Part shown: positions 1-64,000 of the stretch, piece by piece
Layout of the letters: each line of letters opens with the position of its first letter
How positions within the stretch are numbered: position 1 is the first letter of the stretch
Source of the DNA: an uncultured Pelotomaculum sp.
GTDB taxonomy: Bacteria; Bacillota; Desulfotomaculia; Desulfotomaculales; Pelotomaculaceae
Reading direction: 5' to 3'
NCBI GenBank assembly: GCA_964498525.1
Contig: CAZCGU010000007.1
Coordinates: 47,405 to 111,404 of the forward strand
DNA: 64,000 nt
The notes under the pieces: generated by a model
What the model was told of the DNA's origin: nothing
Seen by the model: the letters and a program-made list of their open reading frames with translations, nothing else
Database searches by the model: none
Made by a program: the position numbers and the translations under genes

Positions 1-1
1 A

Positions 2-409
2 GAAAACTTTGACATACTGGATAAATCGGTATTTCGCTGGATTCAAGCTAATACAGAATGGCGGCTGCCGCTGGAACCCGGTTGTTATGCTGTCCTTCGT
101 CCCGTTGAAGGCGACCACTACTGGGCGGGTGTCATTAAGGGCAAACATGGTTTTGCGCTGTCGGAAATGGCTCTACCGTTAGGTTACGCGCAAGGTGTGG
201 TTGAGGACTATGCGAGGAAGAACGCAGCCGCCTTTGCCCGCAAAGACGCTGCCTGGCGAAATCATCCGGCTACTGCAAAGCAGATTGATCTAATGAAAAA
301 ATTAGAACTATACCAGGGAACGGTCACCAAGGGAGAGGCCGCTGATATTTTGGATCGGTTCTTTGCCTTAATGCCAAATCGGGGGTGCGCTTCTGGGGGG
401 GTGTCTTGA
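2..409 (+). CDS. 3' part of a CDS running off the left edge; mobile-element/phage-associated protein of unknown function
   Basis: Frame 2 is open from base 2 to the stop at 407-409. The ORF track shows only the part from the Met at 167. It lies directly upstream of phage-like genes. Confidence 0.4.
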   Translation, partial: ENFDILDKSVFRWIQANTEWRLPLEPGCYAVLRPVEGDHYWAGVIKGKHGFALSEMALPLGYAQGVVEDYARKNAAAFARKDAAWRNHPATAKQIDLMKKLELYQGTVTKGEAADILDRFFALMPNRGCASGGVS

Positions 410-464
410 CTAGGTAGGGGTTTAGGTACCCAAGGAATAAATAAACTGCAGGGAGAGTGATTAC

Positions 465-938
465 ATGACCAGTAAAAGAGATGTTCCTATCACCAACCTT
501 TCGGACCTTCCGGCTTCTCTGCCGGAAATCGTAGAACCGAATATACGGCGGCATGGAGGGGGCAGCAATAAGCACCCACTGGATCTTAAGTTGAGGGCAA
601 TACTTTTGACGGCCCAGCAAGGGGCGGCTGCCGCCGCGAAGGATACCGGAGTACCGCTCCGGACTGTCCAAGATTGGGCGCTAGAGGCCAAGAACGAGAT
701 CGCGACGATTCGATCAGCACAATTCGCGGAAGAGCTCGATCAGAAAATCAGTGACATACTGAAGGAAATTGATCCGGATAAAATCAAAGACGCCAAGTTT
801 CGCGATCTACTTGTTGGTTTGGGAATTGCCCTGGACAAGCGCCAGCAGCTGTTAGGTCCCCAAAAAAATCAGGAGCCTCACCGGCGCCTCCGTATTGTCT
901 GGACAAACAATGCCGGCGCCGTAGAAATTGAAGATTAA
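465..938 (+). CDS. hypothetical phage-associated protein (possible HTH/small terminase-like)
   Basis: 157-aa ORF that ends 10 nt before the tape measure gene on the same strand. No firm motif recognised. Confidence 0.4.
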   Translation: MTSKRDVPITNLSDLPASLPEIVEPNIRRHGGGSNKHPLDLKLRAILLTAQQGAAAAAKDTGVPLRTVQDWALEAKNEIATIRSAQFAEELDQKISDILKEIDPDKIKDAKFRDLLVGLGIALDKRQQLLGPQKNQEPHRRLRIVWTNNAGAVEIED

Positions 939-948
939 GGGGTGAATT

Positions 949-3900
949 ATGTTGGATAATGATGATGCGGTAGTAAAAATCATTTCAAGGCTCGGAGTGG
1001 ACTATTCACAGGCCCTTATGGGTACCAAAACGCTTGCCGCCGAGACAGCCGCTTTGGACAAGCAGCTGAAAATGCTCAAGGTGACTGCCGCCGATTTGGG
1101 AAAGGCCGGCGGGACGGGTGTGTCGCAGCAATTTATGGGCGATAAGGTTATTTACGATCAGTACGGCAAGGTTATTTCGGTTGCAGCTATAAATACAAAG
1201 GTGTTAAATGATTCTGTTAAAACGGCTGATCAGACCGCTAAAAATCACAAGCAAACAGTTAAAGAGCTGTCTGACCAGTACAATGTCCTGGGCAGCCAGT
1301 TTGAACGCAGGGCTGGTTGGTTTGTTGCCGGCACGGCTTTTTTCGGCAGTATAGCCGCCGCTGGAGCCGCGGTAAAAACGATTACCGATATTGAAATGGG
1401 TATGACTCAGATAGCCCGTATTACTGAGGATGTTACTTTTAATTTTAACGAGATGCGGGACGATCTTTTGAAGCTGGGGAAAGAGTACGGCATGACCTGG
1501 GATAGCGCGCAGGATATAGCTCTGAGGTTTGCGCAGGCCGGCTATGACGTTAAGGATACTCTGGAACTGACGGAATCGGCGTTCCTGGCTCTTAATACCG
1601 CCGAGTTGGACGCGGAACAGTCAACGTCCGGGTTTATTGCCATCCTGGCCCAGTGGGGCATGACGGCGGAACAATTGCTGCCTACTCTGGATAAAATCAA
1701 CAAGGTAGCCGATGACTACGCCATTACCTCGCAAGACCTGGTGGACGGGTTGATCCGTTCCTCCGGGGCGGCGAAGGTGTTGGGTTTAAGCCTTAATGAA
1801 ACAATCGCTATTTTAACGGTGATGCGGGAAGCAACGGGCAGGACGGGGCGCGAAGTTGGTAACGCGCTTAATTCCATCCTGTCATTTATGCAGCGTGATG
1901 TTGCCTTAAAGGCTTTTGCCCGCGAGGGTATTGCTGTGTGGGCGGATGAAGCGCATACGGAGTTTCGCAATTTCATCGACATTTTTGACGAAGTGGCGGC
2001 GCGCTGGCAGGGCGGCGCTTTGACTGAGGCGTCGATGGACATGTTTACCGATGCGGCGGAGCAGGTTGGTTTGTATTCCGAGGAGTTGGCGGAGCTTGCG
2101 GGAGCGCAGAAGGAATTTACCGATTTGCAGCAACGTGACATATCGCAGTCTATGGCCGGTATTTACCGCCGCAACTATCTCCTGGCGCTGCTTCGAAACT
2201 GGAGCAAGGTGCAGGAGGTTTTGAATACACAGTTGGATGCGTCCGGTTATTCTATGCGTGAAAATGAGCGCACTATGGAAACGCTGGCTAAACAATACGA
2301 CCAACTAAAGGTTACTGCCCAGCAACTGGCTGTGGCTATAGGCGACGCGGGACTATTAGACCAACTGAAAGATGTTACCAGCGGCGCAAGGGATGCTGTT
2401 GCCTGGTTCGGTGAACTTGACCCGACATTGAGAAATCTGATTATAAATTTCATCGAGGTTACTGCCGCACTCAAGATACTTAACGCGGCCTTTAAGATGG
2501 CCGGGTTTTCTGGACTGGCGGCTTCAGCCACAAATGCAGCCGCCGCAATTGGGGGGTTGGCTGGCGCAGCTACCGGATTGGGAGCGGTTATGCTCAATGT
2601 CGGCAAAGGTATAACAGCTTTCTTCGGTGGGCCATGGGGTTTGGCTATTGTTGCCGCTGCCACGGGAATTAGCGTTTTGGTTAAGCATATGAAGCAGCAG
2701 GAGGCGCAGGCTGAAGAAAACGCAAGGGCGGCAAGCGGTTTAATTAAGGAATACGACAGACTTAACAACCAGCTGGTTAGCACTAAGAAGGATACGGATG
2801 AATATAACATCCTGCAAGACAAACTCAAGAGCACGATGAACGCTATTGCTGACATTATGCCTGATGTTGTCACGAAGTGGGATGCCATAGGCAATGCCAT
2901 TGCCTTTAATAACGATAAATTGCGGGAGAATATTGCCCTTGCAAAAGAGGCGGCTGCGGCCAATCTCGAGCAAAGCCTATCCGTGGCATACAGGAAAAAG
3001 CAAACGCTAAGTGAACAAATGGCGCTGTTTGAAGAGGAGCAACGCAGGACTCAAAGTGGACAACCACCTGAGAGCGAGTGGAAATTTCGCATTACAGGAA
3101 AAGGCGCATTAATTATTCCTGACCCAGCTAATATGCAAGAAATCAGGCAAGAGCTAAGTGCTGTCGGCGAAGAAATAAGACAAATAACGGAATTAATGGC
3201 AGGGGGCGCTTCCGATGTCGGCATAGGTTTGCCAAAGGGTGGTGGCGATGGCGGAGGTTCCGAAGATAAGGGCAAGTACAAGGACAAGGATAAGGATGAG
3301 GATGAGGATAAGGCAGAGGCTGCGGCAAAACAGGCTGATTATATTAAGAAGCTGATCGATCTGAATTTGCAGTATGCCGATGCCCAGGGCATTGTCAATC
3401 AGGCTACACAGCGGGAAATTTCCCTGGCTGGGGCCAGGATTGGTTATTACCGCGACAGCGCGGCTTCGATGGAAGATTACCTGAAGCTGGCTTCTGAGGA
3501 GAACAGGCTTACCGGATTGCTGGAGCAGAAGCAGTTGGGATTGCACGAAGAGGCGGAAGCCCTGCGCCAGGCGCTGGTTAATCTCCAAGAGGCCCATGAG
3601 TCCGTCGATCAGTCTACCGGGGAGGGGCAGGATGCCTATGCTAAGCTTGGTGAGGAGATAGAAAGGGTTAGGGAGCGGATAGGCGGTCTTTCGGTGGAAT
3701 GGTGGAGTTTGGCGAAGGATCAGCACGATATTTTAGACCGGCAGTACCGGGATTACATCCAATGGATGGACCGCTTGTATGGGTTGGAAGCCATAACGCT
3801 GGAGGAGCGGCTTCGCGCCCTGGACAGTTTTGATAAGACAAAACTATCAATGGGTGAGCAAATGGAGTATATGCGCCGCTACTACGATACGTTAATGGAA

Positions 3901-4896
3901 TATATTGATGAAGCCTACAGCAAGGATATAGAAGCGATAAGCGCCGCTGAGGAGGCTTTTAAGAAGGCTTCCGACGCCAGGATAGCGGTTTTGGAAGAGC
4001 AGCTTGAAGCGATGAAGGAACAGAACGCGGAGCTGGAAGAGGAGCGTAAGATTCAAGATGCTTTGCAGAACATTGAGAAGGCGCGGTTAAGTCTCCGGGA
4101 AGCGCGGGAAAAGCTGGAGAATGTTCAAGCCGAGAAGAGTGTCCGTATTTTCAGGGATGGGATTTGGGATTACATTGCCGATCCCAAGGCGGTTAAGGAT
4201 GCTCAGGAAGCCATTGACGCGGCCAATGAAAAGCTGGCGGAAGCTCAGGAATCCCATAATGATATTATCCTGCGGATTGAGCGTGATGCGGAAGAGAAGC
4301 GGCTTAAGGAGAAGATTGAGGCTGAACGCAAGGCGCAGGAGATTGCGCTGGAATCCTACCAGCAGCAGAAGGAGGATCTGGAAGATCATCTGGAGGAGGT
4401 TAAAAGGGCTATTACCGATGGGGGCGAAGGCATTGATGCCCTTTTGGACGGGAATGTGTTCCCGGCGATTGATCTTACTATTGACTCCTGGCTGAGGAGG
4501 ATGGCTGATAATGTAGCCGAGTATTGTTCCCGGATGCGTTCCGATTTTGCTTCGGTGGCTGCCATGTATGGCGGCGGGGATGTTGCGATGCCCCAGTATG
4601 CGGCCGGCGGTCCTATCCTGGGCAGGCAGATTGCGATGCTTCACCCCAATGAGTATGTTTTGACTGCCGACGATGTGCGCAAGCTAGGCGGTTTTGCGGG
4701 GGTGGAAAGGTTGCGGCTGAATATAAGGAATCCGGTGAATGATTTGTCGCCTGATGCGTACAGGGTGTCAAATGTGTCGAATTCCACGAGTACAAGCGTT
4801 GACAGGAGCGTCAAGATCAGCGGACCGATTCAGTTGCCGCACGTTTACGACGCGGCTGGTCTGGTCAGGAATCTGCGGCGGCTGGCGCAGGGCTAA
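949..4896 (+). CDS. phage tail tape measure protein (TP901-type core)
   Basis: 1315 aa. Core segment ITSQDLVDGLIRSSGAAKVLGLSLNETIAILTVMREATGRTGREVGNALNSIL is typical of tape measure proteins. It also has a hydrophobic Gly/Ala-rich central segment and long coiled-coil E/K/A-rich stretches. Confidence 0.85.
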   Translation: MLDNDDAVVKIISRLGVDYSQALMGTKTLAAETAALDKQLKMLKVTAADLGKAGGTGVSQQFMGDKVIYDQYGKVISVAAINTKVLNDSVKTADQTAKNHKQTVKELSDQYNVLGSQFERRAGWFVAGTAFFGSIAAAGAAVKTITDIEMGMTQIARITEDVTFNFNEMRDDLLKLGKEYGMTWDSAQDIALRFAQAGYDVKDTLELTESAFLALNTAELDAEQSTSGFIAILAQWGMTAEQLLPTLDKINKVADDYAITSQDLVDGLIRSSGAAKVLGLSLNETIAILTVMREATGRTGREVGNALNSILSFMQRDVALKAFAREGIAVWADEAHTEFRNFIDIFDEVAARWQGGALTEASMDMFTDAAEQVGLYSEELAELAGAQKEFTDLQQRDISQSMAGIYRRNYLLALLRNWSKVQEVLNTQLDASGYSMRENERTMETLAKQYDQLKVTAQQLAVAIGDAGLLDQLKDVTSGARDAVAWFGELDPTLRNLIINFIEVTAALKILNAAFKMAGFSGLAASATNAAAAIGGLAGAATGLGAVMLNVGKGITAFFGGPWGLAIVAAATGISVLVKHMKQQEAQAEENARAASGLIKEYDRLNNQLVSTKKDTDEYNILQDKLKSTMNAIADIMPDVVTKWDAIGNAIAFNNDKLRENIALAKEAAAANLEQSLSVAYRKKQTLSEQMALFEEEQRRTQSGQPPESEWKFRITGKGALIIPDPANMQEIRQELSAVGEEIRQITELMAGGASDVGIGLPKGGGDGGGSEDKGKYKDKDKDEDEDKAEAAAKQADYIKKLIDLNLQYADAQGIVNQATQREISLAGARIGYYRDSAASMEDYLKLASEENRLTGLLEQKQLGLHEEAEALRQALVNLQEAHESVDQSTGEGQDAYAKLGEEIERVRERIGGLSVEWWSLAKDQHDILDRQYRDYIQWMDRLYGLEAITLEERLRALDSFDKTKLSMGEQMEYMRRYYDTLMEYIDEAYSKDIEAISAAEEAFKKASDARIAVLEEQLEAMKEQNAELEEERKIQDALQNIEKARLSLREAREKLENVQAEKSVRIFRDGIWDYIADPKAVKDAQEAIDAANEKLAEAQESHNDIILRIERDAEEKRLKEKIEAERKAQEIALESYQQQKEDLEDHLEEVKRAITDGGEGIDALLDGNVFPAIDLTIDSWLRRMADNVAEYCSRMRSDFASVAAMYGGGDVAMPQYAAGGPILGRQIAMLHPNEYVLTADDVRKLGGFAGVERLRLNIRNPVNDLSPDAYRVSNVSNSTSTSVDRSVKISGPIQLPHVYDAAGLVRNLRRLAQG

Positions 4897-4948
4897 GGAG
4901 AACCCTGGAGCGAACGGGTGTGAGTATTCTTTAGTGTAAATGGGATAA

Positions 4949-6055
4949 TCATCCTAAGATTATCTCTTTCGTAACCGCGCCCCCCAGGCCATTGTAATGT
5001 AGAACGTAATTATCTGCTTTAGGAACTAAAAAAATCAACCACCCTGCTATATATGAGTTTGGGGGTATGTTGGTGGCATCCAAATATTTTACATCAAAGG
5101 ACGCTTCATTATAATTTGCTGTATATCCATTAGGGGAAGTAACCCTGAAGTCATTCGGATTAACGTGGACGGTGCTGGTACCTTTGTTATTTGCTCCTAT
5201 CCACAACCAAAGATACTGCTCGTTTTGAGGGTTAATAACATAATGGTAGAATCCAAAATCTCCATCCACCCGGGAGCTTGTTTTTGTCTCGCCGACAGCT
5301 ATTCCAACTGCCCCTAAGCCATATTCATATTTTTTCATCTGTTCAAGGTTTAATTCTCGCTCTCTTTTTACAGCTTCTAAACGTTCCTGCTCTTCCTGGT
5401 TATTTTTAGCCTGTTCATATATTCCCTTTAATTGCTCAGCCTCTTTTAATGATGGTGATAAATATATAGCTGACAATAATTCCAAGTAGGCTTGTTTGTA
5501 GTCTCCTACAGCATAAAAATCTTTAGCCATGGAAAGGGTTTCGGCAGCTAATGAGTTAGTTGCTTGTTTGACATAAGCGTCGATTGAGGGATGGTTTTTT
5601 GTATCTTCATCAATTACTTTTTCAAATTCATCTAATGCCATTCGAAATTTGTTTTCCTTAAGTAAACCAAGGCCATTGCGGAAACTGTTATCTGATTTTA
5701 TAAGGGTATTTGCAAGTGATAGAGCTTCTTCTAATTCCTTAGTTTTCTTAATGTTTGCAGCATCTTCAAGAATTTTTACCGCTTCCTCATAGTCGCCCTG
5801 GCTTACAAGATCTTTGCTGTATTGAATAGATTCATTGACTAAAGTAATATTTCTTTTATTAGAATAATTAGACCAAACCAAGATCAAGCTTCCAATAACT
5901 ATTAAAGCAATGACAAATAACAGTCTGGTATCTTTCGGGAATTTAAACATGCCTTTTTTATCTTCAGTCTGAATTAAGGATTCACCACAACTACAACAGA
6001 TTGTGTTTGCCTGTTCATTCTCTTTATGACAGGCCGGGCATTGGATTGTAGCCAT
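4949..6055 (-). CDS. zinc-ribbon / single-TM / helical-repeat protein with DUF4352-like C-terminal beta domain
   Basis: N-terminal CPACHKENEQANTICCSCGE zinc ribbon. TM helix LLFVIALIVIGSLILVW. TPR-like helical middle. C-terminal VHVNPNDFRVTSPNGYTANY...YIAGWLIFLVPK resembles DUF4352. Confidence 0.55.
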   Translation of the reverse strand: MATIQCPACHKENEQANTICCSCGESLIQTEDKKGMFKFPKDTRLLFVIALIVIGSLILVWSNYSNKRNITLVNESIQYSKDLVSQGDYEEAVKILEDAANIKKTKELEEALSLANTLIKSDNSFRNGLGLLKENKFRMALDEFEKVIDEDTKNHPSIDAYVKQATNSLAAETLSMAKDFYAVGDYKQAYLELLSAIYLSPSLKEAEQLKGIYEQAKNNQEEQERLEAVKRERELNLEQMKKYEYGLGAVGIAVGETKTSSRVDGDFGFYHYVINPQNEQYLWLWIGANNKGTSTVHVNPNDFRVTSPNGYTANYNEASFDVKYLDATNIPPNSYIAGWLIFLVPKADNYVLHYNGLGGAVTKEIILG

Positions 6056-6151
6056 AAATCATACCTCCTTCAGAAAATATTAACTTTCGATAATAATATC
6101 ATATCGCTGGCGGAATTTTGACAATAAACACAAAATATTTCCATAATATGA

Positions 6152-6180
6152 TTGACCACAGTAGTATGAAATGTTATGAT
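6152..6180 (+). promoter_or_regulatory. sigma-A-like promoter upstream of the Xis-like HTH gene
   Basis: TTGACC at 6152-6157, 17-nt spacer, TATGAT at 6175-6180. A second candidate lies just upstream: TTGACA at 6118-6123, 18-nt spacer, CATAAT at 6142-6147. Confidence 0.4.
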
Positions 6181-6202
6181 AGTTGCTGAAAGGTGGTGAA
6201 AC

Positions 6203-6376
6203 ATGGAAGAGTATTTAACTCAGCAAGAACTCTGCAGGTGGCTAAAAATCAGTACGGCCACAGCCTGGCGCTGGCGCAAGGGAGGAATGCCATATATTAA
6301 ACATGGCAACAGCGTAAGGTTCGATAGGACAAAGGTTAAAGAATGGTTAGAAAGAAAAAATGGAAACAAAAGCTAA
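6203..6376 (+). CDS. small helix-turn-helix DNA-binding protein, excisionase/AlpA-MerR-like
   Basis: 57-aa ORF below the track cutoff: MEEYLTQQELCRWLKISTATAWRWRKGGMPYIKHGNSVRFDRTKVKEWLERKNGNKS. The pattern (L..S..T.W.W...G..P..K.G..vRF....V..WL) is typical of Xis-type HTH proteins. RBS AGGTGGTG lies upstream. Confidence 0.6.
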   Translation: MEEYLTQQELCRWLKISTATAWRWRKGGMPYIKHGNSVRFDRTKVKEWLERKNGNKS

Positions 6377-6499
6377 GGAAGCCGCTTCCCCGGCAAGAGA
6401 TTCGGCTTCCTAAACAGAAAAAATCGCCCCAAAGGGCTTGCTTTGCTATTAGTATAGCACCGGCGGCCTCCTGGGGCAACAAAAAAGGGAGGTTGTTTT

Positions 6500-6895
6500 G
6501 TGTCAGAGGAAAAGGATAGGGAAATTAAAAGGTTGAAAAGTGAATTACTTGATCGGATTGATACTATGGAGAATGTATCGTTAAAACTTGAAAAAGCTTG
6601 TACTGTGCTGGCCTATTGGTTAGTTAATTACAGCTATTGTGAAAAACCGGATCCCCGCCTGACCTTTCACGATTGCGTACCGTCCAAAAACGAACACGAA
6701 GAAATCCACAGGCAACAGTCCTTTGCATGGTTCTGGAACTACCATGAAATTATTCAATTCATTAATATTGTGGAAGATTACGTCCGCGATAGTCAGAAGT
6801 TGTTAGAAGAAACGATAAATTTAGGTTGTAATGTGATACAGCCCGAACAGCAGGAACAGGCTTTGCAAGATGCCCATGAGGGCGGCATGAATTAG
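6500..6895 (+). CDS. hypothetical protein
   Basis: 131-aa ORF with a GTG start preceded by AAGGGAGG. No recognisable domain. Confidence 0.4.
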   Translation: MSEEKDREIKRLKSELLDRIDTMENVSLKLEKACTVLAYWLVNYSYCEKPDPRLTFHDCVPSKNEHEEIHRQQSFAWFWNYHEIIQFINIVEDYVRDSQKLLEETINLGCNVIQPEQQEQALQDAHEGGMN

Positions 6896-6938
6896 TTTGT
6901 ACCCGGGGAAGGTATTAAACAGCAGGAGCGGGCATTGT

Positions 6939-7025
6939 CCCGCTCCTGTATGCGCTGGGGGAAGTTTAGACTCCGCAATTTTGCGGAGTCCTCATACCCC
7001 CGCTCCTGTATGCGTTGGGGGAAGT
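6939..7025 (+). repeat. two 27-bp direct repeats (1 mismatch) flanking a hairpin
   Basis: CCCGCTCCTGTATGCG(C/T)TGGGGGAAGT at 6939-6965 and 6999-7025. Hairpin GACTCCGCAA/TTGCGGAGTC at 6969-6990 lies between them. The first copy also forms the 3' arm of the hairpin CAGGAGCGGG-CATTGT-CCCGCTCCTG (6923-6948). Confidence 0.8.
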
Positions 7026-7337
7026 AGTACCCCTGTGGAAATTTACGTTGGCACAGTTAAAAGTGTGCCAGGAGATGCCTGGAGGAGTTGTAAATAGTGG
7101 CCTGACACTATCACAGAGAAACGGCAACAAGGTTTATGTGTGGTTTTTCAATTGGTATTACAGCAGGCAAGCTGCATTGTGAAGCGGGAAAGAGTAATGT
7201 AGTTTATGAGAGGTGCCGGCAACGGGCTGCTTCAGTATAGAAGATTAATAGTGGCCAGGGGTGGGGCGGTTCTGCTTTGGTGGGTCCGCTTCGCCTTAAT
7301 TATTTCACATGAAATATTTTAGGCTGGTTCATGAATG

Positions 7338-7583
7338 TTAGCCTGTTTTTTTTATTGGAAGCTGATTGGCAGACTGGCGACAGCTCCCCTGGGTACTGGC
7401 AGGAATTCCGGGAGCTGCAGTAGGCTCATCCAGGATCGTGGCGCCAGCGCCGGCCGTGTGCAGGATCTTGGTTTCCTCATGCCGCGCCCTGACTGTACAG
7501 CCCGGCAGGTGCAGGGGCATCAAGTAGAGCGGTAATACATTTACCTTGCCGGTTAAATTGTCATGGCTAAGAAACGAGTCCAA
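7338..7583 (-). pseudogene. possible decayed fragment of an ABC-transporter ATPase
   Basis: The translation contains LPGCTVRARHEE...ILDEPTAAPGIP, reminiscent of an LSGGQ..RV.IAR signature followed by a Walker B (LLDEPT..LD). It is isolated, has no Walker A, and has no partner genes. Confidence 0.2.
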
Positions 7584-7793
7584 GATGTCGGTTTTTTTAG
7601 GGCTATAAATAATTAATCTGTTGTTAATAATATTTTAATTTTTCATTGGTATAATTATACAGTGGAATTAAATATTTGTTGTAATATGTCGAAAATTTAT
7701 TACAAAATAACTACTTATCCACAGGGTAAAATATAGCACCTTTGTCGAAAATATATAACTCAATTTTATTTTTAACAAAGGGAGGCTTTATTT

Positions 7794-8072
7794 TTGGAAG
7801 ATATAAAGAATTTTTATATCAATGTCACTAAAGTTTCTTTTAGTCCACACGATTTTGTTATTGAGGCCGGTAATAAAAAAGATCGGAGTCCCGGGACTGA
7901 AATCAAACCTGAAGATACAGATTTACAGCTGATTATGAGCCCTCATTATTTCAAAAATTTTGTAATGGCTGCTTCTAAGGCATTAAGGATGTATGAGGAA
8001 ATTTACGGCGTCTTAAACCTTGAGGGCAATGAAGAAGTAATTAAAAAGCTCACCAGTAGGGAACAGGTTTAA
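7794..8072 (+). CDS. DUF3467-like small protein
   Basis: 92 aa, TTG start after AGGGAGG. FYINVTKVSFSPHDFVIEAG ... MSPHYFKNFVMAASKALRMYEEIYG fits my memory of the DUF3467 pattern. Confidence 0.4.
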   Translation: MEDIKNFYINVTKVSFSPHDFVIEAGNKKDRSPGTEIKPEDTDLQLIMSPHYFKNFVMAASKALRMYEEIYGVLNLEGNEEVIKKLTSREQV

Positions 8073-8076
8073 TAAT

Positions 8077-8403
8077 ATGTATTTTAAGATACAAGACCCA
8101 TTAAAAAGGGAAATAGTTTTACCAGTCGGGTCCTGGGAACATGTTCAGCAGAGACATCCGGAATTTACTGCTTGGAAAAGCATAGAAACAACTATTCAAA
8201 ATCCAAATGTAATTGGACAAAACCCAGATACTAGAAAACCCGATCGCGACATATACTATAAATTAGGTGCTTTAGATGTGTACCCTCCTTTGTATGTGGC
8301 TGTTGTGGTTGGTTTTAAAGGCGATCAAGGTAGTATTGTTACTGCTCACTTGGCTGATGACATCAGGATAGGACCAGGAGGATATAAATATGTATCCAGA
8401 TAA
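8077..8403 (+). CDS. putative toxin-like small protein (DUF4258/RelE-Barnase-fold-like)
   Basis: 108 aa, starts 4 nt after the previous gene. It overlaps the downstream DUF2283-like gene by 14 nt. The assignment rests mainly on this pairing. Confidence 0.35.
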   Translation: MYFKIQDPLKREIVLPVGSWEHVQQRHPEFTAWKSIETTIQNPNVIGQNPDTRKPDRDIYYKLGALDVYPPLYVAVVVGFKGDQGSIVTAHLADDIRIGPGGYKYVSR

Positions 8404-8659
8404 TAAAGGACAAAAAGTTGATATTAAATATGACAAGGCCAATGATGTCTTGTATATTTCATTTGGTCCCCCCAGGCCATCATATTGTGCTGCAGAAAAA
8501 GATGATGTTTTCATTATGAAAGACATCCAGACAGGTGATTATTCGGGGATAACAATCCTTGATTTTTCAGAGCGGCTTAATGACGGTTCATTGTACTCTA
8601 TAAGACTTCCTTTTGAATTTGATTTCAAGCTGCTGGACAGAGAATTAGGCAAAAATTAA
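8390..8659 (+). CDS. DUF2283-family protein (predicted antitoxin-like partner)
   Basis: 89 aa. IKYDKANDVLYISFGPP...FIMKDIQTGDYSGITILDFSERL matches the DUF2283 pattern (YD.e.D.lyi.f........g.i.GieIl..s). Confidence 0.55.
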   Translation: MYPDNKGQKVDIKYDKANDVLYISFGPPRPSYCAAEKDDVFIMKDIQTGDYSGITILDFSERLNDGSLYSIRLPFEFDFKLLDRELGKN

Positions 8660-9182
8660 ACCAACCCTCCTGATGAATTTAACATAAAAAGTTGGCTACT
8701 AATTGGCTACTAAAGCTAAAAAAAGTAGCCAAAAACCACCCAAAAATAGGTTTACTGATTTAAAATCGGGAAACCCCTTTACTATGGCTGGCCTTTTGAA
8801 TAAAAAAACTGATCGGGGGAAGTCTCTTAGCTTTGAAGCCCCCTCCCCCCCGGGGGGGTACCGGTACTTTCGGTCTGATATGAGGCCAAAAGTCCGAGGG
8901 CGCCGGCAAAACCACAGAAGGCGCTGTAGCGCCACAGGATTGCGCAGGACGGACGTATTAACGGGCAAGCAGAATAATCTAGGGGATAAGCAAAAGTGTG
9001 CCAGCGGAAACCGGGAAGCCTTGCAGCGCAAGGGAAAAAGACTCAAAAAAGTGTGCCGGAAATTGTGCCAAACATCTCAAATGTGTGCTAATTTGCGCCT
9101 ATGTCTACCAATGTCAGGACTAACAAAACTCAGCGATAACAAGGGTTTGCAACCTGCGCCTATCTTAGCCAATGGTGCTTTT

Positions 9183-9232
9183 ACGGACTTCTAATCCGTA
9201 GGTCACAGGTTCGAATCCTGTCTGGGACGCCA
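9183..9232 (+). other. 3' fragment of a tRNA-Arg(UCU) gene (anticodon arm to CCA); putative att scar
   Basis: ACGGA-CTTCTAA-TCCGT anticodon stem-loop (anticodon TCT), variable loop AGGTC, T arm ACAGG-TTCGAAT-CCTGT, then CTGGGAC-G-CCA. No complementary 5' acceptor strand (GTCCCAG) or D arm lies upstream. Confidence 0.75.
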
Positions 9233-9305
9233 GGAATACCAACGCCTTCGGTCTTTTGCCCGGGGGCGATTTTAGTTAATAGGGGAACAAAAAAGGAATA
9301 AAAAT

Positions 9306-9416
9306 GACAATGCCTGTATGGAATCGTTCTTCGGAACACTGAAACGAGAACTGATTTATGGTAACCGTTTTAAAACAAGGGCTGAAGCCCGCCAGGCCCT
9401 ACAATTAACTCCTTGA
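9306..9416 (+). pseudogene. C-terminal fragment of an IS3-family (rve) transposase
   Basis: Translates to DNACMESFFGTLKRELIYGNRFKTRAEARQALQLTP*. DNA.aESFF..LK.E is the conserved C-terminal block of IS3 OrfB. No upstream catalytic region is present. Confidence 0.75.
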
Positions 9417-9453
9417 TCAGAAGCTTAACCCAAAGATAAGGAATTACAGGAAA

Positions 9454-9699
9454 TTATAACGGTGCTTCCATCTGTAAAAGAATTTCGAGATTAAAATCAT
9501 CAAAGGCAAATATTATTGGTTCATCCAACTCGACGAACATAATTCCATCATTATAGGCATCTTCATTAAAGATAATGCCTATATTCCATATTTCCCAGAT
9601 GCATTTTCCAATAAGGGCAAGTTTTCTTAATTGGTCGGTCAATTCCTGGCATGAGGTAATGACAGGAGGCGTCCATTTATGAAAATCAAAGTTATCCAT
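9454..9699 (-). CDS. hypothetical protein
   Basis: 81-aa acidic ORF downstream of the ParE/RelB pair on the same strand. No motif recognised. Confidence 0.3.
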   Translation of the reverse strand: MDNFDFHKWTPPVITSCQELTDQLRKLALIGKCIWEIWNIGIIFNEDAYNDGIMFVELDEPIIFAFDDFNLEILLQMEAPL

Positions 9700-9743
9700 C
9701 TATAGACCCTCAAATTTTATTGGAAGATGTTTAAATCTTTCGT

Positions 9744-10079
9744 TTATTTTCCTGCTTCCGTTTGCCGCAGCTGTTCTTCAATATCACGTCCGCCGTACAT
9801 AATGCGGATAACCGCGACCATCGTTTTTGCTTCCACAGGCAGATAGAATGCCAAATAATTGTCTATTGGCAAAACCCGCAAGCCCTTGCTATGCCATGGC
9901 TTTTTTTCGTAAAGATGATACCGCAGCGGCATTTCATTTAACTTCGCAACCGCTTCCATGATCCGCAGTACTTGATTCTTTGCAATTTCCGGCTCAAGCA
10001 GGGAAAATGCTATGTACTCGAATATGCTTCGTAAATCGCGCTCAGCCTGCTCGGTGTAAACAACCGTCCATTCGTTCAT
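9744..10079 (-). CDS. parE: type II toxin, ParE/RelE family
   Basis: 111 aa. WTVVYTEQAERDLRSIFEYIAF...IMYGGRDIEEQL is typical of ParE. It overlaps the upstream antitoxin gene by 4 nt. Confidence 0.8.
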   Translation of the reverse strand: MNEWTVVYTEQAERDLRSIFEYIAFSLLEPEIAKNQVLRIMEAVAKLNEMPLRYHLYEKKPWHSKGLRVLPIDNYLAFYLPVEAKTMVAVIRIMYGGRDIEEQLRQTEAGK

Positions 10080-10390
10080 GTTCTGCAGTTCTGGCGCATT
10101 CTATTGGCGATATTTTCTGCAGAAACGACTTTTCCAGCAGTCAAATCAGCCAGACCTTTTTCAATCTCAGCATTGAATTGCTCTTCGGTAAGCGTACCTA
10201 CTGAAAGAGGCTTGCTTTGCGGGAGCTTCAATCCAAAAGGAATACCACGCTGAAGTACGACCTGCCTGAGAAAAAGTCCAATTGCGTTCGACATCGGGAT
10301 ACCAAGCTGCTCTAGAACAAGCTCCGCCTGTTCTTTGATTTCCGGCTCGACTCGGGCAAATATGTTTGATGTTTTTGCCATAATGGACAC
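10076..10390 (-). CDS. type II antitoxin, RelB/DinJ family
   Basis: NIFARVEPEIKEQAELVLEQLGIPMSNAIGLFLRQVVLQRGIPF is the DinJ/RelB ribbon-helix-helix pattern. The real start may be the Met at 10381. Confidence 0.8.
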   Translation of the reverse strand: MSIMAKTSNIFARVEPEIKEQAELVLEQLGIPMSNAIGLFLRQVVLQRGIPFGLKLPQSKPLSVGTLTEEQFNAEIEKGLADLTAGKVVSAENIANRMRQNCRT

Positions 10391-10778
10391 CTCCCATTCC
10401 TGATATTATTATATCCGATTGTATTGCGAGGTGCAATCGGATAGCTAAAATGTTATAGAATTAACAGCCCACGTTCGTCATAGACGTTAGCAACCCATAT
10501 CGACACCACAGCGTATTGCTCTGCCCAACGCCATAATTGTTGGGTAGGATCGCCAGGAGGGAACCGAAACTGTTCACATATTGGAAATGGGGTTATATAC
10601 TTCGGCTGGATAATGGGAGCCGGATGAGCTGAGAGGTTCAAGTCCGGTTCTAAGAGGGCTGTATGTTCAATTTGGTCATGGAGCATTTATTGTGGCGCTC
10701 CTATGAGGAAACGGGGAGAAACAGAGAAAACTAACCTGCTCCCAAAATTAGAGAGGCACACTTCTACTCGACAATGGT

Positions 10779-10826
10779 TAAAAGCTACAGGCCTGCTGCG
10801 CTATGCAGGGTATACTGGCCTGTGGC
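10779..10826 (-). terminator. intrinsic terminator after the 148-aa gene
   Basis: On the minus strand: GCCACAGGCC, 23-nt loop, GGCCTGTAGC, then TTTTA. It sits about 35 nt downstream of the stop at 10862. Confidence 0.4.
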
Positions 10827-10861
10827 TTTTCGATCCCGTGGGAGTCTGCGTTTTTTAATTA

Positions 10862-11308
10862 TTACTGGGTAGATTTATCATTGCAAACTATTACAATTTG
10901 GCCGCTTTTGCCATATGTCTCTACAGCTACTAGATTAAGATAATATTTTAGCTGTTCCAGGGGGGCCAGGCCCGTAATCTTGCTCCAGTCGGCCAGTCTT
11001 TTCAATATTTCCCCGCCGGCAATTTTGTCCTCAAGCACGGTTTTTTTCAGCCCGGTCCTGCCGCAGTAACTGAAGTACGCAAGGTCTATATCCACCAAAA
11101 GTCTCTCGGCGCCGGCAACTCTTACTTTCGCAACCTGCCAACTGCATTTGGCGTAAAAGTCCTCGAATTTTTCTATCCCGTTTGGGTCGCGCACGCCCAA
11201 TTGCGGAAATATGTCATGGTCTATTTGCCAGTCAACATAAATTCCATACAGTTCGTAAACCAGACCATATTTAGTTGTCATTAATTCTTTTTTACCATAG
11301 TTTTTCAA
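10862..11308 (-). CDS. hypothetical protein, co-oriented with the phosphatase pseudogene
   Basis: 148-aa ORF with no recognisable domain, 38 nt downstream of the phosphatase reading frame. Confidence 0.45.
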   Translation of the reverse strand: MKNYGKKELMTTKYGLVYELYGIYVDWQIDHDIFPQLGVRDPNGIEKFEDFYAKCSWQVAKVRVAGAERLLVDIDLAYFSYCGRTGLKKTVLEDKIAGGEILKRLADWSKITGLAPLEQLKYYLNLVAVETYGKSGQIVIVCNDKSTQ

Positions 11309-11346
11309 ATTTTTGCCTTCCTTTCAGGGTAGTTGTTTTAAATAGA

Positions 11347-12002
11347 TTAGGCAGCGCGGTTTCTAACCTGATGTACAGTTACAACTCCTTTATTTAGCTC
11401 AAGAGCGCTTAGACGCCCACCGAAAACGCAGCCGGTGTCAAGGCCGATGCGGCCAGGTGCAAAGAAGGGGTACGGTTCGCCTGTAATATTAAGGGTTGGG
11501 GTATGGCCGAAGATAACAGTTTTGTCTTCAACCGCCGGGTTTAAGTAAAACTCTTCCCGCAGCCAGAGCAGGTCTTGATCATCCTGTTTTGAAAGTTTTA
11601 CGCCGTGCCTGATGCCGCCGTGCACATATATGAATTGTTTGTCTTCAAAGAAGGTTGGGAGTTGCTTGAAGAAATCTAAGTAATTCGCCAGGGCGTCTCC
11701 GTTTTTACTAAAATCGGCAAGGGTGACTTTACCGCCATTGTATAGAAAAATACTGTCACCGTGCTGCAGGTAATCAATCGCCATCTGCTCGTGGTTGCCC
11801 CGCAAAAGAATGACCCGCTGTTTTCCAAAGGTCTCCTGCAGCTCGATCAGCCTGCGCGAGGTACGGTAGCTGTCCGGCCCACGGTCTATGTAGTCTCCGA
11901 GCATGACCAGCCTGTCATGTTTCAAGTTGAGTTTGATTTTTTTAGCAGGCTGCAGAGTTGGGTATAGGAGCCGTGCACATCACCGATAACAAATGTTTTC
12001 AT
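11347..12002 (-). pseudogene. PPP-family Ser/Thr (PrpE/ApaH-like) metallophosphatase interrupted by a frameshift in an A7 run
   Basis: The ATG at 12002 gives MKTFVIGDVHGSYTQLCSLLKK (motif GDxHG), then hits a stop. The rest (LKHDRLVMLGDYIDRGPDS...GNHE...GH) continues in another frame from 11925. The two frames meet at the T7 run 11937-11943 on the plus strand. One extra A would fuse them. Confidence 0.75.
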
Positions 12003-12234
12003 AAATATGTCTCCCCTTTTCTTTTTTTTTGTTTGCAACTTAATTATAAATTCTTTAAGGTTGGGTCCCAATGAAGCCAGGCTTCATATTTGCTCGGTTC
12101 CAAAAGGGTGCCGGCATATGATCGCATAGTTGTTCAATCGGAAGGGGAGATGCGCGAAATAGATATAAAGACCGTGAGCAGAATTTCCCGGCTCGAATAA
12201 AGAGTTTAAAATAATATATTGCAGTTGAAAGGGA

Positions 12235-12280
12235 AGCCACAGGCCGGCGTCGTTAAACGCCGGTCGCCTGTGGCTCTTTT
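12235..12280 (+). terminator. orphan terminator-like hairpin
   Basis: AGCCACAGG-CCGGCGT...ACGCCGG-(TCG)-CCTGTGGCT followed by CTTTTG. There is no plus-strand gene upstream. Confidence 0.3.
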
Positions 12281-12458
12281 GCGTCCGGCTATCGGTGGTC
12301 GATTCAACCTCACGGGTCGGGCAGACTACCGTTCCGGTCTCCAGGGCTAAATTCACGGGTCATCCCGGCTAGCGCCGCCCGCAGTAACGTGGCGGAATTA
12401 TTCCCATTTCATAAATGCACCAGTTTCAAATAAAAAAATAAAAAATAATAAATTAAAC

Positions 12459-12487
12459 TTGACACCGTTACGTCACCATGTTATCAT
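12459..12487 (+). promoter_or_regulatory. sigma-A-like promoter of the MerR / VIT-vWA pair
   Basis: TTGACA at 12459-12464, 17-nt spacer, TATCAT at 12482-12487, about 25 nt upstream of the TTG start with RBS GAGAGGAGG. Confidence 0.4.
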
Positions 12488-12511
12488 ATATGAAACGGTA
12501 CGAGAGGAGGG

Positions 12512-12997
12512 TTGGAAATAGAAGAACAATACCGAATAAGTGAACTGGCGCGCAAGGCGGGAGTATCAAAAAGGACAGTCCATTACTACATTAACAAGGG
12601 CCTCATACCGCCGGCAGCCGGCGCAGGAATAGCCAGTTATTACACGGAAGACCACCTGCACAGGATCCTGTTGATAAAAAAACTCCAAGAACGCTACCTG
12701 CCGCTGGAAAAGGTCAAAAACATTACGGCTGCCCTCACACTCCAGGAGGTCAAACAAAAACTGGAATTCTTAGAAGACGCCGGCAGTGAAGCCGAAATAT
12801 TTGAAGAGGAAAAAGATGCGGCGATATACAGTACGCCTGGTGCAGCCGCAGCTCCGGCGGGCGCTGAATACATTAAAGTTGACCTTGGTCTTGGGGTAGA
12901 GCTTTTCTATCCTAAAGGCATAAGTAAAGAAGGCCTGCTTCAGGTAACAAATATTGTGTCCTATGGCAGGAAACTTTTCAATAAAGAAAATTGTTAG
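12512..12997 (+). CDS. MerR-family transcriptional regulator
   Basis: YRISELARKAGVSKRTVHYYINKGLIPP is a canonical MerR winged-HTH N-terminus. The C-terminal half is acidic and Ala-rich. Confidence 0.8.
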   Translation: MEIEEQYRISELARKAGVSKRTVHYYINKGLIPPAAGAGIASYYTEDHLHRILLIKKLQERYLPLEKVKNITAALTLQEVKQKLEFLEDAGSEAEIFEEEKDAAIYSTPGAAAAPAGAEYIKVDLGLGVELFYPKGISKEGLLQVTNIVSYGRKLFNKENC

Positions 12998-15441
12998 GGG
13001 GAGTAAGGGTGATAGAAGTTCTGTCGGATGAAGACGGCGGCATGCAGGCGGGGATACCTCTTAAAAAAGTAATCATTAAGGGGCAAATATGTGGGCTTTT
13101 TGGTGAATTCCAGTTAAGTCAGGCTTACAAAAATGAAAGCGCAGAGGGAATAGAGGTAATCTACACCTTCCCGCTGCCGGATAATGCTGTCGTTACCGGT
13201 TTTACGGCGCAAATTGGAGACAGGCTTATCAAGTCAGAAATCCGTGAAAGGGAAGAGGCTTTCGAAATCTATGACAAGGCCATAAGAAATAAAATGAGGG
13301 CCTATCTTATGGAAGAGTACAGGCCCAATATTTTTCAGGTTTCCCTGGGACAAGTCCTCCCCGAAGATGATGTAAGGATAGAAATAAGCTACCTGGTTGA
13401 GCTTAAGTATGTGGACAGCGAGCTCAGGGTGCTTATTCCTACTCTTGTAGCCCCAAGATATATACCGGGTAATCCTGCGGTACGTAAAAAGGGAATGGGC
13501 AGATCCCAGCCGACAGACAGAGTTCCGGATGCCGATTTTATTACACCACCGGTGGGGGCGGCAGATTATACAGTTGAGCTCGATCTCACCCTGGACCCAC
13601 TGCTTCCCCTGGCTGGGATTACCTCGCCTTCCCATGACATCAAGGTAGAAGCTATTGACAAAAACCTGCAGAGAGTTACCTTGCTAAACGGGAACACGCT
13701 TTTAGACAGGGATATTATCATAGTTGCCAAATGCCTGGAGGAGGCTGCAGCCGGAGGCGCTGCTTACCAAAGCAGCGAAGGGGACTGGACTGTTTATATG
13801 AACTTCCTGCCTGACCTCAGTACCTTTGAGGACAGGACCGCGAGGGAATATATATTTCTCCTCGACATATCGGGCTCCATGTCCGGGGTAAAGCTTCAGC
13901 AGGCGAAAACCGCGCTGCAGCTTTGTATCAGAAACCTAACGGAAAAGGATGATTTCAATATAGTCGCATTCGAGAGCGGATGCCACTACTTTTCACGCCA
14001 AGAAAGCCTCCCTTTCAATCAGGACAACCTGGATAAAGCAACCGGCTGGATTAATAAGCTTCACTCCATGGGTGGAACTGAGATACTCCGGGCCGTTAAG
14101 TACTCCTTTGAAGGGCTTTCAGAGAAAGAAAAAGTAGTTCTCCTTTTTACCGACGGGGAGGTAGGTAATGAAGCGGAAGTTATAGAGTACGTTAACATGC
14201 ATGCCGGCAAAGGAAGGCTCTTCCCCTTCGGCATCGACACAGCGGTCAATACTTACTTAATAAATGGGTTGGCGGAGGCCGGGCGGGGGCTGGCTGAATA
14301 TATCTACCCTGGGGAGAGGATCGACGACAAAGTCCTCAGGCAGTTTGCCCGCATTAATTCACCTTCTGTCACAGACATAGTTGTTGACTGGGGCTCACTC
14401 AGCCCCACAGAGGTATTTCCGCATAAAGTGGCCGCCATATTTGACCTTGAGCTGTTAACCCTCCTGGGAAGTTTTAAAGGAGACCTCAGCGGGGAGGTTT
14501 ATATCAAGGGAAATGTAAATGGGGAAGAGTTCCACACCGGGCTTAGCCTGAACAGCCTTAAAACCGGAGCAGGCCTTGCCTTTCTGGAAAAGTTTTGGGT
14601 CAAAAAGAAAATAAACGACCTTGAAGCTTCTCTTGTAAACATAAACCCCCGCAGGGCATCTGGGATCCAAAGGGAGATTATTGAACTGGCAAAAAAATTC
14701 GGTGTGAACTCATCTTATACTTCATATGTCGCTGTTGACGAGCGAGAAGATTGTACTCCGGGGGTTCCGAAAACCGTGATTGTTCCTGTACGCAAACCTG
14801 CTCTTTGGTTAGATTCTATATGTCTAGGTTTTTCACATTCTAGTAGTTCTATTCGTCATTTTGCAAAATCTTCTAAGAGTTTACGAATGTTTAGTTCCGA
14901 CTTATTTGTTGGAAAGCTTCGGGGTGGAGTCACAGCGGAAAAGCCGGACATGCTGCGCGAGCTTGCATTGGTTCAGAAGGCCGACGGTTCGTTTTGCGAG
15001 GGGGTTGAAGAGAAGAAGGCAGAAATTACGGCTGTTGGCCTGCTGGCTTTCTTGCATGACGAATCAGACATCACAATATATAAAAAGCAGTTGGAGAAGT
15101 CAGCTAGCTTTCTTATAGAATTTATATCCAATCGACTAGATATGACCTGGGATATGGAACCCGGGAATAACAGAGCACTTGTCCTGTCGGCTATTGCCCT
15201 GCAGGCGGCATTGGAAAAAGCAGTAATTAGAGGCAGGATGAAGATTACGGCTTCACAGGCAGTCGCTGGTGTAAAAAAACACATCGATTCCTTGCCGTCA
15301 AATGATTCGTTTCGTGTCGCGCTGCCCCTGCTGCAAACAGGGGGCGGTATTATAAACGGCGATGTAATGGAAGTGATTTCAAAAATTTTGGGGGGAGACA
15401 TCAAGACACTATTAGAAGAAACGTTAAAATCCAGCAGTTAA
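12991..15441 (+). CDS. VIT domain + von Willebrand factor A (vWA) domain protein with helical C-terminal region
   Basis: N-terminal VIT-like block (IEVIYTFPLPDNAVVTGFTAQIGDRLIKSEIREREEA). MIDAS motif LLDISGSMSG, plus GGTEIL and LLFTDGEV. The start is ambiguous: TTG at 12991, or GTG at 13009 after GGGGGAG. Confidence 0.8.
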   Translation: MLGGVRVIEVLSDEDGGMQAGIPLKKVIIKGQICGLFGEFQLSQAYKNESAEGIEVIYTFPLPDNAVVTGFTAQIGDRLIKSEIREREEAFEIYDKAIRNKMRAYLMEEYRPNIFQVSLGQVLPEDDVRIEISYLVELKYVDSELRVLIPTLVAPRYIPGNPAVRKKGMGRSQPTDRVPDADFITPPVGAADYTVELDLTLDPLLPLAGITSPSHDIKVEAIDKNLQRVTLLNGNTLLDRDIIIVAKCLEEAAAGGAAYQSSEGDWTVYMNFLPDLSTFEDRTAREYIFLLDISGSMSGVKLQQAKTALQLCIRNLTEKDDFNIVAFESGCHYFSRQESLPFNQDNLDKATGWINKLHSMGGTEILRAVKYSFEGLSEKEKVVLLFTDGEVGNEAEVIEYVNMHAGKGRLFPFGIDTAVNTYLINGLAEAGRGLAEYIYPGERIDDKVLRQFARINSPSVTDIVVDWGSLSPTEVFPHKVAAIFDLELLTLLGSFKGDLSGEVYIKGNVNGEEFHTGLSLNSLKTGAGLAFLEKFWVKKKINDLEASLVNINPRRASGIQREIIELAKKFGVNSSYTSYVAVDEREDCTPGVPKTVIVPVRKPALWLDSICLGFSHSSSSIRHFAKSSKSLRMFSSDLFVGKLRGGVTAEKPDMLRELALVQKADGSFCEGVEEKKAEITAVGLLAFLHDESDITIYKKQLEKSASFLIEFISNRLDMTWDMEPGNNRALVLSAIALQAALEKAVIRGRMKITASQAVAGVKKHIDSLPSNDSFRVALPLLQTGGGIINGDVMEVISKILGGDIKTLLEETLKSSS

Positions 15442-15548
15442 GCTGTTTTAGTTGCGGCCTTCAAGGGGGAAACCCATGTTAGTTTTGGGCATCGGCACAA
15501 CTATACAAAAATACTGGTTTATAATCTATAATCAAAGGCAGACTAAAG

Positions 15549-15572
15549 AGCCGTCCGCGAGGGCGGCTTTTC
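15549..15572 (+). terminator. intrinsic terminator after the VIT-vWA gene
   Basis: AGCCGTCC-GCGA-GGGCGGCT followed by TTTT. Confidence 0.4.
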
Positions 15573-15602
15573 CAGTGCCCGGTAACGGGGTACGGTTTAA
15601 CC

Positions 15603-15660
15603 GCGCCCAATGTCCTGCCTGGTATGATTGGATATCTGGGAGTCTAAGTGAAGTTTATTT
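15603..15660 (+). repeat. copy 1 of a ~58-bp repeat flanking rsgA
   Basis: Shares the exact 15-mer GGTATGATTGGATAT and similar flanks, ending in GTTTATTTT, with 17241-17298. Confidence 0.7.
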
Positions 15661-15893
15661 TTTTTTTGCTGCCGAAATTAATAGAATGCTCCATATTACC
15701 ATGGTATTATTAAAGAAATATTTACTGGCCTGGAAAACGGCATTCAGTTAAATTGTAGGAAAGGGAGATATATTTATGACAATCAAAAGTTCATTGAAGA
15801 TTGTGGAGACTGCATCCAAAAAGGGGGGTATTGTAATAATATAAAGCATTTACCCTCCAAGATAAGACTATAACAATTTTGGAGGATTAAATA

Positions 15894-16970
15894 ATGACTG
15901 TAAATTTGCAAAAATACGGACTTGACGAATATTATGTAAAAGAATCGGCAATATATGTGAACTTGTTTATAGCACGCGTTACTGAGCAGCACCGTGAACA
16001 ATACAAAGTGATCACAGAATACGGCGAACTGAGCGCTGTTGTTTCAGGGAAACTTGCCTATCACGCAGATGGCAAAGTGGATTTTCCGGTCGTTGGCGAT
16101 TGGGTGATGATCGACAGAATGGAGGATGATAGCGGTTGTGCCGTCATACACCATATACTGGGGCGTAAAAGCAGGTTTGCGCGCAAAGCCGCGGGCACGG
16201 CGCATGAGGAACAGATTGTCGCCGCAAATATCGATACCATCTTTATTTGTATGTCGCTCAATGCTGACTTCAATCTCAGGCGATTGGAACGATATCTGAC
16301 GATTGCATGGGACAGCATGGCAACCCCTGTAATTGTTTTGACGAAATCTGATTTGTGCAGGGATGTAAAGCCAAAATTGGACGAGGTAGCATCTATGGCT
16401 ATGGGCGTGAATGCGGTGGTCTGCTCCGCCGAAAACTCCGACGGTCTGGATGTGATCCTGACATATATCCGGCCTGGCAAAACCATTGCCTTTATTGGCT
16501 CGTCAGGTGTTGGCAAGTCAACCCTTATTAATCGTCTGATGGGCCGGGATATTCTCGCTACAAAAGAAATCCGCGAGGATGACGGCAGGGGCCGGCATGC
16601 TACCACCCATCGTCAATTGCTTCTGCTTCCAAATGGCGGTGTCGCAATTGACACTCCCGGTATGCGCGAGCTGCAGATTTTTACAGGCGACCTTTCGAAA
16701 ACCTTCGGGGATATAGATGAAATCGCCCTTGGGTGCAAATACAGGAACTGTGTCCATGGCAATGAACCGGGCTGTGCTGTGAGGAAGGCGATCAAAAACG
16801 GAATACTGTCAAAAAAACGTTTTGAGAGCTATCAAAAGCTGCAACTCGAGATGTCCTATGACGGGCTGAACGCCCGTCAGCGGGAGAATGAAAAAATCAA
16901 CCGTATGTTCGGAAGCAAGGCGGAAATGAAGCAGGTCTTCAGGCAAATAAAGGGAAATAAAAAACGATGA
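15894..16970 (+). CDS. rsgA: ribosome small-subunit-dependent GTPase A
   Basis: Circularly permuted GTPase motifs: LTKSDL, GSSGVGKSTLINRL, DTPGMREL. C-terminal zinc knuckle CKYRNCVHGNEPGCAV. Confidence 0.9.
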   Translation: MTVNLQKYGLDEYYVKESAIYVNLFIARVTEQHREQYKVITEYGELSAVVSGKLAYHADGKVDFPVVGDWVMIDRMEDDSGCAVIHHILGRKSRFARKAAGTAHEEQIVAANIDTIFICMSLNADFNLRRLERYLTIAWDSMATPVIVLTKSDLCRDVKPKLDEVASMAMGVNAVVCSAENSDGLDVILTYIRPGKTIAFIGSSGVGKSTLINRLMGRDILATKEIREDDGRGRHATTHRQLLLLPNGGVAIDTPGMRELQIFTGDLSKTFGDIDEIALGCKYRNCVHGNEPGCAVRKAIKNGILSKKRFESYQKLQLEMSYDGLNARQRENEKINRMFGSKAEMKQVFRQIKGNKKR

Positions 16971-17240
16971 TGATGGGTCAAGAAAACATTATGGGCTGCG
17001 GTATATTTTAGGATCGCCGGATGTTAAGAAAATCTGAAAATTCCTCACTGCTGGTTTAGCGTCAGCGATGGGGAGTTTTTATTATCTTCAGACATAAAAC
17101 ACATCATTTGCTCACCTTTGTTAATAAAAATGGCGGCACACACAAAACCAAGATGAATAAGTTGCTCTGATATTCTGATATGCTTTTCGATAAGAAATGC
17201 AGCATGTCCATAACCGGATTAAAATACCAGCATATTAGTT

Positions 17241-17298
17241 GCGGCCCTGTGCCTGTCAGGTATGATTGGATATATGGGGAGTCCAGTGAGTTTATTTT
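17241..17298 (+). repeat. copy 2 of the ~58-bp repeat flanking rsgA
   Basis: See 15603-15660. The exact core GGTATGATTGGATAT is at 17259-17273. Confidence 0.7.
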
Positions 17299-17388
17299 AT
17301 TTTTACAGAAAATGATTATGGAACCAAAATAGCTGTCCACACTATGACGAGCAAAGATCCGTGATATGAGAAAATGCGATCGGCGGGA

Positions 17389-17423
17389 TTAAGGGACAGC
17401 GGACCTGTCCCCCTGTCCCTTAA
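17389..17423 (+). repeat. perfect 11-bp-stem palindrome containing the GGGACAG / GGACCTGTCCCCCTGT motif
   Basis: TTAAGGGACAG-cggacctgtcccc-CTGTCCCTTAA. The 16-mer GGACCTGTCCCCCTGT recurs at 30851-30866. Confidence 0.8.
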
Positions 17424-17518
17424 AGAATATTCTTTGCTGATACAATATATCTCAAGGTTTGACATTATCTCCGAAGGTATTACCGGGGTTTTTGTAAAAT
17501 AAAGTTCCCGATCTGTTT

Positions 17519-20500
17519 ATGAAAGGGGCTGACATTTTGATAGAAGCGATTCCGTGTAATATCCTGCAAGTGATTATTGGGGTTGACTGGGATAGGGTTA
17601 AGAGAGTACTGGATATTATCCCCGCCGGCATATCAGTAGCAACTGACGCTTCCTGTAAAGAGATTATCCATAACGCGGCAGCTGCGGAGTTTATGAGAAT
17701 TAAGCCCTGGGAAAACTTTGTATATAAATCTGACCAAAGTCAACCGGTAAGGATGCTTAATAATAATAAGGAACTAACTCCGGCGGAGCTGCCGTTACAT
17801 AGGTCTGCCATAAAAGGTGTGGAAGTAAGGGGTTTTGAGGTAGAATTCATTTGGGACGACGGTGTTCGTAAAATTATGCTGATGAATTCCAGCCCAGTAG
17901 TTGATGAAAACGGTACCATTATAGGGGCTATTGGCAGCTTCAAGGACATCACCGGGCGCAAGCGGGCCGAGGAGGCGCTTCAGGTAAGCGAAAGGGAGTA
18001 CCACGCTCTTTTTAACTCCATTGACGAAGGGTTCTGCATCATCGAGGTCCTATTTGATGATAATGACCGCCCCCTTGACTGCCGCTTTCTTGAGGTTAAC
18101 CAGGCCTTCAAGCGGCAAACGGGACTTGTGGATGCACTGGGCCGTCGTATGCGGGACATGGTCCCCGAACATGAGCAGCATTGGTTCGACATTTGTGGGC
18201 ATATCGCCCTCACCGGCGAGCCCGCCCGGTTTCAGAAGCCGGCAAAAGCGCTTGGCCGCTACTACGACGTATACGCTTTCCGTGTCGGGAAGCCCGGGCA
18301 GCGGCAAGTGGCCATTCTTTTCAACGACATTAACGCACGCAAGCAGGCCGAGGAGGCGTTGCGGGAAAGTGAGGAGCGCTTCCGCGCCCTGGTGGATGCC
18401 AGCTCGGACGTGGTGTACCGCATGAGCCCGGACTGGGGTGAAATGTACTACCTGCAAGGCCGGGATTTGATCCCCGGTACTTGCACCCCGAACCACACCT
18501 GGCTTGACAAGTACATCTGCTCCGATGATCAACCCCGTGTGCTCGCGGCGATCGGAGAGGCCATCCGGGCCAGGAGGGTCCTTGAGCTGGAACACCGGGT
18601 CCTGCGTGTGAACGGTACACCGGGTTGGGCATTTTCCCGTGCCTTCCCGATTCTGGATGCGAACGGCGAGATAACTGAATGGTTCGGAACGGCCAAGGAC
18701 ATCACCAAACGCAAGCAGGCCAAGGAGGCCCTGCGGGAAAGCGAGGAGCGGCATTCATTCCTGCTGAAGCTGGGCGACGCGCTGCGTCCGCTCACCGACG
18801 CAAAGGCGATCCAGGGCGCCGCCACCAGCCTGCTGACGGAACATTTACGAGCAGCGCAGGCCGGCTATAGCGGATACACTGCGGACGCCATTGTGGTTCA
18901 TAGCGAGACGCTAAACGACACCGGGCAGCCTCCGAATGCGGCCGGCACATATAAAATAAGCCACTTTCCGGCATCGGTTGCCTTGCTGCGCACAGGCAAA
19001 GACCTGGTGGTGACGGATGTACTCTCTTTTCCCGCTTTTTCCGAAGAGGAGCGCGCGCATTTAGCGGCGCTCAATGTCAGGGCCGTCATTGCAGTGCCCC
19101 TCGTGAAAGAAGGCAGACTCATCGCCGCGCTCAACGTCAGGCAGGCAACCCCGCGCCGGTGGACAACGGCGGAAGCAGAGCTGGTGCGCGAGGTCGCCGA
19201 TCGTACCTGGGCAGAGGTACAGCGGGCCCAAGCCGAGGCGGAGCTGAGAAGAACGCTGGATCATTTAGAAGAAAAAGTGGCAGAAAGGACCAGGGAGCTA
19301 ACCCGGGGGCGGCAACGGCTGTTGGATGTGCTGGAGACGCTGCCTATCCACATATTTCTTTTAAACTCCGGTCACAAGGTCCTTTTTGCTAACCGGGCTG
19401 CCCGCAAGATGTTTGGAGAGCCTGACGGCCGCTGTTGTTACGACTATTTTCATGGAGGCCACAAGCCCTGCGGGTACTGTCAGTCATACCGTCCCCTTGA
19501 AACCGGCGAACCCCATAATTGGGAGGCAAAAACATATGGGGGCCGTATTCTAGACGTTTACGATTTACCGTTTACCGATACAGACGGGTCACATTTAATT
19601 CTAAAGATGTCTATTGATATTACAGAACGTAAAAACGCGGCCAGGGCCCTGCGCCAGTCCGAGGAGCGTTTTGCCAGAATATTTTACCACAGCCCTGTCC
19701 TGCTGGCCATAATACGCATGAGGGATAACGTATTTATCGATGTCAATCAAAAATTTATCGATACTATGGAATACTCCAGGGAAGAGGTTTTGGGTAAAAC
19801 ACCGGTAAATTTAAATATTTGGGCTGGGGATAACTACCAAATTGAATTCTTCTTAAGTGAATTACAAGAAAAAGGGGTAGTTACTAATTTTGAATACAGG
19901 CTTAAGACCAAATCCGGAAAAATAATCGCCGTATTAGTATCCACCGTAAAGATGGACTTGAACGGTGAAGCATGCCGGATATCATTAATGAAAGATATCA
20001 CCAATGAAAAGAAGCTGGAAGCAGAGATAACCCGCCTGGACCGCTTAAATTTGGTGGGCGAAATGGCCGCCGGGATCGGGCACGAGGTGAGGAACCCCAT
20101 GACCACAGTAAGAGGATTTCTGCAGCTTCTGGGGGGGAAGGAGAGGTACGCCCAGGACAGGGTATACTTTAACCTCATGGTGGAAGAGTTGGACAGGGCC
20201 AACTCCATCATTTCCGAGTACCTGTCTCTGGCTAAAAACAAGGCCGTAAATTTAGAGATAAAGGATCTGAATAAAATCCTCAGATCCTTATTGCCGCTGA
20301 TGCAGGCGGATGGTTTGGTGACGGATAATTACATTGTTCTGAAAACCAAAAAGGTCCCCGGCTTAATGCTGGACGAGAAGGAAATACGCCAACTGATTTT
20401 AAACCTGGTACGCAACGGTTTGCAGGCTATGGAACCGGGCAAAACGCTGACTATAAATACATTCCAGGAAGGAGACAACGTAGTGCTGGCGGTAAAGGAC

Positions 20501-20710
20501 CAGGGTATGGGCATCCCTTACGACATAATCGACAGAATCGGCAACCCGTTCTTTACCACCAAGGACAACGGCACCGGCCTGGGTCTGGCTGTTTGCTTCA
20601 GTATCGCGGCCAGGCACAAGGCGATAATTGATTTTGAGACGGGGGAACAGGGCACCACCTTCTTTGTCAGATTTAAAAAAATGGCGCCGACCGGTGACCG
20701 AAAGGAATAA
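17519..20710 (+). CDS. multi-PAS/PAC + GAF sensor histidine kinase (sporulation-kinase-like HisKA)
   Basis: Repeated PAC-linker signature (K/R)DIT.RK.AEEALRESEERF occurs three times. GAF-like middle. H-box GHEVRNPMTTVRGFLQLL, N-box LNLVRNGLQAM, G-boxes DQGMGIP and GTGLGLAV. Confidence 0.85.
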   Translation: MKGADILIEAIPCNILQVIIGVDWDRVKRVLDIIPAGISVATDASCKEIIHNAAAAEFMRIKPWENFVYKSDQSQPVRMLNNNKELTPAELPLHRSAIKGVEVRGFEVEFIWDDGVRKIMLMNSSPVVDENGTIIGAIGSFKDITGRKRAEEALQVSEREYHALFNSIDEGFCIIEVLFDDNDRPLDCRFLEVNQAFKRQTGLVDALGRRMRDMVPEHEQHWFDICGHIALTGEPARFQKPAKALGRYYDVYAFRVGKPGQRQVAILFNDINARKQAEEALRESEERFRALVDASSDVVYRMSPDWGEMYYLQGRDLIPGTCTPNHTWLDKYICSDDQPRVLAAIGEAIRARRVLELEHRVLRVNGTPGWAFSRAFPILDANGEITEWFGTAKDITKRKQAKEALRESEERHSFLLKLGDALRPLTDAKAIQGAATSLLTEHLRAAQAGYSGYTADAIVVHSETLNDTGQPPNAAGTYKISHFPASVALLRTGKDLVVTDVLSFPAFSEEERAHLAALNVRAVIAVPLVKEGRLIAALNVRQATPRRWTTAEAELVREVADRTWAEVQRAQAEAELRRTLDHLEEKVAERTRELTRGRQRLLDVLETLPIHIFLLNSGHKVLFANRAARKMFGEPDGRCCYDYFHGGHKPCGYCQSYRPLETGEPHNWEAKTYGGRILDVYDLPFTDTDGSHLILKMSIDITERKNAARALRQSEERFARIFYHSPVLLAIIRMRDNVFIDVNQKFIDTMEYSREEVLGKTPVNLNIWAGDNYQIEFFLSELQEKGVVTNFEYRLKTKSGKIIAVLVSTVKMDLNGEACRISLMKDITNEKKLEAEITRLDRLNLVGEMAAGIGHEVRNPMTTVRGFLQLLGGKERYAQDRVYFNLMVEELDRANSIISEYLSLAKNKAVNLEIKDLNKILRSLLPLMQADGLVTDNYIVLKTKKVPGLMLDEKEIRQLILNLVRNGLQAMEPGKTLTINTFQEGDNVVLAVKDQGMGIPYDIIDRIGNPFFTTKDNGTGLGLAVCFSIAARHKAIIDFETGEQGTTFFVRFKKMAPTGDRKE

Positions 20711-20798
20711 AACCCCCGGGCTTTTACCTGAAGATGGGGGGATTTCAGGTAAAGAGAAGTACCCCGTGAAAGCATTTACCAGAATACACTAACGGTTA

Positions 20799-20862
20799 TA
20801 AATCAAAACGCATTTCCTGCTACCATAAATAGAAATAGCTGATAGAGTTTACCGCAAATAGA
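20799..20862 (+). repeat. left copy of a 64-bp imperfect direct repeat bracketing the defence operon
   Basis: TAAATCAAAACGCATTTCCTGCTACCATAAATAGAAATAGCTGATAGAGTTTACCGCAAATAGA aligns without gaps to 30729-30792. Identity is roughly 85% by eye. Confidence 0.8.
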
Positions 20863-21356
20863 ATCATATCTGGTGATAATCGTTTCAAGATCATGTCATT
20901 ATAGCACCGGCTCCGGTGGATATAGCTGGCACAGAAAATCCTCCCGGTAACAGGCCTGAAAATAAAACTTTTTTACGCAATTTATTGAAATATTTGATAA
21001 TATGAGAATAACAACAGAAGGAGGCTGAAATATTTTTTCAACGCCTTAAAATTCAAATGTCATATCATACCTGCTATTATGATAAATAAAGGATCAATAA
21101 ATAGTACCCATGGATTAAATTAAAAGTTTGCCAGCCCTGATGGACGTACCGCCAACGACCTGCTTTACAGGAGACCCCGCCTTGCGTAAGTAATATAGAA
21201 GCGGTTAGACGCACTTACGATGCAGGCTGACTTATTATAATGATCGTAACGGTTAACCAATATCAACAATTAAAGTTGGGGGGATAAGTTATACAGACGA
21301 TATTTGACCTTTGCAAGCCGAGGGAGAGCGTTTTTGCCGACACCACGAGAGATGAT

Positions 21357-24300
21357 GTGCTGAACCTGAGCGACTTGGTTGAAAAAAGGATAGACGCTGA
21401 CAAATTCTTCAGCGAGAATTTCAAGACCAAAGGCATGGACATCCTTTTTGATACAACCTTTAAACGGTTTCAGGGCAAATCCGATACCGGTGTGATCAAG
21501 CTGACCCAGGCTATGGGCGGCGGTAAAACCCATAATATGCTGGCCCTGGCTTTACTTGCTGAAAATAAAGGCTGGCGCAGAAAAATAATCGGCAGGGAAT
21601 ACGATGATATCGGCGACATCAAAGTTGTGGCCTTCTCCGGGCGTGAAAGCGACGCCCCTTTTGGCATTTGGGGCAGCATTGCCGAACAGCTTGGCAAAAA
21701 GGAAATGTTTGCCGAGCTGTACTCCCCTTTGCGGGCGCCCGGTGAGAGCGCCTGGATCAGGCTGTTGCAGGGTGAAAATATCCTGATCCTGTTTGACGAA
21801 CTGCCCCCCTATTTGGAGAATGCCAGGTCGATCACAGTCGGCAACTCCGATTTGTGCAAGGTAACCGTTACCGCCCTGGCTAACCTCTTTGCCGCGCTGG
21901 GCAAACAGCAGCTGGCCAATGTTTGCCTGGTTTTTTCCGACCTCAAGGCAACTTATGAATCCGGCAGTGAGCTGTTGCAATTCAGTTTCAAGGAATTGGA
22001 AAGTGAGGCCAACCGTTCCGCGATAAACATTGAACCGGTGGCGCTGAACTCGGACGAAATATACGATATCCTGAAAAAAAGGCTTTTTGAAGAATTTGCG
22101 AAAAGCAACTCCACCGCGGTAAACAATATCGCTATAGAGTATAAGAACGCTTTGACCCGTGCTAATAAGATGGGACTGACCAATCAAGCGGCTGATAAAT
22201 TGTTCCTGGGCATCCGGGACTCCTATCCCTTCCACCCTTCCATCAAAGAGCTGTACGCCCGGTTTAAAGAAAACACCAATTTCCAGCAAACCCGCGGCCT
22301 GATCAAGCTGATGCGCCAGATCGTTCGCCAGTTTTATGAAAGCGGCAAGGCCCAGAGGAAGCATCTCATTAACGTTTTTGACATTGATTTAAATGACAGG
22401 AACATGCTGAGCTACATCAAGCAGATTAAGCCTTCTCTGGAAGCCGCCATCAGCCATGATATCGCCGCGTCAGGCAAGTCAGTGGCAGAGGCGATTGACG
22501 ATCAGGAAGGTGACTCCTACCCTTACGCCCAGGACGTCTGCAAGCTGCTGCTCATGTCATCCCTGTGCGATACCGCGCATGGTTTGCAGGGCCTGACCGA
22601 CTCGGAGGCAATGGGGTTCCTGTGTGATCCCAATATTGAGCTAAACAACTACAAAAAGGCGTTTGAAGAAATAAAAACCCAGAGTTGGTATCTGAAAATG
22701 GACAACCGGGGGCGCTACTATTTCCAAAACACCAAGAACATGGTGGCTGAAATGAATACCCTGGTTGATTCCTACAGCAACGAGAACGCCAAAAAAGAGC
22801 TGAAAAAGTTCCTCGATGAAAACTTTAAGCCGGTGATGAAAAAGTGCTACGAGCTTTTATATGTACTGCCGGCTATCGATGAAATCCAGCTGGATATGAA
22901 CAAGATTGCCCTGGTTATTTTCGAACCTTACCCCGGGGCTAAACTGCACCCGGACCTGCAAGCCTTTTATCACAATGCGCCCTACAAAAACAGGGTGATG
23001 TTCCTGTCCGGGCAGCGCAGCCTGATGGAAAAGCTCTATCAAAACAGCAAGCGCCTGACGGCTATCCGCCAGATCATTGCCAACATGAAGGCGGAGCACG
23101 TGCCGGCAACAGACCAGCAGTACAAAGAAGCCGAGAACCAGCAGGACAAGGCTGCCCAGGCCCTGCTGCAAACTATCCGCGAAGCCTTTGTCACTCTCTA
23201 CTTTCCCACCAAAGCGGGTATTATCTCCGAGGACTTTAAGCTGGAGTTTAAGGAAAATTCCTTTAAAGGCGAAGACCAGATCATCAAAGCTTTAGCCGAA
23301 GCGGAGAAATTCCAGGACTACCAGGCCAATGACGCCTTTATGGAAATCATGCGCAATAAATGCGAGCAGCGTCTTTTTACGCAAAAGGAGATGACCTGGA
23401 ACCAGATCAAGGAGCGGGCGGCAACCGAAACCATCTGGCAGTGGTACCACCCCAGTCAGTTTGAAGATCTGCGCCAGGATTGCCTCAAAAAAGACAAGTG
23501 GCGGGAGGTTGGCGGCTATATCGAAAAAGGCCCCTTTGCCAAAGATCCTACTTCCGTAGTCGTCGAGCAGATCAGCTATAATGAACAGACTGGCGAGTTC
23601 ACCTTGAAAGTGCGCGGGGTACATGGCGACCGCATCTATTATGACATCGGCGCAGAACCTACCACTGCTTCGGCAGAGGTGACCCAAACGCCGTTTATCA
23701 CCAAAGAACCACTGATCAGTTTTATCTGCGTGGATTCCAATACAAGCGCCCCGCACCCGACTGGCAGCGTCAAAGAGTTTATGTGCCAGGCGCCATTGCG
23801 CTACGAGCAGCGCCAGAGCGTGCAGGGCAGCATAATGGAGCTGAAAGCCCACGAGGATTTTGAAATTCGTTATACCACCGACGGCAGCAACCCCAAGGAA
23901 AGCGGCGGCGTCTATACCGGCGAGATTGTGCTGCCGTCTTCATGTAGATACGTAAGGACTGCTATGCTATATAAAGGAAAGGTTGTAGAAGAAAAAGACA
24001 TTGCCATTGACGAAAAACCAAAACCCGGGAAGTTCAAAATTGAAGACAGCAAGCCTCTCCAGTACACGCTGCGCAACCAAAAAAAGTGCGGTGATACAGA
24101 GGCTACCTACTCCGAGCTGGAAAAACTGAAGAAGCTTAACGGGGCCTTTATTCGTCACTTCACGGTGATTATCTCCGAAAAAGACTACCCGGACAACTAT
24201 ATGGAGCTTTCTACCGCCAGCGTGCCCTATGACGCCGATAATCTGCAGGCTACCGTTGATCTGATCCGGGAGTCTGCTTTTGCCGGCAAGGATGTGGTGG

Positions 24301-24416
24301 TGGAGTTTGACTATAAGACATTGCTATTCACCTCCGGCGCCCAGTTTAAGGACTGGATCGAAATAAACAAGTATGACATCATGGAAATACAGAAAAGAGG
24401 ATCGATTAAGCAATGA
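21357..24416 (+). CDS. DUF499-type P-loop ATPase (defence-associated)
   Basis: 1019 aa. Walker A QAMGGGKTHNM, Walker B ILILFDELPPY. The N-terminal pattern FF.ENF.T.GM...F.RF.GKSD.GV..LTQAMGGGKTH is as I recall for DUF499. The reading frame is open back to 21288 with conserved-looking residues, so the true start is probably upstream of the GTG at 21357. Confidence 0.7.
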   Translation: MLNLSDLVEKRIDADKFFSENFKTKGMDILFDTTFKRFQGKSDTGVIKLTQAMGGGKTHNMLALALLAENKGWRRKIIGREYDDIGDIKVVAFSGRESDAPFGIWGSIAEQLGKKEMFAELYSPLRAPGESAWIRLLQGENILILFDELPPYLENARSITVGNSDLCKVTVTALANLFAALGKQQLANVCLVFSDLKATYESGSELLQFSFKELESEANRSAINIEPVALNSDEIYDILKKRLFEEFAKSNSTAVNNIAIEYKNALTRANKMGLTNQAADKLFLGIRDSYPFHPSIKELYARFKENTNFQQTRGLIKLMRQIVRQFYESGKAQRKHLINVFDIDLNDRNMLSYIKQIKPSLEAAISHDIAASGKSVAEAIDDQEGDSYPYAQDVCKLLLMSSLCDTAHGLQGLTDSEAMGFLCDPNIELNNYKKAFEEIKTQSWYLKMDNRGRYYFQNTKNMVAEMNTLVDSYSNENAKKELKKFLDENFKPVMKKCYELLYVLPAIDEIQLDMNKIALVIFEPYPGAKLHPDLQAFYHNAPYKNRVMFLSGQRSLMEKLYQNSKRLTAIRQIIANMKAEHVPATDQQYKEAENQQDKAAQALLQTIREAFVTLYFPTKAGIISEDFKLEFKENSFKGEDQIIKALAEAEKFQDYQANDAFMEIMRNKCEQRLFTQKEMTWNQIKERAATETIWQWYHPSQFEDLRQDCLKKDKWREVGGYIEKGPFAKDPTSVVVEQISYNEQTGEFTLKVRGVHGDRIYYDIGAEPTTASAEVTQTPFITKEPLISFICVDSNTSAPHPTGSVKEFMCQAPLRYEQRQSVQGSIMELKAHEDFEIRYTTDGSNPKESGGVYTGEIVLPSSCRYVRTAMLYKGKVVEEKDIAIDEKPKPGKFKIEDSKPLQYTLRNQKKCGDTEATYSELEKLKKLNGAFIRHFTVIISEKDYPDNYMELSTASVPYDADNLQATVDLIRESAFAGKDVVVEFDYKTLLFTSGAQFKDWIEINKYDIMEIQKRGSIKQ

Positions 24417-24958
24417 GCGCGAAACACAAGACCTATGGATTTGGCGTGGAGCCTGCTCTGAGTACCAACCATTTTTATGTGCTGGCGCCGTCTGCGGGAA
24501 ATGAGCCGGTGCAGGTTTACGAGCGCTACGGTTGGACGGACGGGGAGGAACAAGTTCTGGAGCGATCGGATATTTTGCGGCTGGAGATATCAAAACACAA
24601 ATGGAACCTGGTCAGCGCTGATCTGACATCAGAATTTAATAGCAGGCTGAAAAAAGAAAAACGGAAAACAGGCAGGTTTGTCAAAGGCGGCACACCGGTG
24701 GAAAAACTGTTCGGCAAAGAAATGATGGTCCTTTTGTGGGCTATCGAAGATTGTGACCCGTCTGTTATTCCCACGGCCATCCGCAACTGGAAAGGCCTGA
24801 TGCCCGAAGAACGCTGGTGGCTTTACACCATGACCAATGCCTCCACCGGCCACATGAAGGACAAAAAAGGCTGGCGCGTGGCCCTGCGTTATGCCCTGTG
24901 CGAAAACCCGATCGAAGAGAAACCACAGCTGTCCTTCCTGGATATTATGGACGAATGA
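24413..24958 (+). CDS. small DUF3780-like protein, translationally coupled to the ATPase
   Basis: 181 aa. Its ATG overlaps the upstream stop (ATGA). The assignment rests on its position between DUF499 and DUF1156 genes. The sequence itself has no catalytic motif I can name. Confidence 0.5.
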   Translation: MSAKHKTYGFGVEPALSTNHFYVLAPSAGNEPVQVYERYGWTDGEEQVLERSDILRLEISKHKWNLVSADLTSEFNSRLKKEKRKTGRFVKGGTPVEKLFGKEMMVLLWAIEDCDPSVIPTAIRNWKGLMPEERWWLYTMTNASTGHMKDKKGWRVALRYALCENPIEEKPQLSFLDIMDE

Positions 24959-25015
24959 CTAAAAGAGTACTTTGATCTGCTTGATGAAAATATAAACCGG
25001 CGGTGAAACAAGAAG

Positions 25016-27886
25016 ATGCAGTCGTTTATTGAAAAACAGTTTCCTGTTTCCAAGTTGAGCAAGGAAAGCTATAAAGAGCGTAAATCATCCCAGGGGCAGA
25101 CTATCACCGGTTTGGGTAAATGGTGGGGGCGTAAGCCGCTGGTTTTGGCGCGGGCGGCTATTTTGGGCTGCCTGATGCCGGCCAGCGACAACCCCAGGAA
25201 AGATATGGAGATTTTCCTGAAAATTATGAGTATGGATAATAACGGCCTGCTGCTCCGCAAGAAAAAATCTTTTACTCCACAGGAGCTGTATGACATTGCT
25301 GCAAACAATAGAAAACTTTCTCCTTATATAGCGCAGTGGTTTGATCTTGCTGGCAGCAAAACCAAACTGAAACCGGATATAGATAAAAAAGAGGTAGAGC
25401 GGCGGGTTTTCAATACCCTGGGGTATGACCAGAAACTGACCAAATGTATCCGACCCGAGCAACTGGAAAACCTTGACCCGCAGACCTGGAAGGAAATCAA
25501 TTATCATTTGGGAACAAACGCCGGCGGCCTGCAAGAGCTTACCCAGCAGCTTTCGCTGAAAAGGTTTAGCCATAATGTCCGGGTGGGCGACTGCTTTTGC
25601 GGCGGGGGATCTATACCTTTTGAAGCGGCGCGCATGGGCTGTGATACCTATGCCTCTGACTTGAATCCCATCGCCGGACTGCTGACCTGGGCGAGCATTA
25701 ATATCTGCGGCGCCAGCGCTGAAGAACTGGAAGAAATCAAGAATTTTCAGCAGGAAGTGTTTGATCAGATCGATAAAGAAATTACGGCATTGGGTATTGA
25801 ACATAATGAGCGGGGCGATCGTGCCTTAACCTACCTTTACTGTGTTGAGGCAGTTTGCCCGGAATGCGGGATGAAAACTCCCTTGATCCCATCTTTGGTT
25901 GTGGGAATAAGAGCAGGTAAGGTTGTGGCCAAACTTCATTCAAATGGTCAGGGTTATGATATTGAGATCAAAATGAATGCCACCACTGCTGAAATGAAGG
26001 AAGCGGGGAAAAGTGGTACGGTGACAACAAGGGGTATGGTTTGCCCTAATTGTGGAAAAACCACGCCAATTACCGCGCTTAGAAAAGACCGCCGGGATGA
26101 AAACGGCAATACGGTGTATGGTCTGCGCCAATGGGATAAAACCGACTTCGATTTCAGAGAAGACGATATATATAACGAACGGCTTTATGCCATTCGCTAC
26201 CAGCGTCCCGACGGCAGTCGTTATTATCGCGCGCCAAATGAACGAGACATGCAGAATGAAGCAAAGGTAAAGAAGATTGTAGCGGACAACATTGTTAGCT
26301 GGCAGGAGCAGGGCCTGGTGCCGTCTATGGAAATTGAAAGCGGCTATAATACTGACCAAGTTATAAGAGAACGCGGCTGGATGCATTGGAACCATTTGTT
26401 TAGTGCAAGAGGCTTATATAATCTAAGCCGTATTGTAAAACATGTCATTGACGCTCCGACCCACTTACTAAAAGTTGTCGGTATTCTGGGAATAAATAAA
26501 TGTGCGGATTTTGGATCTAAACTGTGCAGATGGGATCCAAGTCGTGATATTAGTGCCCAAACATATTACAATCAGGCGCTTAACACCTTAATGAATTGGG
26601 GTGAAAAAAGCCTTAAAATGCTTAGTTCCCTGTGGCTATGGGACATAAATTCTTACCCGACCTTTAAGTCCTCTGTAGTATCACTTCTGGACGCCCGCGA
26701 TGTTTCAACGGAATGTCATCTTTGGATAACCGATCCGCCTTACGCTGATGCGGTTAACTACCATGAGCTTTCTGAATTCTTCCTTGCCTGGGACAAGCGG
26801 TTGCTTCATGACGCTTTCCCCAAATGGTATACCGATAGTAAACGCATTCTCGCTGTAAAGGGCGACGAGCGTTTTTCCCAAAACATGATCGAAATATATT
26901 CTAACCTGACCAGACATATGGACGATAACGGCTTGCAGGTGGTCATGTTCACCCACTCTGATTCATCGGTATGGGCGCAGCTTGCTTTGATTATGTGGAA
27001 ATCGGGTCTAAAGGTAAGTGCGGCGTGGAATATCGCCACGGAGACGGACGCTTCCGGCTTAAAGGACGGCAACTATGTCAAAGGCACAGTCTTGCTGGTT
27101 CTACGCAAGCAGACCGGCAACGACACCGCCTACCTGGATGAAATCAACGTGGACATCAAAAACGAAGTTAAAACCCAGATTGAATCCATGCAGGCTTTAG
27201 ACGACAAAGAGGAACCTAATTTCTCCGACCCCGACTATGTGCTGGCGGCCTACGCCGCTTCGTTAAAGGTCTTGACTTCCTACAAAAACATCGGCGAGCT
27301 GGATCTTGATTACGAACTGAACCTGTCCATCAACGACCCGGCAAATTCCAAAGTGGTCAGCCTGATTGAACGCGCCAAAAAGATCGCCTTCGATTTTATC
27401 ATACCGGCCGACTTTGAAAGCTACCTCTGGAAGGATCTGAATAGCGCGGAGCGCTTTTATATTAAAGGTCTGGAGAGTGAAAAACGCGGCAACTATCAGG
27501 TTTCCACCTATCAGGAGTTTGCCCGGGGTTTTGCCATCGGTTCCTACAGCCAGCTCATGGCCAGTGAAAGGGCAAATACAGCGCGGCTGAAAACACCGTT
27601 GGAGCTGGCTATGCGTACCCTGAACGAGGCGCCGGACTTCGAGCGTTCCACTCTGCGCTTGATTTTAGCAGCGATTTACATTTCAATCAAAGAGGACGGA
27701 AAGCCGGAAAAAGGGTTGTTTCACATTAAAAACAATTTGCCTGATTACTGGGGTTCCCGGGATATGCTCAAGCAACTGCTGGCATTTTTAAAAGATACCA
27801 GGGACATCGGCAATATGCCCCACTGGGCGGAATCCGCTGAAGTGGCGGAGCACCTGTATGTATTGGTGGATAACGACCACGTCTAA
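25016..27886 (+). CDS. DUF1156-type DNA methyltransferase (DPPY, N6-A or N4-C class)
   Basis: 956 aa. N-terminus FIEKQFPVSKLSKESYKERKSSQGQTITGLGKWWGRKPLVL is characteristic of DUF1156. SAM motif I DCFCGGGSIPFEA, motif IV ITDPPYADAVNY, and an inserted zinc ribbon CPECG...CPNCG. Confidence 0.8.
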   Translation: MQSFIEKQFPVSKLSKESYKERKSSQGQTITGLGKWWGRKPLVLARAAILGCLMPASDNPRKDMEIFLKIMSMDNNGLLLRKKKSFTPQELYDIAANNRKLSPYIAQWFDLAGSKTKLKPDIDKKEVERRVFNTLGYDQKLTKCIRPEQLENLDPQTWKEINYHLGTNAGGLQELTQQLSLKRFSHNVRVGDCFCGGGSIPFEAARMGCDTYASDLNPIAGLLTWASINICGASAEELEEIKNFQQEVFDQIDKEITALGIEHNERGDRALTYLYCVEAVCPECGMKTPLIPSLVVGIRAGKVVAKLHSNGQGYDIEIKMNATTAEMKEAGKSGTVTTRGMVCPNCGKTTPITALRKDRRDENGNTVYGLRQWDKTDFDFREDDIYNERLYAIRYQRPDGSRYYRAPNERDMQNEAKVKKIVADNIVSWQEQGLVPSMEIESGYNTDQVIRERGWMHWNHLFSARGLYNLSRIVKHVIDAPTHLLKVVGILGINKCADFGSKLCRWDPSRDISAQTYYNQALNTLMNWGEKSLKMLSSLWLWDINSYPTFKSSVVSLLDARDVSTECHLWITDPPYADAVNYHELSEFFLAWDKRLLHDAFPKWYTDSKRILAVKGDERFSQNMIEIYSNLTRHMDDNGLQVVMFTHSDSSVWAQLALIMWKSGLKVSAAWNIATETDASGLKDGNYVKGTVLLVLRKQTGNDTAYLDEINVDIKNEVKTQIESMQALDDKEEPNFSDPDYVLAAYAASLKVLTSYKNIGELDLDYELNLSINDPANSKVVSLIERAKKIAFDFIIPADFESYLWKDLNSAERFYIKGLESEKRGNYQVSTYQEFARGFAIGSYSQLMASERANTARLKTPLELAMRTLNEAPDFERSTLRLILAAIYISIKEDGKPEKGLFHIKNNLPDYWGSRDMLKQLLAFLKDTRDIGNMPHWAESAEVAEHLYVLVDNDHV

Positions 27887-27923
27887 AATAACGATTAAGA
27901 AAACGTTGAAATGAGGTGAGCGG

Positions 27924-30680
27924 ATGATCAGCCGTTACTCCTCCAGGCAAAGCAAGTTGGACACGCAGTTTTTACAGGCAAAGTTAAAGGACGCCGCCGG
28001 CTATGACCGTATTGCCGGTTATTTTTGCTCATCCATCCTGGAGATAGCCGGTGAGGCCATTGAGGGAGTCGCCGGCAAAGTGCGGATCATCTGCAATTCT
28101 TCCCTGGCCCCCGGGGACGTCAAGGTGGCCCAACTGGCCAACCTGCGGCTCAAGCAGGAATGGTGCGAGTATCTGCCGGAGGAAAAATACAGCAGCCCGG
28201 CGGCAGCCGCAAGACTCAAAAAGCTCTATACCCTGCTGACCGAAGGCAAGCTGGAAATCAGAGTGATCCCCGACGAGGTTTACGGGCTGATGCACGGCAA
28301 GGCCGGTGTGATCACCTACAAAGATGGCAGCGCCACCTCATTTATAGGCAGCATCAATGAAACAAAAAGCGCCTATACCGTCAACTATGAAATGATCTGG
28401 GAGGACGATAGCCCCGAGGCCGTAGCCTGGGTGCGGCAGGAGTTTGATTATTTCTGGCGCAGCCGCTATGCTGTCCCCCTTTCCGACTTTATTATCTCGG
28501 ACATTAACCGCATTGCCGGGCGGGTGGTGATCCCGCTGCAGGACTGGCGGGAGGACTACGGGGATATTGTGCCCAGCGTGGCGGTGGAGGAACCTATATA
28601 CAGAAAAGAGTTCGGGTTGTGGGAGCATCAGAAATATTTCGTGGAGCGGGCCTTCCGGGAGCACAAGCAAAAAGGCGGCGCCAGGCTCTTGCTGGCTGAC
28701 ATGGTCGGTTTGGGTAAAACCGTACAGCTGGCCATGTCGGCCAAACTGATGGCCTTGTACGGAGATAAGCCGATCCTGATTATTGTGCCCAAGACCTTGC
28801 TGTTTCAGTGGCAGGATGAACTGCTCACCTTGCTGGATATACCCAGCGCCGTTTGGTCGGGCAAATGCTGGGTCGATGAGAACGGCTATGAGTATCCGTC
28901 AGACAGCGCGCGCAGTATTCTAAAATGCCCCCGCCGGATTGGCATTATTTCGCAAGGGCTGATCACCCGTAAATCCGAAACAGCCGAATACCTGAAACAG
29001 CTCAAGTATGAGTGCGTCATCCTGGATGAGGCGCACCGGGTCAGAAGAAAGAATCTGAATCAAAACGCCGACGAGCACAAAGCGCAGCCCAATAATTTGC
29101 TGGCTTTTTTAAATGAGATTTCCTTTCAGACCACCAGCCTGTTGCTGGCTACGGCAACCCCGGTGCAGATGAACCCGGTGGAGGCCTTCGATTTATTGCA
29201 GGCGCTGGCCTTGCCCGCCGACAAAGTGTTGGGTGACAGGTACAGCATTTGGAGAACTTATCCACAAACAAGCCTGGACTATATTGCGGAAAACCAGCAG
29301 CCTCCCGACGCCGAAGCGGAAATGTGGAACATTGTACGCAACCCCTTTCCGCAAAGGACGGAGAACAACCGGCGGATCGGGATTATCCGCGATCAACTGG
29401 ACCTTGCGGATGACGCCTTTGTTTTGGACCAGAGTTTATACGGCAGCCTGCGCCGGCCGCAAAAGCAGAAAATAAAAGAGCTTTATTATGACGACAGGTT
29501 CGTTATCAACCATAACCCTTACATCCGGTGTATTGTGCGCCGGACCCGCGACTTTTTGGAGAATACCATTAACAAGGAAACCGGCGAGCCTTTTCTGAAA
29601 AAAATTGACGTGGCGCTCCTGGGGGAGAAACCCGGGGAAGCGTTGGAATTAAAGGGTTACCTCCTGGAGGCCTATCAAATTGCCGAGGAATTTTGTTCCC
29701 TGCTCTCCGCTCGAGTCAAGGGCGGCGGCTTCATGTCTACCTTGATGCTCAGACGCATCGGCAGTACTATGCTGGCCGGTGAGGGCACCGCTAAAAAGAT
29801 GCTGGCCTGGACGCGGGAGGGCAAGGAACGCTTGAAAGATTTATATGACGATGTCTTCGGTGAGGACGAGGAAGAAAAAGAAGACCAGCACAGCGAGATC
29901 AAGGATCTAACTGCTGAAGAGCTGGACTGCCTGGAAAGGCTGGTTAAGGTGCTGCGGGATAACAGGGATACCGACCCCAAATACAACAAGGTTCTGGAAA
30001 TCCTGCAAAAAGGCGTGGAGGATGAAGGTCCCTGGCAGGACCAGGGTTGCATTATCTTCTCCCAGTATTTCGACAGCGCTAACTATGTGGCCAGGCTGCT
30101 TTCCCGGGACATTAAAGACACAAAAATCGGGCTTTATGCCGGCGGCGATAAGTCGGGCGTTTATAGGGATGGCTTTTTCACTAAGGAAACCAAAGACAAT
30201 ATCAAGTCCATGGTCAGAAGCCGGGAGATTAAAGTTCTGGTTGGTACCGACGCGGCCTCGGAGGGTTTAAACTTGCAAACCCTGTCCACGCTGATTAACC
30301 TCGACTTGCCGTGGAACCCCACCCGGTTGGAACAGCGGAAAGGCCGTATTCAACGTATCGGCCAGCTGGCCGACAGGATCCTGATTTACAATATGCGCTA
30401 CAAAGATTCAGTGGAAGACCGGGTGCACTTCCTGCTATCCCACCGTCTTAAGAGTATTTATGGCATCTTCGGGCAGATTCCGGAGGTTCTGGAAGACGTG
30501 TGGATTGCACTGGCCCAAAAGGACGAGCAAAGGGCTTTGGAAGCCATAAACAAGATGCCCGAAAAAAACCCGTTCAAGCTGAAATATGAGACGGACATCC
30601 CTAAAAGCGCTGATTGGGAAAAATGCGAATTTGTTATTGATAAGCAGGAGAAACGCAGGGAATTGCTCAGGGGGTGGTAA
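27924..30680 (+). CDS. PLD-family nuclease domain fused to an SNF2-family helicase
   Basis: N-terminal HxK motif LMHGKAGVITYKDGSATSFIGSINET. SNF2 motifs LLADMVGLGKT (I), ILDEAHRVRR (II), LLATATPVQ (III), GTDAASEGLNLQ and QRKGRIQRIGQ (V-VI). Confidence 0.85.
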   Translation: MISRYSSRQSKLDTQFLQAKLKDAAGYDRIAGYFCSSILEIAGEAIEGVAGKVRIICNSSLAPGDVKVAQLANLRLKQEWCEYLPEEKYSSPAAAARLKKLYTLLTEGKLEIRVIPDEVYGLMHGKAGVITYKDGSATSFIGSINETKSAYTVNYEMIWEDDSPEAVAWVRQEFDYFWRSRYAVPLSDFIISDINRIAGRVVIPLQDWREDYGDIVPSVAVEEPIYRKEFGLWEHQKYFVERAFREHKQKGGARLLLADMVGLGKTVQLAMSAKLMALYGDKPILIIVPKTLLFQWQDELLTLLDIPSAVWSGKCWVDENGYEYPSDSARSILKCPRRIGIISQGLITRKSETAEYLKQLKYECVILDEAHRVRRKNLNQNADEHKAQPNNLLAFLNEISFQTTSLLLATATPVQMNPVEAFDLLQALALPADKVLGDRYSIWRTYPQTSLDYIAENQQPPDAEAEMWNIVRNPFPQRTENNRRIGIIRDQLDLADDAFVLDQSLYGSLRRPQKQKIKELYYDDRFVINHNPYIRCIVRRTRDFLENTINKETGEPFLKKIDVALLGEKPGEALELKGYLLEAYQIAEEFCSLLSARVKGGGFMSTLMLRRIGSTMLAGEGTAKKMLAWTREGKERLKDLYDDVFGEDEEEKEDQHSEIKDLTAEELDCLERLVKVLRDNRDTDPKYNKVLEILQKGVEDEGPWQDQGCIIFSQYFDSANYVARLLSRDIKDTKIGLYAGGDKSGVYRDGFFTKETKDNIKSMVRSREIKVLVGTDAASEGLNLQTLSTLINLDLPWNPTRLEQRKGRIQRIGQLADRILIYNMRYKDSVEDRVHFLLSHRLKSIYGIFGQIPEVLEDVWIALAQKDEQRALEAINKMPEKNPFKLKYETDIPKSADWEKCEFVIDKQEKRRELLRGW

Positions 30681-30728
30681 GGGTAGGTAGAGTGTTTTTT
30701 GCTTGCGAAAATAGTTTGTTTGTCAACC

Positions 30729-30792
30729 TAAACCAAAACTTATTTCCTGTTACCATACATAGAAACAGCAGATAGGGTTTGCTGCAAATAGA
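30729..30792 (+). repeat. right copy of the 64-bp direct repeat bracketing the defence operon
   Basis: TAAACCAAAACTTATTTCCTGTTACCATACATAGAAACAGCAGATAGGGTTTGCTGCAAATAGA. See 20799-20862. Confidence 0.8.
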
Positions 30793-30968
30793 GGCGGGTG
30801 CAAGGCGCAACAGGACTGGGGACAGTAACGGGGGCAGGGACAGGGACAAGGGACCTGTCCCCCTGTACCAGAAAGAAACAAAGCCCCCGGGCTTTTATTG
30901 CTGGCGTTCTGGCCAATATAAGGCAAATGGCGTTAAATCATGCTAAATTATTTGGAGGTTTGGTTAAA

Positions 30969-31709
30969 ATGGATTACCATAAGATCTGCGGGGAAATCAA
31001 AAATTGTGATAAGGGTTGTTTTAGAGACAGGTACCAGGATTATCTCCATAACGGACAACAGTATAGCAAGAATTATTTTTGTTCCATCAGCCCTATGGCC
31101 TCTGTTCCGTTATCGCCTAAAGTGCTATTAATCAGTCAAAATCCACCCCTGCAAGCATGGATCAATGCTGGATTGAACGGTGAATTGCCAGATGGGGGCT
31201 TAATCAGCGGGAGCAATGAATTTTTTGTAAATAATTTACTGCCAGCCTTTGGTTTAGATTCATCCGGTATCGAGTTGTTTCGGGAAACAGTAGCCTGGGT
31301 TCACCTGGTTAATTGCCATCCCTGGTTAAGCGTGACAACAGATGGAGGCGGCAGGGAATCGCGGCAGGATAAAACGCCAACAACCAATGAAATAAACAAC
31401 TGCATCCGGAGTTGGTTGGAACCGCTGCTTCAAATTGAATCGATGAAATTAGTTGTGCCCATGGGTAAACCGGCATTGTCACTGTTTTTTAAACTGGGTG
31501 ATAATAATTATACCGAAATAATGAAAACCGTCCCCTTTTTTAATGACACCCTCTTGCCAAAAAAGATATTGTTCCCCATATTTCACCAGTCCGGACGAAG
31601 CAAGATTTTCAATGACCCCAAATGCCTGGAAGCCAATGAGAAAGCAATTGCCCTGCTGGATGAGGCTTATGAAGAACTTACAAAGGAACAAAGGAACAAA
31701 GAAAAATAG
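30969..31709 (+). CDS. uracil-DNA-glycosylase-superfamily (family 4/5-like, Fe-S type) protein with divergent motif A
   Basis: Preferred start is the ATG at 30969 after GGAGG; the track ORF starts at 30798 inside the repeat region. N-terminal Cys cluster CGEIKNCDKGC. VLLISQNPP occupies the place of GEAPG. HLVNCHP...TTNEINNCIRSWLEPLL...LVVPMGKPA parallels NvvKCRP...E...C...L....iv.LG..A. FHQSGRS occupies the place of HPS. Confidence 0.5.
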   Translation: MDYHKICGEIKNCDKGCFRDRYQDYLHNGQQYSKNYFCSISPMASVPLSPKVLLISQNPPLQAWINAGLNGELPDGGLISGSNEFFVNNLLPAFGLDSSGIELFRETVAWVHLVNCHPWLSVTTDGGGRESRQDKTPTTNEINNCIRSWLEPLLQIESMKLVVPMGKPALSLFFKLGDNNYTEIMKTVPFFNDTLLPKKILFPIFHQSGRSKIFNDPKCLEANEKAIALLDEAYEELTKEQRNKEK

Positions 31710-31760
31710 ATTAAATTTGAATTGATTGCATCTGGCATAATCCACAGGCGGGCGTCTTTT

Positions 31761-32210
31761 TCAATGAAGCCTGGAATCCGGTTGCTTTTGAGACAGTTTG
31801 GTGAGTAATTCCAGAAACAGAGATTTTGTCAGGGGCTGTCTGTTTTCCATGCACAACCAGCCTTTCCCGCTGGAATATAGCAGGGAATATCCCTGTCCGT
31901 TGTTGGTCATGTCCACGCGTCCTATTGCGCCAATGGCAAACCTGCCCGCCGGCTTAAGCTCAATGAGCATGTTTTTCATTTTCAGGTACAACATGGGCGC
32001 GCTGTATTTGCCTATATGCTCCTCTTCCAGCTCAACCACCGTTTCTATAATCTCACAGACCGGCGTGCAGCATGGGCACGTGGCGCCTTGCTGCGGCCTG
32101 GTCCATTCTTTTAGCTGTTTCACCAGAACGTTCAGGGCCGCCAGCCAATCCTCCTTGATTTTTTCGTTTGTCAACATCCCTTCTTCGAAAGGGGCGGTCA
32201 TATTAATCAA
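31761..32210 (-). CDS. hypothetical protein (Cys-containing, no recognised domain)
   Basis: 149-aa ORF lying downstream of, and co-oriented with, the membrane protein gene. Confidence 0.4.
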   Translation of the reverse strand: MINMTAPFEEGMLTNEKIKEDWLAALNVLVKQLKEWTRPQQGATCPCCTPVCEIIETVVELEEEHIGKYSAPMLYLKMKNMLIELKPAGRFAIGAIGRVDMTNNGQGYSLLYSSGKGWLCMENRQPLTKSLFLELLTKLSQKQPDSRLH

Positions 32211-32331
32211 CTCCCTATCTTATTTCGAATAAATACAGGCTTCTTCCAGACGCCTTTCAGATGTACTAACTATTAACTATATTTCTGCAAAGGGAGATTA
32301 ACCGCAACTTTCCGTGCAGGATAATATTTTA

Positions 32332-33051
32332 TTAAGTACCGTTGTTTTTCAAACGGCATTTAACGAAAATGTCCTGCAGACGGGGGATAAGCTCAGACTG
32401 GCTTTTAACATGGATCAGGTACCTGGGCACATGCTGCCCCTCACTGCCCAGTTCCATCATAAACGGCTCTCCCCAAAAGGCCAGGAGCGCCTCTTTGGCT
32501 TCCTTCTCCACCCCCACATCGATCATCTGGAAGGCGATGCTTTCATCAATATTGCACCATACCGGCTCCTGCACCTTGTCATAACCGCGGCATTTTATAA
32601 TTTTGGGCAGGATATCCCGTTCCCACGCTTCTTTCATGGACAGGTCCATAACAAAAAATATTTTGGTTGTTTTGGAACTCTCAATAGAAATCCTCAGCAA
32701 CCTGTCAAATAGCTCCTGGGAGCGAAACATTGTGCAGCAGGTGTTAAACCACCACACATCACCCCTGTTTTTCAGGGCGAACTCCTCGGTGTACCCCAGG
32801 AGTTCCCTGGGTTTAATTAGCTCTACCTCGGAGTCTGTGACCTTAACATTTTTGGCAATAGCCTTGATATCCTCTTTTATCTCCTCGCCCCGCAACGCCT
32901 CCTGCAGCACATGCAGGGCTAAAAGCATAAGCAGGATGGAGATTACGTAAGTTTCCGGTATGATGCCCAGGTGGTGTAAAATAATTGCAACGGCGCTGGC
33001 AGCGATGATGGCTATAACATCTAAATTTTTTAACACAGCCTTCCATTTCAT
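32332..33051 (-). CDS. membrane-anchored protein of unknown function (2 TM + ~190-aa cytoplasmic domain)
   Basis: Preferred start is the ATG at 33051 (MKWKAVLKNL) after GGGGGGAGGAAAG; the track ORF extends to 33153. TM helices DVIAIIAASAVAIILHHLGII and YVISILLMLLALHVL. Confidence 0.45.
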   Translation of the reverse strand: MKWKAVLKNLDVIAIIAASAVAIILHHLGIIPETYVISILLMLLALHVLQEALRGEEIKEDIKAIAKNVKVTDSEVELIKPRELLGYTEEFALKNRGDVWWFNTCCTMFRSQELFDRLLRISIESSKTTKIFFVMDLSMKEAWERDILPKIIKCRGYDKVQEPVWCNIDESIAFQMIDVGVEKEAKEALLAFWGEPFMMELGSEGQHVPRYLIHVKSQSELIPRLQDIFVKCRLKNNGT

Positions 33052-33300
33052 TATTTTTCTTTCCTCCCCCCATAACATTGATACTAATTTGTTGATTAGA
33101 CAAAAACCGTGCCGGTACCTCCCGGGTACTGGTGTATTTTCTAAAGATCGCAAGCCGCCGGCGGTGTCATTTGTCCATGGCCCGGAGTAATTTTGCCCGG
33201 GTTACCAAAGGGGGAGACCCAGGAATCCTGTCCTCAATGAGGGGGTAGTAGTGGGCCCGAAAAATAATCCCTGTATGACCGCTTCCCCTGGCCCCAGGCC

Positions 33301-34344
33301 TTAGAAAACCGGCCAGTAGCGCTCCTGTATCTGCTTGACGTCATCCACGGCATCCTTGACAGCCTTCTTCACCCGCAGGTTTTCATCTATTGGATTCACC
33401 TTCTGGAATTCCCAGGTGACCATGGTATCAACCACCGCCAGCACGCTTTCCCCCAGTGCTTTGGGGGTGTAGCCCCCCTCCAGCACAAAAACTGCGGCGC
33501 CGCCGCAGCAGCTGCCCGCTATTTCCAGGACAACCGCCGCCAGCCGGGCGTAGCCGGTCCCGGACATATTCATTTGCCCGATATAGTCATCGGCGTGGGT
33601 GTCCATACCTGCCGAAACAAGTACCAGTTCGGGGTTATAAGCGTTGGCTGCGGGCTGCAGGATTTGCCGGAAGACGAATTCGTAGTCGTCATCATTACAC
33701 CCCCTGGGAAGCGGTACATTGATATTGAAACCCGCCCCTTTCCCTTTTCCCGCGTTGTTGGCTTGTCCGGTACCGGGGAAATTCCATTCCCGGTGCACTG
33801 AAAAATAAAGGACTGAACTGTCTTCATAGAATATTTCCTCCGTGCCGTTGCCGTGGTGCTCGTCCCAATCTACCACCAGGATCCTTTCCAGGCCATATTT
33901 TTTAGCCGCGTAGCGCGCGCAGACGGCAACATTGTTAAAAAAACAAAACCCCATGGCCGCCCCCGGAGTGGCATGGTGCCCGGGTGGCCGTACCAGGGCG
34001 AAGGCGCTTTCAATTTTTCTCTCCAGGACGGCATCTACTGCTGATAGGGTACCGCCGGCTGCCAGCAGGGCCGTTTCAAAGGTGCCGCTGGAGCCTGCGT
34101 TGTCCCCACCTGAAGTGCCGCCGCCCCGCTGGGAAAAATCCCTGATCCTGTCAACATAAACCGGCCTGTGGACCAGCTCGATTTCTTCCCTTGCAGCAGG
34201 ACGCGGCTTTATGGCCACTAACTTTTCCAGCATTCCGGCCCTGGCCAGATAATTATAGCTGTAAGAAACCCGGTAACCGTTTTCCGGATGTGAGCCTGTG
34301 TCGTGGTTTAAATAGGCCGGATCATAAATAAGCCCGGTTTTCAA
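33301..34344 (-). CDS. histone deacetylase-family (AcuC/acetylpolyamine amidohydrolase-like) protein
   Basis: RPPGHHA, FCFFNNVA, VDWDEHHGNGTE, GMDTHADD and LEGGY are the canonical class I/II HDAC-fold motifs. Confidence 0.85.
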   Translation of the reverse strand: MKTGLIYDPAYLNHDTGSHPENGYRVSYSYNYLARAGMLEKLVAIKPRPAAREEIELVHRPVYVDRIRDFSQRGGGTSGGDNAGSSGTFETALLAAGGTLSAVDAVLERKIESAFALVRPPGHHATPGAAMGFCFFNNVAVCARYAAKKYGLERILVVDWDEHHGNGTEEIFYEDSSVLYFSVHREWNFPGTGQANNAGKGKGAGFNINVPLPRGCNDDDYEFVFRQILQPAANAYNPELVLVSAGMDTHADDYIGQMNMSGTGYARLAAVVLEIAGSCCGGAAVFVLEGGYTPKALGESVLAVVDTMVTWEFQKVNPIDENLRVKKAVKDAVDDVKQIQERYWPVF

Positions 34345-34625
34345 TTCAACACCCCCCTCGTATAATTTAATTGGTAATACTTTCTTGCCAAATGGCGTAC
34401 CCCTTTGAGATAATCAACCCAGGTTGATCAGGATCAGGGGTCCTCTTACACCCTGTAGCTGCTTTTGGCATGACTACTTTTAAAAAGACGGTTTTAATGC
34501 TTTTACTGAATAATATATTTGCTGACGGTGGTTTAAGAAAAATCAACTTTAATATTAGGGCGGGCTTAGCAGCCGTTGTCATTTAGCCACTTATCGAAGC
34601 GCCTGCAGATTTTTCTGCCATAACT

Positions 34626-35471
34626 CTATGAGTTTTTACCTCCTTCTTCCTCTCTTCTGCCGTAGGGCAGGGGGATGAACTGAACTGACGGCCGGCGTTG
34701 GGGAGGCTGCGGATATAAATCCATCAAAAAGTAGATATCTTCCGATAAGCCGACGGTGACAGGGAGTCCCATCTGTTTAAGCTGTTCACTGTCGATGGGG
34801 TAGTCATGGGTCCAGTTCCCGCCTGACAGCAGTACCGCCAGTTCCCTGGCCCGTGCCTCCTCCATTTTGTCGGACAGGATATAATGGACAAAATCCCTGA
34901 CCTGGGTTATTGCTTTGGCAGCCATTTCAGCCAGCATCAGGGTCCTGTCCTCAATTTTGTCCTTATCCTTCTGGCGGACTACTTCCAAGATCGATACCGC
35001 CGGGAATTCCCCCAATTGAGGGTCCACCGGCCCTAAAACCGCGTTTTCGTCCATTATTATTTCATCCGCAGCCAGCGAGATCATCGTACCGCCGGACATG
35101 GCATAGTGAGGAACAAAAACAGTTACCCTGGCCGGGTGTCTCTGGAGCGCCCGGGCGATTTGCTCCGAGGCGAGGACGAGCCCTCCCGGTGTGTGGAGCA
35201 GCAGGTCTATGGGCATGTCGTCCGGGGTCAGGCGGATGGCCCGGAGCAGCGCTTCCGAGTCTTCGATGTTAATGTACCTTGACAGCGGTATGCCCAGCAG
35301 GCTCAGCATCTCCTGCCTGTGTATCAGCGTTATTAACCTTGACTTGCGCTTGACCTCGATCTTGCGGATAAGCCTCATCCTCATAATTTCCAGGCGCTGC
35401 TGTTTCAAGACGGGTACGAGGGCCATTAACAATAATAGCACCCAAATAATTCCCGAAAAATTAAACTGCAT
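34626..35471 (-). CDS. SDH-family Clp-fold serine protease (membrane-anchored)
   Basis: N-terminal TM helix. LLHTPGGLVLASEQIARAL...YAMSGGTMISLAADEIIMDENAVLGPVDPQ matches the ClpP/SppA-like SDH family. Confidence 0.7.
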   Translation of the reverse strand: MQFNFSGIIWVLLLLMALVPVLKQQRLEIMRMRLIRKIEVKRKSRLITLIHRQEMLSLLGIPLSRYINIEDSEALLRAIRLTPDDMPIDLLLHTPGGLVLASEQIARALQRHPARVTVFVPHYAMSGGTMISLAADEIIMDENAVLGPVDPQLGEFPAVSILEVVRQKDKDKIEDRTLMLAEMAAKAITQVRDFVHYILSDKMEEARARELAVLLSGGNWTHDYPIDSEQLKQMGLPVTVGLSEDIYFLMDLYPQPPQRRPSVQFIPLPYGRREEEGGKNS

Positions 35472-36103
35472 ACTGATGACGCCTCCTTTCCTTATTTAAT
35501 CATTTTTTACCCCATTAGCTTCTAAAAAGCAATTAAAAATTACTAAATAATCTTAATATTATTTAACATAAGCACATTTTATTGAAGTAAACAGGGGGGG
35601 CAAATCTTGCCCGGCTATGAAAAGCAACAAATAACCGCGTACCCTATGCACAAAAAGGGGTTTGCGGCTTCTTAAGCCGATTCATGGGGGAAGGGGTGGC
35701 TACTTAACATGGAAATAATATTTAATCTAACTGATTAGAGGAATAAATCATGGACTATAACCGGTATTGGGGCTCTGACAAACCGTTTTAATAGACCCTG
35801 GGTGGTAAATTTGGTTAAGCAAAAACAATTTATTGTTGCAGGATGTTAATCCCGGGGGGTAAACAAGGCCATGACTGGGATAATTTAAGATTTGAAAGGT
35901 AAATAGCAGTCTTAAAAAGAAAGCAAGCGAAAAAGGGGTACAATCACACATTATGCGGGTGGGGTATTTTCATTTGAGGAATGATGGGGTGTAAGGTCCC
36001 CTGGCAGCAGAGACATACTCTATTCGTTTTTCCCGGATGAAGCCAAAGGAGTACTTGTTTGCAAAGGTTTCCAGCTTTTTTTGCTCCCCGGATAGCTATT
36101 TCA

Positions 36104-36112
36104 TGGTATAAT
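36104..36112 (+). promoter_or_regulatory. extended -10 element (TGgTATAAT) of an orphan transcription unit
   Basis: TGGTATAAT at 36104-36112. No convincing -35. A strong terminator lies about 50 nt downstream. Confidence 0.35.
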
Positions 36113-36160
36113 CATATGTAAGTATCGAGTAGCACCGGATAACACCAGTTATTTTCCTGC

Positions 36161-36200
36161 AATATCCCCGGAAACAAGTTGTTTGCGGGGATATTTTTTT
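36161..36200 (+). terminator. intrinsic terminator (plus-strand oriented)
   Basis: AATATCCCCG, 15-nt loop, CGGGGATATT, followed by T6 on the plus strand. Confidence 0.6.
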
Positions 36201-36277
36201 GAGGTGCAGGGGAAAGTACAGGGGGGCAGGTTTCCTTTCCCCCCTTTCCCAATTTGATGACCCGGGCTGTTCCCCTC

Positions 36278-37243
36278 TTAAATTACCTCCGCGTATTTAA
36301 GGTCGCCCTTGAGCAGATCCTTCGCCTTCAGCCAGGTGAGCACGTCGTTGACATTTTTTTCGGTTGGCAGCTGGAGCGCTGTGTAGTGCTGCACCTGATA
36401 GTTCCCGGCAATTTGTTCCGGGATGTTGCAATTGCTCACCAATAAACCCCTGAATTGCTCGGGGTCTGCGTTGATGTCTTCCGTCGCCCTGGCATAAGCC
36501 TTATAAAAACCGGCTATGGCGTCCGCCTTTTCGCTGAGCGCCCGCTCTGTCATGACGTAGACAGATTGCGAAAGATTTTCGCCGGTGGTATCGTCGGCGA
36601 TTACCCTGGCGCCCCGGGCCACGGCGTTGGAGATGTGGGGATCCGGCACGGTGATGGCGTCAATCTGGTTGTTTAAGAGCATTTCGACCCTTACCGGTAT
36701 TTTAGCCACGGTAATCTTTTTGACGTCGGAGGGACTCATCCCGGCCTGGGCCAGAATACCGTCCGTTACATATTCGATAATCGAGTTGCTGGAAATACCG
36801 ATACTTTTTCCCCTTAAGTCCTGTACTGTCCGGATGTCGCTGTTGGGGGCCGCCACGATGGCAAAACGCCCCTCCTGGGGGGTTGAGCCCAGGGCAATGG
36901 AGGTAATGCGCAAATCCACCCCCGCGCCCTTAAGCATCAGCGCGATCATGATGTCGGTCATCATGCCGTCCAGCTCGCCGGATTGAAAGGTGCTCTGGAG
37001 TTCCACAGGACTTTGCATGGGGATCAGTTCCACCTCCAGGTTTTCAGCGGTAAAATAACCTTTTTCCTGGGCCACCAGGATCGGCAGGTTCTCCTCGTTC
37101 GTTAACGAACCGATTTTCAATTTGGCCGGCGCGTTACCGGCCGTACCCCCAGGTTGTTCCTTTTGAGCGCAGCCGGCGGCCAGGGCCAGCACCAGCAGCA
37201 GGCCGAGCAGCGCGGCCGGCAGAGTTTTAAAGCGCATTTCCAT
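36278..37243 (-). CDS. ABC transporter substrate-binding lipoprotein (NMT1/SsuA/TauA-like)
   Basis: Lipobox LALAAGC after the signal peptide. Periplasmic-binding-protein fold consistent with the nitrate/sulfonate/bicarbonate family. Last gene of the ABC operon. Confidence 0.75.
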   Translation of the reverse strand: MEMRFKTLPAALLGLLLVLALAAGCAQKEQPGGTAGNAPAKLKIGSLTNEENLPILVAQEKGYFTAENLEVELIPMQSPVELQSTFQSGELDGMMTDIMIALMLKGAGVDLRITSIALGSTPQEGRFAIVAAPNSDIRTVQDLRGKSIGISSNSIIEYVTDGILAQAGMSPSDVKKITVAKIPVRVEMLLNNQIDAITVPDPHISNAVARGARVIADDTTGENLSQSVYVMTERALSEKADAIAGFYKAYARATEDINADPEQFRGLLVSNCNIPEQIAGNYQVQHYTALQLPTEKNVNDVLTWLKAKDLLKGDLKYAEVI

Positions 37244-37264
37244 TCCTCCCCTTTTATTTTGTTA

Positions 37265-38020
37265 TTATAAATGAACCCAGGAACAGAGGACCTTTTCACA
37301 GGCGTCTAAAAGTAAATACAGCAAAAACCCCATCAGGCCCATGGCAATAATTCCGGCAAACATTTTATCGTAAGCCAAACTGCTCCAGGAATTCATAATA
37401 AAGAATCCGATCCCCTCCCGGGTGGCGTAGGTTTCCACGAGGAACAGCACCGACATGGCCATACCCAGGCCCAGCCTCAGGGATGTTAAAATGGCGGGCA
37501 GGCAGGCGGGGAAATACACATGCCGGTACAGTTCCAGCTCGCCGGCGCGCAGGGACCTGACCGAAAGCACATACTCTTTGGGCAGATTTCTGGCGGCGTC
37601 CCTGGTGGTCACCAGGATTAAATAAAAGATGACCAGGGTAATTAAGACGATTTTAGACATGTTGCCGATCCCCAGCAGGATTAAAAAAACAGGCAGGAAA
37701 ACCACCTTGGGTATGGGATAGGTCATATAGATCAAGGGTGCGGAAAACTCATCGGCTTTCTGGTTTTTACCGAGAAACAACCCCAGGGGAACGCCCAGCA
37801 CGGTGGCAATGAGCAGGCTTAAAGCGACCCGGTAAAAACTAATGGTCAAATGGGGCATCAGCTCGCCGGGCAATAGCCGGACAAAGCTCTGCAGCGCCGC
37901 CAGGGGGACCGGTAAAGCGGGGGTCCGCAGCAGCAGGGAAAAAATATGCCAGAAAGCAAGGAGGATGGCAGTGGCCAGGAAAATATAGGCGGATTTTTGG
38001 ATTAAGTCTTTTGCGTACAT
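37265..38020 (-). CDS. ABC transporter permease (SsuC/TauC-like)
   Basis: 251 aa with six hydrophobic segments. EAA-like loop RDAARNLPKEYVLSVRSLRAG. Confidence 0.85.
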   Translation of the reverse strand: MYAKDLIQKSAYIFLATAILLAFWHIFSLLLRTPALPVPLAALQSFVRLLPGELMPHLTISFYRVALSLLIATVLGVPLGLFLGKNQKADEFSAPLIYMTYPIPKVVFLPVFLILLGIGNMSKIVLITLVIFYLILVTTRDAARNLPKEYVLSVRSLRAGELELYRHVYFPACLPAILTSLRLGLGMAMSVLFLVETYATREGIGFFIMNSWSSLAYDKMFAGIIAMGLMGFLLYLLLDACEKVLCSWVHL

Positions 38021-38022
38021 GG

Positions 38023-38775
38023 TTAATTTAACCCTCTCAGGCCGGCTCGCAAAGAGTTGGCCAGTTCCAGGAATTCTATCTTGCCCCGGGCGGAACAGCC
38101 GCCGGCCAGCGGGTTGATATACTCCTTGATGATCGTGCCCGGGCAGGCCGACATCACAAAAATCTTCTGACCTAAAAATACCGCTTCTTCAATGTTGTGG
38201 GTAATCAGCAGGATAGTTAGTTTGGTTTCCTGCCACAGCTCCAGCAGCAGGACCTGCATTTCCTCCCTGGTCAGCGCGTCCAGGGAAGAAAAGGGCTCGT
38301 CCATGAGCAAAAGTTCCGGTTCCAGGACCAGGGACCGGGCAATAGCCACCCTTTGCCGCTGCCCCCCGCTCAACTGAACCGGGTACCTTTTACTTAAGTC
38401 AGACAGGCCCAGCCTGCGCAGGATTCTTTCCGTTTTTTCAGCTATCTCCTGTTTGGAGCAGCCCCTTATTTGCAGGCCCAGGCGGATGTTATCCCCCACG
38501 GTCTTCCAGGGCAGCAAACCGTACTCCTGCAGAATCAAAGCGGTGGCGGCGCACTCTTGCGGTGACCGGCCATTGATCAGCACTGTCCCCCGGTAATTCC
38601 GGTTCAGGCCGGCTAAAACGCTTAACAGGGTACTCTTGCCGCACCCGGATGGCCCAATCAGCACGCCGATACACCCAAAGGGGAGGGATAAGCTGAAATC
38701 CTTGAGGGCGGGGGTGTGCAGTTTGTTTTGCTTGTAGCTTACTTGCAGGGTTTCTATCGATAAATATTCCATCAC
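38023..38775 (-). CDS. ABC transporter ATP-binding protein
   Basis: Walker A GPSGCGKST, signature LSGGQRQRVAIAR, Walker B LLLMDEPFSSLD, H-loop ITHNIEEA. Confidence 0.9.
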   Translation of the reverse strand: MMEYLSIETLQVSYKQNKLHTPALKDFSLSLPFGCIGVLIGPSGCGKSTLLSVLAGLNRNYRGTVLINGRSPQECAATALILQEYGLLPWKTVGDNIRLGLQIRGCSKQEIAEKTERILRRLGLSDLSKRYPVQLSGGQRQRVAIARSLVLEPELLLMDEPFSSLDALTREEMQVLLLELWQETKLTILLITHNIEEAVFLGQKIFVMSACPGTIIKEYINPLAGGCSARGKIEFLELANSLRAGLRGLN

Positions 38776-38787
38776 TTAAACCTTCCC

Positions 38788-39393
38788 CTAAACCTTTCCC
38801 AGGCCCCGCAGGTTAAAGTCAATTATCGTCCGGCAGGCTAGTTCCGCATCCACGGGTTCATCGCTGTTGATCCAGTATAAAATAACTTCCCGGAAGGCGC
38901 CGACAAAGGCAGTGGCGCTTACCCGGGTATCCTGTTCAGGGATTAGCCGTTGCTCCAGCAGTTCGTCCAAATCAATTTTGGTCAGCCGGATTAAATCATT
39001 GACGATATCCACATACCTGGTGTTAAAAACCAGACTGTTTGGCGGGGTAAGGTCCAGGAGGATGCGGGCCAGGTGTTTTTTATCCAAAAACATATTGACG
39101 CATACTTTCATGGTGGCTTCCAGCTTGTCGAAGCCATTGGTATAGGGGGCCCGTGCCGTTTTGATTTGATCCAGCAATTCCTGGTATATTTCCTTAAAGA
39201 TCGTTTCAATCAGGGCGTCCTTATCCTTGAAGTAAAGGTAAAAGGTACCGGTGGCAATACCGGCTTTTTGGGCAATTGACTTTACGGACGCGCCGCCGGT
39301 GCTGGTTGCCAGAAGTTCCCGGGCGGCGCTGAGTATTCTCTTCTTTCGCGATTTTTGTTTTTCCAATGCTCTTTTTGTTTTCTGGTAGACCAT
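38788..39393 (-). CDS. TetR/AcrR-family transcriptional regulator
   Basis: ILSAARELLATSTGGASVKSIAQKAGIATGTFYLYFKDK is the TetR HTH signature. First gene of the ABC operon. Confidence 0.85.
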   Translation of the reverse strand: MVYQKTKRALEKQKSRKKRILSAARELLATSTGGASVKSIAQKAGIATGTFYLYFKDKDALIETIFKEIYQELLDQIKTARAPYTNGFDKLEATMKVCVNMFLDKKHLARILLDLTPPNSLVFNTRYVDIVNDLIRLTKIDLDELLEQRLIPEQDTRVSATAFVGAFREVILYWINSDEPVDAELACRTIIDFNLRGLGKV

Positions 39394-40019
39394 AAAAGAC
39401 TCCTTATGACCAGGACAGGGTTAGGTTAAGCGGATGCGGAACTCCTAATGACCTGGGCAGGGTTAAATAAAAGGTATAAAAATATGAATGATGGTTCATT
39501 TTATGTTTCTAATTTTATTTTGTTAGTTTCACAATGTCAAGTGCCGGATAACCGCGGCGATGAAGATTTTGATGATTTTTCCGGAGGGGGAGTTTTCCAA
39601 AACGCAGGAGAGCTTCTGACAATGACCGAAAAGGAAAAGTCGGCGGCGCTGTTAGCGGCGTCAAGGGATGAAGAGTATAGGTCCCCATGACGTGACCCTT
39701 GACCCTGCCCGCCGGATAGTAAAACGCGAACACTGCCGTAAGCGGTTAACTGGCATCCTAACCAAGCAGGGCCTGGTTCCCCCGGGGGAAGCAGGTATTA
39801 GCTATTCCCAGGTTCTGCAGGAAGCGTTAGAATAACCAAATTTTAAAAAACCTCCCCCGCGCCTTTTTTAGTTCTTGCCTGACAAACAGCTGCCGGCCCA
39901 ATACGTTATGTTTAAATGAACGAAGGGATTTACCGTAATTTATCGAAATATGGATAATGTGGGAATACTGTAAATATAACTGCTTAAAAACGAACATTTT
40001 ATGTAAAGGGGCCTGTTTA

Positions 40020-40982
40020 ATGTCGCATAGCTTTCATGTGGCCAAGTATGTATTGTCTTTAGAGGCGGGCAGGCAGGGCCTTTCCTTGCCGCCCTACAAG
40101 GGTTCGACCTTGAGGGGAGGCTTTGGCGCCGTCTTCAAGCGCATAGCATGCTCCTTACCGCACACCGGCTGCGGGGCCTGCCTGCTGAAATCAAGCTGCC
40201 CTTACGCCTACATTTTTGAAACAGCGCCGCCGCCGGGCTCCGGGGCGCTGCGCAACTACTCCAGCATTCCCCGCCCGTTTATCCTGGAACCGCCGCTGGA
40301 AACTAAGACAGAATACGCGCCGGGCGAAAAATTGTCTTTCAATTTGGTCCTGGTTGGCAGGGCAATCGGTTATCTGCCTTATTTTATTGTTGCTTTTCGG
40401 GAACTGGGTGAAATAGGCATCGGCCGGCAGCGCAAAAAATTCCGGTTGGATGAGATCAGGGCGATCAACCCGGTCAGCGGCGCCAGTGAAATAATTTACC
40501 AGGCGACAGAGCAGTTGATCAGGAATATGGAACCGGCCTGGATCGTTGATGCCAATAAGCTAACAAAGCCGGCGCCGGATATCCCGGCTGTCAGGCGTAC
40601 GGTCCTGGAGTTCCAGACGATGACCAGGCTGAAATTTGAGGAAAAGTATGTCCAGCGAGTGGAGTTCCATATACTGATGCGCAGCCTTTTGCGCCGTCTT
40701 TCATCACTGGCTTATTTCCATCACGGCTGGGAACCCGTGCTTGACTTTACCGGCTTGATTGAGCGCGCGGCCGCGGTGCGCCTGGCCCGGGACCAAACCA
40801 GGTGGGTGGACTGGGAACGCTACTCCGCGCGCCAGGATAGTAAAATGAACATGGGCGGCGTCGTCGGCCGGGTTACATATGAGGGAAATTTAAGTGAATT
40901 TATGCCCCTGCTGCGGCTAGGTGAGCTAACCCATGTAGGGAAGGGGGCGGTGTTCGGGATGGGGAAATTTATCATAAATTAA
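40020..40982 (+). CDS. cas6: CRISPR pre-crRNA endoribonuclease Cas6 (RAMP)
   Basis: Start taken at the ATG at 40020 (MSHSFHV...). KGSTLRGGFG near the N-terminus and the C-terminal glycine-rich loop HVGKGAVFGMGKF are typical of Cas6. Confidence 0.8.
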   Translation: MSHSFHVAKYVLSLEAGRQGLSLPPYKGSTLRGGFGAVFKRIACSLPHTGCGACLLKSSCPYAYIFETAPPPGSGALRNYSSIPRPFILEPPLETKTEYAPGEKLSFNLVLVGRAIGYLPYFIVAFRELGEIGIGRQRKKFRLDEIRAINPVSGASEIIYQATEQLIRNMEPAWIVDANKLTKPAPDIPAVRRTVLEFQTMTRLKFEEKYVQRVEFHILMRSLLRRLSSLAYFHHGWEPVLDFTGLIERAAAVRLARDQTRWVDWERYSARQDSKMNMGGVVGRVTYEGNLSEFMPLLRLGELTHVGKGAVFGMGKFIIN

Positions 40983-41424
40983 GGAAATACATGTTGACAT
41001 TTCTAACTCATAGGAGAGCTATTATGTGCGTGTGTGATTAGGTGGGGATTATCTGAAAAAGAGAAAGGCATCCAGATCGCGGATGCTATTTGTGGCGCTG
41101 CATCTAGGAATTTCAATAATATTGAAGCTCCAAGTTTTTTTAATCTTATAGAACATCTTAAACAGGGAGTTAAAGTGATTGATAAATAATTTAGCATAGC
41201 CTTTGTGTCACGGGCGCCCTATAAAGGGACTTACCCCGCACCTCTGCCCACATACTGCAGGCCGGCCATGCTAGTACTAAAATTATAAAGCTGTATACAA
41301 CATATTACACCTTTTTTTGTATGAATTACAACCAGTTTTTGCCCCGTTAATAAGGGGACAGAAAATTATTTTGCATGTAATTTTTTCACGATGACAAGGG
41401 TTTTAATAATTTTTTGGAAAAGAG

Positions 41425-42933
41425 GTGAGAAAAATATTAAATTACACAGGACACCCTTTTTTTGATGTCGGCTTAGCCACAGTGGCAGCCTTTGCGGGGA
41501 AATCTAACCCAGGTAAGCTTGGGGAAAATGACCTGGACGCAGCGGCCTCCTTTATAGAGCGCGAGTATGTCCGGGATCCCTTGAGGTCCTTTCTCGGCGT
41601 GGCTTTCACAACCAATGCCTGGTTTAATCAGCCGGCTTTTAGAGAACAACCTGAAAAACGCGATGATTACGCCAAAAGGATTTTAAGAAGCTACGGGAAA
41701 GGGCACCCCCTTGAAAGATGTGTTTTCACAGGCAAGCCGGCTGCTGCCGTTGCCTTCTCGGACAAGCTGCCGCCGGGGCGGGCCTACCGGCAGCACATCC
41801 CTTTACTTAGCGGAGAGGGAGTAGTTAATTTTTATCCGGCAGGGCGCACCGGCCTGCCGGTATCAGGTGAGGCGGCCTTATGCCTGCAGGCTTTTCCTCT
41901 GGGTTGCGCCAAATGCGGGGGCAGGCTGCTGACGGTCCACTCCGACAACCCGGACATTATCTATGATTTTGCCGCTGAATTTTTTGAGGAAAACCGCATG
42001 GCTATGTTGCTCGCAAGGCAGGCTGGCAGCAGCAAAATGCCAGAGGCCAAGATGACAGCCAAAACCCTTTTGATCCAAACCCTGCTGAAAATTGAGGATC
42101 GCCGCAGGGAGGAGAAAGGTGACCAGCGCCCTTCGTCCGTGACAGCCTATCACCTAACCAACAGCGGCCAGTCCAATCCCCTGGATGAGCGGAACCCGCC
42201 GCTGGAAATATACCACCTGCCCATTGAACTCACCGGTTTTCTTGGGCAGCTGGCCAGCCCTAACTACCGCGTTGAATGGAATGCTATTACCGGACGGGCC
42301 TGGCGTTTGGCGTTGCCCGCTAAAAAGAAAAAACGTGATGCCAGTGATGAAGTAGAAGACAAACGACCGAAAAGAAATTTCTTGTTTGAAGATTTGTTTA
42401 ATTTGCCGGACCAGGCCGGAAGGTTCATCCGCCGGTATTTCCTGCGTATTCCGGCGCGCCTAAAAACGGAGGATGACCCGCGCGGTTTTTATTCAATAAA
42501 AGACGATGCCAGTTTGATTTCCTGGAAAATTACTGACCTTTTTTTGAAAGAGGTGATGAGAGTGGAAAAGGAGCGCATTGAGCAAATTCGGGATTTGGGC
42601 GACCGGCTGGCTGCTTATGTTGCCGGCGAAAATGACCGCCGTTTCTTTACCGCCTTTTACAATGCCGGAAAGTATCCGCACCTGCGCAATACGCTTATAA
42701 AGGCCAACCTGGCCCATGTAAAGAGGGGCAACCCGCCGTTGGTAACTTTGGAGCCGTATATCCAGGTGTTTGAAGAGGGCTTTGATGTGGAACGGCCGGA
42801 CTGGCGGCTGGCCGCGGATCTTGTGTTAATAAGGATGATTGAGCAGCTTTATGAACTGGGCTGGCTGGGTAAAAACATTGATGCTCTGACTGAGCTCAAA
42901 GATAATCATGCATCAGAAAAGGGGGATTTGTAA
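41425..42933 (+). CDS. cas8b: type I-B large subunit, Cas8b/Cst1-like
   Basis: 502 aa, GTG start, positioned immediately upstream of cas7-cas5-cas3. The N-terminus GHPFFDVGLATVAAFAGK resembles Cst1. The call rests on position plus weak recall. Confidence 0.55.
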   Translation: MRKILNYTGHPFFDVGLATVAAFAGKSNPGKLGENDLDAAASFIEREYVRDPLRSFLGVAFTTNAWFNQPAFREQPEKRDDYAKRILRSYGKGHPLERCVFTGKPAAAVAFSDKLPPGRAYRQHIPLLSGEGVVNFYPAGRTGLPVSGEAALCLQAFPLGCAKCGGRLLTVHSDNPDIIYDFAAEFFEENRMAMLLARQAGSSKMPEAKMTAKTLLIQTLLKIEDRRREEKGDQRPSSVTAYHLTNSGQSNPLDERNPPLEIYHLPIELTGFLGQLASPNYRVEWNAITGRAWRLALPAKKKKRDASDEVEDKRPKRNFLFEDLFNLPDQAGRFIRRYFLRIPARLKTEDDPRGFYSIKDDASLISWKITDLFLKEVMRVEKERIEQIRDLGDRLAAYVAGENDRRFFTAFYNAGKYPHLRNTLIKANLAHVKRGNPPLVTLEPYIQVFEEGFDVERPDWRLAADLVLIRMIEQLYELGWLGKNIDALTELKDNHASEKGDL

Positions 42934-44003
42934 TGGCTTTTGTTACTGGCCTGCTGCTTGTTGACGCGCCGGCGTCAGCGCTGAATAATCTGGGCAATAT
43001 TCCAGGTGAACGTTTTGACAACAGCACCGGGGTCAAGGTAATCCGGACCAGGGAAGGCTATTACCCATATGTTTCCGCCCAGGCATTTAAATACTGGCTT
43101 CGCACAACCCTGGAACGCGACGCTGCGTGGAAGCCGGCGCCCATTTACCGTGAGGAAAAAATAGCCTACACGGACGCCAATCCGGTACGGTATTGGGACG
43201 ACGACCTGTTTGGTTATATGCGCGCACCCTCTAAACGCGAGTCGGCCCGGGCCAAGCGAGAATCCGACGAATCACGGGCTGGTGAAACAGAAACTACGGA
43301 CACGGTGACCAGGGCGGCGCCCTTCAGGGCCAGCACGCTGGTTTCCATTGCCCCGGTTACCCCGACAAGTGACTTCGGCGTGATGTCGCGGCACGAGGGC
43401 GACCCCGTACCGCACGAGCACCAGTTCTACCGCGCCACCTTGAAGGGCTTGTTTTCCCTGGATCTTAAGTCCGCCGGCACGTTCTGGTATAAAAATAAAA
43501 CAGGTTTTCGCAACCTGGACAACGTAAGAAAAGAAGAGGCGGCTGAACTGGGCCTGCTGCATATGGAGCAAGAAAAGGCCTATCGCTTGCCCCTGGAGGA
43601 ACGTGTTAAACGAGTTACTGCTCTTTTTGCCGGAATGTCCAGGCTGGATGGGGGAGCTATGCAGACACTGCATTATACTGATGTCACCCCGCCGTTGCTG
43701 ATTTTTGCCGTTACCAGGGGTGGCAACCATATTTTTAGTTACGTGCTGGGAGCAAACAAGAAGGGCTTGCCAGAGCTAAAAACGGAAGCGCTGGCTGAAG
43801 CGCTGGATATGTATAAGGAAGAAATCCTTTCAGATATTTATGTTGGCTGGGTACGCGGCTATCTGGATGAGGAACGGAAAGGGTTGGAAGATTTTATAGA
43901 GAAACATCAGGGCAAGGGGATATCCCTCTGCCACCCCCGGCAGGCTTTTGCGGGGTTAATCGAAGCCTTGCAAGCGCCGAAAAACGCGGCCTGGTTGGAA
44001 TAG
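42933..44003 (+). CDS. cas7: type I-B Cas7 (Cst2/DevR family)
   Basis: The N-terminus LLLVDAPASALNNLG... is the DevR/Cst2 signature. Its start overlaps the cas8 stop (TAATG). Confidence 0.8.
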   Translation: MAFVTGLLLVDAPASALNNLGNIPGERFDNSTGVKVIRTREGYYPYVSAQAFKYWLRTTLERDAAWKPAPIYREEKIAYTDANPVRYWDDDLFGYMRAPSKRESARAKRESDESRAGETETTDTVTRAAPFRASTLVSIAPVTPTSDFGVMSRHEGDPVPHEHQFYRATLKGLFSLDLKSAGTFWYKNKTGFRNLDNVRKEEAAELGLLHMEQEKAYRLPLEERVKRVTALFAGMSRLDGGAMQTLHYTDVTPPLLIFAVTRGGNHIFSYVLGANKKGLPELKTEALAEALDMYKEEILSDIYVGWVRGYLDEERKGLEDFIEKHQGKGISLCHPRQAFAGLIEALQAPKNAAWLE

Positions 44004-44012
44004 GAGGGCAAG

Positions 44013-44771
44013 ATGGAGGTGCTGAAAATAGTAGCGGAGGGACTGACCACTTCGTTCCGCTACCCGCACTTTATGCAGGGCGTCCAGCCTACCTTTGAAA
44101 TGCCACCGCCTGCTACCATTTACGGACATATATGCAGCGCCCTGGGGGAATGGGCGCCGCCCGAGGGGATAAAATTCGCCTATCACTTTACCTATAAGGC
44201 TAAATTTGATGATGTTGAGCATGTCCACATCCTTACCTCCTCCAGCGGTAAGCTCCCGGGGACAAAACTGCCCAAAGTTATGAGCGGTTCGGTTAATCCC
44301 TTCAAGCGTACTGTTTTGTTCCGGCCGAGATTAATACTGTACATAAATAAACCGGAATGGGAGGACGCCTTCCTTTCACCAAGTTATCCCGTTGTTCTGG
44401 GCCGCTCCCAGGACCTGTTTACCTACACCATGGTCAGTAAAGTAAAGTTAAGTCTGACCAACAACGCCTATTTTGAGCATACACTGGCGCCCTACCGGAT
44501 GGCGCAGCAGACCGGGCGGGGCTATGCGGCGTTGATGCCGCGCTTTTTGGATTACGGCTGCGGGCGCAGACCCACGTTTGGCCGTTATGTGGTGTTGGGA
44601 CGGCGGGTATACGCGGCTGACTTCATCAGACATCAGGAACAAACGGAGGAGAAATATTGGGTTGATCCGGTATCGCCGGTAGAAAAGGACGTGCAGCTTG
44701 GATTGTTATTTCATACCTTTGTGGGGGATGACGATGATGACCAGCCTGTTATGGCCGGATTGGTTGGCTGA
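44013..44771 (+). CDS. cas5: type I-B Cas5 (Cas5t-like)
   Basis: LKIVAEGLTTSFRYPHFMQGVQPTFEMPPPATIYGHICSALG is the typical Cas5 N-terminal RAMP motif. Confidence 0.8.
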   Translation: MEVLKIVAEGLTTSFRYPHFMQGVQPTFEMPPPATIYGHICSALGEWAPPEGIKFAYHFTYKAKFDDVEHVHILTSSSGKLPGTKLPKVMSGSVNPFKRTVLFRPRLILYINKPEWEDAFLSPSYPVVLGRSQDLFTYTMVSKVKLSLTNNAYFEHTLAPYRMAQQTGRGYAALMPRFLDYGCGRRPTFGRYVVLGRRVYAADFIRHQEQTEEKYWVDPVSPVEKDVQLGLLFHTFVGDDDDDQPVMAGLVG

Positions 44772-47097
44772 TGTGTGGGCAAAAAGCCCGGAAAAAGAGG
44801 GGGCAGATGGAGAAAGCTTAGCCCGGCATACCTGGCTTGTATTGCAAAAGTTAGCCGGGATGATAGCGCTCCGCCCTGGTCTGCCGCAAATGGCCGGTTG
44901 CCCAGGTTTGTGGCAGACTCTATTCTGGGCTGCCCTGCTCCACGATTTTGGCAAAGCAGCGGAAGGCTTTCAGGGGGTGTTGCGGGGCGGACCGCGCTGG
45001 CCCCACCGGCACGAAGTACTTTCCTTAGCCTTCTTAGACTGGTTGGACAAAGGCTTTAGCGAAGAGGAAAATCTCTGGATGGCGGCGGCGATAGCCTACC
45101 ACCACAAGGACCCGGACGAAATATCCCTTTTATACATGGGGGGAGAAGATTGCTCCGAAGACGCACTGCAGGATCTGACAGCCGGGGTTGGTGAAAAGGT
45201 GCTGTCCGGTCTCTGGCAGTGGTTGGCCGCATGCGTGCCGGCGTGGATTGAAGAACTGGGTCTGGCTTCCGCCGGCGTGAGGATGGTGAATTTGCACCCC
45301 CGCGAACAAGCTCTGAAGCAGTTTACCAGCAGGGGGCCGGCCAACATCCGCAGGCTATTAAGTGACCTGCGGCGCTGGCTGCGCGGGACAGCAAGGTTCA
45401 GAAGGGAATTGACCGTGGGCACGCTAACGTTGCGCGGTCATATCGTTACCTGCGATCACGCCGCGTCAGCCCATGCCCAAAGGCTGGCAAAAATACAGCT
45501 AAGCGGCGCCGACGAATTGTTAAGTAAGTGGAAATTACCGGCAGAAAAAATGTATCCTCATCAAACGGCTTGTTTGCATACAAAGGGGTCGGCTATAATG
45601 ATTGCCCCCACCGGCAGCGGGAAAACTGAAGCGGCGCTTTTGTGGGCGGCAAACCAGGTCGACGGCAAGGGAGCATTTCCCCGGCTCTTCTATACCCTGC
45701 CCTATCAAGCAAGCATGAATGCCATGTACAGCCGTTTAAATCAAGTGAGCTTCCCCGGAATGGTGGGTTTGGAGCACAGCCGCAGCGTGCTCGCCCTTTA
45801 CAGGGGCTATTTGCAGGAGGATTACAGCAGGCGGCAGGCGGCCGGGATGGCGCGTTGGGCCAGGCAATTGTCACGCTTGCACCATTACCCGGTGCGGGTA
45901 TTAAGCCCCTATCAAATGCTTAAAGGATTTTACCGGTTAAAAGGGTACGAAGCTCTGCTGACGGATTTCCTGGAAGGGGCATTTGTTTTCGACGAAATTC
46001 ACGCCTATGATGTTAAACGGCTGGCGACCATCCTGGGAACGATAAAATACCTGCGGCAAAACTTTGGCGCCCGCTTTCTGGTTATGTCGGCGACGTTGCC
46101 TGGCCTGCTGCAAGCCAGGCTGGCGGAGGCAATGGGCACAAATCAGACCATACGGGCCACTCCGGCTATGTTCAGCAAATTCCAGCGCCACCGTTTGCTG
46201 ATGCTGGAAGGAGATCTACTGGAAGGGGACCGGCTTAAGCAGATTGCCGCTGCTGCCAGGGATGGCCAGAGTGTATTGGTTTGCTGCAATACCGTCAAAA
46301 GAGCCCAACAGGTTTATAGCCAGCTATCCGGCATCCTGACGGGCCATGTCCGGGTTGTGTTGCTCCACGGCAGGTTTAACGGGCGGGATCGTTTAGCCAA
46401 AGAAAGAATTGTCCAGGACAGCAGTGGTTCACAATCCAGAATGCGTCAGCCGCTTGTGCTGGTGTCTACACAAGTAGTAGAAGTGAGCCTGGATATTGAT
46501 TTAGACATGATTTATACTGACCCGGCCCCCCTGGAGGCTTTGATCCAGCGGTTTGGCCGGGTCAACCGCCGCCGGCTGAAAAAACGGGCGCCTGTATATG
46601 TATGCACAGAACCAAATGACGGGCAGCATGTTTATCTGGCGGATCTGGTGCTCAAATCTCTGGAAATCCTTAAAAGGAATGATGGAAAGATCATTGATGA
46701 AGGGGAAATTTCCAGCTGGTTGGACGAAATATACCAGGGCCGGGTAGCGGAGTGCTGGGATAACGAATTTAATCAGGTTTATAGTGAATTTGAAGCTAGT
46801 TGTTTGCGTACCATGCGTGCCTTTGATGCGAAAGAAAGCCTTGAAGAATTGTTTTACCGGGCCTTTGACAGCCTGGAAGTCCTGCCGGCTGCTCTTGAAA
46901 ACGAATATGAAGCTTTTTTGCGGGAGAACGAACCCCTGGAAGCCAGCCAACTGTTAGTTCCAATATCGTGGCAACGTTATAATATGCTTAGAAAAAAGGG
47001 ACTAGCAAGGGCCAGCGGGCGTGGCCGGCCTAAAATTGTTGAGGTGCCTTACAATAGTGAGGATGGATTGATGGATGTGCCGCAGGGGAAGCATTAG
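44728..47097 (+). CDS. cas3: Cas3 HD nuclease-helicase fusion
   Basis: HD domain (HTWLV...AALLHDFGKA...HRHEVLS...YHHKD). DEAD-box helicase motifs APTGSGKTEAAL, VFDEIHAY, MSATLP. Start taken at the ATG at 44728 after GGGGG; the track ORF begins at 44698. Confidence 0.85.
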   Translation: MTMMTSLLWPDWLADVWAKSPEKEGADGESLARHTWLVLQKLAGMIALRPGLPQMAGCPGLWQTLFWAALLHDFGKAAEGFQGVLRGGPRWPHRHEVLSLAFLDWLDKGFSEEENLWMAAAIAYHHKDPDEISLLYMGGEDCSEDALQDLTAGVGEKVLSGLWQWLAACVPAWIEELGLASAGVRMVNLHPREQALKQFTSRGPANIRRLLSDLRRWLRGTARFRRELTVGTLTLRGHIVTCDHAASAHAQRLAKIQLSGADELLSKWKLPAEKMYPHQTACLHTKGSAIMIAPTGSGKTEAALLWAANQVDGKGAFPRLFYTLPYQASMNAMYSRLNQVSFPGMVGLEHSRSVLALYRGYLQEDYSRRQAAGMARWARQLSRLHHYPVRVLSPYQMLKGFYRLKGYEALLTDFLEGAFVFDEIHAYDVKRLATILGTIKYLRQNFGARFLVMSATLPGLLQARLAEAMGTNQTIRATPAMFSKFQRHRLLMLEGDLLEGDRLKQIAAAARDGQSVLVCCNTVKRAQQVYSQLSGILTGHVRVVLLHGRFNGRDRLAKERIVQDSSGSQSRMRQPLVLVSTQVVEVSLDIDLDMIYTDPAPLEALIQRFGRVNRRRLKKRAPVYVCTEPNDGQHVYLADLVLKSLEILKRNDGKIIDEGEISSWLDEIYQGRVAECWDNEFNQVYSEFEASCLRTMRAFDAKESLEELFYRAFDSLEVLPAALENEYEAFLRENEPLEASQLLVPISWQRYNMLRKKGLARASGRGRPKIVEVPYNSEDGLMDVPQGKH

Positions 47098-47204
47098 TAT
47101 TCTGCGAGTCATTGTATTTTTCTTAACCAGCCACATGTTCCTGGTTAAAAGTTCCACCGGACGGACATAATAAACAACAAAAGCATAAAGGGATCTGTTT
47201 CCAA

Positions 47205-48212
47205 ATGGAACTTCTTGTCTCCAACTACGGCTCCTTTCTGGGTAAAAAAAGCGAGCGGCTGATTTTAAAAGAAAACGGCAAAGTTGTTAACGAAATTCCT
47301 TTTCGCGACCTGGAGCAGGTGACCATCGACACCCCCGGCGCAAGTCTTTCTACCGACTTGATCAGGGAATGCGTGGAGCACGGCGTCCAGATTAGTTTTC
47401 TCACGCCTTCAGGAAAGCCCTTTGCCAAACTGGTTTCACCCTATCTGACCGGCACGGTTATTACCCGCCGCGAACAGCTTCTGGCCTTTACCGATGCCAG
47501 GGGTGTTGCCCTGGCTAAACTTTTTATTGAAGGCAAGTTAAAAAACCAGGCCAACGTACTGAAATACTTCTCCAAATACCGTAAAAGTGTGGACCGGAAA
47601 CTTTTTGAGGCTATATACACCAGGATCAACCAGATTGAACAAATAGCGGCGCAGCTTAGTGAGATCAAGGGCCGGTGCATAGACGATGTCCGGGGTCAGA
47701 TTATGTCCGCGGAAGGCCGGGCTGGAAACCTGTACTGGCAGGGTGTCAAAATGCTGACCGGGGATAAGATGGATTTCCCCGGGCGCGAGCACCGGGGCGC
47801 CGCCGATCCAGTCAATTCACTGCTGAATTACGGCTACGGCATGCTGTACCGGCAGGTGGAGGGCGCTTTAATATTAGCTGGCCTGGATCCCTTCGCCGGG
47901 TTTTTGCATGTGGACCGTCCGGGCAAGCTAAGCCTTGTCTACGATTTCGTTGAGGAATTCCGGCAGCAGGTGGTGGACCGGGTGGTGGTGGCCATGATCA
48001 ACAAAGGCATTGCCGTGGAAATGGAAGAAGGGATGCTTTCAACCGCTGCCAGGCGCCACCTGTCAGAGAAAATTAACGAAAGGCTGGAAAGCCAGGAGAA
48101 ATTCCGGGGCAAAAAATATAAGCTGCGCACCATTATCCAGAGCCAGGCCCGCCGGATTGCCACATTTTTACGCGGCGAGGCTAAATACCGGCCTTTTGTC
48201 GGCGGGTGGTAA
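47205..48212 (+). CDS. cas1: CRISPR integrase Cas1
   Basis: 335 aa. LLNYGYGMLY, GLDPFAGFLH and LVYDFVEEFR are conserved Cas1 blocks. Confidence 0.9.
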   Translation: MELLVSNYGSFLGKKSERLILKENGKVVNEIPFRDLEQVTIDTPGASLSTDLIRECVEHGVQISFLTPSGKPFAKLVSPYLTGTVITRREQLLAFTDARGVALAKLFIEGKLKNQANVLKYFSKYRKSVDRKLFEAIYTRINQIEQIAAQLSEIKGRCIDDVRGQIMSAEGRAGNLYWQGVKMLTGDKMDFPGREHRGAADPVNSLLNYGYGMLYRQVEGALILAGLDPFAGFLHVDRPGKLSLVYDFVEEFRQQVVDRVVVAMINKGIAVEMEEGMLSTAARRHLSEKINERLESQEKFRGKKYKLRTIIQSQARRIATFLRGEAKYRPFVGGW

Positions 48213-48213
48213 A

Positions 48214-48480
48214 TTGAAGACCCTGGTTATTTACGATATCGAAGAGGATCGAATCCGCGGTAAAATATTCGAGGCCTGCAAAGATTACGGTTTAACTCAC
48301 ATCCAGTATTCGGCTTTTTTTGGTGAACTGAACCATAACCGCAGGGATGAGCTGAGGCAAAGAATTAAAAAGACTCTGGGTAGAAAAAACGGCAAAATAT
48401 TAATCTGCCCTGTATGCGACAAGGATCTGAGGCTCCTCACGGTAATCAATGTTGAGCCTGGAGGCATCCCGGATGCTTAA
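48214..48480 (+). CDS. cas2: Cas2
   Basis: TTG start 2 nt after the cas1 stop. 88 aa: LKTLVIYDIEEDRIRGKIFEACKDYGLTHIQYSAFFGEL, the Cas2 ferredoxin-fold pattern. Confidence 0.8.
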   Translation: MKTLVIYDIEEDRIRGKIFEACKDYGLTHIQYSAFFGELNHNRRDELRQRIKKTLGRKNGKILICPVCDKDLRLLTVINVEPGGIPDA

Positions 48481-49045
48481 GCTAAGGGTAACCGATATCA
48501 AGCAGTACCTGTATTGCCCGAGGATTATTTATTTTACCTACGTTTGCCCGATCCAGAAGAAAATCACCCGGAAGATGCAGTATGGCACAGAAGCGCACCT
48601 GGAGTTGGATCAACTGGAGAAACGCAGGACCTTTAAGCGTTATAATTTCAAAGATGGTGAGCGAAAATTTCACGCCGCTCTTTATTCCCCTCGTCTTGGT
48701 CTGGAGGGCAAACTGGACATGCACATCGTATCGGGGGGCGACATCTTTCCCGTTGAGTTCAAGCACAGCGCCCAAAGGCCGTCTTTAAACCATAAGTACC
48801 AGCTTATAGCCTACGCCATGCTGCTGGAGGATGAATACAACAAGCCGGTGCGCTACGGCTTCATATATATTGATCAGGGCCAAATTATACCAGTTGAGGT
48901 TACGCCCGGCGCCAGGGTTTACGTTAAGGAAACGCTCCGCAAGATCCGCCTTTTGGTATTGAGAGAATTAATGCCCGACAAAGTTCGTGAAAGAGGAAAA
49001 TGCATCGACTGTGAGTACCGCAATTTTTGCGGAGATGTGAGGTAG
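48473..49045 (+). CDS. cas4: Cas4 (RecB-like exonuclease, Fe-S)
   Basis: YLYCPRIIYF N-terminal Cys, EFKH nuclease motif, QLIAYAMLL (QxxxY), C-terminal CIDCEYRNFC. The ATG at 48473 overlaps the cas2 stop (ATGCTTAA). Confidence 0.85.
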   Translation: MLKLRVTDIKQYLYCPRIIYFTYVCPIQKKITRKMQYGTEAHLELDQLEKRRTFKRYNFKDGERKFHAALYSPRLGLEGKLDMHIVSGGDIFPVEFKHSAQRPSLNHKYQLIAYAMLLEDEYNKPVRYGFIYIDQGQIIPVEVTPGARVYVKETLRKIRLLVLRELMPDKVRERGKCIDCEYRNFCGDVR

Positions 49046-49055
49046 GAGCAAAAAT

Positions 49056-49976
49056 ATGTATTTTTTAACCGACGAAGAAAGAAAGCAGCTTTCGAAAGGA
49101 TATCTGCCCCGCTCCAGACAAATGGAAATAGCGGAGGAACTGCGGGGATGGAACTGGCACCAGCCGCCGCTGGCGCCAGTATATGATTTGAAACTTGCCC
49201 TGTATGAAGTAGCTAATTCTTACTGCACGACAAACCGGGACCTTTATTTGAGAAGGATTGACGGCATCAAGACCAGGCCGAACACCGCGATGATCAGGGG
49301 CAAAATATTCCACGATATACTTGTCCGCGTATTGGTGCGGGCGAAAAGGCTGATCTACGAAAAAGGGGTCGGCAATTTTCAAGAAATACTAAAACAACTG
49401 AATGCCCCTCTTAATCTGAGTTTTCTAACCGAACATCAAAGCCTTTTTAAAGAAGAAGAGTTTGCAGAGTTGAAAAAAAAGGCTGTCACTCTGGCCGCCT
49501 TTGAAAACGCCAGGGTTGCCGCCCGCGTCCAGGAGATACTGGTGAAACAGCCTTATATTGCTGAGGATTCCCTGGCCGCTCTGGCTATACCGGTTGTGGT
49601 GGAGCAAAAGTTAGACGGTACATTCTTTGGGCTCAGTGCAAACCTCAGCACCGACGCCTATACCTTTTCCGAGCCGATGGTGCTGGATTTAAAATTCGGC
49701 GAGTCAAAAAAATTTCACCGGCTTACTACCACCGGATATGCACTGGTGATGGAAGCCATTTACGAATATCCAATAAACTTAGGGTGCCTGGTCTACGCCG
49801 AATTCAAAGGCGACCGACTGGTGGTAAAAAAGGACATCCATATTATTGACGATGAGCTGCGCCAGTGGTTCATTGAAGAGCGCGATGGGAAAATGAGGAT
49901 GATTTACGAGGAAATCGATCCGGGGCATGGCCAGTGCTATGATTCCTGTCCATATAATTTGCAGTGCCACGGGTAG
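49056..49976 (+). CDS. csa1: second Cas4-family paralogue, Csa1-like
   Basis: VLDLKFGESKK (D..K nuclease core), TTTGYALVMEA, one N-terminal Cys (NSYC) and C-terminal CYDSCPYNLQC. 306 aa, longer than canonical Cas4. Confidence 0.6.
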   Translation: MYFLTDEERKQLSKGYLPRSRQMEIAEELRGWNWHQPPLAPVYDLKLALYEVANSYCTTNRDLYLRRIDGIKTRPNTAMIRGKIFHDILVRVLVRAKRLIYEKGVGNFQEILKQLNAPLNLSFLTEHQSLFKEEEFAELKKKAVTLAAFENARVAARVQEILVKQPYIAEDSLAALAIPVVVEQKLDGTFFGLSANLSTDAYTFSEPMVLDLKFGESKKFHRLTTTGYALVMEAIYEYPINLGCLVYAEFKGDRLVVKKDIHIIDDELRQWFIEERDGKMRMIYEEIDPGHGQCYDSCPYNLQCHG

Positions 49977-49979
49977 AAT

Positions 49980-50165
49980 AAAAAGAGGGTTTTTGCTGTT
50001 TGGGCTGAAATAGATAATAACTGAAAATAGATAATATTGGTTTTTTCGCAAAAGGAGGGGGTTTTGAAGCAGAAAAGGGATTTGCGAAATTTGAAGCCAA
50101 TAAGGACCTGCTTGGTATCTAAAAAACCCTGTGATACCAAGGATTTGCCCGATTGCCCGCGGTCG
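49980..50165 (+). promoter_or_regulatory. CRISPR array 1 leader
   Basis: AT-rich segment between csa1 and the first repeat. Clearly homologous to 62101-62272 upstream of array 2. Confidence 0.7.
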
Positions 50166-51026
50166 GTTACACCGCTAATCCCGATAACAAGGGGACTGAA
50201 AGAATCAATTTCTTCCTTGGTAAAAGGTTTTTTAGATGTTGTTACACCGCTAATCCCGATAACAAGGGGACTGAAAGCAATTTTGGAATGCTGACAAATC
50301 AAAAGGTTCAAGGATGTTACACCGCTAATCCCGATAACAAGGGGACTGAAAGTTTTTTTAGGATCCTCCTTCTTCCCCACATTCCCCATGTTACACCGCT
50401 AATCCCGATAACAAGGGGACTGAAAGACAAAAAGTAATTACTCATAGTCATTCCACAACCCGTCGTTACACCGCTAATCCCGATAACAAGGGGACTGAAA
50501 GTTTTTTTAGGATCCTCCTTCTTCCCCACATTCCCCATGTTACACCGCTAATCCCGATAACAAGGGGACTGAAAGCAGGCGCGGTTGGCGCCGAGTTTGA
50601 CGAATTAAGCGACGTTACACTGCTAATCCCGATAACAAGGGGACTGAAAGCTTTTTGAATCATAGCTTATCGCCTCCTGTCATTGAACGTTACACCGCTA
50701 ATCCCGATAACAAGGGGACTGAAAGCGCCCTTGCTTGCCGGCAAGGACGGTGAACCCTGTGCGTTACACCGCTAATCCCGATAACAAGGGGACTGAAAGC
50801 GCCCTTGCTTGCCGGCAAGGACGGTGAACCCTGTGCGTTACACCGCTAATCCCGATAACAAGGGGACTGAAAGATAACCGGACATCAAGTTAACGGGGAT
50901 ATTTTGACCTCCGTTACACCGCTAATCCCGATAACAAGGGGACTGAAAGGGAAAAAAGGTATGCTCCTAACAGGCGCATTCGGACCAACGTTACACCGCC
51001 AATCCCGATAACAATGGGTCCGAAAA
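50166..51026 (+). CRISPR. CRISPR array 1: 12 repeats of 37 bp, 11 spacers of 37-40 bp
   Basis: Consensus GTTACACCGCTAATCCCGATAACAAGGGGACTGAAAG. Repeat starts: 50166, 50241, 50316, 50390, 50465, 50539, 50614, 50689, 50763, 50837, 50913, 50990. The last repeat is degenerate (..CAATGGGTCCGAAAA), so the leader is on the left and transcription runs on the plus strand. Confidence 0.97.
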
Positions 51027-51059
51027 CGGCATTTGTAAATCATGTATTTTTTCTAAAAT

Positions 51060-51308
51060 CTAGTTGCGCCACCAAACCCGATAAAAGTTGATATAAAATT
51101 CGTATGGCGTGGGTTGGGCACGCTGAATAAATAGTGCCGTGGCACCCACTGTATAATTCCCCCAATTCGCCTTTTGTAGGGTCCCACGTTCCTTCCGCAC
51201 GAGGTAACCTGCCCTATGTTCCATAAACCACCTTAAACCATCTTCCGGTATTAAATAACCAGCTAGTTCATGAACATCCTTTTCTTCCAAACATTTTAAA
51301 ATGCACAA
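51060..51308 (-). CDS. hypothetical ORF between array 1 and the type III operon (possibly a gene remnant)
   Basis: 82-aa ORF with a TTG start and no motif recognised. Confidence 0.2.
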   Translation of the reverse strand: MCILKCLEEKDVHELAGYLIPEDGLRWFMEHRAGYLVRKERGTLQKANWGNYTVGATALFIQRAQPTPYEFYINFYRVWWRN

Positions 51309-51488
51309 TTTTCATGGGTTTAAGCGCTGAAATAGATCGCAGGCATTCAGATACTTATGTAAAAAATAAAGGAATTGGAAATCTGTGCTAGAAATACAGA
51401 TTATTGAGATGCTATATGTCATAATTTAGGTGATATTTCTTATCCCATTGAACTATTGGTACTGTTTTCCAATAGGGGGTGTTTGTAA

Positions 51489-52667
51489 ATGGACAGTTTA
51501 AAAAATTATCAAACAGATTGCCTTTTTCTACTCGTTGGCACGAATCCTCTGCCAAACTTTGTGTCCGCTCTGTTGCTGGCAAAAGATCGAGCCAGGATTA
51601 TTTTGCTTCATACAGCAGACACGGGAGAAGTTGCAGAGGATTTAAAATGGGTCATTGGCCAGAGGAAATTGGGAGTTCAGGTTGAGATGCGGCAGATAGA
51701 TAGAGGGTGTGGGGATCGAATATTGAAAGATATGGATCGCTTATTGAAGGGTATAGACCCAAAATTATCTCTGGGGCTCAATTACACCGGCGGCACAAAA
51801 GCCATGTCTGTTTATACTTATCAAGCACTAAAGAAAACTGCCGCTTCAGTTGTATTCAGCTATCTAGATGCACGTACTTCATCCCTTATGATTGACACCA
51901 AAGATGATGACACTACCAAAAAAATTTATATTGGACAGAATTGCCCTGTTCGGCTAAAGGAAATTCTATCCCTGCATGGTTATAGGATTGATAACGTTAA
52001 ACAGAAACTGGTTCACCCTGATTTTTGCCGTGTCCTGGCGGAAATATACAGCAACAAAGATGCATATGAGCAATGGAAAGAATGGTTGAAAAAACTCGGC
52101 AATAAGGAGATTGAGCCCAAGTCATTGCCAACAAAGTCGGAGTATCCGGCGTTGACAAAGGTAATAGATAAAATCGATGAAATATGTGACGGTAAGCCTT
52201 CACCCGGGTTATTTGCTCAAATATTGGGCAGGGATAAATTAAGCAGTTGCAAACAATTTTTAGAAGGTAAGTGGTTGGATGAATATACCTTTTGCTCAGT
52301 CGGGCAGCTGGTTGAAGATTTAGGTTTAAATGATCTGTGTCTTGAATTAGAGGCTAAGAAACCCAGAAAATTTGAACTGGACGTGGTTTTTGTCCGGGGA
52401 TATCAGCTGTTTGCCTTATCATGTAAAGCATCTAACAAAAAAAATAAATGCAAACTCGGGCTTTTTGAAGCTTTTACACGGGCCCGGCAGTTAGGTGGAG
52501 ACGAAGCAAGGGTGGGTCTCGTATGTTGTTACAATCAACCCGGGCAGTTGCAACGGGAAATTAAGGAATCCTGGTTTGCAAAAGGACAGGTGAAAGTTTT
52601 CGGCATGAGCGATCTGATTAACCTGCAGGCGAGGTTGCGGGAATGGATTAATAGCACAAATAACTAG
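51489..52667 (+). CDS. CARF domain + PD-(D/E)xK nuclease effector (Card1/Can2-like)
   Basis: N-terminal Rossmann-like CARF (CLFLLVGTNPLP...LNYTGGTKAMSV). C-terminal restriction-endonuclease-like core (WLDEYTF...FELDVVFVRGYQLFALSCKAS). 392 aa. Confidence 0.7.
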   Translation: MDSLKNYQTDCLFLLVGTNPLPNFVSALLLAKDRARIILLHTADTGEVAEDLKWVIGQRKLGVQVEMRQIDRGCGDRILKDMDRLLKGIDPKLSLGLNYTGGTKAMSVYTYQALKKTAASVVFSYLDARTSSLMIDTKDDDTTKKIYIGQNCPVRLKEILSLHGYRIDNVKQKLVHPDFCRVLAEIYSNKDAYEQWKEWLKKLGNKEIEPKSLPTKSEYPALTKVIDKIDEICDGKPSPGLFAQILGRDKLSSCKQFLEGKWLDEYTFCSVGQLVEDLGLNDLCLELEAKKPRKFELDVVFVRGYQLFALSCKASNKKNKCKLGLFEAFTRARQLGGDEARVGLVCCYNQPGQLQREIKESWFAKGQVKVFGMSDLINLQARLREWINSTNN

Positions 52668-52681
52668 GAAGGGGCCGGGTC

Positions 52682-54274
52682 ATGAAGCAGTATACTCTAA
52701 CGTTTGTTGACACAAGAGATATCCAGAAATACATTTTCGGTACCAACAACCTGCAGCAAAACGTGGGGGCTTCCTATCTGGTGGATTGCGCCACGCGGCA
52801 GTGGGTGGTGGAATCTCTGCCCCATCCGCATAACGTGATCAATATCAACGCCGCCGGGACGGATGAAAAATTAAATGAACATAGGATTGAGGAGGGAGGT
52901 TTGGCTGCGGAACTGCTTTATACGGGAGGTGGAAACGCGGCAATATTATTTTGCAGCCAGCCGCTTGCTGTTGAATTTGCCCGTTGTCTGACCCGGAAGG
53001 CGCTGTTGAAGGCGCCCGGACTGAACATGACTTTGGCGCATAATAGTTTTGACTGGGAAGAGGGCAGTTTGTATAAGGCCCTGGATCAGACTAAGGGTAT
53101 TCTAGCAAAACGCAAGGCGGATCAACCTGCTTCGACTCCACTGCTCGGTCTGGGAGTGACGGCTGCCTGTGTTTATACGGGGCTGCCTGCAGTGGGCTAT
53201 GACGAAGGGCGCCTGTTTGGCGCTGAGGTGGAAGCAAAAATTAATGCTGCAAAAAAAGCAAATGATCGCTTGGAGGAACTGCTGGATTTGCAGGGCTATG
53301 AGATTCCAACAAACTTTGAGGAGCTGGGCCGCACTAAAGGAGAATCAAGCTATATCGCTATTGTCCACTCTGATGGAAATCGCATGGGTGAGAGAATAAT
53401 GAAATATACGGAATCAAACTCCTCTTCCAACCGCTCCCTCATTAGAGCCCTAAGGAATTTTTCTAATTCCATTGAACAAACCTTCCTGGAAGCCTTGAGG
53501 GAAACAACCAGTCAACTAGTTGAATCAGTAGAAAAAGATGAAAAAACAATAGCCGGCGTCATAGAATTGCAGGAAGACAAATTACCCTTTCGTCCCATTG
53601 TTTTTGGCGGGGATGATCTAACTTTTGTTTGCGATGGCCGCCTGGGTTTGGCTTTAACCACGCATTATTTGCGTGAATTGGCCCAAAAAAAGCTGGTGGA
53701 CAATATGCCTGTCCACTGCCGGGCCGGGGTGGCGGTGGTCAAGACCCGTTTTCCTTTTGCCAGAGGCTATGCTCTGGCGGAGGCGCTCTGCGCATCAGCT
53801 AAAAGGCGGATTACTGAATTAAGGGAGCGCAGGGAAGGGGACGTTACTGCATTGGACTGGCACTTTGCCACGGCGGGATTGCTGGATGATCTGGAAACCA
53901 TCAGAAACCGGGAGTACACAGTGCGGGAGTCCACAGTGCAAGAAGACAAACTTCTTTACTTGAGGCCGGTCTCGCTTAACTGTGCGGAAGACTGGCGGTC
54001 GTGGGCAAATTTTGAACGGATTATTCAGGAATTTAAGGACGAGCCCTGGCAGGACAGGCGCAATAAGGTCAAGGCTCTGCGGGAAATATTACGTACCGGA
54101 TCCGATGATGCTGTTGAATACTTCTTAACAGCCCATAGCATGACCGGGTTGCCGGATATCCCGGAGATGCCGGACATGAAACACAAGGGCTGGCAGGGTA
54201 AGCGCTGCGGTTATTTTGACGCTATCGAAGCTATGGATTTTTATATCCCTCTCAAGGGAGGTCAGGAAAAATGA
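52682..54274 (+). CDS. cas10: Cas10-like polymerase/cyclase subunit lacking an HD domain
   Basis: Starts directly at the Palm-1 signature (VDTRDIQKYIFGTNNLQQNVGASYLV). IAIVHSDGNRMGE. Intact cyclase motif FGGDDLTFVCDG. Only 530 aa. Confidence 0.7.
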   Translation: MKQYTLTFVDTRDIQKYIFGTNNLQQNVGASYLVDCATRQWVVESLPHPHNVININAAGTDEKLNEHRIEEGGLAAELLYTGGGNAAILFCSQPLAVEFARCLTRKALLKAPGLNMTLAHNSFDWEEGSLYKALDQTKGILAKRKADQPASTPLLGLGVTAACVYTGLPAVGYDEGRLFGAEVEAKINAAKKANDRLEELLDLQGYEIPTNFEELGRTKGESSYIAIVHSDGNRMGERIMKYTESNSSSNRSLIRALRNFSNSIEQTFLEALRETTSQLVESVEKDEKTIAGVIELQEDKLPFRPIVFGGDDLTFVCDGRLGLALTTHYLRELAQKKLVDNMPVHCRAGVAVVKTRFPFARGYALAEALCASAKRRITELRERREGDVTALDWHFATAGLLDDLETIRNREYTVRESTVQEDKLLYLRPVSLNCAEDWRSWANFERIIQEFKDEPWQDRRNKVKALREILRTGSDDAVEYFLTAHSMTGLPDIPEMPDMKHKGWQGKRCGYFDAIEAMDFYIPLKGGQEK

Positions 54275-54924
54275 CAAAGTATATTTTAAAAATTACGCTG
54301 GAAAGTGACGCTGTTTTTGGTCGGGGCGATGGTGTGGCGGGTGCGATAGACACTGAAGTCCAGCATGATCAAAATGGGTTTCCTTTTTTGAATGGACGGA
54401 CCATTAAGGGCCTGCTGGTGCAGGAATGTGCCGATATTCTTGCTGCCCTGCCCAAAAACAGCATGTGGGAGCAATGCGCCCGGCGCCTATTTGGCTCACC
54501 CGGCAGTTCACCCGGCGACAGCGCGCTGATGATGATTGGCAACGCGCTTCTGCCGGAGGACTTGAGGCTGGCTATTAGAAGTGATATAAAAGAAAAAAGA
54601 ATCAGGCCGGAGGAAGTACTGGATTTGTTTACTTCCACAAGAAGCCAGACAGCGCTAGACGAAAGCGGTGTTGCCAGGGATAGCAGTTTGCGGCGTATAA
54701 GGGTAATTTTAAGAAAAACTCCCTTTGAATCGGCGCTGTTTTTTGTTGAACAGCCATCGACATCTGATTTAGCTCTGCTGGCCGCTTGCATCAAAGCTTT
54801 CCGGCGCGGGGGCACAGGTATAACCAGGGGGCTGGGGCGGCTTAGCGCAGAACTCCTGGACCAAAAGCAGCAGCCGATCACAGACTGCTATTTTGATGAG
54901 TTTCGAAAGGCGGTGCAATTATGA
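54271..54924 (+). CDS. cas7: type III Cas7 (Csm3/Cmr4-like RAMP)
   Basis: LESDAVFGRGDG...PFLNGRTIKGLL RAMP N-terminal motif. C-terminal G-rich loop GGTGITRGLGR. Start overlaps the cas10 stop. Confidence 0.7.
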   Translation: MTKYILKITLESDAVFGRGDGVAGAIDTEVQHDQNGFPFLNGRTIKGLLVQECADILAALPKNSMWEQCARRLFGSPGSSPGDSALMMIGNALLPEDLRLAIRSDIKEKRIRPEEVLDLFTSTRSQTALDESGVARDSSLRRIRVILRKTPFESALFFVEQPSTSDLALLAACIKAFRRGGTGITRGLGRLSAELLDQKQQPITDCYFDEFRKAVQL

Positions 54925-56465
54925 AGGCATTGTCTTACCAGATCCATCTGCTGAGTCCCTTACTGGCGACCCAACTCAGCGCGGGTGAAGAGAACAGTTC
55001 CAAGTCCTTTAACTATATTCCAGGCAGCATGCTGCGCGGTGCTTTGATAAATTTGTACCTGCGGGAACGTCGGGCGCAAAAGCAGGGGACTTATGACCCG
55101 GCACTGGATCCCGTCTGCCGCAGGCTCTTCTTTGATGGTACAAACTGTTACTTAAACGCCTACCCCGTTGACAATAACTTCTACCGGACTATACCCAAAC
55201 CGCTTTCCTGGTATATGAAAAAAGAGGAATTAGAAGATGACAACGGTACTGTTTATGACTTGGCATTAGAAGAAGTCGAGAACCTTAAGCCTTGCCCCGG
55301 ATGCTTTTACTCGCTGGATGGAGATATTGCGTATTTAGTTAAAACCAGCAGCAGCCTGTCAATGCACAACGCCAGCGCAGGGCGTATGGTCAGGCTAAAG
55401 GACAGGAGTACGGTATACTGTTACGAAGCTATTGCCGCCGGCCAGGTTTTCGGCGCCGCGGTTGTGTCAAAAAATGTCAGCGATCTGAATCTGCTGAAAT
55501 CGTGGATGGAGAACAGGCAGATTGCAATTGGTGGTTCAAAAAGTGCGGGGTATGGCCGGGTTGTTTTTAGGGAAACCAGGATACACGATGCCTGGAACGA
55601 GTGTGAACAACAAGGTGCACAGCGGAAAGGGGAGCTTGTTCTGACCCTGTTAAGCGATCTTATTTTCCGGAACAAGAACGGACATTATACAACAGACCTG
55701 GATGAAATCCTCGGCTGTAAACATGAGCGTGCATATCAATCAACTAGAATTGTCGGGGGATTTAACCGCAAATGGGGTTTGCCGCTGGTTCAGGTCCCCG
55801 CTGTACAGGCCGGCAGCGTTTTCGTATACCGGGCCGGGGATATTGCTCAGGGTGTTCTTGAACAGTATCTTGCCGAGGGTATCGGGGACCGCCGGGTGGA
55901 GGGTTTTGGCCGCATTGCCATTAATCTTAATAGGCATAATATTCTGAGCAAGTTTGCATGTGACAGGCCTAACCTGCTCAGAGACGATAAACTGCCTTTA
56001 TCCGGTGAGAGTACGGAACTGGCCGGGAGACTGGCAGTAAGGCGGCTGAAAAAAACGTTGGACGGAAGATTGTTAGAGGCCATAGACCGTTTAGATATAA
56101 TACATTTTCCCCCGGAGAAATCCCAGTTAAACCGCCTGAGGGAGGTAGCAAAACAGGCCCTGCGCCAGGATCAGCCTGAAATTATCACCAACTACTTAAA
56201 TGATATGGGTGAAACAGGCGCAAGACAATTTAAACGCGCCAGGATCACGGGCAATAGAAGGCTTTCTACCTGGCTTAAGAAGGACATTAAGGATGAAAAG
56301 ATATGGAAGGACTATCTTGGATTAGAACAAAAACCAGGAATTGTCTCTGTAGCTGGTGTTTCGGCAGAAATCACAAAAGAAATAAAGCTTGAATACACCG
56401 TACGATTGCTGGAGGCAGTGCTGAAAAAGACCGTTAAAAAGCTACAGGAGGAAAGTGTCTTATGA
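54921..56465 (+). CDS. csx10: Csx10-like Cas5-family RAMP with helical C-terminal extension (possible fused Cas11)
   Basis: IPGSMLRGALINLY and IGGSKSAGYGRV RAMP motifs, with G-rich GFGRIAIN. The last ~170 aa are predicted alpha-helical (LAGRLAVRRLKKTLDGRLLEAIDRL...). Confidence 0.6.
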   Translation: MKALSYQIHLLSPLLATQLSAGEENSSKSFNYIPGSMLRGALINLYLRERRAQKQGTYDPALDPVCRRLFFDGTNCYLNAYPVDNNFYRTIPKPLSWYMKKEELEDDNGTVYDLALEEVENLKPCPGCFYSLDGDIAYLVKTSSSLSMHNASAGRMVRLKDRSTVYCYEAIAAGQVFGAAVVSKNVSDLNLLKSWMENRQIAIGGSKSAGYGRVVFRETRIHDAWNECEQQGAQRKGELVLTLLSDLIFRNKNGHYTTDLDEILGCKHERAYQSTRIVGGFNRKWGLPLVQVPAVQAGSVFVYRAGDIAQGVLEQYLAEGIGDRRVEGFGRIAINLNRHNILSKFACDRPNLLRDDKLPLSGESTELAGRLAVRRLKKTLDGRLLEAIDRLDIIHFPPEKSQLNRLREVAKQALRQDQPEIITNYLNDMGETGARQFKRARITGNRRLSTWLKKDIKDEKIWKDYLGLEQKPGIVSVAGVSAEITKEIKLEYTVRLLEAVLKKTVKKLQEESVL

Positions 56466-57949
56466 GCGGGCGGTGGCGGGATTCCCGGATGATACAGGAG
56501 CGGGTTATTGTTACGGGCGACATGGTTTTGGAAACGCCTGCTTTGTTGGGCAGTGGGGACGCGGAGGGACTGGTTGACATGCCTCTGCTCATTGACCCGC
56601 TGGAAGGCCGGGCACTGCTGACTGGTTCTTCTATTGCGGGCGCCTTGCGTAATTATCTGCGCAGGTACAACAGTGGTCTGGCGGAAATAATATTTGGCAG
56701 TGAGATGCCAGGCAAGTCAAGTATTGCAGAGTGCTGGCCGGGCAACCTGTGGCAGGAAATAACAAATAATGCGGGTGAGGCGCAAGGTTGCACGCAGAGC
56801 TTGCTGTTTGTGGACGATGCGCTGGGAGATATGCCGGTGGTGGAGCTGCGTGACGGTGTAGCTGTTAATCCCCGCACCGGCACAGCTGAGGATGGGGCCA
56901 AATATGATCTGGAGCTGTTGGCGGCTGGTTCGCCTTTTAAGATTTCCCTTGAACTGCTGGTGCTTAAGGGCATGGATAAAAAAATGTTATTCGAAGGCCT
57001 GGCGCTTGCCCTGCAGGGGCTGGGCAAAGGGGAAATCGCACTTGGCGGCAGGAAGAGCCGGGGGTTCGGTCGCTGTAAGATTAGAAATTGGCAAGTGGTT
57101 CGTTATGATCTGACCGGACCGGAGGGAATGCTGTCCTGGCTGGCAAACAGTCAGGCCAATTGTTTGTATGGCCCGGATGTGGCCAGCCTGTTGGGGGTAA
57201 GCCTCCTGGAAAGGCCAATCCCTGACAAATTCACCCTTCAGGCGTCATTTACTATCAATGGTTCACTAATTAACCGCTCGCCGGGGCATTTCAGATCATC
57301 CCCGTCTCCCGGCAGGGAATCCATACAGGCGGTTGCCTGCCTGCCGGACACGGCGCACCTGCATTCCAGGCGGGATGGTGACTATGTGCCTGTGGCAAGC
57401 GGTACCAGCCTGGCGGGGGTATTGCGTTCCCGGGCCATTAAAATTGCCAACACGCTCGGTAAAGATGCTTACTCACTAACTAACAACATATTCGGCTACC
57501 GGCGCAAAGACCATAAGGATAAAACAAAACCTGCCGCCAGCCGTCTGTGGGTGGAGGAAACAGTGATTCAAAATCCTGTGCCGCTGGTACAGAGCAGGAT
57601 AATAATTGACCGTTTTACAGGCGGGGCTTATCCCGGCGCTCTTTTTGATGAACAGCCTGTGTTTGGCAAAGATGACACTTCACTGGAAGTAAAGCTAAGT
57701 CTGGACAACCCCGAGAATTGTGAAATTGGCCTGCTTTTATTGCTTTTAAAGGATTTATGGACCGGTGACCTGGCTTTGGGCGGCGAAAGTGCCATAGGGC
57801 GCGGCCGGCTGAGCGGAAAAAAGGCCGGATTGGCCTATGCTGGCGAGCAATGGACAATTGTTCAGGCGCCGGATGGGACTATTCAGGTAGAAGGTGATGC
57901 GAGCAAGCTGGAGGAATTTGTCCGGAGCTGCGGGGAGGTAATGGATTGA
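56462..57949 (+). CDS. double-RAMP Cas7 fusion (Cas7-2x)
   Basis: Two RAMP units: LTGSSIAGALRNYL...GGRKSRGFGR and ASGTSLAGVLRSRA...GGESAIGRGR. Confidence 0.65.
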   Translation: MSGRWRDSRMIQERVIVTGDMVLETPALLGSGDAEGLVDMPLLIDPLEGRALLTGSSIAGALRNYLRRYNSGLAEIIFGSEMPGKSSIAECWPGNLWQEITNNAGEAQGCTQSLLFVDDALGDMPVVELRDGVAVNPRTGTAEDGAKYDLELLAAGSPFKISLELLVLKGMDKKMLFEGLALALQGLGKGEIALGGRKSRGFGRCKIRNWQVVRYDLTGPEGMLSWLANSQANCLYGPDVASLLGVSLLERPIPDKFTLQASFTINGSLINRSPGHFRSSPSPGRESIQAVACLPDTAHLHSRRDGDYVPVASGTSLAGVLRSRAIKIANTLGKDAYSLTNNIFGYRRKDHKDKTKPAASRLWVEETVIQNPVPLVQSRIIIDRFTGGAYPGALFDEQPVFGKDDTSLEVKLSLDNPENCEIGLLLLLLKDLWTGDLALGGESAIGRGRLSGKKAGLAYAGEQWTIVQAPDGTIQVEGDASKLEEFVRSCGEVMD

Positions 57950-58578
57950 TACGGGAAGATCATTGGGATTGTAATGTGAAAACTCTTTCTACTGATGGTT
58001 TTGTGTCTGACCCGGCGGTTTGGTTTAGCGAGCATTCTATGCACTCTATGCAGGGCCGGTACGCCCTGTTCCTGGCGCACGCCGACGATGGTGTGATCTG
58101 GGGCCGGTTGCAGAACAATCAGCTGCTTACTTCAAGTCAATTGTTCAAACGCTACGAGATTTCAATTTCACCCCCGTTGAGAGCAGACACCTTACAGGAT
58201 GCCTATTTGTTTTGTGAAGCCGGGGAGATCCGGGTGTGGCGAAGTGAAAGAGGGTTTCAGGCCTGTAGTTTGCACGATGTGTCCAAAGAAGAAGCCCATT
58301 CCTTTGATGAGAAGCAGATTCTCTGGGGTACCCGGATTGAAGACAGGGAACAAGGCTTCACCCTGTTAGCAGACGGGAGGCAGGGGCTGCGGCACGCTGT
58401 GCCGCTGGATATCCCGGCATCGAGTTTCGGTGACGGAAAAGGTCTTTACAGGCCATTGCGGTTAATTTTGCGACATTATTTGGCCTATAGCGAAGATGGC
58501 TGTGCCCGGATCTATCTGAGCCGCTTGCTGGACCTGCGGTGTGAACCCATACAGAAGAAAGGTGGGATTAAGAGATGA
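57946..58578 (+). CDS. csx19: Csx19-like (TIGR03984-type) type III-D accessory subunit
   Basis: 210 aa, translationally coupled on both sides. LFLAHADDGVIWGRL fits my recollection of Csx19. Its position between Cas7-2x and the large RAMP matches III-D variant loci. Confidence 0.5.
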   Translation: MIREDHWDCNVKTLSTDGFVSDPAVWFSEHSMHSMQGRYALFLAHADDGVIWGRLQNNQLLTSSQLFKRYEISISPPLRADTLQDAYLFCEAGEIRVWRSERGFQACSLHDVSKEEAHSFDEKQILWGTRIEDREQGFTLLADGRQGLRHAVPLDIPASSFGDGKGLYRPLRLILRHYLAYSEDGCARIYLSRLLDLRCEPIQKKGGIKR

Positions 58579-60557
58579 ACCCCAGGCACAACAACCCGAC
58601 CGGACCGGGGCGCATCGCGCACGCGCCTTATAATTTTGTGCCCTTACCAGAGAGAGCGGTTCCGGCCGAACAGAATTTACCGGATATGGACCGGTATTAC
58701 CATGAACGTTATACCGGAGTCATTGAATGTGAAATCATGACTGAGTCGCCGGTTTATGTGAGGGGAATGAGCGAGCCGGATTCTTATGCGGAGTTTAAGA
58801 AGACACGCTTGCACAAAATGAGCGATGAAAGAAAGCGGCAGTACGCGCGCTTTTATAGCCTGGATAACAACGGGCTTCCTGCTATCCCCGGCAGTTCCCT
58901 GCGCGGGATGGTCCGATCTATTGTTGAGGTTGCAGCTTACGGCAAAATGCAGTGGGTGACAAATAAGCCGCTGGTGTTCCGGGCAGTTGGAGACACCTCT
59001 AGTTTGGGGGTTTATTATCGAAAACTACTCATGCGGGACGATGAAGGCGGAAGAAAATTTACCCCCCTGGTGCAGGCAGGCTATCTGGTTAAGGAAAAGG
59101 ATCGCTGGTTTATCAAGCCTGCGCTGTCTGTACAAGGCGTAACCTTTGCGCGCATTCATAAGGAAAAGATACCGCCAAGTCTACCAACATGGCACGAGTG
59201 TAAGAATGCAAGATGTATCTGGATAAAGCCCGGTGATTATGATTACCAGAAGGTCAGAGGCTATCTGCAATTGAAGTACTTGCCAGTTTCGGATGCCAGG
59301 AGTTCACCTGCTGAAGGTTTTATGAAAGCGATCTTGGTCAGAAGTGGTAATATACCAAAGAAAAAAATGGAGGCGGTAATCTTCCCACCAGATGAATCAG
59401 TTCCTGTATCCAAACAAATTGAAATAAACGATGAAATTCTTCAACGCTATCGCGAGCAGGTAAGCCAGCAGCAGGAATGCCTGCTGGGAGGGAAGGATGG
59501 GGCTTTAAGGCCTTATCAACCTGTGTTTTATTTACTTAAAAACGGGGTTCTGGTATTTTTTGGCCATACTATGATGTTTCGTCTGCCTTATGAAAAAACC
59601 CCCCATGATTTTATTCCGCCGAGCCTTCGTCCGGAAACTTCAGAGGTTAATCTTGACATGACTGAGGCCATTTTTGGATTTGCTCCCAAAGGAAATAAGG
59701 ACAGGTGTGCTTCCCGCGCCGGCCGGATATCTTTTTGTGACGCTATGTTAAACCCTGGTGAAGAAGACATCTGGCTTTCAGACCATCCGATAATTCCTAA
59801 AATTCTAAGTGGGCCAAAACCAACCGCCTTTCAGCATTACCTCACCCAACAGCAGCCGGACAAGGTGCCCACTGGTTTGCGAGACAAAAATGGTTTGCCT
59901 AAATTGGCGTTGCGGCTGGATCATTACGCCAGTCCACCGCCGCACGATACAGTGATCCGAGGACATAAATTTTACTGGCATAAAGGTCAGGTCCGCTTAT
60001 CTGACATAAAGGATAAAGAACAGTATAATTTACAGATCGACAAGCAGCACACGCTTTTTTCACCGGTAAAGCCGGGCGTTAAATTTCATAGCATGATACA
60101 TTTTGAGAATTTGTCTAAAGTGGAATTGGGCGCTATCTTATGGGCGCTTCTTTTACCCGGCGAGCATGGTAAGGAATACCGGCACAAAATCGGTATGGGT
60201 AAGCCGCTTGGCCTGGGTTCAATAAAAATAATTCCGAAACTGTTTCTTGATAATAGAAAAAGCCGTTATGAGCGGTTGTTTAGCGGTCAAGACTGGCATC
60301 AAGCCAGGAGCTTTAATGAGGACTTGTATGGTTTTATAAATGTTTTTGAAGAATATGTGCTGAAAGAATTATGCCCGGAGGATCGCCAGGGTGCTAATAA
60401 GCTATCAAAAACAAAGAGGATTCAAATGTTTCTTAAGTTGCTGGAGTGGCCGGGTTTGAAAGACCGCGAACTTACCGAGTATATGAATATAAATGAATTC
60501 CGTCCAGTACTGCCTGATCCACTGCATGTCGTAAAGAATAACAAACAATGCCCTTAA
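58575..60557 (+). CDS. large RAMP protein (TIGR03986-type; Cas7 with insertion)
   Basis: HAPYNFVPLPE N-terminus, IPGSSLRGMVRS RAMP motif, C-terminal GMGKPLGLGS glycine loop. 660 aa with a long internal insertion. Confidence 0.7.
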   Translation: MNPRHNNPTGPGRIAHAPYNFVPLPERAVPAEQNLPDMDRYYHERYTGVIECEIMTESPVYVRGMSEPDSYAEFKKTRLHKMSDERKRQYARFYSLDNNGLPAIPGSSLRGMVRSIVEVAAYGKMQWVTNKPLVFRAVGDTSSLGVYYRKLLMRDDEGGRKFTPLVQAGYLVKEKDRWFIKPALSVQGVTFARIHKEKIPPSLPTWHECKNARCIWIKPGDYDYQKVRGYLQLKYLPVSDARSSPAEGFMKAILVRSGNIPKKKMEAVIFPPDESVPVSKQIEINDEILQRYREQVSQQQECLLGGKDGALRPYQPVFYLLKNGVLVFFGHTMMFRLPYEKTPHDFIPPSLRPETSEVNLDMTEAIFGFAPKGNKDRCASRAGRISFCDAMLNPGEEDIWLSDHPIIPKILSGPKPTAFQHYLTQQQPDKVPTGLRDKNGLPKLALRLDHYASPPPHDTVIRGHKFYWHKGQVRLSDIKDKEQYNLQIDKQHTLFSPVKPGVKFHSMIHFENLSKVELGAILWALLLPGEHGKEYRHKIGMGKPLGLGSIKIIPKLFLDNRKSRYERLFSGQDWHQARSFNEDLYGFINVFEEYVLKELCPEDRQGANKLSKTKRIQMFLKLLEWPGLKDRELTEYMNINEFRPVLPDPLHVVKNNKQCP

Positions 60558-60658
60558 AAGGCGCCTAGCAACGGTAATATTAATAACCGTAACAGTTCCA
60601 CAACGGAAGGGTCAGAAAGGCAGAAAAAGAGCTCGGTAAAATAAAATAGGGACCGGTA

Positions 60659-61975
60659 ATGGGGGCACAATATATTATGAAGGTTTTAATACTTACTGTG
60701 GGCGGATCGGATACCCCGGTTGTTAACTGTATAAAAAACTACCATCCGAATTACGTGGTTTTTCTCTGTACCGAAGATAATAACGATAACATGGGCAGCC
60801 GGAAAATGATCGACGGCGGGGATATTGTAAAAAAAGAGCGACCCTGCAAAAAATGCAATTATAAAAATGTTAGTAAAAAAGATAATATTGTTAACCAATG
60901 CGGTCTGAGCAATGATTATGCTATTCACGTGGTGCCTCATGACGACCCCAATAAGTGCTATGAAACCGCATTCAATTTGATAAAAAATTTTATCAGCGAG
61001 GGGCATGAAATCACAGTTGACTATACGGGCGGGACAAAATCAATGTCCGTTGGCCTGGCTGTAGCGGCTATGGAATTTCCCCAGTGCAATTTGAGCGTTG
61101 TTAAGGGTATAAGGCAGGACTTGGATAGGATTAGGGACGGAATGGAGGTGGTCTCAAGATTACCATCTCATGCTGTTTTTACAAAAAGGCAAAAAAGGCT
61201 GTGCCGGGATTTAATCAGCCAATACAACTACGCCGCCGCTGTTCGAATTTTAGAGGAGTTAAGCACCCTGGGTTTTGTTGATGATGAAAAATATTTTAGA
61301 AGACAGCTAATACTTTGCCGTAGTTTTGCTGCCTGGGACAAATTTGATTATCACAAAACGGTGGAAATGATGAACATTTATAAAAGAGATCCGCTGATCA
61401 CCGAATATTATGCTGTGCTCAGGCAAATTTGTGCCACACTGGAATGGTACGGAGAAGGGGCTACGGAAATCAAAAAGGCTCCCCCCGTTTTTATGCTTGT
61501 TTATGATGTTCTGCTAAACGCTGAACGAAGAGCTTATCAAGGCCATTACGATGACGCTGTGTCCAGAATGTACAGGGCATTAGAGATGTATGGACAATTT
61601 TGTCTCCGTACAGGTGAGCCGCAACTGACCAGTGAGGATGTAGATGTATCATTGATACCTGAACAACACCGTGAATATTATGAAAAGAAACGAGGCGCAA
61701 GGGGCAAAATCCAGATCGGTTTGATCGATGATTATGAACTGCTAGCTATACTTGGCCATCCGGTTAAGCAGCTATGGGAAAGCTGGCGGGATAAGATAAA
61801 AGGGGTTCTAAATAAAAGGAACAACAGTTTTTTGGCACATGGCATGAAACCTGTTTCATGTAAAGAATATACTGAAATGAAAGAAATAATATGGGGTTTT
61901 ATATCGGGTTGTGATAAGATTATGACGATAAGGAATGGTTTTTCCGAATCAAAACAGTTTCCACTGGAGATATAA
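60659..61975 (+). CDS. CARF-domain protein (TIGR02710-type) with C-terminal HEPN-like R-x6-H motif
   Basis: KVLILTVGGSDTPVV and VDYTGGTKSMSV CARF motifs. C-terminal helical domain with KRNNSFLAHG. An alternative start is the ATG at 60677. Confidence 0.65.
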   Translation: MGAQYIMKVLILTVGGSDTPVVNCIKNYHPNYVVFLCTEDNNDNMGSRKMIDGGDIVKKERPCKKCNYKNVSKKDNIVNQCGLSNDYAIHVVPHDDPNKCYETAFNLIKNFISEGHEITVDYTGGTKSMSVGLAVAAMEFPQCNLSVVKGIRQDLDRIRDGMEVVSRLPSHAVFTKRQKRLCRDLISQYNYAAAVRILEELSTLGFVDDEKYFRRQLILCRSFAAWDKFDYHKTVEMMNIYKRDPLITEYYAVLRQICATLEWYGEGATEIKKAPPVFMLVYDVLLNAERRAYQGHYDDAVSRMYRALEMYGQFCLRTGEPQLTSEDVDVSLIPEQHREYYEKKRGARGKIQIGLIDDYELLAILGHPVKQLWESWRDKIKGVLNKRNNSFLAHGMKPVSCKEYTEMKEIIWGFISGCDKIMTIRNGFSESKQFPLEI

Positions 61976-62043
61976 TATACTATTTGGTTAAAACCCCCTT
62001 TTGAGGATATAGTTGGCGAGAGGAGGATCCTATGCAACCAACC

Positions 62044-62100
62044 ATGGCCCCTTCTTTGCTATGACTTTTATCCATATAATTTGCCGTGCTACGGATAGAA
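62044..62100 (+). pseudogene. remnant of the 3' end of a csa1-like gene
   Basis: CATGGCC..TGCTATGA..TCCATATAATTTGC.GTGC.ACGG.TAGAATAAAAAGAGGG parallels 49925-49990, the end of csa1 plus its stop. Confidence 0.6.
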
Positions 62101-62272
62101 TAAAAAGAGGGTTTTTGCCGTGTCGGCTGAGAGATAGATATTATTGGTTTTTTCGCAAAAGGAGGGGGTTTTGGAGCAGAAAAGGGTTTTGCGAAAATTT
62201 AAGCTTGTAAGGTCCTATTTGGTATCTAAAAAAACCAGTGATATCAAGGATTTACCCTGAACACCCGGGTCG
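62101..62272 (+). promoter_or_regulatory. CRISPR array 2 leader (paralogue of the array 1 leader)
   Basis: Shared blocks AATAAAAAGAGGGTTTTTGC, ATTGGTTTTTTCGCAAAAGGAGGGGGTTTTG.AGCAGAAAAGGG.TTTGCGAAA, TTGGTATCTAAAAAAACC and CAAGGATTT.CCC. Confidence 0.7.
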
Positions 62273-63207
62273 GTTACACTGCCAATCCCGATAACAAGGG
62301 GACTAAAATTATAAAAATCATATTTAAAATAACGATCCAAATTAAGTGTTACACTGCCAATCCCGATAACAAGGGGACTAAAATAGGTTTCCAATACGAG
62401 CCCGGCGGAGAATACGAGCATTGTTACACTGCCAATCCCGATAACAAGGGGACTGAAATTTTGGCCAGTAAAGAAGAGGAAATCCTGGACGCGCTGAGTT
62501 ACACTGCCAATCCCGATAACAAGGGGACTGAAATGTACCAACGAGTGTCGCCTGGGGGCGGGCAATTTGACCGTTACACTGCCAATCCCGATAACAAGGG
62601 GACTGAAATGCTGGGATAAGAGGCAGCGGTACGCCAAGCAGGAACGGGGTTACACTGCCAATCCCGATAACAAGGGGACTGAAATACGAAGAAGCCACGC
62701 AGGCCATGAAGCTGGGGGGCGGTATTGTTACACTGCCAATCCCGATAACAAGGGGACTGAAATACGCAATCAGAAGGGCCTTCATCCACGATATGAGGTT
62801 AGTTACACTGCCAATCCCGATAACAAGGGGACTGAAATGAATTTACGATCATGGCGTCAAATTCCACTCCAATATGTTACACTGCCAATCCCGATAACAA
62901 GGGGACTGAAATTGACAATGTAGGGTCTGGTTACGATAACCAGGTAGATGTTACACTGCCAATCCCGATAACAAGGGGACTGAAATCCAATCCACCTTGG
63001 GGCGGAGTTTTTCCTCCGCCCAGCGTTACACTGCCAATCCCGATAACAAGGGGACTGAAATACCAAAACATGCACCATCACCTTCACTTGCACCGAGTTA
63101 CACTGCCAATCCCGATAACAAGGGGACTGAAATTTCAGAATATAGTGTTAAGCGCCTCATACCCCGCCCTGTTACACTGCCAATCCCGATAACAAGGGGA
63201 CTGAATC
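62273..63207 (+). CRISPR. CRISPR array 2: 13 repeats of 37 bp, 12 spacers of 35-41 bp
   Basis: Consensus GTTACACTGCCAATCCCGATAACAAGGGGACTGAAAT. Repeat starts: 62273, 62348, 62423, 62498, 62573, 62649, 62727, 62802, 62876, 62950, 63025, 63097, 63171. The first two repeats end ..GGGGACTAAAAT. The last is degenerate (..CTGAATC). Confidence 0.97.
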
Positions 63208-63896
63208 TGAGCCGCAGCCCCGCGGGACCCTCGCTGGTTTGTATACCGGAATGCAACAACTTGGGCTTATGGAAGACACCGGGTGAAAATAAAGGAATGG
63301 GTGGGCAAGGTTCCAAAAATAAAGGAGAGTTTACTGAAAAAATAAAGGGCCGGCCAGGTGATATTCCTTTCAGGGGATAAATATAAACTTGCAGATCACT
63401 TATCACTTATAAATGTTAGCCATAAATATTTGTTGATACCATTCAAACATAAGAATATAATGGAATGAAATTCAACATTTATCTGCACAAAATCCACCTG
63501 TTGTTTTTTGACAGGAAGTGGCGCGTAGAATTGACGGGCGCGAAATAGGCAATGGCCGGCGGCCATCTCTGGCCAGGCCAGGATGTCTGCGGTTTCCAAC
63601 TGCTGCCGGCGCTGCGGATGAACTGGAGGAACGGTTCAATAACTGCAGCCGGTCGTCATCCTCTGCTTCTGCGATGTGTAAGAGGTTCCGGGAAACAGCA
63701 GTTAGTTAGCTGATGTTTCCAATAAACTTTTGTTTTCCATCGTTTTCCTGGCCGGGTTCAAACAAGTGTTAATGTTACGGTTTCTTTAACGTGCAGCCTA
63801 TGATTTGTCCTATATGGCGTGCTCCAACTGCCGCATTTGGCCAGGATTTTGCAGCTAATGGGCTGTCACAAAAACATTTCAATCCAGGGGGAAAAA

Positions 63897-64000
63897 ATGA
63901 ACATTGAAAAAACCTTAAACGCAAATGAACTGACCATTGCTCTTACCGGACGTCTGGACACCACCACCGCCCCGCAGTTGGAGGCGGAGCTGAAGACCTC
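63897..64000 (+). CDS. 5' part of a STAS-domain anti-sigma-factor antagonist (SpoIIAA-like); runs off the right edge
   Basis: ATG after AGGGGGA. MNIEKTLNANELTIALTGRLDTTTAPQLEAELKT is the typical STAS N-terminus (L.G.LD..TAP.L...L). Confidence 0.6.
   Translation, partial: MNIEKTLNANELTIALTGRLDTTTAPQLEAELKT

What the first reader, a model, noticed from the sequence alone, without database searches (positions are those of the whole stretch)
21288..30680. Four-gene DUF499 ATPase / DUF3780 / DUF1156 methyltransferase / PLD-SNF2 helicase operon: a methylation-linked defence-type module with no worked-out mechanism
- **Operon structure:** four co-directional genes are packed as one operon. There is an ATGA overlap at 24413, then gaps of 57 and 37 nt.
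- **Gene 1:** a 1019-aa P-loop ATPase (GGGKTH, FDELPPY).
- **Gene 2:** a 181-aa protein with no catalytic motif.
- **Gene 3:** a 956-aa DPPY methyltransferase with the DUF1156 N-terminus and an inserted zinc ribbon.
- **Gene 4:** a 918-aa protein fusing a PLD HxK nuclease domain to a complete SNF2 helicase.
- **Logic:** a self-marking methylase plus an ATP-driven translocase/nuclease resembles BREX, DISARM and type I/ISP restriction.
- **Why it is not those systems:** it lacks their hallmarks (no PglZ, no DUF1998, no HsdS-like specificity subunit).
- **Prior knowledge:** as I recall, DUF499-DUF1156-helicase neighbourhoods have been flagged in comparative surveys of defence islands. I know of no description of how the ATPase, the small protein and the PLD-SNF2 fusion cooperate.
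- **Context:** the operon sits in an AT-rich gap next to a large CRISPR-Cas locus and is bracketed by direct repeats.
Basis: partly seen in the sequence, partly recalled or inferred. Interest (0 to 1): 0.8.

Follow-up and report, generated by a model that had tools for sequence, protein, structure and literature searches.

The report
MANTIS (Gao_RL) anti-phage defence island
The four genes are a complete copy of a known bacterial anti-phage system, called Gao_RL, type-2 BREX-related or MANTIS, carried on a 10-kb insertion in an uncultured Bacillota genome; its mechanism was largely worked out in a 2026 preprint, so the locus is an ordinary new member rather than an unexplained system.

Summary
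Four co-directional genes lie at 21291-30680 and encode a DUF499 AAA+ ATPase, a DUF3780 protein, a DUF1156 DPPY methyltransferase and a PLD/HKD-Snf2 helicase.

This gene set is Gao_RL/Gao_29. PADLOC models PDLC02189-02193 and the NCBIfam 'anti-phage-associated' equivalogs NF042961-64 all hit it full-length. It was catalogued as the type-2 BREX-related system (NAR 2026). It was then dissected as MANTIS MtsABCD (bioRxiv, 24 Sep 2026).

In that work:
- MtsA and MtsB load and activate MtsC, which hemimethylates an asymmetric 6-bp site.
- The dimeric PLD-helicase MtsD restricts unmodified DNA, and inverted site pairs are restricted best.

All catalytic and interface residues named there are conserved here, although identity to a Pseudomonas system is only 31-41%.

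New local details:
- A near-identical strain has an empty site, which defines a 10,171-bp integrase-less island (20727-30897) flanked by a 36-nt imperfect repeat.
- mtsA most likely starts at a conserved non-canonical ATA codon (21291), not at the GTG that gene callers chose.
- There is no MtsR repressor gene.
- The Cys4 zinc ribbon in MtsC is specific to this clade.

Verdict: a new member of a known kind, of low interest.

The parts
20691..20726 (+). Repeat A. This is the chromosomal junction sequence. It spans the stop codon of the PAS/GAF histidine kinase gene and includes the near-palindrome AAAACCCCCGGGCTTTTA.
   Evidence: It is the single copy present in the empty-site contig L057.
20727..30897 (+). 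A 10,171-bp inserted island, absent from a 98.6-99.6% identical strain. It holds an AT-rich leader, mtsABCD, and repeats B, B' and A'. It has no integrase and no tRNA gene.
   Evidence: L057 joins window 20209-20726 directly to 30871-33064
20801..20861 (+). Repeat B, an internal direct repeat near the left end of the island. It matches B' at 51 of 61 positions.
20862..21277 (+). AT-rich leader with three sigma-70-like promoter matches at 20972-21080. It contains no MtsR-like ORF. It is not conserved in the closest relatives.
21278..21283 (+). GGGGGG Shine-Dalgarno-like run, 7 nt upstream of the ATA start. The same arrangement occurs in L007.
21291..24416 (+). mtsA, encoding a DUF499 ORC/Cdc6-type AAA+ ATPase of 1041 aa counted from ATA. 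Conserved residues: Walker A K79, H81, Walker B D169/E170, arginine finger R242 and sensor-2 R335. A beta-sandwich (Fn3_assoc) domain lies at about aa 850-889.
24413..24958 (+). mtsB, encoding the DUF3780 co-activator (181 aa). E133, W136, S144 and G153 align with the dimer-interface residues reported for the Pseudomonas protein.
25016..27886 (+). mtsC, encoding a DUF1156 N6-adenine methyltransferase (956 aa). Features: motif I F194CGGG; Cys4 zinc ribbon C281/C284/C343/C346 (25856-26053); variable, presumably target-recognition, zone at aa ~450-572 (26363-26731); motif IV D573PPY (26732-26743).
27924..30680 (+). mtsD, encoding the PLD/HKD nuclease fused to a Swi2/Snf2 helicase (918 aa). Motifs: H124xK126, Walker A K265 and DEAH368.
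30731..30791 (+). Repeat B', the internal direct repeat near the right end of the island.
30862..30897 (+). Repeat A', a diverged copy of A (29 of 36 positions, with a perfect 14-nt core) that forms the right end of the island.

Best explanation
The locus is a complete MANTIS system, also known as Gao_RL/Gao_29 or the type-2 DUF499-centred BREX-related system. It sits on a 10.2-kb integrase-less island in an uncultured Bacillota genome close to Desulfitobacteriaceae and Dehalobacterium.

The mechanism below is inferred by homology from the Pseudomonas aeruginosa work. None of it was shown for this locus.
1. MtsC recognises a short asymmetric site, probably 6 bp, through a variable region at about aa 450-572. 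It cannot load onto DNA by itself.
2. The AAA+ protein MtsA loads MtsC at unmodified sites.
3. Nucleotide-bound MtsA together with the MtsB dimer triggers N6-adenine methylation of one strand.
4. ATP hydrolysis by MtsA resets the cycle for the next site.
5. On incoming unmodified DNA, site-bound MtsABC recruits or activates the dimeric MtsD.
6. The Snf2 motors of MtsD translocate along the DNA, and its single composite PLD active site cuts it.
7. Cutting is strongest when sites lie in inverted orientation and weaker at direct repeats or single sites.

Shown here by sequence analysis:
- All four genes are present, in the conserved order.
- All catalytic residues are intact.
- The cassette is mobile and the island has defined borders.
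- The mtsA start codon is ATA.

Inferred only: the methylation chemistry, the recognition motif and the anti-phage activity.
For: - Best full-length PADLOC matches are DUF499 (PDLC02192, 611 bits), DUF3780 (PDLC02191), DUF1156_MTase (PDLC02189, 896 bits) and PLD_Helicase (PDLC02193, 795 bits).
- The NCBIfam anti-phage equivalogs are passed by the methyltransferase (1279 bits, cut-off 1000) and the PLD-helicase (1263 bits, cut-off 1100).
- The gene order A-B-C-D is kept in every one of about 30 GTDB loci long enough to show it. No other neighbour is conserved.
- Nucleotide homology with the closest relatives covers exactly 21277/21279-30680, and those relatives sit in unrelated genomic contexts.
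- I aligned the proteins to the RefSeq-annotated P. fluorescens pG69 system. In pG69 MtsA, MtsB and MtsD, the residues named in the preprint occur at the published P. aeruginosa positions. Conserved in the window are MtsA K79, H81, D169/E170, R242 and R335; MtsB E133, W136, S144 and G153; MtsC FxGGG and DPPY; and MtsD HxK, K265 and DEAH.
- The variable block of MtsC lies just upstream of DPPY. It drops to 40-64% identity against an otherwise roughly 90% identical relative, as expected for a specificity-swapping region.
- Literature: PMC12839542 and bioRxiv 10.64898/2026.09.23.753747.
Against: - Nothing functional was tested for this locus.
- Identity to the Pseudomonas-type system is only 31% for MtsA, 41% for MtsB, 41% for MtsC and 39% for MtsD.
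- MtsA (756 bits, cut-off 1200) and MtsB (161 bits, cut-off 200) fall below the NCBIfam equivalog cut-offs. Their whole Bacillota clade does too: L048 scores 743 and 165.
- mtsA has no canonical start codon at the homologous position, so MtsA levels may be very low.
- Even in the reference system, DNA cleavage by MtsD has not been reconstituted and the role of MtsB is unresolved.
Confidence: 0.85

Rival explanations
1. The locus is a decaying or silenced copy. On this reading the ATG-to-ATA change at the mtsA start abolishes or truncates MtsA, so the system neither methylates nor restricts.
For: - ATA replaces the ATG or GTG found in 34 of 36 homologues.
- Gene callers fall back on GTG 21357. 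That start would remove 22 conserved N-terminal residues, part of the loop reported to contact ATP.
Against: - The same ATA, with the same GGGGGG-N7 spacing, is kept in a second lineage (L007, 95% protein identity) that sits in a different genomic context. In L007 the GTG codon is GTA.
- The 22 codons between ATA and GTG show 5 synonymous and 0 non-synonymous differences between the two lineages.
- There are no frameshifts or stop codons, and all catalytic residues are intact in all four genes.
- ATA is identical in five independent assemblies.
- In the reference system, loss of MtsA is not toxic. Decay would therefore be tolerated, yet none is seen elsewhere in the operon.
Confidence: 0.1
2. 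The locus belongs to a neighbouring family: Hma (type-1 BREX-related), type-3 BREX, DISARM, or a type I/III/ISP restriction-modification system.
For: Weaker PADLOC hits exist to HmaC (168 bits), HmaB (110), HmaA (123), DrmD (140), BrxHI/II (117) and PglX (40). The overall ATPase, methylase and helicase logic is shared.
Against: - The type-2-specific models score 4-8 times higher and align full-length.
- DUF3780 and the N-terminal HKD nuclease are the type-2 hallmarks.
- The island holds only these four genes. It has no PglZ, BrxA/B, DrmA/B or HsdS.
Confidence: 0.02
3. The module is not a defence system here. It would be an epigenetic or DNA-repair module working with the adjacent uracil-DNA-glycosylase-family gene.
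For: A UDG-family gene (30969-31709) lies 289 nt downstream on the same strand.
Against: - The UDG gene is present and adjacent to the histidine kinase gene in the strain that lacks the island, so it is host backbone.
- UDG is next to mtsD in none of the 41 related loci.
- The family has experimentally shown anti-phage and anti-plasmid activity.
Confidence: 0.03

Closest known systems
MANTIS MtsABCD of Pseudomonas aeruginosa AZPAE15024, also called Gao_RL/Gao_29 or BR type-2 (bioRxiv 10.64898/2026.09.23.753747)
   Same: The same four proteins occur in the same order. The ATPase, methyltransferase, PLD and helicase catalytic residues are the same, and four of six MtsB dimer-interface residues align. 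Like the reference, it is a standalone mobile cassette.
   Different: - Identity is only 31-41% to the RefSeq-annotated P. fluorescens pG69 system used as the Pseudomonas stand-in.
- There is no MtsR (Arc/CopG) gene.
- MtsC carries a Cys4 zinc ribbon that pG69 lacks.
- MtsB is shorter at both ends, 181 aa against 216 aa.
- mtsA starts at ATA.
- The recognition motif is unknown.
Type-2 DUF499-centred BREX-related systems (Rakesh & Krishnan, NAR 2026, PMC12839542)
   Same: It fits the published definition exactly: DUF499 ATPase, standalone DUF3780, DUF1156 N6-methyltransferase, and an HKD-Swi2/Snf2 helicase without a TUDOR domain. The MtsA beta-sandwich domain matches the FnIII-like domains that paper reports upstream of the C-terminal domain in 53% of taxa.
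   Different: Nothing architectural. That paper proposed DUF3780 as a reader of DNA modification, which the MANTIS biochemistry did not support.
Hma / type-1 BREX-related system (PADLOC; Halomonas HmaA study, PMC11232893)
   Same: Homologous DUF499 ATPase, DUF1156 methyltransferase and Snf2 helicase-nuclease effector.
   Different: Hma has no DUF3780. Its helicase carries an N-terminal TUDOR domain and a C-terminal PD-(D/E)XK nuclease instead of an N-terminal HKD nuclease. The Hma models score far lower here.
SauUSI (type IV) and type III/ISP restriction enzymes
   Same: An ATP-driven motor is coupled to a nuclease, and cleavage depends on site orientation. According to the preprint, MtsD is structurally similar to the PLD-helicase dimer SauUSI.
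   Different: SauUSI is autonomous and cuts methylated DNA. MtsD needs MtsABC and targets unmethylated DNA. By sequence, the motor of the window's MtsD is closest to Snf2/RapA proteins, and SauUSI is not among the 60 best PDB sequence matches listed.

Membership tests
MANTIS / Gao_RL / BR type-2 | DUF499 ORC/Cdc6-type AAA+ ATPase (MtsA) with Walker A, Walker B, arginine finger and sensor 2 | tested here: met
   Pfam DUF499 scores 94.9 bits (cut-off 23). PADLOC PDLC02192 scores 611 bits full-length. K79, D169/E170, R242 and R335 are conserved.
MANTIS / Gao_RL / BR type-2 | Standalone DUF3780 protein (MtsB) encoded between the ATPase and methyltransferase genes | tested here: met
   Pfam DUF3780 scores 174.5 bits (cut-off 27). 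PADLOC PDLC02191 gives E = 1.8e-45. E133, W136, S144 and G153 are conserved.
MANTIS / Gao_RL / BR type-2 | [quoted passage not shown] | tested here: met
   NCBIfam NF042963 scores 1279 bits (cut-off 1000). F194CGGG and D573PPY are invariant across 33 homologues.
MANTIS / Gao_RL / BR type-2 | N-terminal HKD/PLD nuclease fused to a Swi2/Snf2 helicase (MtsD) | tested here: met
   NCBIfam NF042964 scores 1263 bits (cut-off 1100). PLDc_2, SNF2-rel_dom and Helicase_C are all matched. H124xK126, K265 and DEAH368 are present.
MANTIS / Gao_RL / BR type-2 | Four genes in one co-directional operon in the order A-B-C-D | tested here: met
   The order is the same in about 30 related loci.
MANTIS / Gao_RL / BR type-2 | NCBIfam equivalog cut-offs for MtsA (NF042962) and MtsB (NF042961) | tested here: inconclusive
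   MtsA scores 756 against a cut-off of 1200, and MtsB 161 against 200. The clade-mate L048 also fails (743 and 165), while the Pseudomonas control passes (1485 and 282). This is clade-level divergence from the seed sequences.
MANTIS / Gao_RL / BR type-2 | ATP-, MtsA- and MtsB-dependent hemimethylation of an asymmetric 6-bp site | not testable with these tools
   Needs methylome data or biochemistry. Known only for the Pseudomonas and E. coli systems.
MANTIS / Gao_RL / BR type-2 | Restriction of phages and plasmids that needs all four proteins and favours inverted site pairs | not testable with these tools
   Literature only.
Hma / BR type-1 | Three-gene set without DUF3780, whose helicase has a TUDOR N-terminus and a C-terminal PD-(D/E)XK nuclease | tested here: not met
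   DUF3780 is present, and the nuclease is an N-terminal HKD. HmaA, HmaB and HmaC models score 123, 110 and 168 bits, against 795, 896 and 611 bits for the type-2 models.
BREX (types 1-6) | PglZ phosphatase with BrxC, plus BrxA/BrxB and a PglX-type methyltransferase | tested here: not met
   The 10.2-kb island holds only the four genes. The PglX model scores only 39.8 bits. No PglZ hit was found among the four proteins.
DISARM | DrmA helicase, DrmB (DUF1998) and DrmC (PLD), with DrmMI or DrmMII | tested here: not met
   The DrmD and DrmA hits cover only the C-terminal helicase part of MtsD (up to 140 bits). The island has no DUF1998 gene.
Type I / III / ISP restriction-modification | HsdS specificity subunit (type I), a Mod-Res pair (type III), or a single methyltransferase-helicase-nuclease polypeptide (type ISP) | tested here: not met
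   There is no HsdS or Mod/Res match. The methyltransferase and the motor-nuclease are separate proteins and come with two extra components.

The most novel reading that the evidence does not exclude
This Bacillota clade may regulate MANTIS differently from the characterised Pseudomonas system. It has no MtsR repressor. In the window's lineage and its closest sister, mtsA keeps a conserved AUA start codon behind a strong G-run ribosome-binding site. The AUA could act as a translational throttle that keeps the MtsC loader MtsA scarce, which would set the balance between self-methylation and restriction. The clade-specific Cys4 zinc ribbon in MtsC could additionally change how the methyltransferase engages DNA.
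Probability: 0.2. Interest if true: 0.35.

Novelty: new member of a known kind. Interest (0 to 1): 0.2.

Why it matters
As a discovery it matters little. The system type has been named, catalogued across more than 1000 taxa, shown to defend against phages and plasmids, and dissected mechanistically.

The locus still has some practical value:
- It is a clean, minimal natural example: four genes on a 10,171-bp island, with a matching empty-site strain in public metagenomes. Comparing the methylomes of the two strains could give the recognition motif of a Bacillota-clade MANTIS without any cloning.
- It shows that the clade lacks MtsR and has a zinc-ribbon-bearing MtsC.
- It shows that current NCBIfam cut-offs under-annotate MtsA and MtsB in Bacillota.
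- The AUA start corrects the gene model used in public protein catalogues, which list 1019 aa instead of 1041 aa.

Tried and rejected
- PDB sequence searches with the single proteins and with family profiles found no MANTIS or BrxC entry, and SauUSI was not among the matches listed. They returned only Snf2 motors for MtsD and a beta-sandwich domain for MtsA. The similarities to BrxC and SauUSI therefore rest on the preprint, not on my tests.
- A DNA search of mtsC against 5,426 complete E. coli genomes found nothing. The E. coli Gao_RL system is too divergent at the DNA level.
- A metagenome-wide exact-pattern scan for the 3' end of the histidine kinase gene found nothing.
- An exact-protein look-up of the histidine kinase returned only occupied sites. 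The empty site came from the UDG look-up instead.
- Rfam with permissive thresholds over 19000-33000 gave no RNA family.
- There is no tRNA gene in the window, so the island is not tRNA-associated.
- I looked for an MtsR-like ribbon-helix-helix ORF in 20711-21290 and found none. Homology to close relatives starts only at the ribosome-binding site.
- I looked for repeats A and B in all fetched loci and found none outside this genome, so they are not a general cassette-end motif.
- I considered that P0006 might be a third lineage with a non-canonical start. It has a GTG at the canonical position that the gene caller missed.
- I did not run structure prediction. The family assignment was already decisive, and the reference structures are not in the library.
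Full report

Yes. Four co-directional ORFs occupy 21357-24416, 24413-24958, 25016-27886 and 27924-30680. The first two overlap by ATGA, and the next two junctions are gaps of 57 and 37 nt.

Pfam assigns the domains as follows:
- Gene 1: DUF499 plus a C-terminal Fn3_assoc/CHB_HEX_C beta-sandwich.
- Gene 2: DUF3780.
- Gene 3: DUF1156.
- Gene 4: PLDc_2, SNF2-rel_dom and Helicase_C.

**2. What is it?**

PADLOC's best hits are full-length and belong to one set of models: DUF499 (PDLC02192), DUF3780 (PDLC02191), DUF1156_MTase (PDLC02189) and PLD_Helicase (PDLC02193). Hma, DISARM and BREX models score far lower.

NCBIfam holds four 'anti-phage-associated' equivalogs for exactly these proteins, NF042961 to NF042964. 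The methyltransferase (1279 bits, cut-off 1000) and the PLD-helicase (1263 bits, cut-off 1100) pass their curated cut-offs.

The literature search settled the identity. A January 2026 NAR paper defines 'type-2 DUF499-centred BREX-related systems' as a DUF499 ATPase, a standalone DUF3780, a DUF1156 N6-methyltransferase and an HKD-Swi2/Snf2 helicase. It finds them in 1120 taxa (PMC12839542).

[quoted passage not shown] It reports the following for a P. aeruginosa operon:
- The system hemimethylates an asymmetric 6-bp site.
- Methylation by MtsC needs loading by the AAA+ protein MtsA, stimulation by MtsB, and ATP hydrolysis for turnover.
- Restriction needs all four proteins and both ATPase activities.
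- Specificity resides in a variable region of MtsC.
- Inverted pairs of unmodified sites are restricted most strongly.
- Structures were solved for all four proteins.
- Two things remain open: in-vitro cleavage by MtsD and the exact role of MtsB.

**3. Is the window's operon really a member?**

I fetched a RefSeq-annotated system from Pseudomonas fluorescens plasmid pG69. In its MtsA, MtsB and MtsD, the residues named in the preprint occur at the published P. aeruginosa positions.

Global alignments give 31% identity for MtsA, 41% for MtsB, 41% for MtsC and 39% for MtsD. Every residue singled out in the preprint that can be aligned is conserved in the window:
- MtsA: K79, H81, D169/E170, R242 and R335.
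- MtsB: E133, W136, S144 and G153.
- MtsC: FxGGG and DPPY.
- MtsD: H124xK126, K265 and DEAH.

A scan of one genome per GTDB species returned 41 related loci, mostly Bacillota and Synergistota. Every locus long enough to judge has the order A-B-C-D. None has the window's flanking genes.

MtsA and MtsB fall below the NCBIfam cut-offs, at 756 against 1200 and 161 against 200. A clade-mate, L048, does the same, while the Pseudomonas control passes. This is divergence of the whole Bacillota clade from the seed sequences, not a defect of this copy.

**4. Clade-specific differences**

- The four cysteines of the 'inserted zinc ribbon' in MtsC (C281, C284, C343, C346) are conserved in all 32 Bacillota-clade homologues. 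Three of them are replaced in pG69.
- Conservation along MtsC dips just upstream of DPPY. Against L049, a relative that is otherwise about 90% identical, residues ~450-575 fall to 40-64% identity. That pattern is expected for the specificity-determining region.
- There is no MtsR-like ORF. Nucleotide homology to the nearest relatives starts at the mtsA ribosome-binding site and ends at the mtsD stop codon, spanning 21277/21279-30680.

**5. The mtsA start codon**

Gene callers begin mtsA at GTG 21357. Homologues are 1039-1045 aa long, however, and they align to the 22 codons upstream of that GTG.

At the position where 31 homologues have ATG and 3 have GTG, the window has ATA at 21291. A GGGGGG run lies 7 nt upstream and a TAA stop lies two codons upstream. 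The ATA is identical in five independent assemblies.

The closest GTDB relative, L007, shares 95% protein identity and sits in a different genomic context. It has the same ATA and the same ribosome-binding site, and it carries GTA where the window has GTG. The 22 codons differ between the two by 5 synonymous and 0 non-synonymous changes. With the ATA start, the NCBIfam alignment reaches profile position 1.

I conclude that translation most likely starts at AUA, giving 1041 aa, and that expression is probably low. The synonymous-only pattern alone is not statistically decisive: the gene-wide ratio is 162 synonymous to 53 non-synonymous.

**6. Context and mobility**

There are two pairs:
- A (20691-20726) and A' (30862-30897) match at 29 of 36 positions.
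- B (20801-20861) and B' (30731-30791) match at 51 of 61 positions.

Each core occurs only at these two places in the window.

A look-up of the downstream UDG-family protein found a metagenome contig, L057 from ENA ERZ28615095. In it, the 3' end of the histidine kinase gene (window 20209-20726, 98.6% identity) joins directly to 30871-33064 (99.6% identity) through a single copy of A.

The system therefore sits on a 10,171-bp island, 20727-30897, that is present in some strains and absent in others. The island has no integrase, and the window has no tRNA gene. The data cannot distinguish insertion from deletion by recombination in the shared 14-nt core. The B/B' pair lies inside the island and remains unexplained.

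- The operon's GC content (0.50) equals that of the window (0.485). Only the 580-nt leader is AT-rich, at 0.384.
- The CRISPR-Cas region lies 9.3 kb downstream, beyond several unrelated, non-defence genes (among them a histone-deacetylase-family and a protease-family gene). It comprises type I genes at 39957-49976 with an array at 50240-50873, and a type III module at 51489-61975 with an array at 62726-63133.
- The UDG and histidine kinase genes are host backbone, not parts of the system.

By its RsgA protein, the host is an uncultured Bacillota genome near Desulfitobacteriaceae and Dehalobacterium.

**7. Verdict**

The defence interpretation is right, but the claim that the mechanism is unknown has been overtaken by the literature. 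The locus is a new and divergent member of a known, experimentally characterised kind.

Its local curiosities are the AUA start, the lack of MtsR, the zinc-ribbon MtsC and the clean island/empty-site pair. They are modest. Interest is 0.2.

Noticed in passing
window 21291-21293 (also L007 5007-5009): mtsA has ATA where 34 of 36 homologues have ATG or GTG. The codon is conserved, together with the same G-run ribosome-binding site, in a second lineage. Public gene calls (1019 aa from GTG 21357) are probably 22 residues too short.
   Followed up: yes
window 20691-20726 / 30862-30897; L057 1-2685: A near-identical strain in another metagenome (ENA ERZ28615095) has an empty site. This defines a 10,171-bp island without an integrase, flanked by a 36-nt imperfect repeat with a perfect 14-nt core.
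   Followed up: yes
window 20801-20861 and 30731-30791: A second pair of 61-nt direct repeats (84% identical) lies just inside both ends of the island. Their order relative to the A repeats is swapped (A-B ... B'-A'). Their origin and function are unexplained, and they were not found in any other fetched locus.
   Followed up: partly
L063 5995-6555; also L064, L081, L086, L088-L091 and L094 (IMG/VR contigs): About nine viral contigs encode a DUF3780 (MtsB-like) protein without mtsA, mtsC or mtsD. In L063 it sits among phage primase and antirepressor genes. These could be anti-MANTIS decoys. About 24 other viral contigs carry the complete four-gene system.
   Followed up: partly
L051 5341-6480 (Proteus phage vB_PvuS_Pm34, KY420199.1, gp5-gp4): A sequenced temperate phage carries the 3' fragment of an mtsA gene followed by a C-terminally shortened mtsB. 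The mtsB scores 248 bits against the NCBIfam DUF3780 anti-phage model. Both genes are annotated as hypothetical. This may be a captured remnant or an inhibitor.
   Followed up: partly
window 39957-63133: There are two CRISPR-Cas modules whose arrays share nearly the same 37-nt repeat. The first is type I-like (Cas6, Cas7/DevR, Cas3-HD, Cas1, Cas4, Csa1) with an array at 50240-50873. The second is type III (Card1-like CARF nuclease, Cas10, RAMPs, Csm6) with an array at 62726-63133.
   Followed up: partly
window 949-4896: A 1315-aa phage tape-measure-like protein (PhageMin_Tail) lies at the left end of the window, which suggests a prophage or phage remnant upstream.
   Followed up: no
L009, L015, L030, L043 (between mtsC and mtsD): In several related loci, 0.7-2 kb of extra DNA separates mtsC from mtsD. 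In L030 there is also extra DNA between mtsB and mtsC. These may be accessory genes or insertions, and they were not examined.
   Followed up: no

Follow-up and report, generated by a model that had tools for sequence, protein, structure and literature searches.

The 64,000-nucleotide stretch of DNA analysed here (the window) originates from an uncultured Pelotomaculum-like member of the Bacillota in anaerobic sludge. It contains a chromosomal CRISPR-Cas super-locus in which one Cas6 and one integrase are likely to serve both a type I-B and a type III-D system, the latter with CARF effectors presumably activated by cyclic oligoadenylates. All genes, leaders and arrays lie on the plus strand, in the order cas6, cas8b-cas7-cas5-cas3, cas1-cas2-cas4-csa1, a first array of 12 repeats, the type III-D effector operon and a second array of 13 repeats. 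The scaffold is a complete type I-B system with an adaptation module and an array, and the type III-D cassette, which lacks cas6 and cas1/cas2 but has its own array, is attached downstream. All 17 genes of the locus were annotated with NCBIfam, Pfam and PADLOC. The profile matches agree with the preliminary description in the type I-B module and in the core of the III-D-like operon (52682-60557); the extent given for the III-D module was too small, as genes for second-messenger-activated CARF nucleases, both missed in that first reading, flank the operon at 51489-52667 and 60659-61975.

The cas6 gene (40020-40982) matched the PADLOC Cas6 profile PDLC01477 (1.4e-105, residues 25-340) and Pfam PF10040 (4.6e-22). 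The ORF is open from 39957 and encodes 320 aa counted from the ATG at 40020, with a C-terminal glycine-rich loop, GKGAVFGMGKF; no sequence relative of this protein was found in the PDB. The type I-B interference genes comprise cas8b, a Cst1-type large subunit (41425-42933; PADLOC Cas8b 2.8e-185; TIGR01908, 28.6 bits against a cut-off of 19.4), cas7 of the Cst2/DevR type (42933-44003; TIGR02585 8.7e-50, 169.6 bits, cut-off 72.75), cas5 and cas3. The Cas5t/Cas5b assignment of cas5 (44013-44771) rests on TIGR01895 at 4.7e-24 and 85.2 bits, under the cut-off of 96.7, and on the Cas5 domain TIGR02593 at 43.5 bits, cut-off 17.8. cas3 (44698-47097) encodes HD nuclease and helicase in a single protein (TIGR01587 5.6e-73; TIGR01596 HD 6.3e-22), the real start of which is probably slightly downstream of 44698. 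The adaptation module follows, with cas1 (47205-48212; TIGR00287 9.3e-82), cas2 (48214-48480; TIGR01573 9.8e-13), cas4 (48449-49045; TIGR00372 2.7e-35) and csa1, a second Cas4-family nuclease (49056-49976; TIGR01896 2.4e-59, 201 bits, cut-off 103). Cas2, read from a TTG start at 48214, is 88 aa, the length of the called gene in a relative, L086.

The type III-D cassette opens with a Card1/Can2-like gene that combines CARF with a PD-(D/E)xK nuclease (51489-52667; PADLOC CARF_PDDEXK 2e-106; Pfam PF09002 and PF23400; PDB 8Q3Y DUF1887 6e-27, Can2 7BDV 4e-08). The type III-D cas10 (52682-54274; PADLOC Cas10d 4.6e-133) encodes 530 aa without an HD domain; the palm domain is directly at the start, and the cyclase motif FGGDD is kept and aligns with the GGDD of PDB 8S9T_C (4.8e-27). 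Downstream are cas7 (54271-54924, 217 aa; PADLOC Cas7_IIId 8.1e-68; PDB 8S9T_A residues 6-142), csx10 with Cas5 and Cas11 domains (54921-56465, 514 aa; PADLOC Cas5_IIId 4.5e-136; TIGR02674 7.1e-41; PDB 8S9T_A residues 376-775) and cas7-2x, a double Cas7 fusion of the Csx7 family (56462-57949; PADLOC Cas7_IIId PDLC02111 1.5e-123; PDB 8S9T_D 2.4e-17). The operon ends with csx19 (57946-58578; TIGR03984 9.9e-31, 106.7 bits, cut-off 35; PADLOC Csx19 3.1e-33), for which there was no PDB match, and cas7-insertion, a TIGR03986/all1473-type RAMP (58575-60557; TIGR03986 7.1e-127; PDB 9WXH_D 1.1e-19, 8S9T_E 8.5e-15). A Csm6-like CARF-6H-HEPN RNase gene follows (60659-61975; TIGR02710 2.6e-57; Pfam PF09670 3.5e-29; PADLOC CARF_HEPN 1.6e-129), in which the HEPN motif RNNSFLAH was read.

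This effector resembles the III-Dv complex of Synechocystis sp. PCC 6803 (PDB 8S9T-8S9X; PMC11026444), which likewise has a Cas10 without HD but with GGDD, Cas7-2x, Csx19, Cas7-insertion and a Csm6-type accessory gene. The Synechocystis III-Dv counterpart was the best PDB match for the III-D subunits, except for Csx19 and for Cas7-insertion, where it ranked second to 9WXH_D. The Cas7-Cas5-Cas11 of Synechocystis is one fused protein, whereas here it is divided between the 217-aa Cas7, the equivalent of the N-terminal Cas7 domain of the fusion, and the 514-aa Csx10, a split also present in L086. By these alignments the effector is a "split" version of the III-Dv complex. The repeats here, which end GGGGACTGAAAG/T, also resemble the III-Dv repeat, which ends GGGGACTGAAAC (PMC11026444).

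As the preliminary description had stated, each effector module is followed by its own array. Array 1 (50166-51026) consists of 12 repeats of GTTACACCGCTAATCCCGATAACAAGGGGACTGAAAG, the last degenerate, and 11 spacers of 37-40 nt, nine of which are unique (spacer 3 equals spacer 5, and spacer 8 equals spacer 9). Array 2 (62273-63207) has 13 repeats of GTTACACTGCCAATCCCGATAACAAGGGGACTGAAAT, again with a degenerate last copy, and 12 unique spacers of 35-41 nt. No repeat matches were obtained in shuffled sequence. The two 37-nt consensus repeats are 92% identical and, as first noted, differ at only three positions, found to be 8, 11 and 37. Both have the same predicted Cas6 hairpin and cleavage site, and of the eight tag nucleotides the first seven agree (UCCC-N9-GGGG, cut, ACUGAAA); the hairpin is weak, and shuffled sequence folds at least as well. 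All relatives conserve CCCG-N-GGGGACTGAAAG in their csa1-adjacent arrays. A G33A change (ACTAAAAT) is confined to the first two repeats of array 2, those nearest the leader. This is expected if the integrase duplicated the first repeat in a recent acquisition, and the pair would fit one acquisition since the mutation arose. Searches for protospacers found none.

The leaders were also correctly described as paralogous, aligning at 81% identity over 230 nt. Leader 1 (49935-50165) overlaps the final 42 nt of csa1 and has a TATAAT box and an inverted repeat, TTTCGCAAA (50044-50052) and TTTGCGAAA (50081-50089); a 270-nt metatranscriptome contig spanning the end of csa1 and leader 1 was the sole RNA match. 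Leader 2 (62057-62272) carries the conserved inverted repeat as TTTTCGCAAAA (62150-62160) and TTTTGCGAAAA (62187-62197), and both leaders meet the first repeat at the same junction, GGTCG followed by GTTAC. The leader 1 paralogue in leader 2 is preceded, at 62057-62098, by a 42-nt relic of the 3' end of csa1, identical to 49935-49976 at 35 of 42 positions. The relic indicates that leader 2 originated from a leader of the leader 1 type that lay next to csa1.

The same I-B and adaptation scaffold was found in relatives, with a III-A cassette in five to six species and a III-D cassette in one. The III-A cassette (csm1-4 and CARF-HEPN) is directly upstream of cas1 in Pelotomaculum sp. PtaB.Bin104 (L006), Desulfofundulus sp. 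(L010), Bacillota bacterium HKB214 (L034) and two Dethiobacter spp. (L038 and L051), which share the cas1-cas2-cas4-csa1-array scaffold; in L006 and L010 it comes after cas3. In the related Desulfotomaculia I-B and III-A loci csa1 is 50-92% identical to the gene here, and the type III cassette is likewise plugged in without cas6 or cas1. Here, in contrast, the cassette is III-D and is downstream of the first array, and there is a second array, none being seen in L006, L034 and L038, where one array was found, downstream of csa1; the L010 sequence covered contains no array. In Candidatus Syntrophopropionicum ammoniitolerans the same III-D cassette, again lacking an internal cas6 or cas1, lies between two arrays, after which come cas1-cas2-cas4-csa1 and a third array. 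Since no type III cassette of the relatives has its own cas6 or cas1, we infer, with good support, that the I-B and III-D systems share one Cas6 and one spacer-acquisition module. The earlier proposal that the same Cas6 processes, and the same integrase feeds, both arrays is thus upheld at the level of inference, the identical hairpin and cut site, common junction, csa1 relic and G33A pair pointing the same way.

The enzymes may be shared and the spacer pools nevertheless kept separate, with III-D loading array 2 crRNAs (tag ACUGAAAU) and Cascade those of array 1 (tag ACUGAAAG), in which case the two layers of immunity would not rest on shared spacers. The sole difference inside the 8-nt tag is the last nucleotide, G in array 1 and U in array 2. 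Neither array varies at this site, and the state in array 2 is the derived one, since every relative has G except one, which has C. Each effector module also adjoins its own array, and no spacer is common to arrays 1 and 2. However, type III complexes are not usually selective about the crRNAs they take, and in Pyrococcus furiosus every complex uses every array (PMC7293040, PMC5576922). With one array found beside the III-A cassette in L006, L034 and L038, the type III complexes there must use the csa1-adjacent array, and all three Ca. S. ammoniitolerans arrays end in ACTGAAAG. Separate pools are therefore considered unlikely.

It is far less probable that III-D is served by a dedicated cas6 or adaptation module, or both, elsewhere in the genome, its closeness to I-B being coincidental. 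Many Bacillota have several CRISPR-Cas loci, and III-Dv of Synechocystis comes with a cas6-2a and adaptation genes of its own, neither of which the cassette here has. Yet the single cas6 and single cas1-cas2-cas4-csa1 set of the preliminary description held across about 91 kb, that is the window (including 1-39900), 10 kb upstream and 17 kb downstream, and no second cas6 or cas1 was found there, including just outside the window, where that description had allowed for one. Moreover, the repeat and leader of array 2, csa1 relic included, are near-copies of those of the I-B array, and both genes are also absent from the cassette of the sole relative carrying III-D. Marginally less probable still is that one system is a decaying remnant, leaving a single functional effector and no layered immunity: the duplicated spacers of array 1, the shortness of both arrays and a 440-bp gap after cas6, a possible gene remnant, are in its favour, but none of the 17 ORFs is truncated relative to its profile, Cas3 HD and helicase match theirs, the Cas10 GGDD and Csm6 HEPN motifs are present, and several independent metagenome assemblies contain proteins and an array 2 identical to those here.

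Under the favoured account, of shared enzymes and common crRNAs, the single Cas6 would bind the short hairpin UCCC-N9-GGGG and cut 8 nt ahead of the repeat end, leaving either 5' tag. With such crRNAs Cascade (Cas8b/Cas7/Cas5) would target DNA in a PAM-dependent manner and recruit Cas3. The III-D complex, of Cas10 without HD, Cas7, Csx10 (Cas5-Cas11), Cas7-2x, Csx19 and Cas7-insertion, would bind the same kind of crRNA, trim it (the Synechocystis III-Dv homologue does so to about 37 nt) and cleave complementary transcripts. Through its intact GGDD palm Cas10 would then produce cyclic oligoadenylates, switching on the Card1/Can2-like nuclease and the Csm6-like HEPN RNase. Cas1-Cas2 would insert new spacers at both leader-repeat junctions, with Cas4 and Csa1 acting in PAM selection and orientation, leader 2 presumably having been copied from the csa1 3' end together with the leader beside it.

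Comparable sharing is established in P. furiosus, where one cas6, one adaptation set (cas1-cas2-cas4-1/cas4-2) and seven shared arrays serve a cas cluster of I-B/Cst and III-B/Cmr, and also I-A (PMC7293040). Both loci have an 8-nt crRNA tag of the xxUGAAAG type and common arrays open to all complexes, both features being predicted here. They differ in that the host here is bacterial (Bacillota), the type III partner is III-D rather than III-B, Cas10 lacks HD, there are two CARF effectors, and a separate array, slightly diverged and with a duplicated leader, belongs to the type III cassette. In the I-F/III-B locus of Marinomonas mediterranea and the chimera of Marinomonas sp. MWYL1, the type III cassette brings no Cas6 and likewise depends on that of the co-resident type I system (PMC5576922). 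The subtypes there are I-F and III-B, as against I-B and III-D here. The M. mediterranea III-B module has its own RT-Cas1, and its repeats are unlike those of I-F (PMC5576922), whereas here the repeats are near-identical and there is one integrase in the region searched. Many III-B, III-C and III-D systems lack Cas1-Cas2 and Cas6 and use communal arrays with type I systems, and the borrowing of type I crRNAs by III-B modules has been proposed to provide a PAM-independent back-up against escape mutants (PMC5576922). The arrangement in this Pelotomaculum-like organism is real, yet it is a well-known one, the "communal array" (Pyrococcus furiosus; Makarova 2015; Silas 2017).

The genes at the head of the locus were assigned with NCBIfam, Pfam and PADLOC, which were in agreement. 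The first, cas6 (40020-40982, + strand; PADLOC 1.4e-105, Pfam PF10040 4.6e-22), encodes a C-terminal glycine-rich loop, GKGAVFGMGKF, and its product is the predicted pre-crRNA endonuclease of the I-B operon. It is followed by cas8b, encoding the I-B large subunit (full-length PADLOC Cas8b match, 2.8e-185; TIGR01908 over the cut-off), cas7 (TIGR02585, 169.6 bits), cas5 (TIGR02593 and TIGR01895) and cas3, which combines HD and helicase domains in one ORF (TIGR01587 and TIGR01596). The presence of Cas8b, Cas7, Cas5 and a single-protein Cas3, with cas6 at the operon head, places this operon in type I-B. The adaptation module, cas1, cas2 (TTG start at 48214), cas4 and csa1, lies downstream. A non-coding gap of 440 bp (40983-41424) separates cas6 from cas8b; the corresponding gap in relatives is ∼200-650 bp, as calculated from gene starts with cas6 assumed to be ∼960 bp.

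The flanks were walked along a 174.8-kb JGI metagenome contig containing the window, and ∼91 kb were covered in all. No other cas6 or adaptation genes were found in the first 39.9 kb of the window, which hold a phage-like integrative element, a VWA protein, a sensor kinase, a four-gene defence island, an ABC transporter and a TetR regulator. Genes of the cas type were likewise absent from the 10 kb before the window (integrase, primase and helicase of the integrative element; RNase PH) and from the 17 kb downstream (STAS, MatE, methyltransferase, SpoIIE phosphatase, a 1609-aa helicase and an ABC transporter). The single cas6 and single adaptation set of the preliminary description therefore held across ∼91 kb, with no second set lying just outside the window.

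The integrative, phage-like element occupies window positions 1 to ∼10400 and positions 1-10000 of the stretch upstream of the window (L088). Just upstream of the window it encodes a tyrosine integrase, an HTH protein, a primase/DnaB-like protein and a DEAD helicase; inside the window it encodes a 1315-aa protein with a phage minor-tail domain (949-4896) and a ParE/RelB pair (∼9744-10381, - strand). A spacer from a Syntrophomonadaceae MAG (L029) matched the integrase region of the element (L088 3311-3342, L089 1589-1620) at 28/32 positions with E = 0.007, a weak match that is possibly due to chance. The four-gene operon at 21357-30680 encodes a DUF499 ATPase, DUF3780, a DUF1156 methyltransferase-like protein and an SNF2-PLD helicase, and with the CRISPR locus it makes the region a defence island.

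The III-D effector genes (52682-60557) stand after the first array, in the order cas10, a 217-aa cas7, csx10, cas7-2x, csx19 and a TIGR03986 RAMP gene. The III-D-like operon reported in the preliminary description was borne out by the Cas10d, csx10, csx19 and TIGR03986 profiles, but two flanking CARF genes had been missed. Cas10 (530 aa; PADLOC Cas10d 4.6e-133) matched chain C of the Synechocystis sp. PCC 6803 III-Dv structure (8S9T_C, 4.8e-27), with its FGGDD aligned to the GGDD of that chain. The protein opens directly with the palm domain, residue 6 aligning with residue 20 of the Synechocystis Cas10, and it is therefore without an HD domain, as type III-D calls for. The cas7 product (54271-54924) matched residues 6-142 of the fusion protein 8S9T_A and the csx10 product (54921-56465; PADLOC Cas5_IIId 4.5e-136; TIGR02674 7.1e-41, under the equivalog cut-off) residues 376-775 of the same chain. 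The double Cas7 fusion encoded by cas7-2x matched 8S9T_D (2.4e-17). The csx19 gene was identified by TIGR03984, over the cut-off, and by PADLOC, and its product had no sequence match in the PDB. The insertion-containing Cas7, the TIGR03986 RAMP, scored 425 bits against a cut-off of 161 and matched 8S9T_E (8.5e-15), the III-D2 Cas7x3 chain 9WXH_D being somewhat better.

Of the subunits that mark III-Dv, Cas7-2x and the insertion-containing Cas7 were present, and the single-polypeptide Cas7-Cas5-Cas11 was absent, its counterpart being divided between two ORFs. In Synechocystis III-Dv these parts form one fused protein, whereas here cas7 and csx10 are separate genes; the same split was found in L086, a contig of Ca. 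Syntrophopropionicum ammoniitolerans. With III-Dv-like subunits and the first fusion still split, the module falls between III-D1 and III-Dv in the series laid out in PMC11026444 and PMC13294483. Assignment to III-D2, the SAM-AMP/CorA type, was rejected, as the module lacks Cas7x3, a Cas7-5 fusion and CorA and carries CARF effectors instead.

The two CARF genes flank the effector genes. The upstream gene (51489-52667) encodes a Card1/Can2-like CARF nuclease (PADLOC CARF_PDDEXK 2e-106; PDB 8Q3Y 6e-27; Can2 7BDV) and the downstream gene (60659-61975) a Csm6-like CARF-6H-HEPN protein (TIGR02710 2.6e-57) with the HEPN motif RNNSFLAH. The FGGDD of Cas10 together with two CARF effectors predicts that the III-D system signals by cyclic oligoadenylate (cOA).

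Tandem Repeats Finder, a repeat finder and a pattern search agreed on two CRISPR arrays, both on the + strand, and the repeat pattern had 0 matches in shuffled sequence. Array 1, after csa1 (50166-51026), has 12 copies of GTTACACCGCTAATCCCGATAACAAGGGGACTGAAAG with spacers of 37-40 nt; array 2, after the III-D operon (62273-63207), has 13 copies of GTTACACTGCCAATCCCGATAACAAGGGGACTGAAAT with spacers of 35-41 nt. The last copy in each is degenerate, which sets the leaders upstream and transcription on the + strand. The repeats had been described as differing at three positions, and the consensus sequences are indeed unlike at positions 8, 11 and 37 only (34/37 identical). Both have a predicted hairpin, U14-C17 with G26-G29, after which they are the same except for the last nucleotide. 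The hairpin is weak, and folding gave it no advantage in stability over shuffled sequence; the case for the structure is therefore conservation across relatives rather than energy, CCCG...GGGGACTGAAAG being kept in every array adjoining a csa1 homologue among related genomes.

A predicted cut 8 nt from the repeat 3′ end, at a site identical in both repeats, would leave the tags ACUGAAAG (array 1) and ACUGAAAU (array 2), which agree at 7/8 positions; the tag of P. furiosus is AUUGAAAG. The window repeats also resemble the Synechocystis III-Dv repeat, which ends in GGGGACTGAAAC (PMC11026444). The last tag nucleotide is G in array 1 and U, the derived state, in array 2, a difference that could bias crRNA loading.

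Both leader-proximal repeats of array 2 carry a private G33A change and are accompanied by different spacers. A change shared by the two newest repeats is expected from one spacer integration after the mutation, and array 2 has thus probably been fed recently. Array 2 was identical in other assemblies, and the Logan contigs recovered for comparison of spacer turnover end within the arrays. No spacers were common to arrays 1 and 2, or to either array and any relative. Within array 1, spacer 3 is identical to spacer 5, with one spacer between them (50316-50575), and spacers 8 and 9 form a tandem duplicate (50689-50873); these likely arose by recombination or slippage, or by repeated uptake of the same protospacer. 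Usable protospacer matches were not obtained for any of the 21 unique spacers (21/21 searched) in INPHARED phages and PLSDB plasmids, for four spacers in IMG/VR, or for all spacers in the window and all fetched loci. Metagenome scans with Cas7-2x and with the degenerate repeat pattern returned no matches, the collection scanned evidently being without this contig.

The leaders of the two arrays, previously described as paralogous, proved to be 81% identical over 230 nt and share the junction GGTCG/GTTAC. Each contains an inverted repeat, TTTCGCAAA-N28-TTTGCGAAA in leader 1 (50044-50089) and of 11 bp in leader 2 (62150-62197). It was nearly invariant among six leaders from four genomes; outside the window it lies in the leaders of Pelotomaculum sp. 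PtaB.Bin104 (L006), of a relative locus with two arrays (L007) and of L008. Its form is TTT(T)CGCAAA(A)-N26-28-TTT(T)GCGAAA(A), ∼80-120 nt before the first repeat in every leader compared, and it could serve to bind a protein or form a leader-RNA hairpin.

The homology between the leaders extends 42 nt into the end of csa1 (62057-62098 against 49935-49976, 35/42), including the stop codon. This relic of the csa1 3′ end upstream of array 2 identifies leader 2 as a copy of the csa1 3′ end plus leader, and points to an array-1-type unit of leader and array beside csa1 as the source of the leader and array 2. A TATAAT box in the csa1-end/leader piece may be a putative array promoter; a promoter scan of the leaders was uninformative. 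A 270-nt metatranscriptome contig matches 49831-50100, from the end of csa1 into the first part of the array 1 leader, with 100% identity and hints weakly at transcription here; a contig of this length is too short to show crRNA processing.

Leader identity was 0.81 and 0.88 within genomes and 0.73-0.77 between genomes. The III-D proteins of L007 share 60-77% identity with those of the window, and the adaptation proteins 85-91%. These values suggest that the leaders have undergone gene conversion with each other, or else that cassettes acquired separately have each captured the leader already in place. As a general claim, concerted evolution of the repeats of a genome was rejected, since 6 positions distinguish the two arrays of L007, although the leaders do fit it.

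A scan with Csa1, taking one genome per species, gave 80 loci. The nearest Csa1 proteins were those of Pelotomaculum sp. PtaB.Bin104 and Ca. S. ammoniitolerans (92%), followed by P. propionicicum (85%), which indicates a Pelotomaculum-like syntroph as host and agrees with the occurrence of the sequence in sludge and bioreactor metagenomes. The cas1-cas2-cas4-csa1 cassette is conserved in ∼55 Bacillota loci, with an array after it in the loci examined. The order cas6-cas8b-cas7-cas5-cas3-cas1-cas2-cas4-csa1 was the same in nine of these related loci, with the same cas6 family at the head.

Among the loci of the scan, the only other III-D cassette of this kind (effector and flanking CARF genes) was that of Ca. 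S. ammoniitolerans. Genes and arrays there run in the order array, card1, cas10, cas7, csx10, cas7-2x, csx19, cas7-insertion, csm6 and an array of 16 repeats, followed by cas1-cas2-cas4-csa1, an array of 22 repeats and housekeeping genes. No cas6 or cas1 was found within this cassette, and the leader of its array also contains the csa1 relic. The contig (L086 1-410) opens inside a third array, with the repeat GTTGCAGTACCACTCCCGCTGACAAGGGGACTGAAAG, just upstream of card1, so that the cassette is array-flanked there too.

A III-A cassette (csm1-csm4 and a CARF-HEPN gene) was located directly upstream of cas1 in L006 (1998-7981), Desulfofundulus sp. (L010), Bacillota bacterium HKB214 (L034) and two Dethiobacter spp. 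(L038 and L051); in L006 and L010 it stands after cas3. No csm5, cas6 or cas1 was seen in these III-A cassettes. One array lies downstream of csa1 in L006, L034 and L038, and a second array was seen in none of the five loci. Type III cassettes without processing or adaptation genes of their own thus repeatedly attach to the I-B scaffold, which is strong circumstantial support for sharing.

A broader reading is that, in Pelotomaculum-like Desulfotomaculia, the I-B genes, Cas6 and Cas1-Cas2-Cas4-Csa1 form a fixed scaffold that receives interchangeable III-A and III-D cassettes again and again, and that the III-D cassette obtains spacers of its own by duplicating the resident unit of csa1 3′ end, leader and repeat, independently in each genome. 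We consider this unlikely as a whole. Independent copying would account for leaders being closer within genomes (0.81, 0.88) than between them (0.73-0.77), and under such a scheme the derived U tag of array 2 may bias its crRNAs to the III-D complex.

That type I and type III systems can have Cas6, adaptation genes and arrays in common is already established by experiment in other organisms. Many III-B, III-C and III-D systems are without Cas1-Cas2 and Cas6, co-occur with type I systems and use communal arrays with them (Silas et al., PMC5576922). In P. furiosus a single cas6 and a single adaptation set, which includes two Cas4-family proteins, go with arrays common to its I-A, I-B and III-B systems (PMC7293040). 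The window arrays, with an identical predicted Cas6 site and 7/8 of the tag in common, would fit such a communal crRNA supply.

The genes, motifs, repeats and leaders of the locus were directly observed, and by inference they support the earlier interpretation that Cas6 and the integrase would be common to both systems. The single Cas6 would cut the pre-crRNAs of both arrays; Cascade and Cas3 would attack PAM-flanked DNA, and the III-D complex would bind crRNA, cleave complementary RNA and make cOA, by which the Card1-like nuclease and the Csm6-like RNase would be activated. Cas1-Cas2, with Cas4 and Csa1, would supply spacers at both leaders.

Current understanding is unchanged by the locus, which is of modest interest for its split III-Dv layout, its pair of CARF effectors and its csa1 relic. 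The split layout is one more step on the proposed route from multi-subunit III-D1 to single-protein III-E effectors, and the relic in leader 2 is a record of the making of the second array. With two arrays and three repeat differences, the locus offers a simple system for crRNA choice by Cascade and type III complexes. It appears to be a clean natural example of a III-D effector that relies on a I-B system to process its guides and take up spacers, in the syntrophic propionate oxidisers of anaerobic digesters, a group of environmental importance.
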